From NCBI GenBank assembly GCA_965637545.1, contig OZ281500.1:24180001-24244000 (forward strand): DNA of 64,000 nucleotides. Reading direction: 5' to 3'. Each line of letters opens with the position of its first letter. Positions within the stretch are counted from its first letter, which is position 1. The notes beneath the pieces were generated by a model. It did no database searches and had not been told where the DNA came from. It saw only the letters and a list, made by a program, of their open reading frames with translations. A program made the position numbers and the translations under genes. Shown here piece by piece: positions 1 to 64,000 of the stretch. This DNA comes from Phallusia mammillata (lineage: Eukaryota).

Positions 1-259
1 AGTGTACATTCATACTTAAATGTTTCTTGTTTAAAAGTTTTTTTTTTTTAAATTCATGTTTGAAAGTGTTTGTGGTAATCCCTTTGGACAATGAAATCAT
101 ATCTGGTAAAGGCTTTGCACTGATGGCTGTCAACAGCATGGTTGATTGCCTGATGATGATAATGATAATAATCGAGAAAGTCAAACTAGACTAGACGGAT
201 GCTGGTAATTCTGAATTTTTGTTGTTCCCAATTGCGGATTGCAAGAGCTTATCACTTAC

Positions 260-3200
260 CGAGTACTTTAGAAATAGTCAACGCTCTTTCTCCGGATATA
301 TTCGGTTTAAACGGCTTGATGAGGTCTTCGTATGTTGAGCACGCAAGCGAATTTATCCCAGTCGACACAGTACTGCGAGAGAGATAAGAGAGTTTCATTT
401 CAAGTTTATTAGGATACCGTTGACATTTATAAATGTCTTAGTGACGCGGTTTAGCTTTAACAAACTTTATAATGTACACAAAGGGTGTGTTAAAACGTAG
501 TTAGTTTACTGGATAAAACGGAACGTGGCAATGCTTCTCCTTTATTTTCTACGTTGGTTGGTAAACGTCAAACATTTTATAATTATAAAATGCAACAAAA
601 CTAAAGTCAAACTGTAACTAAAGTAAATAACTAACACAATACAAAAATGAAGAAATGCATATTTTTCACAGATAACTTCTTGTTTTTTTTTGAACCTATG
701 CATCTAACAAGTAAGGTCTCGTTCAACCTTTCCCAGTAAAATTGCAGACTTTGCACAGCTCAGAAGAACATTGTGGTTTTGTAACTTGGCCAGACTTACC
801 TTAATGTTCCACTGTAAGCGCTTGCCACAAATATGCCCGGAATACCCGGTGCAACGCTTAGAATGTCCAACACCAGATACGGCACCAGCTATAGCATAAA
901 TGGTGACTGGTTAGTTAGTTTAAACATTGAAATTGCATTACACCGAGCATAGTGTGATAAACAGCATAGGATTGCAGGAATCTAAATTGTGTTAATCTTC
1001 ATTTCTATTTATTTAGTTGATGACAGTCAACGAAAAGGAAGTTTAAACTTAAACTTAACAATACATGCTGTTGATGTCAAATATATTTATCCACAACCAA
1101 GAAACAATTGTATGTTTGTTGTGTAGTTAAATCTAATAGTTAAGTGCGTTTTAGTTTTATCGTGCTTTCTTATCCACCACAATTTTAATTTGTCTACAAA
1201 TCAAAGTAGAGGCATCTTTAACTCAAAGTATCTACCGCATGAAGTGTTCGTACTTTGGCACCACACATAGCGGTACACACCTGATCTGATTTATCGACGT
1301 CGCCGTTGGCGAGCGGATCGCAGTTCGCATACACAGCGTACATCACTAGTCCAGCAATTGACGCGAGGCTAATAACGAAAAATAAACCAACGTCGTTGAG
1401 GTATAGAGACCTGGAAATGCAAACAAGCACTGGTAAATGATTGCCACAGAAAAGTTTTGATTACTCAGCAATATTTTAAAGGAACAAATTGGCATAGCAC
1501 CGCTATGATGACTCAGCAATATTTCAAAGATTGGCATAGAAAAGTTGTATAAAATGTTGTGACCAGACACAAGATAAAACTAACTAATAAGCATAGCAGT
1601 TAAATGATGACTAAGCATTGTTTCAAACCAACTAATTGCCATAGAAACGTAAGGTGACTCAGCAGTTTGCTCACATTTTTGCTTGGTAAAGACTTCTGCA
1701 GCTGAGGTAGCGTTGAACCATGGATTGATTGATCGCATAAACTGATAACCACATCAGTGTTCCTCCTATGGTGACTGACCAAAATGAATGGCGAACTCGC
1801 GGGTCAAGATCGAAACTAAGAAAAACGGAATGGGTCAAAAGGTTGCGGGTTCGAATCTCAGGACCAGCGTTATGTTTAAAAACTTAAATCAGATGTGTTC
1901 TCTTGTTGCCTACAGGTTTGTGTTTGAAAATTTGCACTGGTGATACCAACAGCGATTGTTGAAAGTTTACGTACACGTTCTCCAGGAGTTTATGATTCGT
2001 TTTTTGAGTTTATTGATTCGCCACTTTTTCAGTAATGTGTGTAGTGTTCCCCAGTATTACAGTCACAACGTTGTTGGTTTAAACCTCGGGACTAGCGAGA
2101 TATTTTTGGGCTCGCATAAGTTTTCCCCCGTTGGTGCCTACAAAAGGCATAGTTTGTTTTCAATTGACTACACTGTCGATGTTCACAGCGATTTTTCAAA
2201 CGCTTGGAATAGAGTGAATCTTAGCCGCAGCAAATTTTTTATGAATGTGTGTTTTTTAGCCAGGCAGAATTGTGTTTAAAATTCCAACCGTAAAATACCG
2301 AAAAGAACGTCTCTACAGCACAAATATTAATTCGTTTTGAAGAAATTTTAATCGAAAACCGACTTACTGCCAGAAATCGATTCTCCCTCCTTCGCTTGCA
2401 ATCTCAAACACTTTAGCGAATCCACCCACGTCCATGCTTCCCTTCACTATGATCGCAGTGAAGCCAATCCACATGACGAAACACTGCGACAAATAAAAGC
2501 GAACAAGTCAGTGGTTTTGACACATTGCGTTCCATTTACTGAGAAAAAAAGAAAAAAAAATGGAAAAAAAAATTAACTGAATAACAAAGCGCTTTTTTTG
2601 ACACTACAGATATTAGGTACACAAGACACACGTTTGAAAAGTATAGCTTTATTAAAACCAAAAATGCCAGTGGTGTAGAAAAAACGTTTTCCTTATGCAC
2701 TATTTAACTAATGATGACATTTGATTTTGTGGAAATGTCTGCTGTGTGCTTCTTGGTTTGGGGTCTATCTTACAACACCAGCAACAGCTTCACTCGTACC
2801 TGTACTACGTCGTTCCACACCACCGCCTTCATTCCACCAATCGTTGTGTAAAAGGTGCACACCAGAGCAGTGACCACAATAGACACAGTGAGACTGAGAC
2901 CGGTCACTGCGAACAAACAGAAGAACGTTTGTTTTGTTTCCCGCCCAAAAATTATTTCAATCTTGTGGTTGGTTGCACATAACAAATAGGGGCTCATAGT
3001 GGACTTGGGGATGTCCCCTCCTAAGTAACAGAGGAGATATTTTACACATTTTCTACTCCCACTATCAAATATTTTTTGTTTATTTTTGAATACTTAGAAA
3101 GAGAGGAATTGTTAGGTTTCATACAAAAGGTCATTTGCGCAATATTTGCACTTATAACATCTTCTGAGAGATCTCCCAACTAAAAAGTCGCAGTTCGTTT

Positions 3201-4889
3201 TCCAAGTGTAGCCGTGTTTAATGAGTTATTGCTATCGTTATTGACAATCCTATGATACGTTGTATTAGCCTTACTGAGTATCCCGGAATCTGCTGCGCAA
3301 CGCTAAGACGACTTGAAGCACAACAAAGTGAATGGATGTAGGTACATTTGTGTCACAATCTCACAAACAAGCAACAATTTAAACACTATACCTTTGTTAA
3401 GAGCCAAAGCTGGCATGTACATGACCATGCCCATGTATAGGACAGTTTGTAAAATGAAGGCACAGGTTCCAGCTACTCGAACTGGTTTGCTGAATCGACG
3501 TTCCAAGTACTGAAAACCACAAACAAGGTTTCAGATACATTAAAGCTTGCATAAGTGGAATTGAAGTGCAAATGTCTTCAACAACTTTCTTCCCTCATTA
3601 ACGACTGTGGTTTGGAAACCTGGGTTCGAATAACTCTATTTAAATTCCCACAGATTTTATCTTACAAAATCTCAAAATATTACAGTGTAAAAAAAGTTTT
3701 TGTGAAAAACGAGAGTGACTTGGAGGTCGATTAGGGAGTTGCAGTTTGCTTGCAGAGGTTATAAGTCAATGCCTGGCAAGCTTTGCAGTTTTCTCTTGTA
3801 AACAAAAAAACTCGCGAAAACTTTTAAAGCTCGTTGCAAAACAAGAAGTCGTTGACATCAAAAGCTCTTTGTACTTCTTCCCCATTTAAAAAAAAACTGG
3901 GTTAAGATTTCTATGCCGTACCTCGTATGTGCTTGAAATTCCCATGTTGTAGAAGATCGGCACAAACACGTTTGCAGTGATGATCGCTACCAGTGTGTAG
4001 GCGACGAAAAACCACCAGAACATGGTCCCGTATCTGTAAACCTCAGCTGGAGTACCGAGGACTGTGATTGCTGACATGAAACTTGCTGTAAGACTCAGCG
4101 CTACAGGCCAGCCACTCATTTTCCTGCGTGAAAAAAACGAAGAAATGTAAATGTTTTTTGAAAAGATTTAAAGAGGTTGCAAGCCTTCAGTACTTTTGAT
4201 TGGAGTTGATGCAAAGTCGTTCACCACTACGCATAATAAATTGAAATTGCTTATAAAGGCTTCGGTCATGGGTTCGAAACCCATCGATGCAGGGCTAGAG
4301 TACGTTTTGACTGGGGTTAGACGCAAAGTTGTTCACCATCACGCAATTTAAAGTGACACAAAGTTAGTTATGCGAAATATACGTTTAACATTTGCCGCTA
4401 TCTTGAACCGTTTGTTTCGTATGTTTGGGCTGAGAAGATGTGACTGCAATTCAAATGTTAGAAGGTTAAGGAACTTTGTATTTATCTATGTGTCAACGGC
4501 TGTATCTTATTCAAATAGCACCAATGATAGTATATTTCCAACTATAGTTTTTTTTATTCGCGGTGCATGAAAAGAACGTAATTCTGATTTGAATTATAAC
4601 TTTCACTTTTAAAATGTGAACATTTTCCATAATCATCTTTTGAAATTTGATCGTAGCAGTACAAAAGTTTTTGAAATATTTCGTATTTCTCCATATGAAC
4701 ACCTTACCTTCCAGCCAACAAGTAATCCTCTGACGTCTTCTTATTTCGGTCCCTGATGGCAAAGAATAATCCAATGAGGGCAGATACCAGAAAGAGGGAG
4801 CCAAATACCAAGTAATCCGCAACGCTGAATGTCTTGGGAGCATCAGAGTTCGCCATGTTTTCCAGTGGGACGTTAGTGGTCGGATCCAT
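260..4889 (-). CDS. SLC5A8: Sodium-coupled monocarboxylate/solute symporter (SLC5A8/SLC5A12/SLC5A5/SLC5A6 group), exons 1-9; 3' part continues beyond window start
   Basis: Hand-spliced GT-AG exons 4889-4708, 4123-3922, 3509-3392, 2906-2800, 2483-2368, 1815-1675, 1410-1281, 888-800, 372-260 join in frame. They give SSS-family motifs ([93 protein letters not shown]). Family is secure; exact SLC5 paralogue is not. Confidence 0.9.
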
Positions 4890-7800
4890 TGCAGATTATT
4901 AAATCTTGTTATAATGTCACAGTAGCTTGTAGAAGCAAAATGTTATTGGCTTATACTCTGCGCATGCAAAGTAAAAACAACATGGTTGTAAACAAATCAT
5001 AGCACGGCAGGCCTATTAAAAGCGTAATCCCGAATTAGTCGGTCTCCCAAGCATTTTTATATGGCAAGGCACAGGCTAGAAAAATCTAGTTTGCCGTGAT
5101 CGCTGGTCTGCATCGGCGCTTCAGGGCTGATCCCAGTATGAATATATTCATCTTGGTTGTACACAAGGTATTCAATTAATCACAAACCGATTTTTTAAAG
5201 CCCATATATGCCAAGAAAAGTAACTGAGTTGGAAGACATGCTAATGTTCAGGTCTACGAGATGTGCGTTTGTGTGCAATAATACAATTTACACCTTGTAA
5301 GCATGTAGCCTACATGTGTCTAAAAAAATGAAATGACGACAAAATTGTGACACTGTACAAACTCAGGCACGAAACTCAAGCCCTAACCCCAAATAGTCAA
5401 CCTCGAATGAAACCTCAGGTAAGAGTGTAATGGTAAAATCAGAACAATAAGACTCAAAACAATACGAACAGGTTCTGACTAAATCGACTTTCGTAAAGAT
5501 ACACCACTTTGCACTGTTTTGAATGTTACATGGCATTTAAAATTGCTCATTTCAACCATTGAATAGAAACACTTGTTGCAAAGCATGCTAATTGCAATAC
5601 AATCGTTCCAATGCCAACTATTCTGCGTAGATGCAGCGCGTTCGACCTTAGTTAACCAACTGTTCACACCAACTTTGGGCCTACAACGTAAAAATTTGCG
5701 CAGTTGTTTTGACTTTGCAATTGTGACGCTATGTTTTTCTTCACCGAACAAACAAGCATCTAACTTGACTGTATTATAACACTATCAGTGCAACACCTTG
5801 TATTTGACACAGTATTAACTTCATGTAAAGTACAAAATATGCTTGATCCAATAAAAAAGTTTTAAATTTATTCAAGCAAGCTTTTGTGCCGTCTCGACTC
5901 TCGACTGCATTTAAAGCTCAGTAAGCAACCGATTTCAGGCTTGCACGCTGTCTGTGCATCAGAGCCTCAACCAGTTTTCACTATAGCGCGACTGCGCGCC
6001 CTTACAGCTTTAAACATTATCAAGAATCATCCGGGAAAGTCGCGAAAAAATACCGAATAACAAATGGCCGTACACCGCTAACCGCACGTGCGATGGCAGA
6101 CTTACTGGTAAACATTAGGCCCAAGGCCGCTTGTGACGTCATAGACACGTGATAATGCCCGCATTCGAAAGGTTGCATTAGTGGTAGCACTTGAAATAAG
6201 TTGATACGTGCGTTGTTAAGTGACTTTGGCGCGAATATTGTTTTTCACAGTCGTTAAGCAATAGACTGCATAACATGTTGATTAAAAGTCTGTTGAGAAA
6301 TTCTCCATGTGCGCAATGAAGGCGTTGAAACCGTATTTGACGATATGCGTTTCGGTTCGGTTAACTCGTTTTTAGAGTTGGACCTTTTAGTGGGAAGTTG
6401 ACCTGTTTACCCTAGGCCGTTCCACGTGAATTCAAATCCCACGACATTTTGGTGCATCTCAACAAGCAGCAGTTTCGCATTCACGCTCTGGTAGGCTTAA
6501 TGTAAACCCGCTGGGAGAACTACGCCTTGTTGTTGGTCTTGTTATAATCTCTTGTAACTTGCTCGTGCAAGACAATCTAACCTATCTCGTTCTTGTTGGT
6601 CAATGCTGAGCGCACGTTTATTAGATTAGAGTTCAAGTCACAAATGCCTATTGTTGAAATACAATCACGCATAATGCCTGTAGTTTAAACGTATAGTGGC
6701 TTTGTTTTTGAAGCCAAACAAGCTTTTTGCAAATGCGCATTTACTTTATAGGTGATAATTGAAGTCACTAATGCCTGTTAACTGTTCTCTTGTGGCTTTT
6801 ATGTAAAAACCTTGAGCCTACAACGGCTTGTTTTGTTTGTAGCCAAACCAATGCTTGCTTAATCAAGCCCTTAGCATACTTAAATTACTTGTAATTAATG
6901 TATGCGTAGAATATGAAATGCGTTGCTAAAGTTTAACAACATTTTAAACTCTCTTTGCAACCTCGTGAAGTCCTGAAATACACTTTCAAGACATATATTT
7001 GCTTCTAACATAGCTTTACTGTTTTACTTTGAGAGTTTAACATCAGTAAAATTTCTTACTCAATTGTTTTGCTTCAAAAATGAAAAAACTGCAAACATAA
7101 ACCTATTCTTTCTTTTCACGGCTAAACTTTATCTTGCTTTCTCAATAGTTGGCAAAACTGCTTAAGTGGCAACGGCTTTTAACATTGAACCCCACCAGTT
7201 TTTCATTCTTGCATGGTCAGCTTGTGGCAAATTCACTACATCTTGCATTCGACCCTGCAACGCTTTGTACAGGAAAGATCAAGTTGCCTTCGTCTATCTG
7301 GCTCTCACTTAAAGGGTAACCGCCAAAGTACAGCGTCTACAGTCTACAGCAAAGGTGAATGTTGTTTGAAGGTTTTCTTGAGAAATCTATGTGGGGTTGT
7401 GATGTCATAACGCTCGATTGAATAGCAACAGTTTTCAAGTCAGGCCCGATTTACTTTGGTTCTGGTTTGTAGCGAAAAATAGAAATGCAAATTTGAATTC
7501 ATGATTATGCATTATAGAAACAATTTTTACTGTACGTTACAATTTGTCATGGGGCGTTTTCGTAAGAATTTTTTTAAATAAAGTCTTTATTTGAGCGTGA
7601 AAACTTGCAGTAAACATGATTTGCAGGTTCCCCTTTAAACATAGCTGGGTAGTTGCCTGCTGATTTGGCGCCACTCAAACTGCCTTGTTTAATTTGCGGT
7701 CATTGTTACCTGGTTGTTAGCTCACAATGGAATGCTTTGTTCGTTGAGATTATAGTTATTAAGCATGCTACACAACAAGTTGGTCAACAAGACTATGTTG

Positions 7801-8876
7801 TAAAAAATATAAGGTCAAAGTCTTGATTGACTTTAAAATATTTAGTTTTTTTTATATTTGATAAAGATTAACCAGTAATGGTGATTGTTTAGAAAACCGA
7901 AACGATTAAGTAGCAAGTTCCAATGTAATGGACCCACTCTCTTTCGTTTCAAACGACAAAGTTATCGCTTTATTTTTATACGTTTTCAGTTCAGCTTTGT
8001 GTTTGGCAATCCTGATTTACGCCTGTCTTGTCCAAATCATTTTCTAACTTTCCATTTCTTTAAACCGTTTTCATGTACAAAACACTTGCGAAAACGCATC
8101 CAAAAACTCCATACAACCCGGCACTGCTACACACTTGGATGGCTGATTTAAACTTGGACTTGGCTTGAACGACTTGCAAATCTTATTTCCCTTCTTTATC
8201 ACTTACAAGACACTAAACAGCATTTACTTCCCTGTTTAGCTGTTCGTCTGCCTTTGTTTAAAATGTTGAATCCTTGTTATAAACGGAAGTCACACATCCC
8301 AATACAAACAACAATGCTATGTAGGCAGCATCCGTAGAACGGCTATTTTGAAAACTATAAAATCTATTTCTCATGGTGAAGTGTAGAGGTACAGTACAAA
8401 CAACCGATCTATTTTGTTCCGATATTTATTTGAGCATTTGCGAAAAGTTACAAAAAAGACATTCGAATTGTGTAAATGTCTCAAGCGATAATGTTGACTG
8501 TAAAAAACTTATTACACAATAAAACAGTAAAAACAAAACACAAAAATGTTTAAAACAGTGTAAAAACCCGGTTAAATATACGAATGAAAATGTTTGGGAA
8601 GATAAATGTTATGTTACTATTTATAACTTTGGTATAACAAACAGTTTCTGTGTTTTGAGACAAAAAATGATTCAAACAAAACAATTCCCAAACGAACAAT
8701 TGTAACAGATTTACAAACGTTGTCTTTTTGCGATTTAATGTGATGTAAATGCGGCGTTTGATTGGCCAGGTTTGGGTTGCCAAGATATTTTCCATTGTTC
8801 ACGTAAATTCGTTAAATCAGCTTGTTAGTGTGAAACAACAAAGTTTAAATGTGTGTTTTGCAATGTTAAGACCATG

Positions 8877-8925
8877 AGTTGAGTTGAGTGGTTCCCTTTA
8901 ATTACACTTGAGTTGAGTTGAGTGG
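8877..8925. repeat. (GAGTT)n microsatellite just 3' of the stop codon in left-subfamily receptors
   Basis: Variable-length GAGTT runs also at ~16165-16210, 29010-29062 and 39908-39933. Confidence 0.7.
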
Positions 8926-8930
8926 ATCAT

Positions 8931-11565
8931 TCACACCGATGTTGAGTTTGTTGCTTTGCTTCTAGCAGGGAATTTTGTGTGTTTGTCTTTCTTCCAGAGA
9001 CGATAAACTGTGAGAAGATCTCGAGATGATTTGGTGAAGTTTCTGTCGCGGAAACTGTAAACGACCACGTTCACTAAACTGGAAGAAAAATAAGATGTTG
9101 TTGTCTTTATCTGACTTTGTTCTTGTCATAGATTGTGATTTCACTGTGACGTTACAATTTATTTAATGTGTCATCACATCGCGACGTATCGTTTACAAAG
9201 ATCTATATGCCTGATGTATAGTACTTAATTACGTCACTGATGATGTCATATAAGCTGCCAATTGCATGACGCAGTTAACCACGTTTTGAGGCAGAATTAT
9301 TATTGATCAATTTATTTAAGGTTTGTTTGTCAAGTTGGTTAAGCGATTTGCTGTAATGGAAGTAAATCATAAAATAAAAGAGAATCAGAACCCGGATCAG
9401 TTCAAGTTTTCATGAGTTTACCTGTTCGACATGCTGAGGTAGAAACACAACATGAAGGGAAGTGAAGCCGTGTCGCATGTTAAGGACTTCCCGAAGAACA
9501 GAACTTGCACAACGATCAGCGGAACTGAAAGAAAGATTTGAATGTAAAGTGAATTGCCTCAAAACTCCGATCGTGAAGTAGTTCATCTTACCGATGGTGA
9601 GAGTGAAGCCGATCTGCATAAGGATCACTGTCACGAACGTGCGAAGTTCTTTTTTGTCTGTCTTCTGTCGGAGTTGGTTGGATGTCTTCAGGTTGATGTG
9701 AACCACGATGATGGTTGCGACACAGGCGAGGGTCTGTGATGACGTAACAAGGTTGTGACGCATATGACCTTGAACCTTGACTTCTAATTTTCTTAGTATT
9801 TATAAAAGTAAAATCTATTTAATTTTGACGTGCGTGACCTTAAACTTAGACCTCCAATTTTCTTAGTTATGAAAGTGAAATCTTTGATCGTTTTCCGTTT
9901 ATTTCTGTTAGTCCGTTTTATTGCATTATTAGTTAAATTGCATTTTTGGTAAGACCTTAACTTTATTCTATCATCCAAAGGTCAGTGATTTTGCAACTTG
10001 AGTTAAAGGAAAAACTACAGTTCGATAAATTATGTTTGAGAATCATTACTTGTAATAAACTCTTCACACATTACCATTATGACGTAGGGAATGACGTAGA
10101 AAACAATGAGCATAGCAACGAGAGCATTGTGGCTTCCATCTCGATTTTGTATTTTTTTCTCAGTGAAGAAAAACAGAAATATCGTGTGCTGATAAGTGTA
10201 CACCATCGAATCAGGAAACCAGGCTGAAAATCATGTTGATTTGTCACAATGAAATATCTTGTTGTTGTTTCGACGAATTTAATTTAAAATTTTTGTAATT
10301 TTGTTTTATCTGGGGGCGTGTTCAGTCAGTTTTAGGAATGCTTCTTCCTTTGAAAACAAATTAGACAATGTTTACAATTCATCTTGCCGGACAAAATATG
10401 TACATAAACATTGGCATATATTCATCGTTATGCGTACAAACTCTGTACTGCTATCTAGTGATTTCAGGTTTCATTGGGAAACTTATTTATTTTTAACATT
10501 TGATGCAGTTTCACACCTGGTACGGTGCTGGACACAACAGCCAAAGCCCAAACCACAGCCAAACCGACGTAGACGTGAAAGCCACTTCGCGTCCGGTAAG
10601 AGAGTGGCCACTTGATGGCGTACAAGCGCTGTGCACCCATAAACACTAGGTGGTACAAAGAGCTAGTGAACGTAAGAAGGAGAAAGATTCCTCCCGCGGT
10701 CGCTTGAGCTGATCCTCGCAGTAAAAGTTGACGATGATCCAATTCCATCGACGAAACGTTCATCGTCCAACTGAAGTTGTAGATTGAAACCACCAGGAGT
10801 TGGACGCCTGAAAAACACACATGGCCAAGTTCAGACGTAATGCACCAAAAGATGCAAACGGTTTAACTGATGTTGCATGGCTGCCTTTGGTGCATTACCT
10901 TTTACTAACTGTTTACTGCTTAGATCGGCCATGTAGCGTTCAAGTTTACCCACAGTAACGACTGATTCGTATAAAAATCACAGATGTATGTCTGTGAAAA
11001 TCGAACTCTTTATCGTTAGCGCATGCTGCCTACGTTAGGACATCGATAGATTGGTCTTATATATAGAGCTCAATTTTGTACTTTTCCAATAAAATCCCCA
11101 AATGTTTTTACTAGTAAGAAAACCGGCGACAGCCAAAGAGAATTTCATCTTGTCGAAACTTTGACGGAGCCCGACTTTCTTTAACACCACCATTACAAGT
11201 ACGTTGCTGAACACACAGGCCAGACCGAACAGGACGACGAAAAATACAAAAAATCCTGCTCCTGCCTTGCTGCATTCTCCGCATGCGCACACTGGTTTGT
11301 TCGCGCATGCGCTGTAGGCCTTTTTGGAGCAAAATGCGGGAAAACCACACAATTTTGAAACAAGGATGAGATGCAAACTCGGTCCAGTGGCGTTAAATCG
11401 ATTAAAATTGGTCAGAGTGTTGTTATTTTTGATGCCAAGGTTTTCTAAACCCGGCCATTCTTCCGGTATGAAGTATTTTTCCTCTAATCTGTCAGTGGTT
11501 ATCAAGTGGGGCGTTCCTACAAACATACTTAAAAAATTCGTGGCATTTATTTGTGACAAATCCAT
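8931..11565 (-). CDS. Class A GPCR R1 with proximal first exon V1 (428 aa)
   Basis: Exons 11565-11112, 10807-10517, 10223-10075, 9733-9592, 9524-9422, 9078-8931 (454/291/149/142/103/148 nt), all GT-AG and in frame. Seven hydrophobic segments with N1.50 (FSN), TM3 QRL, W4.50, P5.50 (VIPY), TM7 NVVVY. TM2 reads LAVAGF (D2.50 to G). Confidence 0.85.
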
Positions 11566-12203
11566 GTCAAATTTACTTGAAGTTGTATTGCCAGTTTTAT
11601 GTTGATTTCTAAAATTGAATTGAGAAGAAAAAAGGATTTAGTATGTGTTCAATTTCTTCCAAGATTTCTTGCCAACCGTAACTATTTCTAACAATTTAGC
11701 GCTGATAACATATCGTTTGTCCTATAATTTCACTTCCAATCTTTTCCACAAATAATTTACTCAACGTTTTGCCAAAACTGATTTTGCCTACAAATCATCA
11801 AATAATTACATTTCGACGTAAAAACTCAATAAATTATCGATAAAAATGCTTTTTTCCCTCGTAAAAAAATAACTTGTCATCAGGGCGCCTGATACTTCGA
11901 AACTCTGTATCCGGACAGCAACGTGTTTACAAACGCTCAACTAGTTCATGTTACTCATTGGGTCGTATGTTGTTTGTGTACGAGTGCTTGCTCTGGCGCA
12001 CGGACGGTGTTGCCATGGTTACGAGTGACGAATGTGACATCAGACAAGGAACACCGAAAATAATTTACAGAAAAGAGGACTTGCTATTGCATTGAAAAAA
12101 TATATTTTGTCAAAACAGTTCGTGGTTTTGTGTCTAAGAAAATAGTTTAATGCTGTATTAGCGATACAACCGAACTAACATCATCCTAAACTATTTCACT
12201 AAC

Positions 12204-12657
12204 CAGTGAGAAAATCGGCGATAGCCATAGAGAACTTCATCTTGTTGAAACTTTGACGGAGCCCGAGTTTCTTTAACACCGCCAGTACAAGTACATTGCC
12301 GAACACACAGGCCAGACCGAGCAGGACGACGAAAAATACGAAAAATCCCGCTCCTGTCTTGCTGCATTCTGCGCATGCGCACAGTGGTTTGTTCGCGCAT
12401 GCGCTGTAGGCCTTGTTGGAGCAAAAGGCGGGAAAACCACACAATTTTGAAACAAGGATGAGATGCAAACTCGGTCCAGTGGCGTTAAATCGATTAAAAT
12501 TAGTAGGACTGTTGTTATATTTGATGCCAAGGTTTTCTAAACCCGGCCATTCTTCCGGTATGAAGTATTTTTCATCTAATCTGTCAGTGGTTATCAAGTG
12601 GGGCGTTCCTACAAACATACTTAAATAATTCGTGGCGTTTATTTGTGACAAATTCAT
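12204..12657 (-). CDS. Surplus GPCR first exon V2 (MNLSQ type), candidate alternative exon 1 of R1
   Basis: 454 nt (3n+1), open from ATG 12657 to LAIADFLT G, donor G|GTTAGT; no exons 2-6 between it and V1. Confidence 0.7.
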
Positions 12658-13295
12658 GTCAAATTTACTTGAAGTTGTATTGCCAGTTTTATGTTGATTT
12701 CTAAAACTGAATTGAGAAAAAAAGGGATTTAGTATGTGTTCAATTTCTTCCAAGATTTCTTGCCAACCGTAACTATTTCTAACAATTTAGCGCTCATAAC
12801 ATATCGTTTGTCCTATAATTTCACTTTCAATCTTTTCCACAAATAATTTACTCAACGTTTTGCCAAAGCTGATTTTGCCTACAAGTCATCAAATAATTAC
12901 ATTTCGACGTAGAAACTCAATAAATCTTCGACAAAAAATCTTTCTTCTCTCTTAAAGAATAACTTGTCATGTCAGGGCGCCTGATACTTCTAAACTCTGT
13001 ATCCGGACAGCAACGTGTTTACAAATGCTCAACTAGTTCGTGTGACTCATTGGGTCGTATGTTGTTTGTGTACGAGTACTTGCTCTGGCGCAAGAACGGT
13101 GTTGCCATGGTTACGAGTGACGAATGTGACATCAGACAAGGAACACCGAAAATAATTTACAGAAAAGAGGACTTGCTATTGCATTGAAAAAATATAATTT
13201 GTTAAAACAGTTCGTGGTTTTGTGTCTAAGAAAATAGTTTAATGCTGTATTAGCGATACAACCGAACTAACATCATCCTAAACTATTTCACTAAC

Positions 13296-13866
13296 CAGTG
13301 AGAAAGTCGGCGACAGCCAAAGAGAACTTCATCTTGTTGAAACTTTGACGGAGCCCGAGTTTCTTTAACACCGCCATTACAAGTACGTTGCCGAACACAC
13401 AGGCCAGACCGAGCAGGACGACGAAAAATACGAAAAATCCCGCTCCTGTCTTGCTGCATTCTGCGCATGCGCACAGTGGGGTGGTCGCGCATGCGCTGTA
13501 GGCCTTATCGGAGCAAAATGCGGGAAAACCGCACAACTTTGAAATTGTGAAATTTCTAAACTGATACAGCCGAGTTTTGTTGATAGTGCTGTTGAATCCA
13601 TCAGAAAAGTTGCTTGTTGTGTTGATTCCAAAGCGCGTATTGTAGTCTTGGCCTGATATATTGGTTGAAACGTTTTCAGCGTTGATGTTGCTGACTGTTT
13701 CTGCATCAAACTCCAGTGTTGGCAGGTTATCGTAGCCGGTTTCAGTTGGCCACTGAATCGAATCATCCTGATAGTAGTATAGTTCTCGATCCGTCATTAC
13801 GTAATGAAAACCTGTTACGTACGATCCATCTGAAAAGTTTGAAGCGCTTCCATTTGTATAAGCCAT
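13296..13866 (-). CDS. Surplus GPCR first exon V3 (MAYTNG type), candidate alternative exon 1 of R1
   Basis: 571 nt (3n+1), open, Cys module plus TM1-TM2, donor G|GTTAGT; no body of its own. Confidence 0.7.
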
Positions 13867-14254
13867 AATGTGTTCAATGATAATTAATTTAACTTTAAGT
13901 TAATATCTGAAAAATAATTTCGAAATGTATTTTTCAGACTTAAAACCTTGTCTATAATCCAGGTACCAAAAGATTTTGAAATCTTTATTGAAACCACCCC
14001 CCTTTTATCAGGCAATTGAACCTGTAATATACTTCTTGACTGGTTGCCAGTCAAAAACCTTCTTGTACTATTAGCAAGTACTGTCTGCAGTTCTTTAACA
14101 AACACATTTGTTGTATATTGCGCTACATTGTCACATTATGACGCAACAAACTGGCCAAACACCAAAAGAACATTTCCCATCACAGTAAAACAATTGTTAG
14201 TGTGGTTGTATTATATACTGCAAGGAAAAATATGTTTCAAAATAGTTTATGTTA

Positions 14255-14535
14255 CTCATTAGGTCGTATGTAGTTTAAAGATGAGCAACTGCTCTTTACG
14301 GATGATGTTGTTATGATGCGGAAAAAAAACTCGAATGCCCTGACTACTATTTGTAAGTTAGTGGGTGGAAAAACTCTTAGTGCAATTGCAGGGCAGATAA
14401 AGTACAATTGTTTGTCGATAAACTCGCATCAAGTAATAAGGCTGAATCAGTATAACTTTACCGGGATTTGAACTCGTGACCTGTTGCAAACTGTCGACCA
14501 CAGTATTAAATAACAATGCTTTTGTGGTTAATTTT
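14255..14535 (-). mobile_element. Putative tRNA-derived SINE (related copies ~28360-28625, ~44670-44945)
   Basis: Three ~280-bp homologous segments; minus strand carries B-box-like CACGAGTTCAAATCCCGGT; no complete cloverleaf. Confidence 0.5.
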
Positions 14536-14625
14536 TTTATCCCATTCTTCTCTACACAACTTTAATAACCTGAACCAATGTAACCGTTTTATGTTTGCGA
14601 CACGCTACTTATCAAACACTCTAGG

Positions 14626-14773
14626 CAGGGGTCGGCAACCTTTTTTAATGCGGACCGTTTTTGAAACTGACATTTTTTTTCTTTTTAGTGTTCTGGGTTA
14701 ATGTACTATGCGGCCCTATAAAATTGAGAACTTTTGAATGCGGCCCTTGCACTGAAAAGTTTGCCCACCCCTG
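14626..14773. mobile_element. hAT-type MITE
   Basis: TIRs CAGGGGTCGGCAACCTT / rc CAGGGGTGGGCAAACTT; imperfect CTAG-centred flanking duplication. Confidence 0.7.
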
Positions 14774-16216
14774 CACTAGGGGATCTTCACTCTGCAAATA
14801 AATAGGGGGGATTATCACACTGGCCAGCGACGTCATTTCATCCGGGCCGAAATGTATCTAATATATATCTTGGAAAAACTAAAGCTTGAGTTAACAGTTG
14901 GAATTTAATTTACTGTAAAATTATTTTAGCAACAACATGTAGGATTAAGTTCACCCAGTTTTGCAGGACACGTAACAACATTCAAAGGCTGTTTGTTACA
15001 TCACATATAATACTAAAAGTTTGTTATAACGCCTTCGTTATTGTGCGCGAACAAAGGCCTTTCTGTAGTTAATTGTGATGAAATACATGAGTTTTGTCAG
15101 CAGAAAGAGATTCTATTTATAGTTTTCAAATCAATTTTACCAATCGACAGTAGCCCTATCTGATTCTAAATGAGACTGTACTCTTGTTAGTCAGCAAAAA
15201 CGCTTGGCGGAACAAAGTTTAGGACTGACTTTGTTTATAACCTATGTTGCCCTCGCATGTTATTTGTCATTTTTTCAGGCCCGCCATAAAAAAGTTGGCG
15301 ACCCGTGGAATAGGGGATCTTCATGCTGCACTATTAATAGTTTACGCGGTTATTACTCTTGTCACTCACACAGTTTCCGTTCAAAAATACCCGAATCTTT
15401 GAAACTGCATCACAGCAATTCTGATGTTGGGTATGCCAACCAGTATAGTTAATTATCTGGTCCTTTGATTCTGACATTTTTTAAGTAAAACATCTAAAAT
15501 GCACACGATTTTATAAAGCAGAGCCATAACTGGTCGACATGTGTTTTCTTCATTGTTTAGTTTGTTCTTTGTAAGAACGGTTAAAATGATGAATGCACCA
15601 AGTTTTTGTGGGCTAAAGATTTCTACCCAAATATTGTCTTGTTTCAGTTTCAGGCTTAAGGATATTTAATATATTTTAACGAAACCCTACTTGTTTGCCA
15701 GCGTTTTTATTGTGGTTGAATTACATGAACCAACAGGTCACATATATAGTGTATACTGTAATCGATTTTTGATGGGGTTCCATGGTCTCCCATGAACAAA
15801 CACATGTACTTCCATATCGACCGTCAGTGATAGTTGAAATTTCCTTATCGAAGTTAAATTTCTTTTGGTTAAAACGACTCACTTCGTTTGTAACTCACTT
15901 CGTTTGGAGTGTTCAGCCACGGACCATTGTTAAAAGATTTCACTGCATTAAATACGCGGAAACATTTTGCAAAGAATAAAAAACAATTTGCTGCGTATAT
16001 TTTGCGATATCCAAACGTTTAAAGTCAATCACAATTGAGAGTTGAAAGTCAAGTTTAGTTACTACTATTAGAATCAAGTAAATTCGTGGAAGAAGCTTGT
16101 TAGGGTGGAACAACCGTCGGTTTGGATCTCGTGTTTTGCGATGTTAAAACTTAATCACAATTAAGTTGAGTTAAGTGGTCCCTTTAATTACACTTGAGTT
16201 GAGTTGAGTCGATCCT

Positions 16217-19200
16217 TTACACCGATGTAGAGTTCGCTGCTTTGCTTCTAGCAGGGACTTTTGTAGGTTTGTCGTTCTTACAGAGACGAGAAACTGTGAC
16301 AAGATCTCGAGCTGATTTGGTGAAGTTTTTGTCGCGGAAACTGTAAACGACCACGTTCACTAAACTGGAAGAAAAATAATATGTTGTTGTCTTTATCTGA
16401 CTTACTGAAGTAACTGAGATAAATTTACGGAAAACATTTACTGTGACGTTACAATTAATTCACTGTGATGTCACATCGCGACGTATCGTTTACAAAGATC
16501 TCTATGCCTGATGTAATATTTAATTGCGTCATTGATGATGTCGTAAGCTACTGCCAACTGCATGACACTGTTAAACATATTTTGTGGCAAAATCATTATT
16601 GATCAATTGATTTAAGTTTGTTTGTCAAGTTGGTTAAGTGATTTGCTGTGATGGAAGTAAATCATATAATAAAAGAGAATCATAACTTAGATCAGTTCAA
16701 ATTTTCATGAGTTCACCTGATTATCACTACATCTTATAATCCAATGAGCGTAGCGTATATTCACCTGTTTGACATGCTCAGGTAGAAACACACCATGAAG
16801 GGGAGTGAAGCCGTGTCGCATGTTAGGGACTTCCCGAAGAACAGAACTTGCACAACGATCAGTGGAACTTGAAGGAAGATTTGAATGTAAAGTGGATTAT
16901 CTCAATAAGCTTCGATCGTGAAGTTGTTTAACTTACCAATGGTGAGAGTGAAGCCAATCTGCATAAGGATCACTGTCACGAACATGCGTGCTTCTCTTTT
17001 ATCTGTCTTCTGCTGAAGTTGGTTGGATTTCTTCTGGTTGATGTGAACCACGATGATAGTCGCGACACAAGCGAGGCTCTGTTGTGACGTAATAAGATTG
17101 TGACGTAATAAGATTGTGACGTAACAAGATTGTGACGTAATAAGATTGTGACGTAACAAGATTGTGACGTATATGACTTTGAAATTTTTCTTAATATTTA
17201 TAAAAGTGAAAGCTATTTGATATTGACGTGCGTGACCTTGAACTTTGACCTCTAATTTACATTGTGAAATTCTTGAAATTTTGTTTTGGCAAAGGTTTTT
17301 TTTGCAATTCTCGTTCAACTCAAACTTTCGTCTATCATCCGCAAGGTCAATGATTTTTGCAAATTGAGTTAAAGGAAATCTACAGTTCGATGAATTATGT
17401 TTGAGAATCACTTCGTGTCATAAAATTTTGTACGCGTTACCATTATGACGTAGGGAATGACGTAGAAAACAATGAGCATAGCAACGAGAGCATTGTGGCT
17501 TCCATCTCGATTTTGTATTTTCTTCTCAGTGAAGAAGAACAGAAATATCGTGTGCTGATACGTGTACACCATCGAATCAGGAAACCAGGCTGAAAATCAT
17601 GTTGATTTGTCACAATAAAATATCTGGTTGTTGTTTCCAAGAATTTAATTATTAATATATTTTGTAAAGTAATTTTGTTTCATCTGAGGGCAAGTTCAGT
17701 CATTTTAAGAATTATTTTTTTACGCTTGAAAACGAATTAGACAATGTTTGTAAGTTTGCGTTGCTTGGCAAAATATGCAAATGCACATTGGCATAGTTTT
17801 CATCAATATGCGTACAAACTCTTTGCTGCTTTCTAGCGATTACATGTTTCATTTGACAATTTGGTTATTTTAAACATTTAAAGCAGTTTCATACCTGGTA
17901 CAGTGCTGGACACGACAGCCAAAGCCCAAACCACAGACAAGCCGATGTAGATCTGATAATTACTTTGCGTCCGGTACGAGATTGGCCACTTGATGGCGTA
18001 CAAGCGCTGTGCACCCATGAACAGTAGGTGGTACAAAGAGCTGGTGAATGTGAGAAGTAAAAAGATTCCTCCCACGGTCGCTTGAGCTGATCCTCGCAGT
18101 AAAAGTTGGCGCTGATCCAATTCCATCGACGAAACGTTCATCGTCCAACTAAAGTTGTAGATTGGAACCACCAGGAGTTGGATGCCTGCAAAACACAAGT
18201 GACCAAATTTAGATTTGAAGCAACAAAAATGCAAACGGTTTAACTGATGTTGCGTGGCTGCCTTTGGTATTATCTGTTTACTACTTAGATCGGACATGTA
18301 GCGTTCAAGTTTACCAGCAATAACGACTAATGTAGATAAAAATCACAGGTTGACAGGCCTACAAGGGACATTAAAGTGATTCCAAGCCGTCGTGCCAAGC
18401 ATTTCCATGCGTCGAAACGTAGATTAAAAATATATTTTAGTTATGCATGTATGTCTGTCAAAAATGAACTCTTTCTCGTTAGCGCATGCTGCATACGTAT
18501 AGACATCGATAGATTATATTATATAGAGCTAAATTTTGTACTTTTTCCTAGAATATTCCCAAATGTAATTACCAGTGAGAAAATCGGCGATAGCCAAAGA
18601 GAACTTTATCTTGTCGAAACGTCGGAGCCCGAGTTTCTTTAAAACCACCATTACAAGTACGTTGCCGAACACACAGGCCAGACCGAGCAGGACGACGAAA
18701 AATACGAAAAATCCCGCTCCTGTCTTGCTGCATTCTGCGCATGCACACAGTGGTGTGTTTGCGCATGCGCTGTAGGCCTTATCGGAGCAAAATGCTGGAA
18801 AACCGCACAACTTTGAAGATGTGAAATTTCGGAACCGATACAGCTTAGTTTTGTTAAAAGTGCTGTTGAATCCATCAGTAAAGTCGCTTGTTGTGTTGAT
18901 TCCAAAGCGCGTATTGTAGTATTGACCTGCTGACATATTGGTTGAAACGTTCTCAATGCTGATGTTGCTTACTGTTTCTCCATTGAAACTGACTGTTGGC
19001 AAGTCCGTGTAGTAATCCCCAATCCATTCAGGGATCGGTACCTCTAGGTATCGTTCCTCCCGGTCAGTCGTTATGTAGGTTAATTCTGGTTCGAAGATAA
19101 TGTAGTCTTGGCCTGATATATTGGTTGAAACGTTCTCATTGCTGATGTTGCTTATTGTTTCTCCATTGAAACTGAGTGTTGGTAAGTCCGTGTAGTAATC

Positions 19201-19506
19201 CCCAATCCATTCAGGGATCGGTACCTCTAGGTATCGTTCCTCCCGGTCAGTCGTTATGTAGGTTAATTCTGGTTCGAAGATAATGTAGTCTTGGCCTGAT
19301 ATATTGGTTGAAACGTTCTCATTGCTGATGTTGCTTATTGTTTCTCCATTGAAACTGAGTGTTGGTAAGTCCGTGTAGTAATCCCCAATCCATTCAGGGA
19401 TCGGTACCTCTAGGTATCGTTCCTCCCGGTCAGTCGTTATGTAGGTTAATTCTGGTTCCAAAATAATTTCCGTGAAGTTCCGAGCGCTTGTGTTGTGCAT
19501 TGCCAT
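16217..19506 (-). CDS. Class A GPCR R2 (588 aa) with triplicated 61-aa ectodomain module
   Basis: Exons 19506-18573, 18185-17895, 17589-17441, 17078-16937, 16867-16765, 16364-16217; intact frame and GT-AG sites; ends NSTSV-stop. Confidence 0.85.
17081..17170. repeat. 16-bp minisatellite (GTGACGTAAYAAGATT) x ~5 at the R2 exon-4 acceptor
   Basis: Direct reading of 17081-17170; paralogous introns carry only about two units. Confidence 0.85.
18920..19466. repeat. Coding tandem repeat, 183 bp x ~3, in R2 exon 1
   Basis: TAATTCTGGTTC recurs at 19081, 19264 and 19447 (period 183); units 19101-19283 and 19284-19466 are almost identical. Confidence 0.95.
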
Positions 19507-21278
19507 TGTAATTTTATTTTTATATCAAGATCTGGAATGTAAATTTGAAATAAAGAAGTTTGTTTTGTAAGAAATTAAATCCTAGGTAAGGTTTTAGCAA
19601 ACACCTAAATTGGGTCTAAATTTTCGCTCTTTTTTTCCCATTTGATAGCAGAAAAGAATCTAAATAAGAATGTAATAAATAAACTTGACCGACCCATGTG
19701 CTTTCGTTGAAATCTCTGAGGTAAATATATATTATATAATGCATGAAAAGGCCGTTATGTAGTGGAAAATTTATAGCTTAAATCTCAAAACCTTCCCAAC
19801 CTAATACATATAAACAGTTTTTGCTTCTACAATTTCGATTTTGTTAAGATTACATGCTAAACCTTGCCTAGCCTTCCTCCAAATTTGTAAGTTTGTTTCT
19901 CTATTTACACTGATGATCCAGAAATGTAACAATTTGTCTACCGTTTTGCATCAAAAAGAGTTTTTAACAATCTAACGTAGCACGATATGATAGCATGTCT
20001 TGATTTCGATGAGCCTTATATCGAGACTTTACTGTATTTCTATCACTGGTGTTGTGCAAGGTCTTTGCGCTGAACTTTATAACCGCGCTATTACTCCGGT
20101 CACGAACATAAAATTTTCGTTCAAAATCATCGGGACATCCGGTATTGCATCATTACATTTTCGATGCGATGTAAACAACCCATTATAGTTTGTTATAACG
20201 TGTACGACCTTTCGATTCTTTTTCGGTATTTTCGGTAAAACAGCTAAAACCACACGAATTTACAATTAGTACAGAGAGAAAGTAAAATCAAAAGCAGGTG
20301 GTAACGTTAATGAATAAATTTTTCACAAATGTTACACTCATTGATTTGTGTGAATACGATAATAATAGTCAATTAATAATGCACTAATTTTCGGTTAGGC
20401 AAAATACAATTCATTATTTTTTAGTGCCAATGTTCTAACATATTGGATTACACAAGCATGCTTGAACACTTTTGCTTTTATTAATTGCTTCCGCATTATT
20501 ACAACACCGCCCATGCAGCGACTCGTATTTAAACTAAATGCAATATGTTGAGTCATTTATTAGTGATGTAGCAATTTTCGGTTGGCTAAAAATTCTGAAT
20601 ATATCCTTGTTTCGTTTGCCGCTCAAAGTTATTTAAAAGTTCAACGGTAATTCAAGTTTAATGCGTATAACATCGTAATTTAAACTATATAGAGTTAAAA
20701 TGACTCATGAGGTGGCATTTACTTTGAATGTGAACAATTACGGTACATGGGTGGTGTTGCAATAATGCGGAATAAAAAAGTGATAACAAGGGTTTGGGCA
20801 TACTTTAAGCAAACCGATATGCTTAAATATAGCACTTAGCAAGAAGCAAGTGTTGATTGTCATTGAAAACATAATGTTGAAACTTACAGAAATATTACAT
20901 GAATAGAGCATTTTTTTAAAGTATATTATTCAGGTATGAAAAAACACTGTGTTTGTAAGACAATACGAATTTGGGACAAACATTTAACGGGTTTTAAAAA
21001 AGTTGGTGTGTTATAAAGAATCTCGACGTACAATACATTATTACAAATCATCGCATATATTTACCAAATAAAAAACGCTTTTACATGAACTGCCAACAAC
21101 GTTTGGTCTTTTCTTATCTCTGTTACATTGCGCCAATTCTGGTTTAAACAAATCACTTTGTTCGTAACAGAGTTTATACTCCCAGCCCGTCGAAAATGCT
21201 GCTGTTTTATATGTTAGCTGTGAAAACAGAAACCAGATTGAACCGCCCTATTGGCTTAATTTGAGTTGAATGGTTCCC

Positions 21279-24180
21279 TCACACCGATGTTGAGTTTGTT
21301 GCTTTGCTTCTAGCAGGGGATTTTGTAGGTTTGTCGTTCTTGCAGAGACGAGAAACTGTGAGAAGATCTCGAGCTGATTTGGTAAAGTTTTTGTCGCGGA
21401 AACTGTAAACGACCACGTTCACTAAACTGGAAAAAAAATAAGATGTTGTTGTCTTTATCGGACTTTTTTAGCATAGTTTGTAAGCTTGCGGACAACATTC
21501 AGTGTGACGTTACAATTAATTTACTGTGACGTCACATCACAACGTAATCTATATAAACGGCTACATGCTTGATGTAAGATTTTTTTGCGTCACTGATGAT
21601 GTCAATTAAACTACTGCTAATTGCATGACATTGTTAACCACGTTTTGCGGCAGAAAAATTATGTATTAATTTATTAAAGGGTCGTCAAGTTGGTTAAGTG
21701 ATTTGCTGTGATGGTAATAAATGATAAATTGAGTTAGTTCAAGTTTTCATGAGTTCACCTGATTATCACTACATCTTATAATCCAATGAGCGTAGCGTAA
21801 GTTTACCTGTTCGACATGCTGAGATAGAAACACAGCATGAAGGGGAGTGAAGCCGTGTCGCACGTTAAGGACTTCCCGAAGAACAGAACTTGCACAACGA
21901 TCAGTGGAACTGGAAGGAAGATTTGAGTGTAAAGTGAATTGTCTGAAAAGCTCCGATCGTAAAGTACTTCAACTTACCAATGGTGAGAGTGAAGCCAATC
22001 TGCATAAGGATCACTGTCACGAACATGCGAACTTCTCTTTTATCTGTCTTCTGCCGAAGTTGGTTGGATGTCTGCTGGTTGATGTGAACCACAATGATGG
22101 TTGCGACACAAGCGAGGCTCTGTGATGACGTAGTAAGATTATGACGTAACAAGACTGTGACGTATATGACCTTGAAATTTGACCTCTAATTTTCTTAGTA
22201 TTGATAAAAGTGAAAGCTATTTAATATTGACGTGCATGACCTTGAATTTTGACCTCTAATTGTCATTGTGAAATTCTTGAAATTCTGTTTTGGCAAGTGT
22301 TTATTAACGTAAACGTTAGGAAAAAGCTAATTCCGGTTAATAACAAAATCTGTTTAATTGCAATTTTAGTTCAACTCAAACTTTCGTCCATCACTTAAAG
22401 GTCAATGATTTTTGCAACTTGAGTTAAAGGAAAAACTACAGTTCGATAAGTCATGTTTGAGACTCAATGCTTGTAATAAACTTTTCACACATTACCATTA
22501 TGACGTAGGGAATGACGTAGAAAACAATGAGCATAGCAACGAGAGCATTGTGGCTTCCGTCTCGATTTTGTATTTTCTTCTCAGTGAAGAAGAACAGGAA
22601 TGTCGTGTGCTGATACGTGTACACCATCGAATCAGGAAACCAGGCTGAAAATCATGTTGATTTGTCACAATAAAATATCTTGTTGTTGTTTCGACAAATC
22701 TAATTCAAAATTTTGGCAATTTTGTTTTTATCTGAGGGAGTGTTCAGTGTGTTTTAGAAATACCCATTTGAAAACAAGTTAGATAATGTTTGTAAATTTT
22801 TCTTGCTTGACAAAATATGTGCATACACATTGGCATTCATCAATATGCGTATAAACTTTTAACTTCTCTTTAGTGATTTCTAGTTTCATTGGAGAACTTA
22901 GTTATTTTCAACATTTAAAGCAGTTTCATACCTGGTACGGTGCTAGACACGACAGCCAAAGCCCAAACCACAGCCAAACCGACGTAGACGTGAAAATCAC
23001 TTCGCGTCCGGTATGAGATTGGCCACTTGATGGCGTACAAGCGCTGTGTACCCATGAACACTAGGTGGTACAAAGAGCAGGTGAATGTAAGAAGGAGAAA
23101 GATTCCTCCCACAGTCGCTTGAGCTGATCCTCGCAGTGAAAGTTGACGCTGATCTAATTCCATCGAGGTAACGTTCATCGTCCGACTGAAGTTGTAGATT
23201 GGAACCACCAGAAGTTGGACGCCTGAAAAACATATGAACAAATCCGGACTTGAAGCACCAAAAAATGCAAACGGTTTAACTGATGTTGCATGGCTGTCTT
23301 TGGAGCATTACCTTTTACTAACTGTTTACTACTTAGATCGGACATGTAGGGACTGATTCTTATAAAATCACAGGTTGACAGGTCTACAAGGGACATTATG
23401 CTGCACCAAGTCTGTCAGTCAAGCATTTGGCCACGCTCACAAACGTATAGGTAAGAACAATGAACCAAGTTACAGATGTATGTCTGTGAACATCGAACTT
23501 TTTACATGCTGCCTACGTAAGGACTTCGATAGATTGGTCTTACATAGAGCTCAATTTTGTACTTTTCAATAATATCCCCAAATGTGTTTACCAGTGAGAA
23601 AATCAGCGATAGCCAAAGAGAATTTCATCTTGTCGAAACTTTGACGGAGCCCGAGTTTCTTTAACACCACCATTACAAGTACGTTGCCGAACACACAGGC
23701 CAGACCGAGCAGGACGACGAAAAATACGAAAAATCCCGCTCCTGTCTTGCTGCATTCAGCACATGCGCACAGTGGTGTGTTCGCACATGCGCTGTAGGCC
23801 TTGTTGGAGCAAAAAGCGGGAAAACCACACAACTTTGATGTAAAATTTCGGAACCAATACAGCCAAGTTTTGTTGATAGTGTTGTTGAATCCATCAGAAA
23901 AGTCGCTTGTTGTGTTGATTCCAAAGCGCGTATTGTAGTCTTGGCCTGATATATTGGTTGAAACATTCTCAATGCTGATATTGCTTAATGTTTCCCCTAC
24001 GTTGCCAGTTGTTGGAGAGGTATTGCTTGTTAAGAGCTGTCTCAAATATTTTAGAACCTCGTAACGACTTAACGACTCTCGGATAACTAATACATAGGCC
24101 CCGCCGCCACTTGATTCAATTATAACCGAGGCGTCATCGTAGTTTGAGGAGTTCGTACTACTTGTGTTTTGCAATGCCAT
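21279..24180 (-). CDS. Class A GPCR R3 with proximal first exon V5 (473 aa)
   Basis: Exons 24180-23592, 23222-22932, 22644-22496, 22119-21978, 21909-21807, 21426-21279; intact, GT-AG. Confidence 0.85.
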
Positions 24181-25011
24181 TGCGAGTTTAGATAAGTTTT
24201 TTACCCAATGTATTCTTAAAATGAAGAAGTTTTTTTAACTTATGCTTAAATGAGAGTTCCGCGATCACCCAAAGGAACACTTTTGCTACACAAGTAAACC
24301 CTGTTCTTTTTTACATTTAAATAAGAAACTTAACGTATAATCAAAAAAGCTAAAAAAGAATGTAAAATATAAACTTCCAACTGATCTTGCTTTCGTTGCA
24401 ATAATGAATGTAAAGGTTGTTGCTAAGTGGGAAGTTAAAACGTTCAGTAAAAAACATTTGAAAGCTGAACCCTCCTGGTTATATACACGTAAGAAACGTT
24501 GTCTAATCTTCTTCGTGTTTCCTTTTTAACTTTAGTTTGTTTCTATATTCACACTGATACATTCAGAATTCTTACCAACTTGTCTGTTATCTGTCCATCA
24601 TTTTTGGCTGAAAAACACACATGTCTTGCTGCCAATGTACTTTCATGTGTGGAATCAATTTTACAAGAATCACTAAAAAAGTGCCTGATCTTAGCGCTGT
24701 GCCTAAATACTAAACCGTGCCATTACTTCTGTCACGAACATAGAATTTCTGTTAAGACCAACCATTGCAAAACTGCATCGCAATAATCGTCATATTAAGC
24801 AAGTTTTGCAGCATAACAACATATCCGATGTCACGATCATGTTTCGGTATGTTTAAAGTAGAAAACCTAAGATCCGTACGAACATGTGCGCCAGTACGAA
24901 GGGGTAATAGCCTCCTTCCCTCATTTGGTATATCATTGTCCCAAATTTAACTTAAATTTAGCATATTTTACCAAAAAATGTTGATGAATGAAAACGTGTC
25001 ATGTTCTAAGA

Positions 25012-25207
25012 CAGTAGTTCTCAATATTTCAGTGTCGAGGTCAAATGGTAGTTTTTTAAGTGTATAAGGAGCTGCAAAATCACTAAAGATTTTTACTTTG
25101 AAATCTAAAATAGCAATCTTTAGTGGTTTTCTGCGGTCTGGTGCGAGCCACAAAATAAGTTGTTGGGAGCCGTATGCGGCCCTGAGAGCCGCGGTTAAGA
25201 AATACTG
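25012..25207. mobile_element. hAT-type MITE (paralogue at 34793-34993)
   Basis: Imperfect CAGT..TTCTCAA-type TIRs; same position in the duplicated spacer. Confidence 0.6.
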
Positions 25208-25824
25208 TTCAAAAAAGTTATAAAGAAAAATTTGTTCAGGGATGCACCGAAGCTTTGGTTGGCTGCAAAATTCTGTCGAAGTATTTCCTTGTGTCGGTTT
25301 TGGCTCAGACACATTCAACATTGCGTTCTTTACTTGTTTCTAAGAGAATAGACTGATAACGTAGAGCGATGGTGAAGTCAGGCATAGTTTAGTAATTTAC
25401 GTACAATTTGTTTCGAAAACAGACTTTGATTTGTTGTACGAAATTTTGCTTATTCTGATGTGTATTTTTTTGTGTAAGTTCGCATGGATCCCATGTTTTG
25501 TGAGGTTTAAAGCCTAAATATACACTAAAGTTTTTGCATTTTGTTGTATTATTTGGAAAAATTTGTGAATAAGAATTTTTTGTGGTTTAATAAATTACAA
25601 GTTACGTCATAGTCCGGAAACACGCAGCACCCAATAAGCGCAACAGATGTTTTTAGGTAACCCTGCATAAAAGACTGAACAACGAAAGTGTACATTTCGA
25701 ATTACATTTACCACTGCCTTTTGCGCATGTTGCTTGTGCATGTATCCAGTAAGATGGCCAGATGGACCGTAGTTATCGTTACAAATTATTACTGGGATAT
25801 CAATAGTATAAAAAATATCTTTAC

Positions 25825-26278
25825 CTGTTAGAAAATCGACGACAGCCAAAGAGAACTTCATCTTGTTGAAACTTTGACGGAGCCCGAGTTTCTTTAACAC
25901 CACCATTACAAGTACGTTGCCGAACACACAGGCCAGACCGAGCAGGACGACGAAAAATACGAAAAATCCCGCTCCTGTCTTGCTGCATTCTGCGCATGCG
26001 CACAATGGTGTGTTCGCGCATGCGCTGTAGGCCTTGTTGGAGCAAAAGGCGGGAAAACCACATAATTTTGAAACAAGGATGAGACGCAAACTCGGTCCAG
26101 TGGCGTTAAATCGATTAAAATTAGTAGGACTGTTGTTATATTTGGTGCCAAGGTTTTCTAAACCCGACCATTCTTTCGGTATGAAGTATTTTTCATCTAT
26201 TCTATCAGTGGTTATCAAGTGGGGCGTCCCTACAAATATACTTAAAAAATACGTGGCGTTTATTTGTGACAAATCCAT
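25825..26278 (-). CDS. Surplus GPCR first exon V6 (MDLSQ type), candidate alternative exon 1 of R3
   Basis: 454 nt, open, donor ACAG|GTAAAG; no exons 2-6 between it and V5. Confidence 0.7.
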
Positions 26279-26916
26279 GTCAAATTTACTTGAAGTTGTA
26301 TTGCCAGTTTTATGTTGATTTCAAAACTGAATTGAGAAAAAAAGGGATTTAGTATGTGTTCAATTTCTTCCAAGATTTCTTGCCAACCGTAACTATTTCT
26401 AACAATTTAGCGCTGATAACATATCGTTTGTCCTATAATTTCACTTCCAATCTTTTCCACAAATAATTTACTCAACGTTTTGCCAAAGCTGATTTTGCCT
26501 ACAAGTCATCAAATAATTACATTTCGACGTAAAAACTCAATAAATCATCAATAGAAAACTCTTTTCCCTCTTAAAAAATAACTTATAATGTCAGGGCGCC
26601 TGATACTTCTAAACTCCGTATCCGGACATCAACGTGTTTACAAACGCTCAACTAGTTCATGTGACTCATCGGGTCGTATGTTGTTTGTGTACGAGTGCTT
26701 GGTCTGGCGCACGGACGGTGTTGCCATGGTTACGAGTGACGAATGTGACATCAGACAAAGGAACACCGAAAATACTTTACAGAAAAGAGGACTTGTTATT
26801 GCATTGATAAAAATATATTCTGTCAAAACAGTTCGTGGTTTTGTGTCTAAGAAAATAGTTTAATGCTGTATTAGCGATACAACCGAACTAACATCATCCT
26901 TAACTATTTCACTAAC

Positions 26917-27505
26917 CAGTGAGAAAATCGGCGACAGCCAAAGAGAACTTCATCTTGTTGAAACTTTGACGGAGCCCGAGTTTCTTTAACACCGCCATTA
27001 CAAGTACGTTGCCGAACACACAGGCCAGACCGAGTAGGACGACGAAAAATACGAAAAATCCCGCTCCTGTCTTGCTGCATTCTGCGCATGCGCACAGTGG
27101 TGTGTTTGCGCATGCGCTGTAAGCCTTATTGGAGCAAAAGGCGCGAAAACCACACAATTTTGAAGTTGTGAAATTTCTGAACCGATACAGTATAGTTTTG
27201 TTAAAAGTGCTGTTGAATCCTCCAGAAAAGTTAATTCCTTCAGAAAAGTTGAATCCCTTAGTTAAACTGCTTGTTGTGTTGATTTCAAAGCTCGTATTGT
27301 TGACTTGGCCTGATATATTGGTTGAAACGTTTCGAGTGCTGATGTTACTTAATGTTTCTGCGTTAAACTCCAGTATTGGCAAGTTATCGTAGCCGACTCC
27401 AGCTGGCCACTGATTTGAATCATCCTGGTAATAGTAGAATAGTTCTCTAACCGCCATTACGTAATAATAACTTGTTACGCTGAGAAAATTTTGAAGCGCT
27501 TCCAT
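26917..27505 (-). CDS. Surplus GPCR first exon V7 (V3 paralogue), candidate alternative exon 1 of R3
   Basis: 589 nt open from ATG 27505, donor G|GTTAGT. The ATG homologous to V3 (27518) is out of frame and ends after 23 codons, so the exon may be partly decayed. Confidence 0.55.
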
Positions 27506-29069
27506 TTGGTAAAGCCATTATGTTTTCAAAGATAATTTAACTTTGATTTAATATCTGAAAAATATTTTGGAAATGTATTTTTCAGACTTAAAACCTAACC
27601 TTCCCCACTAAATTTTGTATACATAGCTAACTAATTGCGTGCATACATTTAATGCAGTTGTTGTATATATAACTATAGTTCAAAACAGCTTTACCCGCCT
27701 ACGGTAAAGAAGACATACGAGTTGACTGATGCTTGCCACCACTCACTGCAAGCTGCGATGTTTTTGCGAGCTTTGTTTTTTTATGTTACAACTGGAGGCG
27801 ACGTTATATTTTTTTTATCGGTCGGTCGTCACATGTTGAGGCGGGGAGGGGCCTCTACAATTATAAAAAAAACATAATAACTAAGCATACCAACTTTTAT
27901 ATTTTTCCTATTAAATTTACCATTGATTAAGTGCCTTTGTTCCATAGTTGTTAATGTTACCGTTGAAAACCTAAACCTAACTTTCGCTTCACAAGATCAT
28001 TTAAAAACTCTATTTTTGCATGGATTTCCAATGCTTTTGTCTGCATACAGTCATTGTTATTCACACACAGTATTATGTTTAACTATCTAAATGTCTTTTA
28101 TGAGTCAATTGCTGTAATCCGCATATATTTAATATTCCTTAATAATTACCACAATCGATGTAGCTTAACCGTTTTTGACAACACAAGATTTTGTAAAGTT
28201 ACAAACTTGGGCAATACTTGATTATTACATAACAGACGTTCCTCGAACATGCTTTATCCTGCGCACTATCATCACATCAAAGTAAAACAATTGTTGGTTC
28301 CGGTTTTATTATATAGCGCCGGTGAAAACAACGAGGACAAATATGCCTTAAAGTGGTTTATGTTACTCATTATGTCGTATGTAGTTTAAAGATGAGCAAT
28401 CACTGAGTGCGGATGATGTTGTTATGATGCGGAAAAGTTAATATACAGAAAAACTCGAATGCTCTGGCCACTAATTGTAGTGGGTGGAAAAACTGTTAGT
28501 ACAATTGCAGGGCAAATAAAGTACAATGATTTGTCGATAAACTCGCATCAACTAATAAGGGTGGATAGGTATAACTTTACCGGGATATGACCCTATGTCC
28601 TATTGCTAACTGTAGACAAATAACAAACAGATTTTAAATTTATACTGACGAATATACGGGAGGATTTACCGAGGAAGATTTTACTGTTTTTAAAAACATG
28701 GTGTTTTGTAAATCTTTTCAACATAGAGTACGATTTTTGATAATCAACATACAATACAATATTACAAATCATCGCATATATTCAACCAATAAAAAAACTA
28801 CTACACTAGTTTCATATAGACTGCCTTTGGTCGTTCCTTATCTCTGTTACATTGCGCTAAGTCTGGTTCAAACAGTTCACTTTGTTTATAAAAGAGTTTA
28901 TATTCCCTGCCCGTCGAAACATTCTGCTGCTTTATGTAGTAACATTGCTGTGAAAACTGAAACCAGATTGGATCGCGCTATTCAGTTAAGTGGTCCCTTC
29001 AATTACACTTGAGTTGAGTTGAGTGGACTCTTTAATTACAATTGAGTTGATTTGAGTTGAGTGGTTCCC

Positions 29070-31927
29070 TCACACCGATGTAGAGTTTGTTGCTTTGCTT
29101 GCAGCAGGGGATTTTGTAGGTTTGTCGTTCTTGCAGAGACGAGAAGCTGTGAGAAGATCTCGAGCTGATTTGGTGAAGTTTTTGTCGCGGAAACTGTAAA
29201 CGACCACGTTCACTAAACTGGAAGAAAAATAAGATGTTGTTGTCTTTATCTGACTTTGTTACTAAACTGGATTGTAAACTTGCGGAAAACCTTCACTGTG
29301 ACGTGACAATTAATTCGCTGTGACGTCACATCACAACGTAATCTGTATAAACGTCTACATGCTTGATGTAAGATTTTATTGCGTCACTGATGATGTCACA
29401 AGCTGTTAACCATGTCGTGCGGCAGAAACATTATTGAATATTATATGTAAGGGTTGTCAAGTTGGTTAAGTAGTTTGTTGTTGTGGGTATACCAATATAT
29501 TTGTATACAAATAATATAACAGAATTGCAACTTGGATTAGTTCAAGTTTTTATGAGTTCACCTGATTATCACTACATCTTATTATCCAATGAGCGTAGCG
29601 TATATTCACCTGTTCGACATGCTGAGATAGAAACACACCAGGAAGGGAAGTGAAGCCGTGTCGCATGTTAAGGACTTCCCGAAGAACAGAACTGGCACAA
29701 CGATCAGTGGAACTGGAAAGGAAGATTTGAATGTAAACTGAATTGTTTCAAAAAGCTCCAATCGTAAAGTAGTTTAACTTACCAATGGTGAGAGTGAAGC
29801 CAATCTGCATAAGGATCACTGTCACGAACATGCGAACTTCTCTTTTATCTGTCTTCTGCCGAAGTTGGTTGGACTTCTTCTGGTTGATGTGAACCACGAT
29901 GATGGTTGCGACACAAGCGAGACTCTGTTGTGACGTAACAAGGCTGTGATGACCTTAAATTTTGACCTCCTATTTTCATTGTAAAATTCTTGAACGTTTG
30001 TTTTGGAAAATGTCTATGAATGTAAACGTTAGGAAAAAGCTGATACATGCGATTGCGGTTAATAACAAATTCTGTTTAATAGCAACTTTTAGTTCAACTC
30101 AAACTTTCGTTTATCTCCACGAACTCGATGATTTTGCAATTTGAGTTAAAGGAAACTTTGCAGTTTGATAAATTATGTTTGTGAATCACTTCGTGTCATA
30201 AACTTACCATTATTACGTATGGAATGACGTAGAAAACAATGAGCATAGCAACGAGAGCATTGTGGTTTCCGTCTCGATTTTGTATTTTCTTCTCAGTGAA
30301 GAAGAATAGGAATGTCGTGTGCTGATAAGTGTACACCATCGAATCAGGAAACCAGGCTGAAAATCATGTTGATTTGTCACAATAAAATATATTGTTGTTG
30401 TTTCGACGAATTTTATTTCAAATTTTAGCAATTTTGTTTTATATGAGTATGTTTTTAGTAAGTTTTGGAAATATTCAATGGAAAACGAATTAGACATTTT
30501 TTGTAAGTTTGTGTTGCTTGACAAAATATGTACATAAACATTGGCATAATGTTCAACAACATGCGGACAAACTCTTTACTTCTCCAGTGATTTTAAGTTT
30601 CATTGTAAAACTTAGTTATTTTCAACATTTGATGCATGTCATACCTGGTACGGTGCTGGACACGACAGCCAAAGCCCAAACCACGGCCAAGCCGACGTTG
30701 ACGTGAAAATCGCTTTGCATCCGGTACGAGAGTGGCCATTTGATGGCGTACAAGCGCTGCGCACCCATGAACACTAGGTGGTACAAAGAGCAGGTGAATG
30801 TAAGAAGGAGAAAGATTCCTCCCACAGTCGCTTGAGCCGATCCTCGCAGTGAAAGTTGGCGCTGATCCAATTCCGTCGACGAAACGTTCATCGTCCAACT
30901 AAAGCTGTAGATTGCAACCACCAGGAGTTGGACGCCTGAAAAACATACATGACTAAATTTTAACGCACCAAGGAATGAGAAACATTTTAATTGATAAATA
31001 AATGCTGCCAGGCATAATGTACAAACGAGTATTGCTCTTCCAGCAGTTTTTATTACAAACTATCCAGATTTTGACATCACATATAAAACGTCTTATCAGG
31101 ATAATAGCGTATCTTGCAAGATAAATTATTTTTCACTGATGTTGTATGGCTGCCTTTGGAGCATAACCTTTTACCAATTCTTTACTCGGAAAAGTAGCGT
31201 TCAAGTTTGCCCACAGTAAGGACTGATTCGTATAAAATCACAGGTTGGCAGGCTTGCAAGGGACGTTATGCTGAACCATGTCTGCCAGCCAAGCATTTGG
31301 CCACGCCCACAAACGTAGGTTAGAAATATGAACAAAGTTACAGATGTACGTCTTTGAAAATCGAACTTCTTGCATGCTGCCTACGTAAGGACTTCGATAG
31401 ATTGGTCTTACATAGAGCTCAATTTTGTACTTTTCAATAATATCCCCAAATGTTTTTACTTGTGAGAAAATCGGCGACAGCCAAAGAGAATTTCATCTTG
31501 TCAAAACTTTGACGGAGCCCGAGTTTCTTTAACACCACCATTACAAGTACGTTGCTGAACACACAGGCCAGACCGAGCAGGACGACGAAAAATACGAAAA
31601 ATCCCGCTCCTGTCTTGCTGCATTCTGCGCATACGCGCAGTGGTGTGTTCGCGCATGCGCTGTAGGCCTTATCGGAGCAGATGCGAGAAAACCACACAAA
31701 ATGTTGGTTAAAACGTTCTCATTGCTGATGTTGCTTTTAGTTTTCCCAACGTTGCCAGTTGTTAGTGAGAAATTGTTGTTTGAGATGGTCAACATTTTTT
31801 CAAGTTCGTAAGAACTTAACGACTCTCGGATAACTAATACATTGGCCCCGCCGTCATTTGAGTTAATCATAACCCAGGTGTCGTCGTAATTTGAGAAGTT
31901 CGTACTACTTGTGTTTTGCAATGCCAT
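29070..31927 (-). pseudogene. GPCR R4: intact body (exons 2-6) with frameshifted proximal first exon V8
   Basis: V8 31927-31460 is 468 nt (not 3n+1): 39-codon deletion plus a 1-nt loss in GFPAFC (gcatctgctcc), giving a stop at 31541. Body exons 30935-30645, 30356-30208, 29924-29783, 29712-29610, 29217-29070 are all open with GT-AG sites. Confidence 0.8.
31003..31120 (-). mobile_element. Decayed short Penelope-derived element in R4 intron 1
   Basis: Begins TGCTGCCAGGCATAA and aligns to the 49808 copy; core degraded to CTGATAAG; absent from paralogous introns. Confidence 0.55.
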
Positions 31928-32664
31928 TGCGAGTTCAGATAAGTTTTCCACGCAAGGTCTAAAATGCAATCTTAAAATGGAGAAGTTTTTTTTAACTTTT
32001 TCTAAAACGTAAATAAGAGTTCCGCGATCACCCAAAGGAACACTCTTGAAAGTTTCAATAAACTCTTTTCTACATTTAGATAAGAAACTTTTAATTGAAA
32101 AAACGAAATACGAATGTAATAAACAACTTGACCAACTGATCTTGCTTTCGTTGCAATCTTTGTTATATTTTTTAAAAATAATGAAAGTAAAGGTCGTTGC
32201 TAAAAACATTTTGAACCTGAACCCTCATGGTTATATACACGTAAAAAACGTTGTCTAATCTTCTTAGTTTTTCCTTCATAAGTGTAGTTTCTTTTCTGTA
32301 TTCACACTGATACATTCAGACATCTAACCAACTTGCCTGTTGTTTGTCAATCATTTTTGGCTGAAAAACACTCATGTCTTGCTGCCAATGTGATTTCATG
32401 TTGTGAATCTATTTTACAAGAATTACTGAAAAAATCTTAGCGCTGTGCTTAAATAGTTATACCGTGCCATTACTTCTGCCACGAACATAAAATTTCTGAT
32501 TTAAAAGACCAGCCGTGGCACTGCATCGCAACCACCGTGATGTTAAAAAAGTTATCTAGCATAGCAGCATATCCGATGTTATACATAACATGATCATGAA
32601 TACACTGTTGCTGCCAGGCATAACGTATTAACAGAATTTTTAGCTCTTCCGGCAGTTTTTTATT

Positions 32665-32730
32665 GTAATATGCCAACGTTTCGATGTCCCATACGAAACA
32701 CCTTCATCAGGGTAATGACATACATTGCAA
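32665..32730 (-). ncRNA. Minimal type I hammerhead ribozyme motif in inverted Penelope arm
   Basis: Reverse complement of the 34507-34572 motif (tcatcag 32704-32710, aacgtttc 32675-32682). Confidence 0.7.
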
Positions 32731-33614
32731 ACACAAGTTATTATAAAGCGAAAAGGGCGGCGAAACACACACAAAAAAGGCGATAGAAATAACGCAGTGC
32801 GCACCAATGGTCGTGTGATAACACCTGGCTCAATGGTGCAAAAGCGACCGATAAGTTATCGGCATTAGAACGTCCGTTTTAACGTTCATCGTGTTGGTGT
32901 GAGAATGTATGTTCCACGACTCCAGGAAACCTCGCTTGTGAAAATCGGTTTCTCTAGCTAACACCTGGGCAGCAGAGAAGTTTATGGTGTGAGCGAGGGT
33001 AGTAGCATGTTGTGCTAATGCCGATTTTTTAGCATCTTTTTTGGCTACATCCCTCTCGTGTTCTTTACGGCGCGTATTCAGAGATCTTCCCGTTTCGCCA
33101 ATGTAAATCTCCTTGCACTGTTGACATGGGATCGCGTACACCACACCCCTTGCTGCGTTTGTATCAATGGGATCTTTGGGGTGCGACAGCATCTGACGTA
33201 GGGTGTTGACTGGTTTAATCCCTACTGAGACCCCAAAGTCGATTAACATGCGACGTATTACGTCTGTTAACCTAGGAATGTATGGCAAGGTAACAAATGT
33301 ACGCTCTTTGGACTGAACCTTTTTCCGAGCACCCGTGGTTTTTCGGTCACGGAGGATCCAGTTCGGGTAGCCATTTAACCGCAGGGCCTGGTGTACCCTT
33401 CGTATTACAGGCAACAGACGGGAGACTTTCCACGCAAGTGTACCACAAACCAACGAGCACCAGGCGCTACTTGCATTTCACGTCTCACCATCCTCTACAC
33501 CACAAGAGAGCTGTGGTGAAATCGCTGACAGATCAGGCCCGAAGGTTGACCACAGAACCCGGAATGCTCCAAACCGAATTACGAAGGGTACACCAGGCCC
33601 TGCGGTTAAATGGC

Positions 33615-33814
33615 NNNNNNNNNNNNNNNNNNNNNNNNNNNNNNNNNNNNNNNNNNNNNNNNNNNNNNNNNNNNNNNNNNNNNNNNNNNNNNNNNNNNNN
33701 NNNNNNNNNNNNNNNNNNNNNNNNNNNNNNNNNNNNNNNNNNNNNNNNNNNNNNNNNNNNNNNNNNNNNNNNNNNNNNNNNNNNNNNNNNNNNNNNNNNN
33801 NNNNNNNNNNNNNN
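33615..33814. other. Assembly gap (200 N) with overlapping flanks
   Basis: 33562-33614 is identical to 33815-33867 (53 bp). Confidence 0.95.
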
Positions 33815-34506
33815 GAATGCTCCAAACCGAATTACGAAGGGTACACCAGGCCCTGCGGTTAAATGGCTACCCGAACTGGATCCTCCGTGACCGAAAAACC
33901 ACGGGTGCTCGGAAAAAGGTTCAGTCCAAAGAGCGTACATTTGTTACCTTGCCATACATTCCTAGGTTAACAGACGTAATACGTCGCATGTTAATCGACT
34001 TTGGGGTCTCAGTAGGGATTAAACCAGTCAACACCCTACGTCAGATGCTGTCGCACCCCAAAGATCCCATTGATACAAACGCAGCAAGGGGTATGGTGTA
34101 CGCGATCCCATGTCAACAGTGCAAGGAGATTTACATTGGCGAAACGGGAAGATCTCTGAATACGCGCCGTAAAGAACACGAGAGGGATGTAGCCAAAAAA
34201 GATGCTAAAAAATCGGCATTAGCACAACATGCTACTACCCTCGCTCACACCATAAACTTCTCTGCTGCCCAGGTGTTAGCTAGAGAAACCGATTTTCACA
34301 AGCGAGGTTTCCTGGAGTCGTGGAACATACATTCTCACACCAACACGATGAACGTTAAAACGGACGTTCTAATGCCGATAACTTATCGGTCGCTTTTGCA
34401 CCATTGAGCCAGGTGTTATCACACGACCATTGGTGCGCACTGCGTTATTTCTATCGCCTTTTTTGTGTGTGTTTCGCCGCCCTTTTCGCTTTATAATAAC
34501 TTGTGT

Positions 34507-34572
34507 TTGCAATGTATGTCATTACCCTGATGAAGGTGTTTCGTATGGGACATCGAAACGTTGGCATATTAC
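34507..34572 (+). ncRNA. Minimal type I hammerhead ribozyme motif in Penelope 3' end
   Basis: CTGATGA 34527-34533, stem II GGTGT/ACATC, then GAAACGTT (palindromic stem III, predicted cut after 34562), CC/GG closing stem I. One extra A sits between core and stem II. Confidence 0.7.
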
Positions 34573-34792
34573 AATAAAAAACTGCCGGAAGAGCTAAAAA
34601 TTCTGTTAATAACATGATCATGATCATGTTTTGGTATTTTAAGAAGAGAAAACCTATCCATGTGCACACGAGCATGGGCGCCAGTACGAAGGGGTAATGT
34701 CTCCTTCCCTCACCTGGAATATCATTGTAACTGAAAATTAGCATATTTCGCCAAAAAATCCTGATGAATGATAAAAGTGCCATGTTCTAAGT

Positions 34793-34993
34793 CAGTGCTT
34801 CTCAACCTTTTTTAATATCGGGGCCAAATGGTAGTTTTTTAAGTGTGTAAGGAGCTGCTAAACATGACTAAAGATTATAACCTTGAAAGCTAACATAGCA
34901 ATCTTTGGTGGTTTACTAAAGGTCTGGTGCGAGCCACAGAACAAGCAGTTGGGAGCCGCATGCGGCCCTGATAGCCGCGTTTGAGAATCACTG
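34793..34993. mobile_element. hAT-type MITE
   Basis: TIRs CAGTGCTTCTCAA / TTGAGAATCACTG. Confidence 0.65.
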
Positions 34994-35587
34994 TTCAAAT
35001 AGAGTTATAGTTATAGAGAGAAACCAGTCCTATTTACGTATCTGGTGTTGTTTCCCTATCTTCTTCCGGTTTGCTGCTTTTGGAACTGACAAAATGATAC
35101 ACGTGATAGATGCGTAGCTATATGTTAGGATTTTAATATAGCAGAGCAGTGGTTCTCAACTCGTTTCAGGTCATAGACCATGAGCCCAGTCAAACTAACT
35201 TCATGGACCATTCCTTTTTTTTAATGAGATTGATGTAAGCATACGCAGCAAGAAGTTCCACTTGAAACAAAATTCTTTGACCTCCTAGTTTTTGCATTTC
35301 ATAGCAATATTTGGAAAAAAAGTTGTGGAAAAAAATGTTTTTGTGGTGTGTTAAGTTATAAATTACGTCATAGTCCAGCCAAAAGCAGCACCCAATACGC
35401 ACAACAGAAGTTTTAAGGTAACCATGCATAAAAGACTGAGCTACGCAAGTGTGCATTCCGAATTGCATTTACCACTGCCTTTAGCGCATGTTGCTTGTGT
35501 ATGCATCCAGTAAGATATGGCCAGATGGACCATAGTTATCGTTACAAATTATTACTGGGATATCAATGGTATAAAAAATATCTTTAC

Positions 35588-36236
35588 CTGTTAGAAAATC
35601 GACGACAGCCAAAGAGAACTTCATCTTGTTGAAACTTTGACGGAGCCCGAGTTTCTTTAACACCACCATTACAAGTACGTTGCCGAACACACAGGCCAGA
35701 CCGAGCAGGACGACGAAAAATACGAAAAATCCCGCTCCTGTCTTGCTGCATTCTGCGCATGCGCACAATGGTGTGTTCGCGCATGCGCTGTAGGCCTTGT
35801 TGGAGCAAAATGCGGGAAAACCACACAACTTTGAAATTGTGAAATTTCTGAATCGATACAGCCCAGTTTTGTTGACAGTGTGGTTGAATCCACCAGAAAA
35901 GTTAAATTCATCATAAAAGTTGGTTTCATTAGAAAAGTTGAATCCATCAGGAAAGGTAAATCCATCAGTAAAGTTGCTTGTTGTGTTGATTCCAGAGCTC
36001 GTATTGTTGACTTGATTGGATATATTGGTTAAAACGTTTTCAGCGCTGATGGCACTCACTGTTTCTTCATTGAAACTGAGTTCTGGCAAGTTAATGTCGT
36101 CATCTCCACCCCATGTATAGATTGGTTCCCATGCGTAACGTGTTTCTTGTACTCGGTCAGCCGTTACAATGTGCATCGAAATAAGGCCAAAGTCAAAATC
36201 CGAAGCGTTCGTGTCACTTGTGTTTTGCATTGCCAT
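35588..36236 (-). CDS. Surplus GPCR first exon V9 (MAMQN type), candidate functional exon 1 of R4 (493 aa if spliced to 30935)
   Basis: 649 nt (3n+1), open, donor ACAG|GTAAAG; the next exon 2 downstream is that of R4. Confidence 0.7.
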
Positions 36237-36239
36237 TGT

Positions 36240-37934
36240 GAATGCAGATAATGTTGTATTTAAATGTCAAAAACTGAAATGTTATTTTAAAATAAAGAAT
36301 TTTTTTTACAAATTGAACACTCTTCAGCCCCAAGGTTCGATTTAATTTCCTATTTGAATATAAAACTTCAACTGAAAAAGCTAAATAAATAATCTTAATT
36401 GACCGATCAAAATAACAACTTTAACAGATCAAAACCATCAACAGCATGGCTTAAACTGACAATCACTGTTTGCCTTTTTAACCATAAAAGAGTGAAACCA
36501 ACGGACGATAAAATTCTTGGTAAAACAGATGATGGCACATAGGCGAAAAATATATATTCCTTAACTGACTGATTTTGTTTTCGTTGCAATTTCTGTGTTA
36601 ATTAGAATGCATGTGAAGCTTGTTATTAAGAGGAAAGTGATAACGTTCACTATAAAAACCTTTCGAACCTGAACACGAACAAGTTGTCTTCTGCAACTTT
36701 TGCTTAGTTGTGAAATCATACGAAACCTTGCCTAACCATCCAACAATTTTGTTGGTTTGTTTCTATATTCACACTAAGATATGCAGAAATCTAACTCACC
36801 TGTTTGCTGTTTGTGCATCAAAATAATTGCAAAGTTTTAAACGAAACTCACTATAGTAGTACGATATTATAGCATATCATGTGTTGCTTCAAATATGCAT
36901 CATGATATAATTAAACTGTATTTCTACAACTAAAGTCATGCAAGGTCTTTGCGTTGAACTTATAACAACAATGCTATTACTTCGGTCACGAACACAGAAT
37001 TCCCGTTCAAAAATTCCAGACACTTCGAATTTGCAACGCAACAACCCTAATGTTAGGGAAGTCAGCCAGTATAGTTTATTGCAACATATCTGACCTTTCG
37101 ATTCTGTTTCAGTATTTTCAAAGTAAACCTCCGTAAAACAACACGAATTTACAAAGTTCAATTAATACAGAAAGAAAGCAGAATCAAATGCAGGTGGTAA
37201 GGTTTATGAAAAAACTTTCGACAAATGTTATATTCATTTTGTTTGTTCATTATAAAATGGTTAAACCAGTGATGCACCGAATTTTCGGTTGGATAAAATC
37301 ATTTTTATATTTTTTGATGACAACCAATTCTTGCAGACTGATGTGCTATATTGACACATATTGGATTGCTTAAGTATAGTAAACAACAGTTAAACTGGAT
37401 TCGGTTATTCCAGATCTTTGCAAAATTCGGACAAAACTCGAGGTACAAATGATTTGTTAAGTGGCAAGGCTTGAACTAATCCAGATCTTCTCCGAACTAT
37501 TTTTTTGGTAAATACGGGTCCAGATTAACCAAGGTTTGCTTAAATCTTTTCTTTTTTTCCGCATTACTGCCACGCCTCCAATGCAGCGGCTCATATTCAA
37601 ACTCAATGCGACCTGATGAGTCATTTTTAAATAGTGATGCGCCAAATGTTTTGGACAAGCATTTCCTTGTTTCGGTTCGGCTTCAACTTAAGAAAAATTC
37701 CAACCGAAGTTTCCACAGACATCATATGTTGGACCATAGCTTGAATTATTTTTAGTGTTTTGTCTGCCTGCAGTTCTGCACATTGTGACTCACGCACAGT
37801 ATCATGTCTAAATTTATCTAACTGCTTTAGTTAATTGTTCAGAACAGCAGATCCTAACTTAATAGCTAAGTATTGCAGAAATCAATGTAACTTAACTGAT
37901 TTGGACATCACAATATTGTAAATGTAGCAAGCTT
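36240..37934. repeat. Segmental duplication of the 5' flank of V9, paired with 42757-44469 (flank of V10)
   Basis: Visibly near-identical ~1.7 kb non-coding sequence; a more diverged third copy flanks V4 (19.5-20.6 kb). Confidence 0.85.
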
Positions 37935-38168
37935 GGGCAATATTAAAAAAATGATTTATTTTTTAATTAAAATGTATATGTCGGTTTATCAACTGGCTCT
38001 CAGCATCATTATAATCGTCAGTTGTGACCCACTGCGATAAACAGTTGCACGTCCCTGGTGTAGACCTACGTGTCCCACTGGTGGACATTTTTGGCTTTGT
38101 GGATTCATTGGCGGCCGTTATTAGAATAAAAACGGGTAAAAACAAATGTGCACGTCCGCAATAAAAAA

Positions 38169-38409
38169 TTATGAAACTAAAAGACGCATTTCTAAAAAGG
38201 TAAATAACATAATTGTTTGTACAAGTTTGTTAAAAGTGTACAGAGGATATATTTCAGACAGTAGTAGAAGATATTTTTCCAGTTTTATAAGAAACGATTG
38301 GGTGAGTTTCCTTTTTCTTCTGTTGGCAGCAACTTGAAACTGTAAAAGCTTTTTGGTCGCTTTGTTGAAAGTCTGGTCATAAAAACTGTAAATTATCACG
38401 TTCACCAAG
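38169..38409 (-). pseudogene. Orphan, frameshifted GPCR last exon (TM7/helix 8/C-tail relic)
   Basis: Acceptor ttttcag|C then LVNVIIYSFYDQTF. Restoring 1 nt near 38345 gives KKL.TVSSCCQQKKKETHPIVSYKTGEISSTTV-stop (38254). No matching exons 1-5 nearby. Confidence 0.7.
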
Positions 38410-39940
38410 CTGAAAAACAAACACAGTTTGGTGGTAAGGCGTTGTAAATTTGTAACGATTTAAAGTCTTCTTGCAAATACTCCCAGTTAGACTTAAAAAG
38501 TGTTATTTTGACTTAAAGACACCAACTGGACTCTGATTGGCCAGACACAGATGAAGTTTAAACTTGCTTTACATTGACTGAACGAGAATAAAAAAGATTT
38601 CACTTTTAAATTGGGTTGAAAAAACAAACAGAAAACTTCGTATCGATAAAAGTTTCATAGTCTTGTCGCGATCTTTAATACACATCACAGCTGCTATACG
38701 CTACATGTATGAAACCTGCGATTGTTTCAAATGCAAAAACTTCTTAAGTTCACCTGTTTGTCATCCCAAGATAGAAGCAGATCATGAACGGGAGCGAAAT
38801 ATTGTTGCAGTTCAGAGCATTTTCGTAGAACAGAATATTGACCAAAATAACTAGGACTGGAAAAGCAAAAGCGGAGGTTTTTAACGACATTCGAAAGTTA
38901 AAGCTTGGTTGACATAAAAAGACTGCGTTGAGAAACTGTTTTATATGCTTGTAGATACTGTCTTAGTGTGGATGCTGTCAAAACTAGAAATTATTTTGAT
39001 ACAAAAATTAATTGACACAGATAGTTACAATATTGTATAGAATGTATACATTTAGCGTTTAAACATAAACAAGAATGACTTCAAATACCAACATGTAAGA
39101 AAATAAAACTTGAATAATGATTTTTTGATTGAATAAGTGAGATTGTGCGTTGCCACCCACATTTGTCCATCTCTTACTGTGTAATATTTAGGAACACACG
39201 TTATTAACAATATTCGGTCATGTTCATCGGGGCTGAACAGTGATGTTTCACCAGCAGCGGTACCGTACACCGCAGGGTGTACCGCTGTGTTTGGGTGTCC
39301 TGGGGTATACCATATACAATTATACAATATACTTATGACCGGGTATCACATTAGGCAGGTTTATGAGATAAAATCGATTGAAACAAAAACAATTCCCAAA
39401 CGTGAACTTGTGATAGATTTACAGACGCTAGCTTTTTGAGATTTAAGTTGATGTAAATGCGGCGTTTGATTGGCCAAGTTTGGTTTGCAAAGATATTTTC
39501 CATTATTCATGTAAATTCGTTAAAGCAGCTAGTTGGGGTGAAACAACAACAACAACAACCGGTTTGAATGTGTGTGTTTTTATAGGGTTCTTATAAAACT
39601 TAGTGGTTTGTAAAACCCACTGACATAGGTATGATTTTCGATAACTAATATATACAATATGGCATTACAAATCATCGCATATATTTACCAAATAAACAAC
39701 ACTTTTGCACGAATTGCCAACAACCTTTGGTCTTTGCTGATGTATGTTACATTGCGCTAAGTCTGGTTTAAACAAATCACTTTGTTGGAAACAGAGCGTA
39801 TATTCCCAGCCCACCGAAAAATGCTGTCGTTTGTATGGTAACATTGCTGTGAAAACTGAAACCAGATTGGATCGCGCTATTCAGTTAAGTGGTCCCTTTA
39901 ATTACACTTGAGTTGAGTTGAGATGAGTTGAGTGGTTCCC

Positions 39941-42753
39941 TCACACCGATGTTGAGTTTGTTGGTTTGCTTCTAGCAGGGGATTTTGTAGGTTTGTCGTT
40001 CTTGCAGAGACGAGAAACTGTGAGAAGATCTCGAGCTGATTTGGTGAAGTTTTTGTCGCGGAAACTGTAAACGACCACGTTCACTAAACTAGAAGAAAAA
40101 TAAGATCTTTACCGGACTAACTCAAGCAGATAAATATACGGATGACATTTATTGTGAGGTGACAATTAAATTACTGTGACGTCACATCACAAAGCAATCT
40201 GTATAAGCGTATGCATGCCTGATGTAAGATTTTATTGCGTCACTGATGATGTCACAAGCTACTGCACCGAAATGCAATTGATCGCTTTATTTAAGGTTGG
40301 TCAAGTTGGTTAATTGAGTTGCTGTGATGGTAATAAATGATAACTTGAGTTAGTTCAAGTTTTTATAAGTTCACCTGATTATCACTTTATCTTATAATCC
40401 AATGAGCGTAGCGTATATTCACCTGTTCGACATGCTGAGATAGAAACACACCAGGAAGGGAAGTGAAGCCGTGTCGCATGTTAAGGACTTCCCGAAGAAC
40501 AGAACTGGCACAACGATCAGTGGAACTGGAAGGAAGATTGAATGTAAAGTGAATTGTCCCAAAAAGCTCCAATCGTAAAGTAGTTTAACTTACCAATGGT
40601 GAGAGTGAAGCCAATCTGCATAAGGACCACTGTCACGAACATGCGAACTTCTCGTTTATCTGTATTCTGCCGAAGTTGATTGGACTTCTTTTGGTTGATG
40701 TGAACCACAATAAAGGTCGCGACACAAGCGAGGCTCTGTTATGACGTAACAAGGCTGTGACGTATATGACCTTGAATTTTGACCTCTAATTGTCATTGTG
40801 AAATCCTTGAACGTTTGTTTTGGAAAATGTTTATGAATGTAAACGTTTGAAAAAAGCTGTTACATGCGATTGCGGTCAATAACAAGATCTGTTTAATAGC
40901 TATTTAAGTTCAACTCAAACTTTCGTTTATCTCCACGAACTCGATGATTTTGCAATTTGAGTTGAAGGAAACTTTGCAGTTTGATGAATTATGTTTGTGA
41001 ATCACTTCGTGTCATAAACTTACCATTATTACGTAGGGTATGACGTAGAAAACAATGAGCGTAGCAACGAGAGCATTGTGGCTTCCATCTCGATTTTGTA
41101 TTTTCTTCTCAGTGAAGAAGAACAGAAATATCGTGTGCTGATAAGTGTACACCATCGAATCAGGAAACCAGGCTGAAAATCATGTTGATTTGTCACAATG
41201 AAATATCTTGTTGTTGTTTCCAAGAATTTCATTATAAATTTTAGCAACTTTGTTTTATCTGAGGGCGTGTTCAGTCAGTTTGGAAAATATTCAATTGAAA
41301 ACGAATTAGACAATGTTTGTAAGTTTGTCTTGCTAGACAAAGTATGTACGTACACATTGGCATAATATTCATCAATAAGCGTGCTAACTCTTTACTGCCC
41401 TCTAGTGATTGCATGCTTTTTGAACAATTTGATTATTTTCAACATTTGATGCGGTTTCATACCTGGTACGGTGCTGGATACAAGAGCCAATCCCCAAACC
41501 ACAGCCAAACCGACGTAGACGTGAAAATCGCTTTGCATCCGGTACAAGAGTGGCCACTTGATGGCGTACAAGCGCTGTGCACCCATGAACACTAGGTGGT
41601 ACAAAGAGCAGGTGAACGTGAGAAGGAGAAAGATTCCTCCCACTGTCGCTTGAGCCGATCTTCTTAGTGAAAGTTGGCGCTGATCCAATTCCGTCGACGA
41701 AACGTTCATCGTCCAACTGAAGTTGTAGATTGAAACCATCAGAAGTTGGACGCCTGAAAAACATATGAACAAATCTGGACTTGAAGCACCAAAAAATGCA
41801 AACGGTTTAACTGATGTTGCATGGCTGTCTTTGGAGCATTACCTTATATTAACTGTTTACTACTTAGATCAGACATGTAGGGACTGATTAGTATAAAAAA
41901 TCACAGGTTGACAGGCCTGCAAGGGACGTTATGCTGAACCATGTCTGCCAGCCAAGCATTTGGCCACGCTCACAAACGTAGGTTAGAACAATGAACCAAG
42001 TTACAGATGTATGTCTGTGAAAATCGAACTTTTTACATGCTGCCTACGTAAGGACTTCGATAGATTGGTCTTATATAAAGCTCAATTTTGTCCTTTTCAA
42101 TAATATACCCAAATGTTTTTACCAGTGAGAAAATCAGCGATAGCCAAAGAGAACTTCATTTTTTCAAAACTTTGACGGAGCCCGAGTTTCTTTAACACCA
42201 CCATTACAAGTACGTTGCCGAACACACAGGCCAGACCGAGCAGGACGACGAAAAATACGAAAAATCCCGCTCCTGTCTTGCTGCATTCTGCGCATGCGCG
42301 CAGTGGTGTGTTCGCGCATGCGCTGTAGGCTTTATCGGAGCAAAATGCGGGAAAACCACACAGCTTTGAAGTTGTGAAATTTCTGAATCGATACAGCCCA
42401 GTTTTGTTGATAGTGCTTTTGAATCCACCAGAAAAGTTAAATCCTTCAGAAAAGTTATATTCATCAGAAAATTTGAATCCATTAGAAAAGTTAAATTCAT
42501 CAGTAAAGTTGCTTGTTGTGTTGATTCCAGAGCTCGTATTGTTGAGTTGATTGGATATATTGTTTAAAACGTTTTCAGCGCTGATGGCACTCACTGTTTC
42601 TTCATTGAAACTGAGTTCTGGCAAGTTAATGTCGTCATCTCCAACCCATGTATAGATTGGTTCCAATGCGTAACGTGTTTCTTCTACTCGGTCAACCATT
42701 GAAGAAGTGTGAATACCCGAATCGTGCGTATCACTTGTGTTTTGGATTGTCAT
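39941..42753 (-). CDS. Class A GPCR R5 (487 aa)
   Basis: Exons 42753-42123, 41753-41463, 41172-41024, 40735-40594, 40525-40423, 40088-39941; intact, GT-AG. Confidence 0.85.
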
Positions 42754-45700
42754 TGTGAATGCAGATAATGTTGTATTTAAATGTCAAAAACTGAAATGTT
42801 ATTTTAAAATAAAGATTTTTTTTTGGCAAATTGAACACTCTTCAGCCCCAAGTTTCGATTATTTTATATTTGAATATAAAACTTCAACTGAAAAAGCTAA
42901 ATAAATAATCTTAATTGACCGATCAAAATAACAACTTTAGTAACAGATCAAAACCATCAACAGCATGGCTTAAACTGACAATCACTGTTTGCCTTTTTAA
43001 CCATAAAAGAGTGAAACCAACGGACGATAAAATTCTTGGTAAAACAGATGATGGCACATAGGCGAAAAATATATATTCCTTAACTGACTGATTTTGTTTT
43101 CGTTGCAATTTCTGTGTTAATTAGAATGCATGGGAAGCTTGTTATTAAGAGGAAAGTGATAACGTTCACTATAAAAACCTTTCGAACCTGAACACGAACA
43201 AGTTGTCATCTGCAACTTTTGCTTAGTTGTGAAATCATACGGAACCTTGCCTAACCATCCAACAATTTTGTTGGTTTGTTTCTATATTCACACTAAGATA
43301 TGCAGAAATCTAACTCACCTGTTTGCTGTTTGTGCATCAAAATAATTGCAAAGTTTTAAACGAAACTCACTATAGTAGTACGATATTATAGCATATCATG
43401 TGTTGCTTCAAATATGCATCATGATATGATTAAACTGTATTTCTATAACCAGACTTATGCAAGGTATTTGCATTGAACTTATAACAATGCTATTACTTCG
43501 GTCACGAACACAGAATTCCCGTTCAAAAATTCCAGACACTCCGAATTTGCAACGCAACAACCCTAATGTTAGGGAAGTCAGCCAGTATAGTTTATTGCAA
43601 CATATCTGACCTTTCGATTCTGTTTCAGTATTTTCAAAGTAAACCTCCCTAAAACAACACGAATTTACAAAGTTCAATTAATACAGAAAGAAAGCAGAAT
43701 CAAATGCAGGTGGTAAGGTTTATGAAAAAACTTTCGACAAATCTTATATTCATTTTGTTTGTTCATTATAAAATGGTTAAACCAGTGATGCACCGAATTT
43801 TCGGTTGGATAAAATCATTTTTATATTTTTTGATGACAACCAATTCTTGCAGACTGATGTGCTATATTGACACATATTGGATTGCTTAAGTATAGTAAAC
43901 AACAGTTAAACTGGATTCGGTTATTCCAGATCTTTGCAAAATTCGGACAAAACTCGAGGTACAAATGATTTGTTAAGTGGCAAGGCTTGAACTAATCTAG
44001 ATCTTCTCCGAACTATTTTTTTGGTAAATACGAGTCCAGATTAACCAAGGTTTATTAAAATCTCTTCCTTTTTTCCGCATTACTGCCACGCCTCCAATGC
44101 AGCGGCTCATATTCAAACACAATGCGACCTGATGAGTCATTTCAAACAGTGATGCGCCAGATTTTCGATTGACTTAGAATAATCCTAAGCAACTACTTCC
44201 TTGTTTCGGTTCGGCTCCAACTTAAGAAAAATTTTCACCGAAGTTTCCACAGACATCATATGTTGGACCATAACTTGAATTATTTTTAGTGATTTGTCTG
44301 CCTACAGGCCTATACACGTTGTAACTCACGCACAGTATCATGTCTAACTATATCTAACTGTTTTAGTTAATTGTTCTGATCAGCAGATCCTAACTTACAG
44401 CTAAGTATTACAGGAATCAATATAGCTTAACTGATTTGGACATCACAATATTGTAAATGTAGTAAGCTTTTCCTGTATTTTATCAATTATTATTTGCTTT
44501 TTTTACATACTTCGTGTATATTGTGTCACTTTTCCGCATTATGACGTAACACAATGGCAAAACATCAAGAGAACCTATTTCTTTCAAAGTTAAACAACTG
44601 TTGGTTATGGTTTTATTACGAGGTTCTCGTAAAAATTTCACGTAAACAACGATGTATTTGACTAGTTCATGTTGCTCATTAGGTGGTATGTAGTTAAAGC
44701 ATGAGCAATTGCTATGTATGGACGATGTTGTTTAGATGCGGAATAAGAAATATACTAATGAACTGAAGTGCCCTGGTTACTGTTTGAAGTGGGTGTAAAA
44801 CTCTTTGCGGGGCAAATAAATAAGTGTCTGCCGATAAACTCGCTTTAACTGAAAACACCTAATGAGTAACTTTACCGGGATTTGAACTCATGACCTGTTG
44901 CTAACTGACGACCATAATATTAAATAACAATGCTTTTGTTGTTGAGACTTTTAATCAACTCTTCAAACTTTCGACACCTTAAACCGTTGTTTCCAAACCT
45001 TTTTCTGTATCCGACACACTACCAATCTAAACTCTTTCAGACTTAAAAGACACAAAAATCGGTTTGATGTGATTGGTGTAATTGTTTTTGGCCACATAAA
45101 GTTCATTTCAGCAATGCCACGCACACCAACATTTGTCATGAAATATTTACCTAAGTCAGTGGTTCTCTAACTTTTCAAGCATGCGGCGCATTAACAAACT
45201 CAATTTTTTATTCCGCAGCACACTTTGCATGCCAAAATAACAAAAGTTGTCAAAAGAAAGTTAATTCGCAACTCTAAAGTGATAAGTGAAATTGTTTTTT
45301 ATGGTACATAACAATAGTAAGCTTTTAAATGTTCATTTTGTCATGAAGTCCCAAAATACCACAGAATGGTAATTGTCTTTAAAATAGCGAGTATTTTGCG
45401 GAATGCTTGGAAATTGGTCACTGGTGCCTACAGTGATTGAAAAAAAATTCTATGTGCTCTCTAGAAAAAAAAATGACTGAAAAAATGCATGCGCACTACG
45501 AAAGAAAAAGTTGAATGACGTAGTCGTAAGGTAATGACGTCAGTCATTGTTTGCTGTACAAAAACACAATGCAGTATAACTGAGTAGTAATATACAAGAA
45601 AAATAAAACTATTTTTCGTTTCGAATATTGTAGTTCATTATGTGTGTAGTTCATGATGCTTCAAGCCGTCTGTAATTTTTTGTGATAAGTTATGTGCTTT

Positions 45701-45786
45701 GGGGAAAATAGTGGATTGAAAATATCACAAAAAAAGTAGATTAGCCCTTGCAAATTGTCGATACTTTTATGTAAGTGGCAGGCAAG

Positions 45787-48700
45787 TTATTTCACTGTAT
45801 ATTGAACTTGTGTTGCTGTTGTGTTTCTGCTTGTGTTGGAAGCTTGAAGGTATTTGTCTTCTTTCCTTGCACAGCAGATTAACATTGCCAAAGTCTCCTT
45901 GGCCTTTTTCGCAAAAGCTTTGTTGCGAAAACTGTAGACTGTCATGTTCACCAAGCTGAAAAAACAAAGAAAAGTTGCTTAACTACGTTTAAACTGTCCA
46001 CTAGACTGGTCAAAGCGGGTGCACGAAAGAGCTTTATTCAGCAGTGTGTAGCACAACCACTTTTCTACGCTATTTAAATAGTGTGTTGTAATTACAAAGT
46101 GGTTTTGTGCGTTGCTTTAAAAGTTTTTTAAATAAAGCAAAAGTCGCCGTCGCATTACACAATATTAACAGGTGACATAAATACATCTAAAACTTTTGAA
46201 TGAGCGTAGCGCATTTACCTGTTTGACATGCTGAGGTAGAAACAGAACAGAAAGGGAAGTGAACCTGTGTCGCACGTTAGGGAATTCCCGTAAAACAGAG
46301 CGTTGAAGACAACGAGTGGAACTGAAAAATGAAAACAATATAAGATATATTCAGAAGAAACAGTCTTATCTATATTTAGCTGCACTGATGAGACATTATA
46401 GGTCGAAACATTGTGTGTACTGTCTGCAGCTTAATAATTAAAATATCACAAGCTTACTCATTGTGATTGTGAAACCAAGCTGCATCAGGGCAACTGTGAT
46501 ACACATTTGATTTTCTAGTTTGTTCACTTTTCTTCCCTTCTGATTGGCTGACCCGACATGCTTGAGTTCCTTTGACTTTTTCATATTATCTCTCACCGAA
46601 TAAAGCGTGACGAAAGCTGAACAAGTCTGAAAAAAAATATTTTGAAACTTCCTGTTTTATTGCAAGTCCGTTGAATCATTTTTTTTGATTTTTTCGGATT
46701 GGGCAGTCGGTGATTTCAATTTGGTCCAACCCATTGTTAACCACTAGGTTGGATCTCAATACCGCTCAAGTTTCTTGCTCAGGGAAGCACAAGTGGCCAA
46801 GACTAGATTAGAACCCGCAACCTTGCGATCATGAGGTGACTTTATTATTCAACGAGTGGTAAAAAAATGACATTCTTTAAGGATATTTACCATTATTATG
46901 TAAGGAACGACTACGAAGCAGATCATCATTGCAATGAGAACGTTGAAGTTTCCACTTTGTCCCGAATAATACGTGTTGGTAATGTAGAAGAGAAATATAG
47001 TGTGCTGGTATGTGTAGACCATACAATCTGGAAACCATGCTGCATGAAAAATAGGAAAAGGACGTTTACTTACATTTCAACAGTTATTATGTTGTACATG
47101 TCCGTTAAGATGAACACAAATTCATAACTTGGATCAGCTCTGAAGCGTGAAAGCAGACTCGCAAAGGCTCCTGTCGTGGGTTCAAATCCCACCGCAGGCT
47201 AGTCTTTTTTCTACCTCATTCATTGCCACATGTCAAAATGCTTGGTAGAGCAGCTTGATTCGGTATGACGCCTTCCATGAGCCGGGCTTACTATGATGGT
47301 AATCCATTTGCTTATCTGTTTTAGTGTTGCTTGGATAGATTTTAGCGATAAACCGGGACATATATGGTAAAAACCGTCAAAGTTTAATTGAAAATCTTAA
47401 TTATATTGCAGTTTTAACTTGGTGTGTCATAATTGTTGCAGACATTTTAGTCCTAAGTAGGGTCTACTTTTTACTGCTTTATAACAGCTTTTTTTAGCGA
47501 CCGACTGCTGAGCAAACAGTTTACAGCTTGTATCTTTTCATTTTTACCTGGAACTGTGCTTGATGTCAGGGCTAAAAGCCAAACCACAGCCAATCCAACG
47601 TAAATATGAAGGCTGCTTTGGAATCTATAGGACACTGGCCATCGCATTGAGTACAAGCGCTGCCCACCCATGTACACTAGGTGGTACAAAGAGCTGGTGA
47701 ATGTCAGAAGCAGAAGGATTCCTCCCACAGTCGCTTCGGGTGTTCCAGTCAGTAAAAGTTGGCGCTGATCCAATTCCATCGACGAAACGTTCATCGACCA
47801 ACTGAAGTTGTAGATTGAAACCACCAGGAGTTGGACGCCTGAACAAACAAAAAACATATTAGAATCTGTGTTATCTTAGAGTGGGTCACTTGCTTTGTTG
47901 GTTATTTCTTTTCAATAGACTAACAAGCAGATGCTAAACCAAACAAAGATCATTTGAAACTGGGTCTTTTATCAACTTCACAGATTGTTTTCTCAGAGCT
48001 TAAGTGTCTATTTACAAACCACATGTAAAATGTAAAAATTAAAGTTAATTCCTTCCATGAAGTTTTAAAATTCCTTCCTGGTTGGGAACCACATTGGTAA
48101 CGCATATTTAGACTCATTGAACATGGTGACAATCCCTGGTTGGAAACAACTGTACTATGTGCTTAATATTTGGACTTGAAGTGCTAACATGTTTGCTAAA
48201 ACTATTCTTTTGTAAATTGTTACACAATCCAAGGATTCAGATGTTATTTTCTGAAAAGCTCGATTTCAATAATGGCTACTAAATCTTGATCCACATTTGG
48301 GTTTAAACTATAACATGCTTTTGTTCAATGAAGACGCATTGAAAAGGACGTCAAAACGCCCTTAATTTAGAACTGGTGCTATTGTAAGAAACACGGTTTC
48401 AATTGTGAGAACATTAGTTGTTTTGAAACAAAAAAAATGATCTAATAGTTGACTGTGAAGTCGAATAAAGCTTTTTTGTTGATAAATTCAACATGACTGA
48501 AGACACCGACTCAGACTTAAACTTAAGTGTGACCGGTTTGCTTACCTAAAGCGAAATTGTACAAACTCTTACCTGTGAGAAAATCGGCGACAGCCAAAGA
48601 GAACTTCATCTTGTTGAAACTTTGACGGAGCCCGAGTTTCTTTAACACCGCCATTACAAGTACGTTGCCGAACACACAGGCCAGACCGAGCAGGACGACG

Positions 48701-49029
48701 AAAAATACGAAAAATCCCGCTCCTGTCTTGCTGCATTCGTTGCATTCCCGCAGTGGTGTGTTCGCGCATTCTTTGTAAGCTTCGTTGGAGCAAAATGCGG
48801 GAAAACCACACAATACTGTGGTTATATTACGATGTATGGCCGATTCGTTGAATTCTGTGCTGTTGGTGAAGTTGTATGGATGACTTTGTATATTGTTTGT
48901 AAAGTTTCCATTGACAACGGGTTGGGGCACAACAGATTTCGGGTAAAGTATGGTAAGTCGGACCCGACCTGCAAGAGTCCAGAGTGAGTTATTGTTGCGT
49001 AATGAAAAGTTTGTAGAACTAGAACCCAT
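45787..49029 (-). CDS. Class A GPCR R6, second subfamily (445 aa)
   Basis: Exons 49029-48573, 47838-47548, 47039-46891, 46626-46458, 46321-46219, 45955-45787 (457/291/149/169/103/169 nt); intact; TM7 NMTVY. Confidence 0.85.
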
Positions 49030-49807
49030 TATATTACGCTGTAGAGAAAAACAAAAAAAATATTGATGTTTAATAGTTTTATGAAGTATACCAAATGAGT
49101 CAGGTTTCAAAAAACACAAAGCCTAATTTAAATCAGTTTTGAAGCATTTCAACTGTCAACTGTTGCTGCGTTTGCCGAAAGTGTGGAAAAACGTCTTCAC
49201 AAGTTTTCTGGGAATGCAAGCTCTCATGTTAAAACATCCTAAATTCTGTCGTTTCATCAGTATAATATAGATTTGACAACAACAAAAAATCTCTTTTTAA
49301 TCTGTCTTCTTTAACTTTTCATGTATCTGGTCATACACACAAGCTCCCTGAGTACACTGAGAACCATGCACTGTGAGCAACATTAGATGTGCACACTGGC
49401 CACACAACAGTTTATGTGCAGCATAGATTTCATGTGTCTTGACATACACACAAGCTCCCTGACTGCACTGAAGACCACTGACAGCCACATTAAATACGCA
49501 TAGATTTGAAAAAAGGCTTAGATAGGGACATTGCTTCCAACCCTGGCTATGAATAACTCAACACTTCAGCCAACAAATTGCATCAAAATACACTTTAGAC
49601 TATTGTACATCTTCCTGTTTACACTGCGTTTCAACATGATAGTTAGAAGTGAAGTGGAAGTCAACGACAAGCAACGGATTTCGAGTTTCGACGCGACTTC
49701 CTCCCGCGATGCATCAAACATTGCAAAGTTCGTTGGTTGTCCTGACAAGTTTATGCAGCGCTTTGTTTGTAAAAGTTGAACTACGTCACAATGTTATGAA
49801 TAAACTG

Positions 49808-49930
49808 TTGCTGCCAGGCATAATGCATTAACATTTTTTTAGCTCTTCCAGCAGTCTTTATTATAATATGCCGACGTTTCTACGTCCTATACAAGGCGCT
49901 TTCATCAGGATAATGACATATCTTGCAGGA
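49808..49930 (-). mobile_element. Short Penelope-derived element with degenerate hammerhead
   Basis: Homologous to the 32608-32730 end; CTGATGA...GAAACGTC present (tcatcag 49902-49908) but the stem II closing pair is A.A. Confidence 0.65.
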
Positions 49931-49994
49931 ATAGTCGATTGCTTTTAATAAAACTGCTGGATGAGCAATACTTGGTCACAATATTATGTTCAAT

Positions 49995-50110
49995 ATATAA
50001 GCCATTGCTGCAAGGCATAATATCAAGTTTATAGAGCTCTTCTGGCAAACGTATTTTTATTCTGACGTTTCGACGTCCTATACAGGTCGCCTTCATCAGG
50101 GTAAATAACA
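49995..50110 (-). mobile_element. Short Penelope-derived element with hammerhead core (GUC site)
   Basis: Minus strand CTGATGA a GGCG A CCT GTAT AGG A CGTC GAAA CGTC (50099-50064); tail TTGCTGCAAGGCATAA at 50005-50020. Confidence 0.65.
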
Positions 50111-50194
50111 CTGAATGCGCGTGGTACAGTGCACGATACACAAAGGAGAAAAGATAACCAAATTGCACCAAAAAACACTGTTGCAATAACGTTT

Positions 50195-50400
50195 CTTTTT
50201 GCGCGTGCTCACAATTGTGTGTTGGCACAAGCGATGTAGGCTTCGTTGTAGCTAAAGGCGAAAAAACCACACAAAACTGTGGTTACATTGCGATTTATGG
50301 ACGATTCGTTGAATTCGTTGGCGATTTTAAAGTTAAACTGCGTAGGGGTTATTAAAGGTCATATCCGATCTGCGGTTGCGCTGTGATAGTTACTTTAGAA
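50195..50400 (-). pseudogene. Decayed GPCR first exon V12 upstream of R6
   Basis: Translates as NEFNESSINRNVTTVLCGFFAFSYNEAYIACANTQL-stop (TGA 50211-50209), matching R6 exon 1 (TEFNESAIHRNITTVLCGFPAFCSNEAYKECANTPL). TM1-TM2 part is missing. Confidence 0.7.
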
Positions 50401-53080
50401 TGGAAATGCAAAACTATTCTGCTTCCATAACATTTATTCAACGGACTGACCTGCCTATAAGGCCGCGAGGTTAACCACAACCTGCGTGATATTTTAAATT
50501 ATTAGTTGGGATACCGTTATTACACATACACAAAAAAATGGGTAGATATTGGAACCTATGACACTTAGATTTTGTTCTCTCGAAATACAACAAAATTACA
50601 CAGATATTAACAAAGACAAAAAGTGACATTTGATTCCTTAAAGATAAAAAAACCCTAATATTTCCAATAATAATCCTTAAAATCAACATTTTAATTTTTG
50701 AATTTCAACAAAATCTTTACTGAAAAGTTTCTGAAACTGATTTTTTTCCACCTAAAGAACTCATAGTGGTGGCGGAAACCGGAAAAGAACCATTTCCGCG
50801 TATTGTTAATTAGACATTGCTGATTTACACTTACAACTTCCGACAAGACATCCTTAAGGCTTCAGGAAATGTTTTGATGATTCAGTGATTGAAGGAAGTA
50901 GTTAGAATCTGTCTGCAGTTCCAGCTACTCTACGCAGTTTCACCTCCTGTGTTCTTACTCCTCAAGATCAATCACTCTTATTATACTTCCTACCATAACT
51001 GTTGCTTTATGGTTTAAACATTTGAAGCGTTTGACATGCAAAGGCATCAAGTTATTAGTCCTCCATAATGTCCAGTGTTCGAAACGTGTGGAAAACAAGA
51101 TTACTGCAGGGAATACATAAATAACTTCTTACAACTGAAATTTAACAAGACAATGTCGCAAACATTATAAACTGTTGTAAGTGCGTGTAAATGTTACTAT
51201 TGGATGGAGCCAGTTTCCATTTTAGCATACAAATCCACCATATTTGTAACGCTGGTTTATAGTTTGTACCCTCGCTTTCTTGTGAGCCCTAGTCAAAAAA
51301 CGGTGTAGCTGCAGCGCGTTCAGCCATTATTCACCAATTTATCCTTCAGAAAATCTAAAATACTGAATCAAATTTCATATTTGGTTGTGCAATATTGAAC
51401 CTGCACAATAATCAAATGTAACCCTTACTTTGCTTAACAAACTGTTTGTCTTTCTACAGTGCACTATTATAATTTTGCAGCATTAATCTACGTCATCGTT
51501 TTGTTTGTTTGGTGTTAAAAAATTTCCCAAATTTCACATGTTTTTGCACCAGACATTTCTACAAACCTTTTTTCAGTAAATCCCAATACTTCTAATTGCA
51601 GCCTACGAAAAAAGAATGATTGATTTGTGGTTGTCAAAACCGGATTGACAACGTGACTCAAATCGCATCGTATAAACGTAGTCGATGTTGTCACATGTCA
51701 GTTGAAATCAATGCATCTTAAACCCAATGAACTCCGCCGTCGTGGTGATGTTGAACCCCAGTGACCTGACGCTGACGAGTCCCTTTTTTCTATTTTGCGA
51801 CCGAAAGTCGTCGAAGTAAAATCGTATCACATGCGTTTATATTTTCACAATTGGTCAGAGCACAAATTTATATCGGTTCCAATTACCCGACAAAAACTGA
51901 AATTTGGATTCGAATCTATCTGGAATCTGACTGGATCGAGATTTCAATACACCGTTTGTCGTAGTTTTTTTTAAGTGAATATAGTCAACACAACACAAAT
52001 ATTTTATGGCACAAATCCACCAAGGTACATTAGTGTATCGGGGCACAGTGTTAAAAGGTGGCTAGTCCTGCTGTTAACAATGTCTCTTAATCGAGATAAA
52101 TAGCTCTGGAAGCGCCCTCTACTGAACAAACTTTAATAATGAACGAAGAATTAGGTGTTACACTAAACCTGCAATACGACTTCTATGTGCTATACAGAAC
52201 ACGAAACAACCGATAAAATTCATTTATCATTTTAATCCAACTAGAACCGCAATGACGTAAGACAGATGACGTCGTAATAAACAGTTTAATGACGTAACAT
52301 AGTCAGATGACGTAATAAACTTTTAAATTTCCACCTGGATAGCGAAAGCGGGTTTGGGAAATAGCTGTATGCAGTTTTGGGAAATAGCTCCACTTTCACT
52401 CTCTTATAATATTCAATTGCCAACTGGTTTAAATTAGTTTTAAACTAAAGGAAGAAATTGTAATACAAAATGATGTTTAGCACGTAAACGATGTTTTTAA
52501 TCAAAGCTGAAAATTCAAATAAAGCTGCTTAACTACGGTTCCTATGGATATTAAAGCTGGCTTAGGAGCAAACTTCAGCAGTTAGTAGAGCTAACACTTT
52601 TCGACACAATTCGGTTTTGTGCGTTTCAACTGTTTTCAAATGAAGCAAAATTTGTCGAAAGGGCTGCACTGAGCTATATAAAGGCGAAAGCTGAATTGAA
52701 ATGAGAACCTCTTCACTTAGGTTTCCCAAACGCCAAATTTACCAAGTACGTGTTATTTTAACACGCACTTTGTTTAGCATCACACCAGTTGAATGATAAA
52801 TCCGGTAGATGTTATTTGCTTTTTTTGTTGCTTTTTACCACCGTTGAAACTTTTGCGGCAGTATAATTTGAGCATAAACATATCCTATGAGCGTAGCGTA
52901 TATTTACCTGTTTGACATACTGAGGTAGAAACACAACAAGAATGGAAGTGAACCTGTGTCGCACGTTAGGGAATTTCCGTAAATTAGAGCATTGATGACA
53001 ACGAGTGGAACTGAAAAAGAAAAAATATATATTATGCCATCAGAAGAAACAAAATTGTTATTCATTGACATGCATGGAAC

Positions 53081-53260
53081 CAGTGGTGGGATTCAAATTT
53101 TTTGTCAGGCGGTTCTATCACAAAAGCCACATATTTCAGCCGGTTCTGTTACAGAAAGACAATTAAAAGTAACCAGTAATGCTAACCAGTTCGCTTATCT
53201 CATAAAATTTCGTGAGACGGTTCTATAGAACCGGTGCGAACCGGCGGAATCCCACCACTG
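53081..53260. mobile_element. hAT-like MITE in R7 intron 4 (truncated relative from 58622)
   Basis: Perfect 14-bp TIR CAGTGGTGGGATTC / GAATCCCACCACTG; TSD not recognisable. Confidence 0.7.
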
Positions 53261-54599
53261 TATTGAGCTGTAATGAGGAAAATATTTGAAAACTGGTCTA
53301 AAAAACAAGAATTAAAATACTTCAGCTTACTCATTGTGATTGTGAAACCAAGTTGCATCAGGGCAACTGTGATACACATTTCAATTTCCTTGCTGTCAAC
53401 TTTTACCGCGTTGTGATTGGCTGATTCGCCATGCTTGAGTTGCTTTGACTTCTTCATGTTGGTTCGGACCGAATAAAGCGTGACAAAAGTACTACAAGTC
53501 TGAAAGAACAAAAATTAAAAAAAAATATTTTGGCAGAAAAAAATCCTCACTGTTAAATTATGGGGGCCAAGTTTCGTTTTGAAAGAAGTTAATTCGGTTG
53601 GAAAATCAAAAACAAATCAAACTATTTATAGGAACGCTATACAGTAATCTGCATTTGAAAGTAATCTGCATGATGTATTCTATATACACCAGTTGTTTTG
53701 GCAGTTATGTTTATGATTACATCAAAACCAAGTAAACGAAAAAAAGAATAGAAAAAAAATTAAATTAAAAATTAGAGACAGAAAAGCTGACAAATAAAAG
53801 GCATTATTTATGCATATTTACCATTATTATGTAGGGAACAACTATAAAGCAGATCATCATTGCAATCAGAACGGTGAAGTTGCCTCCTTGTGTCGAATAA
53901 TACGTGTTTGAAACGTAGAAGAGAAAGATAGTGTGTTGGTATGTGTAGACCATAGAATCTGGAAACCATGCTGTACAAAAAGAGGGAAAATCCATTAACA
54001 TTCTTTGTCCAATATAGGCTCGATAAAAAAGTTTTTTAGCGGCTAGTTTTAGGAACCTTATTATGCTATTTATTGTTAAAGGCATCGTTTTGTATTGTGT
54101 TTTTGGCAAGCTTTGAACAGCCAATCGAGTAATAAATGGTGAAAACAGTTTAACTTAATATGTCACTGTAATCGCAGACAATTGGGCTACAAGAATCTTT
54201 TTGAACACTTTTTACCACCTTAAAACAAGACCGACTTCTTCATTATGTTGAACATTTTAGAGCTTGTATATCTTTATTTCACCTGGAACTGTGCTTGATG
54301 TCAAGGCTAAAAGCCAGACCACAGCCAAGCCTATGTAGACGTGAAAATCTTTCTGTAATCGGTAAGACCTTGGCCACTTGATGGCGTACAGGCGCTGCAC
54401 ACCCATGTACACTAGGTGGTACAAAGAGCTTGTGAACGCGAGGAGTAAAAATATTCCTCCTACAGTCGCTTCGGGTGTTCCTGTGAGTAGAAACTGACGC
54501 TGATCCAATTCAGTCGACGATACGTTCATCGACCAACTAAAGTTGTAAGTTGACACCACCAGGAGTTGGACGCCTGAGCAAAACACAAACATGTTTAAG

Positions 54600-54758
54600 A
54601 TATAAGCTATTGCTGCCAGGCATAATTTCAAGTTTGTAGAGCTATTCTGGCAAATGTAATTTTACTCCAACGTTTGGACGTCCTATACAGGACATGAATA
54701 TAGGACGTCGAAACGTCGGAATAAAACTACATTTGCCAGAAGAGCTCTACAAACTTGA
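54600..54758. mobile_element. Miniature fold-back Penelope-derived insertion with 13-bp TSD
   Basis: Inverted arms 54626-54687 and 54699-54760 built from hammerhead 3' halves; AAACATGTTTAAG at 54587-54599 and 54759-54771. Confidence 0.75.
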
Positions 54759-57700
54759 AAACATGTTTAAGTTTGGATTATTTCAAAATGATTAAAAATT
54801 TGATCAGCAAGCTTTTTTCTGCGTGCCTAATATTCAAGTGATGAGCTGTGAGCAAAAACTATTCTTTATAAATCCTGACGCAGTCCAGGCTTTAAAACTT
54901 TTTGTTGCAAACATTAGCTTGCTTTTGTGTTGATATTTTGTGTCATTCCCCAATGATATATCCTTGGTTATAACGTTATAACGCGTAAAAAGGGAATCGA
55001 AATCGCAAGTACTAAAGAGCAACAATTGTTGATGCGAGAACACAAAAAAATAACTTAACAATTTAATTAATCTCGTTCTAAACTTGCTTAAAAATCCATT
55101 CAAATAGACTCAAAACATTGACACATAGTGCGCCAGGCCTATTAGGGAATGCTTGGAAGACCAGCTGATTCGGTACACGCCTTTAATGGCGTACTATAAT
55201 TTATCGATATGTATGCCGTAATCACTGGTCTGCATCGACGCTTCAGGGCTGATCCCAGTATGAATATGTTTATCTTAACATTGATTTAGACTTAAATGTG
55301 TCCATAGCGCTTCCGAATATCGGAGATTGTCCAAACTCTTACCTGTGAGAAAATCAGCGACAGCCAAAGAGAACTTCATCTTGTTGAAACTTTGACGGAG
55401 CCCGAGCTTCTTTGACACCGCCATTACAAGTACGTTGCCGAACACACAGGTCAGACCGAGCAGGACGACGAAAAATACGAAAAATCCCGCTCCTGTCTTG
55501 CTGCACTCGTTACATGTGCTTAGTGATGTGTTTGCGCATTCTTTGTAGGCTTCGTTGGAGCAAAATGCGGGAAAACCACACAACTGTGAAGTGGTAATGT
55601 TGCGATAGATGATCGACGTTCCGTTGTTAAATGAGCTTGTAGCGTTCAATGCTGTGCTGTTGGTGGCGTTGCTATTGGCAGCGAGTTGGGTCACCAAAAC
55701 TGTCGTGGAGACAATGTACTGTAAAATACGCCCTTGTCGAGTCGGTGCAGCAAGGTCCAAGATTTTTCCGTAGTTTGATGACGAGTTCGTCGAATTTGAA
55801 GCCATTGTTTCGTGTTTTGTAATACAACAATATTAAACTGACTTAAATAACAAAAAATAGAAACATGTTTGATTCGTGTACAAAGTATACAATAGATTTT
55901 AAGCAAAATCTAAGCTTCACTTTCGCTTTCAAATACATGTAACTTGTTTTTAGAATAACAAGCCTTTAACTTCACAAGAACAAGTCATTCGTCTCCAATA
56001 TACAAGTTGTTTAATGAACTTTTTAATGAATCAATGCTATTAATAAACATAGCGACGTAGAATTCTGATTTCAAATATAAAGTTAATGATGTATTGATTA
56101 TTTAGGAATATACTTTAAGAATATGAGATATTATGCACATTGACGTATTTGTACTCTTCCTTAACAAACCTATGCGTGCTACCGAAGCATTCATATCTTC
56201 TACATAAGAAACACCGTCTATTCTACTAAACGGTTTAATAGTCGCTGCGTTTGCCAAAAGTGCGAAAAGCGTCTTCACAAGCTCACTGGAAATACAAGGT
56301 TAGATGTAAAGACATCCAAGTTCTGTCTTTCCTTTAGAATTTTAATGACAGACCCTATCACTGAACTAATATCCTTTCATTTTATGTCGTCTTGCATGTT
56401 TTTTGACATACACACAAGTTCACTAACTTCAGTTTAGAGCGCAGCTTAGGGAGGGACCTCTCTTTTATAACTTGGTTATGACCATGAACATCACTTAAAT
56501 TGACAAATTAAAATCACGAGAAACACAAGCTTCCTGGGTATCTTGTCCCGCGCCAAAAGAGTTAGAAATAAATCGGAAGCCATCTACGAACTTCAAACGA
56601 CGTCCTTCCCTGCCCGGTTAATCGTTGGAATAAATTGTTTCGTAATCACAGAGGACTGAAATTTACAACAACAACAATATGATATTTTATTCAATGTTGT
56701 TTTTCTTTCACAGTCATACGTTCGTTCTTTTTCTATGTAAATCCCACTTCCGTTAAAAAGTATTTTCCATCATACTACTTACTTCAGTGATAGTTAATAT
56801 TGTGTTTATTAACTATATCACTGTAGTAGTATTTTGCTACATTGGAATTGATAAGAATGAGTAGCACAGTTAGATGATTTTGTTCCGAAGTTTGCTTTTC
56901 GAACGGCGATGTGACGTAGTATTGCCCTCCCCTGTATTTTTTTCGTTCGGACGCCCGTGACTTTCACCTAAAATTAGACATTGCTGATTTAAAACCTAAA
57001 CTTTGTGCGACGAACTGTTAACGTACAGCCATGATTGGATAATTGATTATATAATACAAGCAGGTAATTAGAATTTGTCGGGTGTTTCAGTTACTCGTTT
57101 GTAGTTACTTCCTGTGTTTGTGCTCTCAAAGATCAATCAATGTCACTTTATTTCCCACCACCAGTGGCGCTCAAGATTGAAGCGATTGAAGCTTTTGAAA
57201 TGCAGCAATGATATTAAGATATTATTGCTCAAACACGTTCTCAAAAACGTTTTATCATTTAAACTATGCAAAAAAAAATTGATAAAATGTAAAATCTGTA
57301 GGTTAATAAGGCTATACACCTATAAAATGTAGGTTATACACCTATATAAATTATTCTCTATAAATGAAAACTGTAATACAGATAGTACTTAGCTGACAAA
57401 TTCAACACACTAAAACCAGTCTGTAATGTGTATTTGTTATAACAAACCACTTAAGTTGTTGGGCATTCGTAGAGCAGGACGAATACTGTACTAGTACATC
57501 TTTATACTTTCATACAGATAGCTCAGGTTACAAAATTTGCGAACCGTTTGGAATACGTATAAATTTTAAAATCGGATGAAATTAAAATACTTTTTTAATC
57601 TTACAAAATAAGCACTGGTGCTTAATACCTTCAGATAATTTACTTATCTCAGTCTATTGCAGTATAACTTTTAAGGCTGGTGGTCAAACCGTAACCCGAC

Positions 57701-58813
57701 TAACCGCGCTGTACATTTTCCAAAAGCCTTTAAAAACGACGCTACTCTGACCATAAAAGAAAGAAAGCAAATCGAAATACTTGGTATATTAACATTAATA
57801 TTGTCTGCTTCGTCGACGAAATAAACACAAAAATAATTTTGTTAGTTCACACAAGAGGTAGTCTCTTCCACGTGTGCAGATAACAGGCTGGTAAATTTTT
57901 CTTTCTGCTGATAAAACCTGGAACAGCAATAATCTTAGGGACTCTATACACCGACTTGAAAAGTAATTTAATTAAAATCATAACTGATGTTGACAACAGC
58001 ATCTGCATGATGTATTATATGTACAGATGTTTTTATTTAAAGCAATAATATTTTAGTAATGGTTCCCGCCTATGATTTTTGTCATGTGAAACAATACAAA
58101 CGAAACAAAATTTCAGTAAAACACAAAAAAGAGAAAATATAATAATAAGATATTGACGATGCTAAAAAGCGAAATATATATATCTTTAAAACTGAAGGAT
58201 GAACGACTAAATATTTTTATAACATCAGAATTATGAATTTAAAACAAAATTAAATACTCAGGTATCAACACAATGGAAGGTAGCAATGCTTCATGGAAAT
58301 TAATTTACAGATCGAATCGTGCTAAGCTGCTAGCGAGGCAGAGAATGGCTTGATCAATAAAGGTTTTGTACTGTTTACTGTGTACAAAGCAAAGTTGTAA
58401 GCAGGCCCGGAACTGGAGCCAGAACCCGAAAGTACGAACTAAAACTTGGCCTGAACCCATTTTTTAAAAACAAAGATGGAATTAGACCAAAAAATTTGCA
58501 CAATTTCGTTACAAATTATTTTAAATGTGTGGAGTCTGCCCCGAATTAAGCCCAAGTATTTGAACGTAAGCCTGAATACGACCTTAAAAGTCGACGGACC
58601 AACTTAAAGATAGGTTTGTCCCAGTGGTGGGATTCAAATTTTGTCAGTCGGTTCTACCACAAAAGTCATATTTTTTTACCTGGTTCTGTTACAAAAAGTC
58701 CATTGACAGTAACCAGTAATGCTAACCGGTTCGCTGATCTGATAAAATTCGACTTCGAAACAAAAAACATCGATTGAAGAGCGTATATTTCCACTTCGGT
58801 ATCCACTTTCTTT

Positions 58814-61800
58814 TTACGACACTTGTGTTCCTGCTGTGCTTCTGCTCGCATAAGAAGTTTGAATATTGTCGTCCTTCCTTGGGCAGCAGATTGGAATTGC
58901 TAACATCTCTTTGGCTGTCTTCACAAAAGCTTTGTTGCGAAAACTGTAGACTATTATGTTCACCAAGCTGAAAAACAAACAAAGTTGAGAATTTAATGCT
59001 AAATTGAGGCGTAACTTTTCACTTAAATCAGCGGTTCCCAACTTTTCTGGTGCCGTGAACCCATGATAACTTTTGCCAAGTTACGGTGACCCCAAGGTCA
59101 AACATTAGTAGGTCTAAATTAGGATTTGCTGTTTTTTTCTCAACAATAAATTGGTCCATGAGTTTATTTTATTGGGGCTAGTGGTCCACGGCCTAAAACA
59201 AGTTGGGAACCACTGCCTTAGATCGTAAAAGCGGGTTTAAGAACCAGCTTCATGCAGTCGCTTGAATCGCTGCCCGCTTTCCTTCTGTGATATATTCACC
59301 TTGCCGCATCTTACTGTCCAATGAGCGTAGCGTATATTTACCTGTTCGACATGCTCAGGTAGAAACACACCAGAAAGGGTAGTGATGCTGTGTCGCACGT
59401 TAGGGAATATCCGTAAAATAGAGCATTGATGACAACTAGTGGAACTGAAAAAGCAAAGATATACTTAAAAGAAAAAATCTCATTTATTGACATGCATTGC
59501 TTCAACGATGACATTAGTTTTATGGAAACGTTTGAACTCCACAATAACAATATAATTCTCAGTTTATTCTTTAATCATAGTACGCCAAGCCTATTAAAGG
59601 CGTGTACCGAATCAGCTGGTCTCCCAAGCATTCCCACATGTGAAGGCATAGGCTAGAATAATTAAGCCTGCGGTGGGATTCGAATCCCCTTTCCGGGACT
59701 CGCGCTCTTTTAATAGGCCTGGCGTACTATGATTGATCGATGATCCCAGTATGAATATGTTTCATCTCAGTTTATTCTTACTTATTGTCATTGTGAAACC
59801 AAGTTGCATCAGTGCAACTGTGATACACATTTCAAATTCCTTGCTGTCCACTTTTACCGGCTTCTGATTGGCTGATTTGCCATGCTTGAGTTGCTTCGAC
59901 TTCTTTATATTTCTTCGGGCCGAATAGAGCGTGACGAAAGTAGCACAAGTCTGAAATAAATTCAGGTTTTCTGGATTTAAACTTTTTTGGAAATTGAAAA
60001 ACAAAACAACTATCTCTATTTATTTGCATACCAGTTTTATTGTGCTGTATATACACATATAAATATTTTTTTGTATATATATTGCGTGGACTTTAGTAGC
60101 AACTTGGCAATTTTAAAACCAACTGCATATTTTTTATTACACAAATTTTTTAGCGAAAAATTGCTACTTCAAAAAACCTAATGTAAGATTGATTTTTTAC
60201 TTACCATTGCCAAGTAGGGAATAATGTTGAAGCAAATCATAATTGCAATTAAAGTATCAAAGTTTGTTCCATGTAGCGACGAATAATAGGCGTTCGAAAT
60301 GTAGAAGAGAAAGATATTGTGGTTGTATGTGTAGACCAGAACGTCAGGGAACCATGCTAAAGAAAAAAAGAGTATTTTACGTCACCATTTAACGGTCAAC
60401 ATGTTTTACATGTCACTTATAAGGACAATTTAGGGTGTTTGCAGCAAGCTTTGTGCTTCTGATCGTGCTAAGTTAAGATGAACATAAATTCATAACTGGG
60501 ATCAGCCCTGAAGCGTTGATGCAGACCAGCGATCACGGCACACTCATATAGAATTCATAGTACGCCAGACGCCAATGAAGACGTTATACCGAATCAACCG
60601 GTCACCAAGCATTTCTAATCGTGCTAATATTGTAAAAGTTATCGATGTTAGAGAGTTAGACTGGCTTTGGACGGTGAATACATGTCAAAAAGTCAAATTT
60701 AATCGAAAATAATTCTCGCAAACTCCGCTCTAAACTAGTATCGATCTTCTGTCATGCGACCACAAAATAAAATGTTTTGAAGATTGGATATTTGGTTTCA
60801 CCTGGAACAGTGCTTGATAGCAAAGCAAGAAGCCAAACCACAACCAATCCAATGGTAATATGAAAATCTTTCTGCAATCTGTAAGACATTGGCCACTTGA
60901 TGGCATACAGGCGCTGCGCACCCATGTACACTAGGTGGTACAAAGAGCTGGTGAATGTGAGAAGGAGAAAGATTCCTCCCACAGTCGCTTGAGCTGATCC
61001 TCGCAGTGAAAGTTGACGCTGATCCAATTCCATTGAAGTAACGTTCATCGTCCAACTGAAGTTGTAGATTGAAACCACCAGGAGTTGGACGCCTGAACAA
61101 GTGCAACACTGTTTCAAACGATTTAGACCAGGACAATATCATATAAAGTGCGGCAAATACTTGATCGTTTGCTAATATGTTTTGTCATTTCAACCCATGT
61201 CCAAGAAGCTAACTAGGCTTAAAGCAGTTGTTTTGAAAAACTAAAAACGTTACCATAAAAAATGTTCAAAATGTTTTTACCCGTTAGAAAGTCGGCGACA
61301 GCCAAAGAGAACTTCATCTTGTTGAAGCTTTGTCGGAGCCCGAGTTTCTTTAACACCGCCATTACAAGTACGTTGCCGAACACACAGGCCAGACCGAGCA
61401 GGACGACGAAAAATACGAAAAATCCCGCCCCTGTCGTGCTGCATTCTGCGCATGCGCACAGTGGTGTGTTCGCGCATGCGTTGTAGGCCTTGTTGGAGCA
61501 AAAGGCTGGAAAACCACACAACTTTGAGGTGGTTATGTTACGATAGAAGGTCGACGTTCCGTTATTGAATGAACTTGTGGCGTTGAATGCTGTGCCGTTG
61601 GTGACGTTTGCGCTCCCAGAGCTATTCACATTGTTGCTGGTAGCAACGGGCTTGACAATGACAGGGGGATTTACGACTTGTGTTACAATAAATATTTGCC
61701 TTTCGGGGACTGAGAGGCCCAGGGTTGGCGTTTCTGGCAACACGAATGCCTGCATGATTTGTTGAAAAACAGGATAAAATGAGATGTTATATGCTGTTGA

Positions 61801-61815
61801 CAAGTTTGCTGACAT
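58814..61815 (-). CDS. Class A GPCR R8, second subfamily (467 aa)
   Basis: Exons 61815-61281, 61092-60802, 60356-60205, 59950-59782, 59444-59342, 58967-58814; intact; TM7 NIIVY, CC in tail. Confidence 0.85.
59029..59215. mobile_element. hAT-type MITE in R8 intron 5
   Basis: TIRs CAGCGGTTCCCAAC / GTTGGGAACCACTG; degenerate TSD ACTTAAAT / CCTTAGAT. Confidence 0.7.
59575..59766. repeat. Dispersed repeat family (copies ~4997-5153, 47107-47297, 55124-55276, 60475-60620)
   Basis: Shared blocks GGGATCAGCCCTGAAGCG..GATGCAGACCAG and GCTTGGGAGACC..TAATAGGCCTGGCGTACTATG; this copy has 22-bp inverted repeats and a B-box-like GGATTCGAATCCC. Confidence 0.65.
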
Positions 61816-63286
61816 TTTTTCGAAGTTTGTGATTTAAACAACACAATCTAATGCTGCCGACAAAACATATATGTGGTTGACTAGCTTCATGAAATATTTG
61901 AAAAAATACAATTCGTGCAAAAAATAACACATATTGTTGTCAAAAATGAAAGGTAATTACTGTACACTGCACAAAGTTAGGTTGCATCAAGCAGTTGGGT
62001 CTTGAATTATTACCACCTCGACATTAACGTTCGACAATTTTACAAACCAAAACCGGTAAAAAAAGTATCGAGTTAATATGTATTTTGTTCCTGGACTACT
62101 TACTTACACGAAACTTGTCAAAAACTTAGTATGCTGCAACTGCTAACATATGTTGCCCATGGCTAAACAAAACAAGGTATCTTTAAACTCTTTAAGTTTC
62201 TAAATCCAAAGAAAGATGTTAAACTGCTACGCTTTTTAGTTTCTCATTGAAACCCTCCTAACTCAAACCAGCAAACTGGTTAACGTGAGGATGTAATGCA
62301 AAGGTTCTGCAACGGCCTTGAAACTGAAAGGTTAGGTAATGATAAATGATCATAGCTGTCAATTATCGTGCAACACATGATGGGTGTGAGGAAACACATT
62401 GACAACCCTGTCGTGTCGAATCAGAACAATCATAAACCGTGGACATCACACGAGGTTTTGATCAAATAAGCCTGGCTACTGTTACAACTACTTCCCTTTA
62501 ATCGAGGATGTTCCTGTCACAAATCACTTATGTTGACATTTGCTGCAACTAATGCCATTATAGTTCCACGTCCACATGTACAGATAACAAGCTGGTAAAT
62601 TTTTATTTTGCTAAAAAAACTTAAAACAGCTATATTCTTAGGACTCTATACACCGTCTTGAAAAGTTATTTAATTAAAAGCATAACTAATGTTGACAACA
62701 GCATCTGCATGATGTGTTATACGCACAGATGTTTTTAATTAAAGCAATGATATTTTAGTATATTTGCGGAAAGGTCTGCCCATCTTGTCATGTAAAACAA
62801 TACGAACGAAGCAAAAATTAAATCACAAATAAAAAGAGAAGAGAAAACGAAAGGAATACTCAGGTATCAACACAATGGAAGGTGACAATGCTTCATGGAA
62901 ATTAATTTACAGATCGAATCTTGCTAAGCTGCTTGCGAGGCAGAGAATGGCTTCATCAATAAAGGTTTTGTACTGTTTACTGTGTACAAAGCAAAGTTGT
63001 AAGCAGGCCCGGAACTGGAGCCAGAACCCGAAAGTACAAACCTGAACCCATTGTTTTTAAACAAAATCGGAAATAGACCCGAGAGTTTGTAAAATTTCGG
63101 CACAAACAATTCCGAGTGTAATGTCAGCACCGAATTAAGCCGAGTTATTTAAACTTAAGACCGAAGACGACCCTGAAAGCCAACGGGTCGAATTAAAAAT
63201 AGGTTTGTCCTTAACTGAACTTTGGTGGACTTCAAAACAAATAACGCCGATTAAAGAGCGTCTGTTTCAACCTCGATATCCACTCT

Positions 63287-63944
63287 TTACGGCACTTGCG
63301 TTCCTGCAGTGCTTCTGCTCGCATATGAAGTTTGAATGTTGTCCTTCCTTGGGCAGCAGATTGGAATTGCCAACATCTCATTGGCTGTCTTCACAAAAGC
63401 TTTGTTGCGAAAACTGTAGACTATTATGTTCACCAAGCTGAAAAAGAAACAAAGTTCTGAAATTAATGCTAAATTGCGGTGTAACTTTTCACTTAGATCA
63501 GCGGTTCGCAACCTTTCTTGTGCAGTGACCCCTTGATAACATTTGCCATGTTGCGCTGACCCCAAGGATATATAAGGCTCTATATTAACATTGACTGTAC
63601 TTTTTTCTCAACAATAAATTAGTTCACGAGTTTATTTTAGTGGGGCTAGTGGTCCACGGCCTAAAACAAGTTGGCCCCAGGCAAATTGTCAGGCGACCCA
63701 AGTTGGGAACCGCTGACTTAGATCGTAAAAGCGGGTTTTAGAACCAGCTTCATGCAGTCGCTTGAATCGCTGCGCACTTTCCTTCTCTGATATATTCACT
63801 CTGCCGCATCTTGTTATGCAATGAGCGTAGCGTATTTTTACCTGTTCGACATGCTGAGGTAGAAACACACCAGAAAGGGGAGTGAGGCCGTGTCGCATGT
63901 GAGGGAATAACCGTAAAACAGAGCGTTGATGACAACGAGTGGAA
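63287..63944 (-). CDS. Class A GPCR R9, last two exons (rest beyond window end)
   Basis: Exons 63944-63842 and 63437-63287, close paralogues of R8 exons 5-6. Confidence 0.8.
63499..63715. mobile_element. hAT-type MITE in R9 intron 5
   Basis: TIRs CAGCGGTTCGCAAC / GTTGGGAACCGCTG; perfect 8-bp TSD ACTTAGAT (63491-63498, 63716-63723). Confidence 0.8.
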
Positions 63945-64000
63945 CTGAAAAAAATATTAAGATATAATCAGAAGAAGCAGTCCCATTCATTGACATACAT

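Follow-up and report, generated by a model that had tools for sequence, protein, structure and literature searches.

The minus strand of the window, by which is meant the whole 64,000-nucleotide stretch of Phallusia mammillata DNA that was analysed, carries eight rhodopsin-type GPCR genes that are complete with six exons each, together with 14 copies of the first exon, and the layout in which extra first exons are stacked upstream of other first exons is confirmed as real. The locus is probably a tandem array that evolves by birth and death, built from a divergent, ascidian-specific family of rhodopsin-type GPCRs, and within that reading the balance inclines towards surplus first exons that are mostly recent by-products of copying. 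The productive use of any of them is doubtful, and a locus-wide maintained system of variable first exons is not shown. The preliminary description had interpreted the stacks as a system like that of the clustered protocadherins or UGT1A; this is unproven, and whether the interpretation is correct cannot be told.

Layout of the stacked first exons

All features described below lie on the minus strand, except for one inserted element to which no strand is assigned. The 3'-terminal 243 nt of exon 1 code for the Cys box, TM1 and the beginning of TM2 and are 88-99% alike among all copies. Bodies B1-B5 (exons 2-6) have exons of 291, 149, 142, 103 and 148 nt and are fully open; exon 2 acceptors lie at 10807, 23222 and 30935, and the first two bases of exon 2 complete the split codon. 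The earlier count of 14 first exons stands only if a sixth surplus exon upstream of V11 is included, a dead relic at 50131-50352 with a stop in its Cys box and a degenerate TM1; the GAGFF core is present in 13 copies. The five other surplus exons that had been described are present, with donors at 12204, 13296, 25825, 26917 and 35588, each reading DFLT G/GT. Their 3n+1 lengths and their phase fit to exon 2 agree with what had been reported, and all five are open, but V7 from a secondary ATG only.

Cluster 1 consists of body B1 (8931-10807; exons at 10807-10517, 10223-10075, 9733-9592, 9524-9422 and 9078-8931, open), its proximal first exon V1 (11112-11565), which has a type-B ectodomain and ends in A instead of G, and two surplus exons, with lengths here and below counted from the farthest in-frame ATG: V2 (12204-12657; type B, 454 nt, open; weak donor CTG/GTTAGT) and V3 (13296-13866; type A, 571 nt, open from the ancestral ATG; weak donor GTTAGT). 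In cluster 3, body B3 (21279-23222, open) is preceded by V5 (23592-24180), an intact proximal exon with a strong donor, and by the surplus exons V6 (25825-26278; type B, 454 nt, open; strong donor CAG/GTAAAG) and V7 (26917-27518; type A; weak donor GTTAGT). An 8-nt deletion shifts the frame of V7 read from its ancestral ATG at 27518, which leads to a stop after 23 codons, and the open frame of 589 nt (26917-27505) starts at the secondary ATG 27505. Cluster 4 has body B4 (29070-30935, open), the proximal exon V8 (31460-31927), broken by a 1-nt frameshifting deletion in the Cys box and by an in-frame 117-nt deletion, and the surplus exon V9 (35588-36236; 649 nt, open; strong donor GTAAAG), which has A2.49V and a 3' codon signature in common with V6. 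The gene formed by V4 and B2 (16217-19506) is ordinary, with a single first exon at 18573-19506 that holds a 183-nt repeat in 2.9 copies.

Two types of spacer separate the stacked exons. Spacer S, which starts GTTAGTGAAATAG, follows V2, V3 and V7, and spacer S2, which starts GTAAAGATATT, follows V6 and V9. Both had been described as unrelated to the true intron 1, which holds for S, where no similarity was found; S2 resembles intron 1 over about 12 nt only. The V2-V1 copy of S (11566-12203, 638 bp) starts GTTAGTGA, with an in-frame TAG TGA directly 3' of the exon, and further copies lie between V3 and V2 (12658-13295) and between V7 and V6 (26279-26916). The S2 of cluster 3 (24181-25824), with a high-copy repeat near 25049-25245, has the V9-V8 spacer as its sole homologue (79-86%). 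Relics of body exons were looked for in the spacers, and none are left.

Copied modules and probable gene conversion

Much of the array can be read directly as copied modules of differing age. A tandem repeat at 11110-13544 has a period of 1,092 bp, composed of a 454-nt exon and a 638-nt spacer, in 2.2 copies that are 94.7% alike. The 1.41-kb module at 25823-27232, which comprises the 3' part of V7, S and V6, is 94.7% alike to 12202-13611, the corresponding 3' part of V3 with S and V2, whereas the bodies and introns of clusters 1 and 3 differ by 14-17% (introns 17%). A 2.1-kb module at 35830-37934, made up of the V9 ectodomain part and 1.7 kb upstream, matches V10 with the sequence upstream of it (42365-44469) at 93.6%, with 3.7% divergence in the upstream part. 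Each copy module terminates inside the conserved 243-nt stretch of exon 1 or where that stretch ends, and most surplus sequence is about 4-5% diverged from its source.

Comparisons within the conserved part suggest that gene conversion keeps it homogeneous as far as the GT. V6 and V9 differ there at 3 of 243 nt, beside a spacer that is 14% diverged. V3 and V7 differ by 4.5% in the conserved part and by 4.4% in the adjacent spacer, and their conserved parts are separated by eight synonymous and three replacement changes, the synonymous changes exceeding the approximately 2.5 expected under in-place mutation. The V6/V9-type stack is nevertheless older than the split between clusters 3 and 4, because S2, the only old spacer, is 14-21% diverged between them, a value comparable to that of the introns. 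The argument that the kept donor indicates an old layout is weakened, because conversion would reach the GT and because most surplus sequence is young.

We infer a mechanism in which the conserved segment serves as a substrate for non-allelic recombination and gene conversion, so that whole 5' modules (upstream region, ectodomain and conserved part) would be transferred again and again to other first exons or form tandem duplicates, and in which the occasional loss of bodies would leave first exons stacked with no exons 2-6 behind them. Under this mechanism, the functional look of the five open surplus exons would come from their youth and from continued overwriting of their conserved part, including the G/GT, by expressed paralogues. 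Pieces of the array are found in all stages of decay: the relic upstream of V11, the V7 start, V8, V1 and an orphan relic at 38257-38851, which contains exons 5-6 of a P0001-like paralogue, exon 6 being frameshifted.

Possible use of the surplus exons

A tentative alternative is that at least some surplus exons are genuine alternative first exons, whose transcription starts in the region upstream of each and which are joined by splicing straight to the downstream exon 2, with V6 and V9 the likeliest to be used and V2 or V3 perhaps taking over from V1 as it decays. In that case, several modules of ectodomain and TM1 would share one TM2-TM7 core, and the locus would be an early-stage example of the principle known from clustered protocadherins, UGT1A and insect Gr loci. 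In favour of this possibility are the G/GT and phase, which are alike in all five surplus exons, the donors of V6 and V9, which score above the median of real donors, spacers free of body-exon relics, and the age of the S2 stack, in both copies of which the upstream exon has kept its strong donor. A 27-nt element also recurs 381-383 nt upstream of V1 (11948-11974, in the V2-V1 spacer), V2 (13040-13066), V3 (14249-14275, at 383 nt) and V6 (26659-26685), and since its distance is constant each stacked exon may bring its own promoter. Against it, the weak GTTAGT donor of V2, V3 and V7 has a T at +3 that occurs in none of the 40 other donors of the window, the V7 start is frameshifted, and acceptor-like sites that precede the first-exon ATGs by 9-70 nt (combined P=0.0002) would capture the donor of an exon further upstream in the wrong frame; as read from the sequence, V3 spliced in cis to the V2 site would meet a stop after about 17 codons.

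Selection tests also point both ways, and the proposed dN/dS comparison between surplus and proximal exons gave a mixed result. The conserved parts of the surplus exons have six synonymous and five replacement private changes (P=0.02 against neutrality), while the conserved part of proximal V1 is relaxed and neutral-like, with eight private replacement changes, including D2.50 to G, against three synonymous. Bodies B1 and B4 are open, and on the lineage of each omega is about 0.3 despite their impaired proximal exons V1 and V8, and B1 has 13 synonymous and 13 nonsynonymous private changes (P=0.003 against neutrality). Frameshifting indels number 0 in the exons versus 15 indels in comparable flanking DNA (95 versus 100 substitutions; Fisher P=0.0002); if only the surplus lineages are counted, about 4.8 would be expected, giving P of about 0.01, or about 0.09 if the exon indel rate is halved. 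The ectodomain parts specific to surplus exons, by contrast, evolve neutrally, without amino-acid constraint: dN/dS is 0.5-1.2 in the type-B ectodomain, where the rate is at least that of the spacer, 1.04 for V9/V10, and 0.76 for the old 5' half of V3/V7, which in V3 is still open at 14% divergence from V7.

The only RNA evidence points to the use of proximal exons. It comes from a public transcript-derived protein and from two small RNA-like runs, probably embryonic, in which chemoreceptor-like genes may be silent, and which hold spliced family mRNA in the form of an exon 4-5-6 contig and a V4 ectodomain repeat junction; the V6 and V7 ectodomain parts and spacers S and S2 have zero coverage in these runs. 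The predicted splicing of surplus exons to exon 2 found no counterpart in any junction, transcription start site or transcript. Body 4 is transcribed and V8-type exon 1 RNA is present: a 129-nt RNA contig of the conserved exon-1 part matches V8 exactly, and the public transcript-derived protein CAB3266776.1 (P0003, 262 aa) is itself the product of body 4, which it equals without any first exon, starting at an internal Met of exon 2 and running to the stop. Cluster 4, the sole cluster with transcript evidence, thus points to the broken proximal V8 and away from V9. Stacks were also looked for in related species, and two family loci in Ciona and Clavelina contain complete genes only, with no surplus first exons. 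We favour the birth-and-death reading with mostly unproductive surplus exons, within which some may occasionally be used, V6 and V9 most probably because of their strong donors and old spacer.

It is improbable that the surplus exons act alone as short single-pass proteins composed of ectodomain, Cys box and TM1. The exons have an open frame and an upstream element of their own, the frame ends directly after the exon (GGT TAG TGA) in all three S-type copies, those of V2, V3 and V7, where the weak donor makes retention plausible, and an unspliced transcript would give a membrane-anchored ectodomain of 151-197 aa. However, the stop arrangement comes free with the copied sequence, so that three copies represent one event multiplied, the V6 and V9 frames continue for 35 codons into the spacer, the ectodomain lacks constraint, and no RNA on surplus exons was seen in the two RNA-like runs.

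Least probable of all, to the point of being negligible, is an assembly artefact in which allelic or paralogous copies were mis-laid in tandem and the stacks are absent from the genome, a concern raised by the high heterozygosity of ascidian genomes and by the assembly gap with repeated flanks that crosses the V9-V8 stack, but opposed by a DNA run of another study that covers 30 of 30 bins of 21700-27600 and gives contigs of 1,033 and 638 nt identical to S2 and others identical to S, by the presence of 65-75% of words in the DNA runs of three studies, and by copies that differ from each other by 4-8% and have distinct flanks. The gap (33615-33814) affects no GPCR exon and lies inside an inserted Penelope-like element with a GIY-YIG domain (32580-34613; inverted arms 32626-33404 and 33833-34611, 99.9%), which interrupts the S2 of cluster 4 (31928-32579 and 34614-35587); the 53 nt preceding the gap are repeated immediately 3' of it, and ORFs spanning its N run are meaningless. 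Because the spacer sequence flanking the insertion on each side runs colinear with its paralogue in cluster 3, the V9-V8 linkage looks sound, although the exact distance is uncertain.

Comparison with known systems

In the clustered protocadherins (alpha and gamma) and UGT1A, variable first exons with their own promoters are spliced to shared constant exons. The array resembles them in having tandem 5' exons with an ATG, a donor of common phase, no downstream exons of their own and a shared downstream set, as well as a short element at a fixed distance upstream of several first exons. It differs from them in that it stacks only two or three exons, the body as a whole has itself undergone many duplications, divergence of most copies is no more than about 4-5%, acceptor-like sites lie in front of the exons, and joining is seen in no transcripts.

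Insect Gr loci also combine alternative long 5' exons with shared 3' exons, as in Drosophila Gr23a, Gr28b and Gr39a, and Tribolium Gr214 has 30 alternative 5' exons (PMC6307266). Like the array, they are seven-helix chemoreceptor-type tandem arrays in which partial duplication placed variable N-terminal 5' exons before shared 3' exons (PMC6307266). Unlike it, they are not rhodopsin-type GPCRs, most of the helices lie in their variable exon and their alternative mRNAs are documented, whereas the variable part of the array covers the ectodomain, TM1 and half of TM2 and is undocumented at the RNA level.

Another comparison is with ascidian "CGFP-box" rhodopsin-type receptors, which share the Cys box before TM1, the exon-1 end LTG/VQ and the AWFP and NSLVN landmarks; these relatives include the P. 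mammillata "trace amine-associated receptor 9-like" proteins (A0A6F9D..., CAB3266776.1), Ciona intestinalis XP_078484227.1 and Clavelina lepadiformis LOC143446702. Among the Clavelina RefSeq isoforms that were compared, the differences lie at the C-terminus or in a 5' extension and not in the first exon.

Vertebrate OR, TAAR and V1R/V2R clusters are birth-and-death arrays with pseudogenes and gene fragments, and the Phallusia array is like them in its tandem paralogues, gene conversion and partial copies or relics at every stage of decay. Genes of those families mostly have a single exon, so that partial copies of them are unable to borrow a body; the array, unlike them, has an intron after TM2, and body borrowing is therefore possible in principle.

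Gene structure and family of the receptor array

The window, which has the base composition of GC-poor animal DNA, carries on its minus strand an array of eight complete six-exon genes belonging to a divergent rhodopsin-type GPCR family (7tm_1), and its top protein match is P0001, a transcript-derived P. mammillata protein labelled "trace amine-associated receptor 9-like". In exon 1 a variable ectodomain rich in N-glycosylation sites is followed by a Cys box (LCGFPAFCS...CAC.EC), TM1 and the beginning of TM2, and the exon ends in ...DFLT G|GT in phase 1, the split codon being completed by the first two bases of exon 2. The bodies (B), which comprise exons 2-6, have exon lengths of 291, 149, 142, 103 and 148 nt in B1-B5, with no interruption of the frame. 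When first exons are denoted by V, and a 638-bp and a longer type of spacer by S and S2, the layout in the order of transcription is V10-B5, a relic of exons 5-6, V9-S2 (with an insertion)-V8-B4 (cluster 4), V7-S-V6-S2-V5-B3 (cluster 3), V4-B2 and V3-S-V2-S-V1-B1 (cluster 1).

The surplus first exons are V2 (12204-12657, 454 nt from the ATG), V3 (13296-13866, 571 nt from the ATG), V6 (25825-26278, 454 nt from the ATG), V7 (26917-27505, 589 nt from a secondary ATG) and V9 (35588-36236, 649 nt from the ATG), all on the minus strand. The preliminary description held that these five exons are open, 3n+1 nt long and end at G|GT; all five are found in their places, but V7 is open only from its secondary ATG: behind the ancestral start, the homologue of the V3 start, an 8-nt deletion leads to a stop after 23 codons. 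The total of fourteen first exons for eight bodies given there is also correct as a total, but the GAGFF core is carried by 13, and the fourteenth, a sixth surplus copy upstream of V11 (50131-50352, minus strand), is a degenerate exon with a stop in the Cys box and TM1 lost, and is clearly dead. The first exon proximal to body 4, V8, has lost its frame through a 1-nt deletion, and between B5 and V9 a paralogue resembling P0001 has left its exons 5-6 as orphans (38257-38851, minus strand), of which exon 5 is nearly identical to P0001 355-386 and exon 6 is frameshifted. The V4 ectodomain (18930-19467, minus strand) contains a 183-nt (61-codon) tandem repeat in 2.9 copies with 98% identity. Just upstream of the exon 4 acceptor of B2 there is a 16-nt minisatellite (17082-17171, 5.6 copies), whose motif is present with fewer copies in the other bodies, and downstream of the array, at 3922-4134 on the minus strand, lies an exon of an unrelated, sodium/solute-symporter-like membrane transporter.

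P0001 matches Pfam 7tm_1 (PF00001) with E=1.3e-18 over residues 117-394, and exon 2 of B3, taken by itself, reaches 28.2 bits, slightly below the cut-off because it is just a fragment. N1.50 (GNVLV) and D2.50 (LAVAD) are kept in 12 of the 13 first exons, the exception being V1, which reads AVAG, and all bodies have QRL at the DRY position and NVVVY at the NPxxY position; judged by its sequence landmarks, the receptor is a divergent class A family. Membership of the TAAR family was judged by the aminergic Asp3.32 and the TM7 fingerprint NSxxNPxxYxxxYxWF. Position 3.32, counted back from the R of QRL in a numbering that takes QRL as the DRY equivalent, is Leu, and TM7 reads NSLVNVVVYSFRDKNF, without NP and without YxWF, so an aminergic or TAAR-type identity is excluded by these landmarks, and the TAAR name on the source protein is an automatic label only. 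Ciona intestinalis has members of the family and Clavelina lepadiformis has many, with the same Cys box and exon-1 end and with ectodomains that are sometimes Sushi-rich. In Ciona intestinalis (L002:10001-23748), the exons of XP_078484227.1 apparently come from two tandem copies with a retrotransposon between them, and this RefSeq entry may be a merged model.

Copy modules, gene conversion and the age of the stacks

The layout is real and beyond chance, and one of its stacks is old. Three copy modules, as reconstructed from sequence similarity, would explain the surplus exons. The first is a 1,092-bp tandem unit (a 454-nt exon with the type-B kind of ectodomain plus 638 nt of S), present in 2.2 copies in cluster 1 at 94.7%. 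The second is a 1.41-kb module (the 3' part of an exon with the type-A ectodomain, S and a type-B exon) that is common to clusters 1 and 3 at 94.7%, although the introns of these clusters differ by 17%. The third, of 2.1 kb (1.7 kb of upstream sequence plus part of the ectodomain), is common to V9 and V10, with a noncoding divergence of only 3.7%. All modules end in the conserved part of exon 1 or at its 3' limit; this part (the final 243 nt, with the Cys box, TM1 and the start of TM2) is 88-99% alike among all copies.

The only old spacer is S2, whose copies behind V6 and V9 are 14-21% diverged; the introns of B3 and B4 are 16.6% diverged, and the stack of upstream exon, S2, proximal exon and body therefore predates the split between clusters 3 and 4. 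Of the earlier suggestion of an old, maintained layout, the age is borne out for the S2 stack, and the argument from the kept donor is weakened by gene conversion. A search of S and S2 for relics of exons 2-6 found none, which bears out the claim that the surplus exons lack such exons of their own, and which gives no direct sign of an origin of the stacks by deletion of bodies. Near 25049-25245 S2 contains a high-copy repeat, at which a DNA run reaches a word depth of about 2,000 (10-200 elsewhere), and an RNA-like run also has a contig touching this repeat.

The conserved parts of V3 and V7 are 4.5% diverged and their adjacent spacers 4.4%, with 8 synonymous and 3 replacement changes in the conserved part; such an excess of synonymous changes over in-place mutation is what patches copied in from paralogues under selection leave behind. 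Between V6 and V9 the conserved part has 3 differences in its 243 nt, compared to a divergence of 14% in the adjoining spacer. Under gene conversion an intact conserved part and the G|GT at its edge can persist without any use of the exon, and the drop in similarity right after the donor requires no breakpoint at that point if the exon part is kept alike and the intron sequence is not. The reading that is best supported, and that we somewhat favour, is a recombination-driven birth-and-death array, in which the spare first exons would be young by-products maintained by conversion.

A run of N at 33615-33814 affects no receptor exon and lies inside a Penelope-like insertion (32580-34613) that has a GIY-YIG nuclease domain and whose 779-bp arms (32626-33404 and 33833-34611) are inverted repeats with 99.9% identity on either side of this assembly gap. 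The 53 nt preceding the gap are repeated immediately after it, as if two contig ends overlapped. The S2 flanks on the two sides of the insertion are colinear with the S2 paralogue in cluster 3, which makes it credible that V9 is linked to V8 and body 4, the distance between V9 and V8 being inexact.

Possible use of the surplus exons

The strongest rival to the birth-and-death reading is that at least one surplus exon is productively used, most plausibly V6 or V9, or V2 or V3 in replacement of V1, a possibility which we regard as real but on the unlikely side. In favour of use, in the exons of the type-B trio and V9/V10 there are 95 substitutions and no frameshifting indels (one indel of 18 nt is in frame), compared to 100 substitutions and 15 indels in comparable flanks (Fisher P=0.0002), a contrast that homopolymer runs in the spacers inflate somewhat. 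The stretches peculiar to the surplus exons, however, show no amino-acid constraint (dN/dS of 0.5-1.2 for the type-B ectodomain, 1.04 for the V9/V10 ectodomain and 0.76 for the old half of V3/V7), and they have rates equal to or above those of neighbouring noncoding DNA. In the conserved part, for which a dN/dS comparison of surplus with proximal exons had been proposed as a check, the surplus exons together have 5 replacement and 6 synonymous private changes, against 8 (including D2.50 to G) and 3 in proximal V1, a neutral pattern and a further signal for use; gene conversion confounds this part, which makes plain dN/dS unreliable there as a test of function. Also in favour of use, B1 and B4 have an own-lineage omega of about 0.3 (P=0.003 and P=0.04), despite the relaxed V1 and the broken V8. 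Against use stand partial pieces at all stages of decay, namely the dead sixth surplus exon, the start of V7, V8, V1 and the orphan exons 5-6. The donors of V6 and V9 score higher than the median of the window's 40 real donors, whereas V2, V3 and V7 have GTTAGT, with a T at +3 that occurs in none of the 40 other donors; no stronger out-of-frame donor beside GTTAGT was found, none outscoring the annotated site.

The gene strand has six copies of a 27-nt element, AACNACATACGACCNAATGAGTNACAT (11948-11974, 13040-13066, 14249-14275, 26659-26685, 28360-28386 and 44669-44695, all minus), where chance predicts none. It stands 381-383 nt before the ATG of V1, V2, V3 and V6 and farther from that of V7 and V10, is absent elsewhere, and is possibly a promoter-proximal element. 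Since this element is found in S as well as upstream of V3, V7 and V10, the 3' part of S resembles the 5' flank of an ordinary first exon. Acceptor-like sites (polypyrimidine plus AG) 9-70 nt before the ATGs of V1-V13 are commoner than background (combined P=0.0002), and probably receive a trans-spliced leader or a 5' non-coding exon missing from the annotation.

The RNA evidence consists of two small runs of two studies, probably embryonic and not registered as RNA, whose reads were examined on cluster 3. One contig has intron 4 removed with GT..AG ends and continues into exon 6, so both runs contain mature mRNA of the family; this contig is nearest to body 4, from which it differs at 4 of 245 nt. 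A contig carrying the V4-specific repeat junction indicates that the young repeat expansion of V4 is transcribed. In the same two runs the ectodomain parts of V6 and V7, S and S2 have zero coverage, and a 129-nt contig from the conserved part of exon 1 equals V8 exactly and is unlike V6, V9 and V10. Among transcript-derived proteins, a word-index search for a surplus exon gave nothing but P0001, whose gene is a paralogue at a different locus, and P0002, a distant fragment; to these an exhaustive HMMER search added P0003 (CAB3266776.1 / A0A6F9DUX3, 262 aa, "TAAR9-like"), which is identical to body B4 (29070-30935, minus strand) without a first exon, starting at an internal Met of exon 2 and running to the stop. 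P0003 is thus a gene model cut short at the N-terminus, for a gene whose own first exon is frameshifted; it is the longest ORF that one would expect from a V8-B4 mRNA or a 5'-truncated cDNA, not from a V9-B4 mRNA. On this thin evidence, the V8-identical contig and P0003, the only cluster with transcript support points to its broken proximal exon. A full-length product of the cluster is absent from the protein collections searched, and no exact matches of P0001 and P0003 were found in assemblies.

A more far-reaching reading, which we consider doubtful, is that this is a chordate rhodopsin-type GPCR locus in which stacked first exons serve as alternative 5' modules (ectodomain, TM1 and half of TM2, with an upstream element of their own) on one TM2-TM7 core, the distal exon having replaced a decaying proximal one in clusters 1 and 4, and thus a system of the protocadherin, UGT1A or insect Gr kind at its birth. 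An assembly artefact is argued against by a DNA run from another study, which covers the cluster 3 stretch in full and has contigs identical to both S2 and S. A cassette model, in which V3, V2 and V1 are joined in one frame, is rejected because a V3 donor spliced to the acceptor-like site ahead of V2 would meet a stop some 17 codons later, which also weighs against use of the upstream exon.

Significance and comparison with variable-first-exon systems

If the surplus exons are unused, the array is a worked example of a conserved exon segment driving recombination and gene conversion, in which dead partial copies can retain a perfect reading frame and splice donor; for gene annotation the caution is that an open frame with a kept donor is not proof of function. 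If they are used, this would be the first known rhodopsin-type GPCR with variable first exons, and a very young one, so that it could reveal how loci like those of the protocadherins, UGT1A and the insect Grs originate from ordinary tandem arrays; were the stacked exons indeed alternative 5' modules, the array would show such loci arising by recombination at a conserved exon segment.

We know of no variable-first-exon arrangement in a rhodopsin-type GPCR, and a literature search found no paper that describes a GPCR with variable first exons or deals with this Phallusia family. Two loci in Ciona and Clavelina have complete genes only, with no stacks, and these are distant paralogues, which makes the cross-species test a weak one; the Clavelina RefSeq isoform pairs that were compared show no difference by first exon. 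Measured against the protocadherin, UGT1A and insect Gr class, the array has the tandem 5' exons, each with its own ATG and donor, and the shared phase, but so far falls short on the defining feature of joined mRNAs, the two RNA-like runs having nothing on the V6- and V7-specific parts. The nearest working parallels to it are found in the protocadherin and UGT1A loci and, among seven-helix chemoreceptors, in the insect Gr loci, which have alternative 5' exons (PMC6307266).

Follow-up and report, generated by a model that had tools for sequence, protein, structure and literature searches.

A dead proximal first exon, an intact distal one and a preserved receptor body in a rhodopsin-like GPCR array of Phallusia mammillata: a possible case of exon rescue

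Layout of the V9-V8-R4 unit

The window, a stretch of 64,000 nucleotides from the ascidian Phallusia mammillata, carries class-A (rhodopsin-like) GPCR genes of six exons each, arranged in tandem, and the features of the unit described here are compiled in Table 1. Coding first exons (V) precede the downstream exon sets, or bodies (R), in short stacks of two to three, V3-V2-V1>R1, V7-V6-V5>R3 and V9-V8>R4, with V10 as the sole first exon of R5; V9, V8 and the R4 exons lie on the minus strand throughout. GT donors are present in 13 of 13 V exons, and all 12 intact ones have a length of 1 mod 3 and so fit exon 2, such that each stack offers several phase-compatible coding first exons before one downstream exon set. 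A core of ~170 nt is almost invariant across the 13 V exons, synonymous sites included. Because this core has been homogenised among the V exons, its dN/dS is uninformative on function, and the pairwise ratio was rejected as a functional test, the dead V8 scoring as low (0.24) as the live exons.

Alignment of the proximal exon V8 to its closest paralogue V5 bears out the damage described in the original prediction, a 117-nt (39-codon) in-frame deletion at ~31701 and a frame-shifting 1-nt deletion at ~31683, and the position of its ATG could be confirmed. Read into the R4 body, V8 meets a stop after 128 codons. The death of V8 looks recent: it carries two lesions only, and one post-death lesion in ~586 nt compares with 12 indels per ~1300 nt of R4 intron. 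Since the lesions are this few at the R4 intron indel rate, the death may cover ~0.2 of the terminal branch. The body itself, 833 nt in total, has an open frame, an AG acceptor on all five exons and a GT donor on all but the last, in agreement with the earlier description of five open exons with canonical splice sites. The distal exon V9 ends in the near-consensus donor ACAG/GTAAAG, with 35588 as the last exon base, and encodes a glycosylated ectodomain, a Cys-rich motif, TM1 and the start of TM2. It had been stated that V9 has no other body at its disposal, and indeed no exon 2-6-like sequence was found between V9 and V8.

Table 1. Features of the V9-V8-R4 unit, in window coordinates
Feature	Position	Strand	Remarks
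V9 5′ flank	36237..37934	-	copy of V10 5′ flank, 42754-44469
V9, intact coding first exon	35588..36236	-	649 nt, 216 codons + 1 nt; ATG 36236
Intron start 3′ of V9	35287..35587	-	homologous to V6 downstream sequence 25529-25824, not to V10 intron
Right 12-nt target-site duplication copy	34611..34622	.	AACATGATCATG
Plus Penelope-like copy, 5′-truncated	33405..34610	+	RT C-terminal region + GIY-YIG; contains 200-N gap 33615-33814
Minus Penelope-like copy, 5′-truncated	32599..33404	-	head-to-head with plus copy
Left 12-nt target-site duplication copy	32587..32598	.	
V8, dead first exon	31460..31927	-	468 nt; ATG 31927; donor CAA/GTAAAA kept
Intron 1, V8-R4 unit	30936..31459	-	524 nt
R4 exon 2	30645..30935	-	291 nt; TM2 end to TM4; acceptor tttttcag/G
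R4 exon 3	30208..30356	-	149 nt
R4 exon 4	29783..29924	-	142 nt
R4 exon 5	29610..29712	-	103 nt
R4 exon 6	29070..29217	-	148 nt including TGA stop

Origin of V9 and the insertion downstream of it

The 5′ flank of V9, presumed to comprise its promoter or outron region, differs from that of V10 by 62 substitutions in 1691 nt (3.7%; 96.3% identity) and 8 indels. The 3′ core of the exon (249 nt), on the other hand, is V6-like, as is the intron that follows it. Because this V6-like core and intron stand alongside a 5′ part copied from V10, the alignments show V9 to be an apparent chimera, V10 at its 5′ and V6 at its 3′ end. Divergence between V9 and V10 amounts to 9.7% in the exon versus 3.7% in the flank, with 32 non-synonymous (Nd) and 2 synonymous (Sd) differences in the ectodomain. 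Polarised by V7, V3, V5 and V4, the changes fall as 12N/0S on V10 and 5N/1S on V9, 17 being unassignable in the FNFS repeat region; at ~2.2%, against a neutral 1.85% per lineage, those of V9 look neutral, and the polarised V9/V10 changes give no sign of selection on V9 itself.

Between V9 and V8 lie two head-to-head retroelement copies, with a GIY-YIG domain (Pfam, 22.9 bits, cut-off 22.6; 32830-33453, minus strand) and an RT C-terminal motif region recognised by eye (33405-33614, plus strand). The GIY-YIG endonuclease is located C-terminal to the RT, and its position 3′ of the RT C-terminal region is shared with the known Penelope-like retroelements of the GIY-YIG clade, as are the 5′ truncation, the head-to-head pairing and the target-site duplication; compared with full elements, the window copies comprise only the 3′ 0.8-0.95 kb. 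The same family occurs in at least 40 near-identical genome copies and forms head-to-head pairs at several other loci. The two arms (32626-33404 and 33833-34611, 779 nt each) differ by at most one mismatch, and because of this near-identity the insertion is, by all appearances, very young. One Penelope-like copy, together with its 3′ end, is sense-oriented inside the proposed V9-R4 intron.

The 200-N gap had been named as a caveat to the linkage of V9 and R4. It does sit between them, but inside the Penelope-like pair and harmlessly, as the reading frame across it is irrelevant in a gap that is intronic or intergenic. An identical run of 53 nt borders the gap on either side (33562-33614 and 33815-33867), and the gap is very probably spurious. 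The outer flanks of the pair align to adjacent positions (24831/24831) in the paralogous R3 unit (unit C), where the site is unbroken, and a match like the 12-nt target-site duplication that flanks the pair arose in 10 of 20000 shuffles. Misassembly was rejected as the source of the perfect inverted repeat at the gap, for three reasons: the repeat is bordered by a target-site duplication, its flanks are collinear with unit C, and it has head-to-head counterparts at other loci. The 53-nt overlap, the duplication and this collinearity likewise uphold the claimed physical linkage, with V9 5′ of R4 in the same orientation.

The joined V9-R4 reading and the constraint on its body

Joined in silico, V9 and R4 give 1482 nt, translated by script into 493 aa and a stop with no internal stops, which is the length originally predicted; the junction of V9 with R4 exon 2 is expected to read ...AVVDFLTG/VQLLVVAIYSFSW... 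Seven hydrophobic segments were obtained on the Kyte-Doolittle scale (175-193, 207-225, 254-272, 297-315, 347-365, 404-422 and 434-452), and R4 exon 2 alone found its best Pfam match in 7tm_1 (PF00001; 27.9 bits, under the cut-off of 30.5). Judged by eye, the E/DRY motif at the end of TM3 is absent (AQRLYAI, QRL for DRY), and so is NPxxY in TM7 (NVVVY, the Pro missing). Because both variants are common to R1-R5 and to the related Phallusia protein P0001 (NVIIY), they are traits of the family, not signs of decay.

P0001 (UniRef A0A6F9D..., 438 aa) was the only match in the collection to a protein word search with the conserved region of the V4 ORF (179-569 aa); word searches with the V9 exon and with R4 exon 2 had no matches, and none of the three returned a transcript-derived protein for the V9-R4 unit. 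P0001 shares the family and exon plan, with boundaries at ~149, 246, 295, 352 and 386 that match the window exons, 77-91% identity in the Cys-rich/TM1 core, and a match to 7tm_1 over its full length (Pfam, 67.9 bits, profile positions 1-260). Its name, 'trace amine-associated receptor 9-like', is an automatic label only; among GPCRs of solved structure, CB1, NPY1R and the beta-1 adrenergic receptor come closest (E ~1e-8). Unlike the V9-R4 unit, its gene has one first exon and lies on the other strand just beyond the window (C7:24250809-24253004, 91-94% identity over exons 1-3); P0001 is uninformative on V9-R4.

Substitutions unique to R4 number 12 in 833 nt of exon (1.4%) versus 47 in 1078 nt of intron (4.4%), and the resulting exon/intron ratio of 0.33 is the lowest among the five bodies; unique indels number 0 in the exons versus 12 in the introns. 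The unique coding changes comprise 6 synonymous and 6 non-synonymous ones, without any non-synonymous excess, where a ratio of ~1:3.3 would be expected under neutrality (binomial P 0.04). On these counts the R4 body has been under purifying selection on its own branch, with no sign of relaxation. That R4 stays intact although its proximal first exon is dead was correctly observed, but it is not compelling on its own. A neutral R4-type body would be intact with P 0.10 if neutral for a fraction f = 0.25 of the branch and 0.011 for f = 0.5; with the death of V8 at ~0.2 of the terminal branch, the chance for 833 nt is ~0.2. Intactness of R4 alone is weak evidence for a rescue, and that of V9 is weak as well, because the death of V8 looks recent.

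Rescue, rival readings and the variable-exon model

Rescue of the R4 body by V9 is plausible and unproven, and we consider its chances evenly balanced. The constraint on R4, the 1.7 kb of V10 5′ flank and the near-consensus donor carried by V9, and the joint intactness of the other distal exons speak for it, the flank being an indirect hint that V9 may have its own promoter; against it stand the recent death of V8, the acceptor-like sites before that exon and the sense-oriented Penelope-like copy in the intron. The ancestral unit would have held stacked first exons before one body, as V3-V2-V1-R1 and V7-V6-V5-R3 still do. The proximal V8 would have been lost recently by deletion and frameshift, and the distal, V6-homologous position would have passed to V9, its 5′ flank and ectodomain copied from the V10 exon that opens the next gene, and its TM1 core and downstream intron derived from a V6-like source. 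Later the young head-to-head Penelope-like insertion would have arrived between V9 and V8, where the assembler broke. Transcription may begin 5′ of V9, in the promoter region taken over from V10, with a spliced leader possibly added at an acceptor ~40 nt 5′ of the V9 ATG, and the V9 donor would then be spliced over about 4.4-4.65 kb (4652 nt as written), past V8, onto the acceptor of R4 exon 2. The resulting seven-helix receptor would join an ectodomain of V10 type to the TM2-TM7 body of R4, and selection would have continued to act on this body once V8 was lost, as it does on the constant exons of UGT1A beside pseudo first exons. In UGT1, frameshifted first exons lie beside working constant exons, human UGT1A2 with its 1-nt deletion among them (PMC1885805).

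A young pseudogene without productive output is a less likely reading: V8 would have died recently, R4 would not yet have decayed, and V9 would be an unused by-product, left when 2.4 kb of V10 were copied, or transferred by gene conversion, onto a V6-like exon. The few lesions of V8, the probabilities for a neutral R4 (~0.2) and a neutral V9 (0.17) to be intact by chance, the neutral-looking changes of V9 and the lack of a transcript-derived protein in the word searches all agree with this reading. It fits less well that V9 and R4 are intact together, for which the joint probability under neutrality is ~0.03, and that R4 combines the lowest exon/intron ratio of the five bodies with no non-synonymous excess. 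Furthermore, V2, V3, V6 and V7, the remaining distal exons, seem to have been maintained: all four are intact, with a joint P of ~5e-4 if they had been neutral since units A and C split. In the pair V3/V7 the exon length differences (3, 8+13 and 36 nt) sum to a multiple of three and both frames are open; the adjoining spacer has four 1-nt indels. On account of this joint intactness, distal exons are probably used in this GPCR family, and it provides a stronger internal test of the variable-exon model than V9-R4, which the original prediction had regarded as the best one.

It is improbable, though conceivable, that V9 is transcribed while R4 is effectively silent, the V9 donor being mostly captured before V8 or the transcript truncated by signals in the sense Penelope-like copy; R4 would then have been silent since the very recent insertion or since the death of V8. 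YAG sites with pyrimidine tracts precede the V8 ATG by 38 and 74 nt, at positions that the V types have in common, and they could trap the V9 donor, in which case a premature stop would follow at codon 358 or 370. Such acceptor-like sites occur 25-75 nt 5′ of most V ATGs; under a strict criterion, 9 of the 13 V exons have one. About half of the genes of Ciona undergo spliced-leader (SL) trans-splicing (PMC4691747), and for this reason the sites are probably real acceptors; they could serve as SL trans-splice sites. The youth of the insertion is likewise compatible with silencing by it. On the other side, acceptor-like sites of this kind are present in 29% of random windows, and V3>V2>V1 and V7>V6>V5 face the same problem with their distal exons still open, an indication that a distal donor is able to skip the V exons proximal to it.

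There is very little probability that V8 owes its frameshift to misassembly or to a private allele, with a shortened-ectodomain V8-R4 at work and V9 irrelevant. For this reading, the 117-nt deletion is in frame and the 1-nt loss sits in a short T run (GCATTTTGC versus GCATCTGC). But this loss comes with a substitution, unlike a plain homopolymer slip, and next to it lies a cluster of three more substitutions found only in V8, one of them a P>L in the otherwise invariant CGFPAFC motif; an own-genome search with the V9 ectodomain found neither a second haplotype copy of the locus for comparison nor a closer outgroup. Hardly credible is the idea that the distal V exons, V9 included, are stand-alone short genes for single-pass glycoproteins (ectodomain and TM1) unspliced to bodies, as all keep phase-1 GT donors exactly like the proximal exons and their read-through tails are unconserved between V types, even though unspliced V9 leaves an ORF of 251 aa with its stop inside the intron and unspliced V2, V3 and V7 end one codon past the donor.

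The arrangement recalls UGT1A, Pcdh alpha/gamma and GCNT2, where tandem large coding first exons precede one downstream set in one splice phase, as here; exon birth and death, with pseudo first exons near functional constant exons, and a fast-evolving variable ectodomain are likewise common to those clusters and the window array. The window stacks differ from these in being short and in recurring, body included, along a tandem array; their product is a class-A GPCR, and TM2 is split by the exon boundary. The rule that variable exons lack an acceptor, valid for Pcdh and UGT1A, does not clearly seem to apply to the V exons, which have acceptor-like sites 5′ of the ATG and whose distal use is predicted from sequence. 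A similar plan is known from the insect gustatory receptor (Gr) genes Drosophila Gr28b, Gr39a and Gr23a, in which alternative large 5′ exons are joined to shared 3′ exons, the former encoding N-terminal and the latter C-terminal helices of a seven-helix chemoreceptor-type protein. However, the insect Gr superfamily is unrelated to the rhodopsin-like GPCRs, and Gr proteins are mostly variable, in contrast to only the ectodomain and TM1 here.

We tentatively propose, at somewhat less than even chances, a GPCR array with Pcdh/UGT1A-like stacks, in which each first exon would have its own promoter or SL site and different, fast-evolving glycosylated ectodomains with TM1 would be swapped on a TM2-TM7 body common to the stack; V9-R4 would show this at work, a chimeric distal exon taken from the neighbouring gene keeping the body in use after the death of the proximal one, and the ~170-nt core might act as an exon-choice or splicing element, not just as a gene-conversion tract. 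Should V9-R4 not be expressed, what remains is a young pseudogene of the ordinary kind, in a gene array with birth-and-death turnover. The locus also poses the wider question of how, in an organism with SL trans-splicing, an upstream donor avoids the acceptor of a downstream alternative first exon. Stacks of alternative coding first exons have so far been known from protocadherins, UGT1A and insect gustatory receptors; a V9-R4 mRNA, if it exists, would add to these a GPCR family of rhodopsin type, from a chordate related to the vertebrates. It would also mean that exon shuffling between neighbouring genes, which here has joined the ectodomain of V10 to a V6-like core, can equip a receptor body anew.

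The receptor array and the V9–R4 model

The window carries its genes on the minus strand only; they are seven-helix receptor genes with introns, arranged in tandem. A tblastn search of the window with P0001, an mRNA-derived Phallusia mammillata protein of 438 aa labelled 'TAAR9-like' and the sole database relative found, returned eight gene bodies (R, exons 2–6) with the same six-exon plan, to be compared with 13 first coding exons (V): V1–V3 stand upstream of R1, V5–V7 upstream of R3, V8 and V9 upstream of R4, and one V exon upstream of each other body. P0001 covers the whole 7tm_1 profile (67.9 bits) and is distant from the solved receptors CB1, NPY1R and beta-1 adrenergic receptor (E ≈ 1e-8); the best Pfam match of R4 exon 2 is likewise 7tm_1, at 27.9 bits slightly under the cut-off of 30.5. 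The presumed own locus of P0001 is located just outside the window on the opposite strand, with 91–94% identity over exons 1–3. An orphan exon 5/exon 6-like fragment (38257–38851, minus strand) lies between R5 and V9, with exons 2–4 absent nearby; its exon 5 part (38756–38851) shows 100% protein identity to P0001 residues 355–386, a better match than the presumed own locus provides in that exon. V4, the first exon of R2 (18573–19506, minus strand), includes three tandem copies of an ectodomain segment of ≈ 61 residues (EPELTYITTDREERYLEVPIPEWIGDYYTDLPT.SFNGET.SNIS.ENVSTN.S...).

The original prediction held that V8, the first exon proximal to R4, had lost 39 codons and suffered a frameshift, and that the R4 body had remained open behind it. 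Both statements are borne out. Relative to the nearest paralogue V5, V8 carries an in-frame deletion of 117 nt at ≈ 31701 and a 1-nt deletion at ≈ 31683, the latter breaking the frame just within the otherwise invariant CGFPAFC motif; joined to the R4 body, V8 runs into a stop after 128 codons. The five R4 exons (833 nt in total), identical in length to those of R1, R2, R3 and R5, are open, with AG acceptors throughout and GT donors on all but the last exon. Spliced past V8 onto R4 exon 2, V9 gives a predicted reading frame of 1482 nt without internal stop, translated by script into the anticipated 493 aa with seven hydrophobic segments.

Features of the V9–V8–R4 unit and its insertion (window positions)
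Feature	Position	Strand	Remarks
V9	ATG 36236, last exon base 35588	minus	649 nt, open, donor ACAG/GTAAAG
V8	31927–31460	minus	468 nt, two lesions relative to V5
R4 exon 2	30935–30645	minus	291 nt
R4 exon 3	30356–30208	minus	149 nt
R4 exon 4	29924–29783	minus	142 nt
R4 exon 5	29712–29610	minus	103 nt
R4 exon 6	29217–29070	minus	148 nt
Penelope-like copy, shorter	32599–33404	minus
Penelope-like copy, longer	33405–34610	plus	spans the gap
Acceptor-like YAG sites, V8	31965, 32001
Acceptor-like YAG site, V9	~36275

The assembly gap and the origin of V9

A gap of 200 N (33615–33814) between V9 and R4 had been entered as a caveat. It is situated within an inverted repeat, whose 779-nt arms (32626–33404 and 33833–34611, at most one base different) code for the C-terminal part of a Penelope-like retroelement, GIY-YIG domain included. 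The 53 nt preceding the gap are exactly the 53 nt succeeding it, a dovetail overlap within the plus-strand copy which suggests that the gap is probably an unmerged contig overlap; the intron between V9 and R4 exon 2, at 4652 nt as written in agreement with the 4.65 kb claimed earlier, would then probably measure ≈ 4399 nt. The element pair is bounded by a 12-nt direct repeat, AACATGATCATG (32587–32598 and 34611–34622), a comparable match occurring in only 10 of 20000 shuffles. Its flanks, 31701–32579 and 34618–35009, align to the adjoining stretches 23951–24831 and 24831–25222 of the paralogous R3 unit, this empty site showing, at the level of sequence comparison, that the pair represents a single insertion. 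With overlap, direct repeat and empty site, the caveat is resolved as far as continuity is concerned, and any further element sequence hidden in the gap would leave V9 upstream of V8 and R4, with its orientation matching theirs. In the genome, the 3' 779 nt of the element recur at least 40 times (identity 93–100%), and at least six other loci carry the same head-to-head arrangement; the family is young and probably active. An older tail fragment, 84% identical, is found at 49796–49927.

V9 occupies the position matching V6 in the R3 unit, and its last 249 nt differ from V6 at three positions, all synonymous, as compared with 16 from V10; the first 300 nt of the downstream intron are V6-like as well. 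The other part of the exon, together with a 5' flank of 1.7 kb that reaches 37934, was copied from V10 and the flank in front of it. Judged by these alignments, V9 is a V10(5')/V6(3') chimera, which probably arose via gene conversion or unequal exchange inside the conserved core. The V9 and V10 flanks diverge by 3.7% (62/1691) and the ectodomain-coding parts (35837–36236 and 42372–42753) by 9.7% (37/382), the latter with 32 non-synonymous and 2 synonymous differences (binomial P 0.008). Polarised with the other V types, 12 non-synonymous and no synonymous changes fall on V10, and 5 and 1, respectively, on V9, with 17 unassignable; thus, the acceleration is mainly that of V10, and the pattern resembles that of positive selection acting on the R5 ectodomain once the copy had been made. 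Many of the V9/V10 differences reside within a (D/N/E)(G/E)(F/Y)(N/K)FS mini-repeat carrying N-glycosylation sequons.

Age of the V8 lesions and readings of the unit

Substitutions and indels unique to the R4 branch were compared between exons and introns, and among R1–R5. Unique substitutions amount to 12/833 in R4 exons (1.4%) and 47/1078 in introns (4.4%), the exon/intron ratio of 0.33 being the lowest of the five bodies (range 0.33–0.68); unique indels number zero in exons and 12 in introns. A neutrally evolving body had been named as one outcome that would speak against rescue by V9; with 6 synonymous and 6 non-synonymous unique coding changes, a pattern resembling that of the other four bodies, R4 departs from neutrality at P 0.04. 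Calculated from the intron rates, the chance that a neutral body is still intact is 0.41 after 0.1 of the branch, 0.10 after 0.25 and 0.011 after 0.5. V8 has just two lesions and few private substitutions; one post-death lesion in ≈ 586 nt suggests a death dating back ≈ 0.2 of the branch, an estimate with very wide error. After so short a time, about 1 in 5 neutral R4 bodies would be intact, and for a neutral V9 the corresponding P is 0.17; therefore the intact body behind a dead first exon, put forward as an argument for rescue, favours it modestly only.

Splicing of V9 onto R4 is mechanistically reasonable and, on the sequence evidence, modestly favoured over both rivals, at roughly even chances. 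A less probable alternative takes the whole unit as a young pseudogene; the separate probabilities for body and V9 suit it, as do V9's own changes, which are indistinguishable from neutral drift, but the joint probability is only ≈ 0.03 if everything is dead. The other rival concerns pyrimidine-rich YAG sites found 25–75 nt 5' of the ATG in most V exons, at positions that align though the flanks have otherwise diverged. In Ciona, spliced-leader trans-splicing affects about half of the genes (PMC4691747), so by analogy the YAG sites are probably spliced-leader acceptors; they could capture an upstream V donor, and thus the classical absence of acceptors from variable exons does not clearly hold. 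Joined to the two candidate sites before V8, V9 runs into early stops at codon 358 and codon 370; that its donor is trapped there is improbable. In V6 a 1-nt deletion has removed the AG of the acceptor-like site, and in V5 9 nt are deleted at this place.

Distal exons and the variable-exon model

Stacked first exons would follow the same logic as insect receptor genes of the Gr28b/Gr39a type. A narrow literature search found no description of such stacks in a rhodopsin-type GPCR family or in tunicates. The layout of the window resembles the working layout of the UGT1A, protocadherin and GCNT2 clusters, where frameshifted pseudo first exons adjoin functional constant exons, as with human UGT1A2 and its 1-nt deletion, and where the variable parts are under positive selection (PMC1885805).

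The V core is homogenised in all 13 exons, with 92–96% identity between subfamilies whose exon 2 stands at 77–85%. A stretch of ≈ 170 nt (35600–35770 in V9), encoding ...ECSKTGAGFFVFFVVLLGLACVFGNVLVM..KKLGLRQSF, is almost invariant in all 13, even across these subfamilies, synonymous sites and dead V8 included, owing either to concerted evolution or to an element acting at the nucleotide level. Pairwise dN/dS in the core is uninformative because dead V8 is as low as the live exons. The spacer between V1, V2 and V3, and between V6 and V7, is almost constant at 638 nt (period ≈ 1.09 kb with 454-nt exons; 11112–13866 and 25825–27505), which points to 'exon plus spacer' modules made by short tandem duplication. 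V2, V3 and V7 have in common an unusual donor, G/GTTAGTGA, which if unspliced yields a stop codon right after the exon.

The V9–R4 pair had been proposed as the best internal test of the variable-exon model, a role that passes to the older distal exons. Positional counterparts across the R1 and R3 units are V2/V6 and V3/V7, whose spacers are 4.4% different and, per 636 nt, show four 1-nt indels. Frameshifts are absent from the exons; between V3 and V7, length differences of 3, 8+13 and 36 nt balance out to a multiple of three, so that both frames are open. Had all four drifted since the units split, their joint intactness (ATG, no stop, no frameshift, donor present) would have P ≈ 5e-4, and the type-b exons V3 and V7 lack a proximal partner within the window that could repair them by conversion. 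These comparisons argue that the distal exons are probably in use, which raises the prior for V9.
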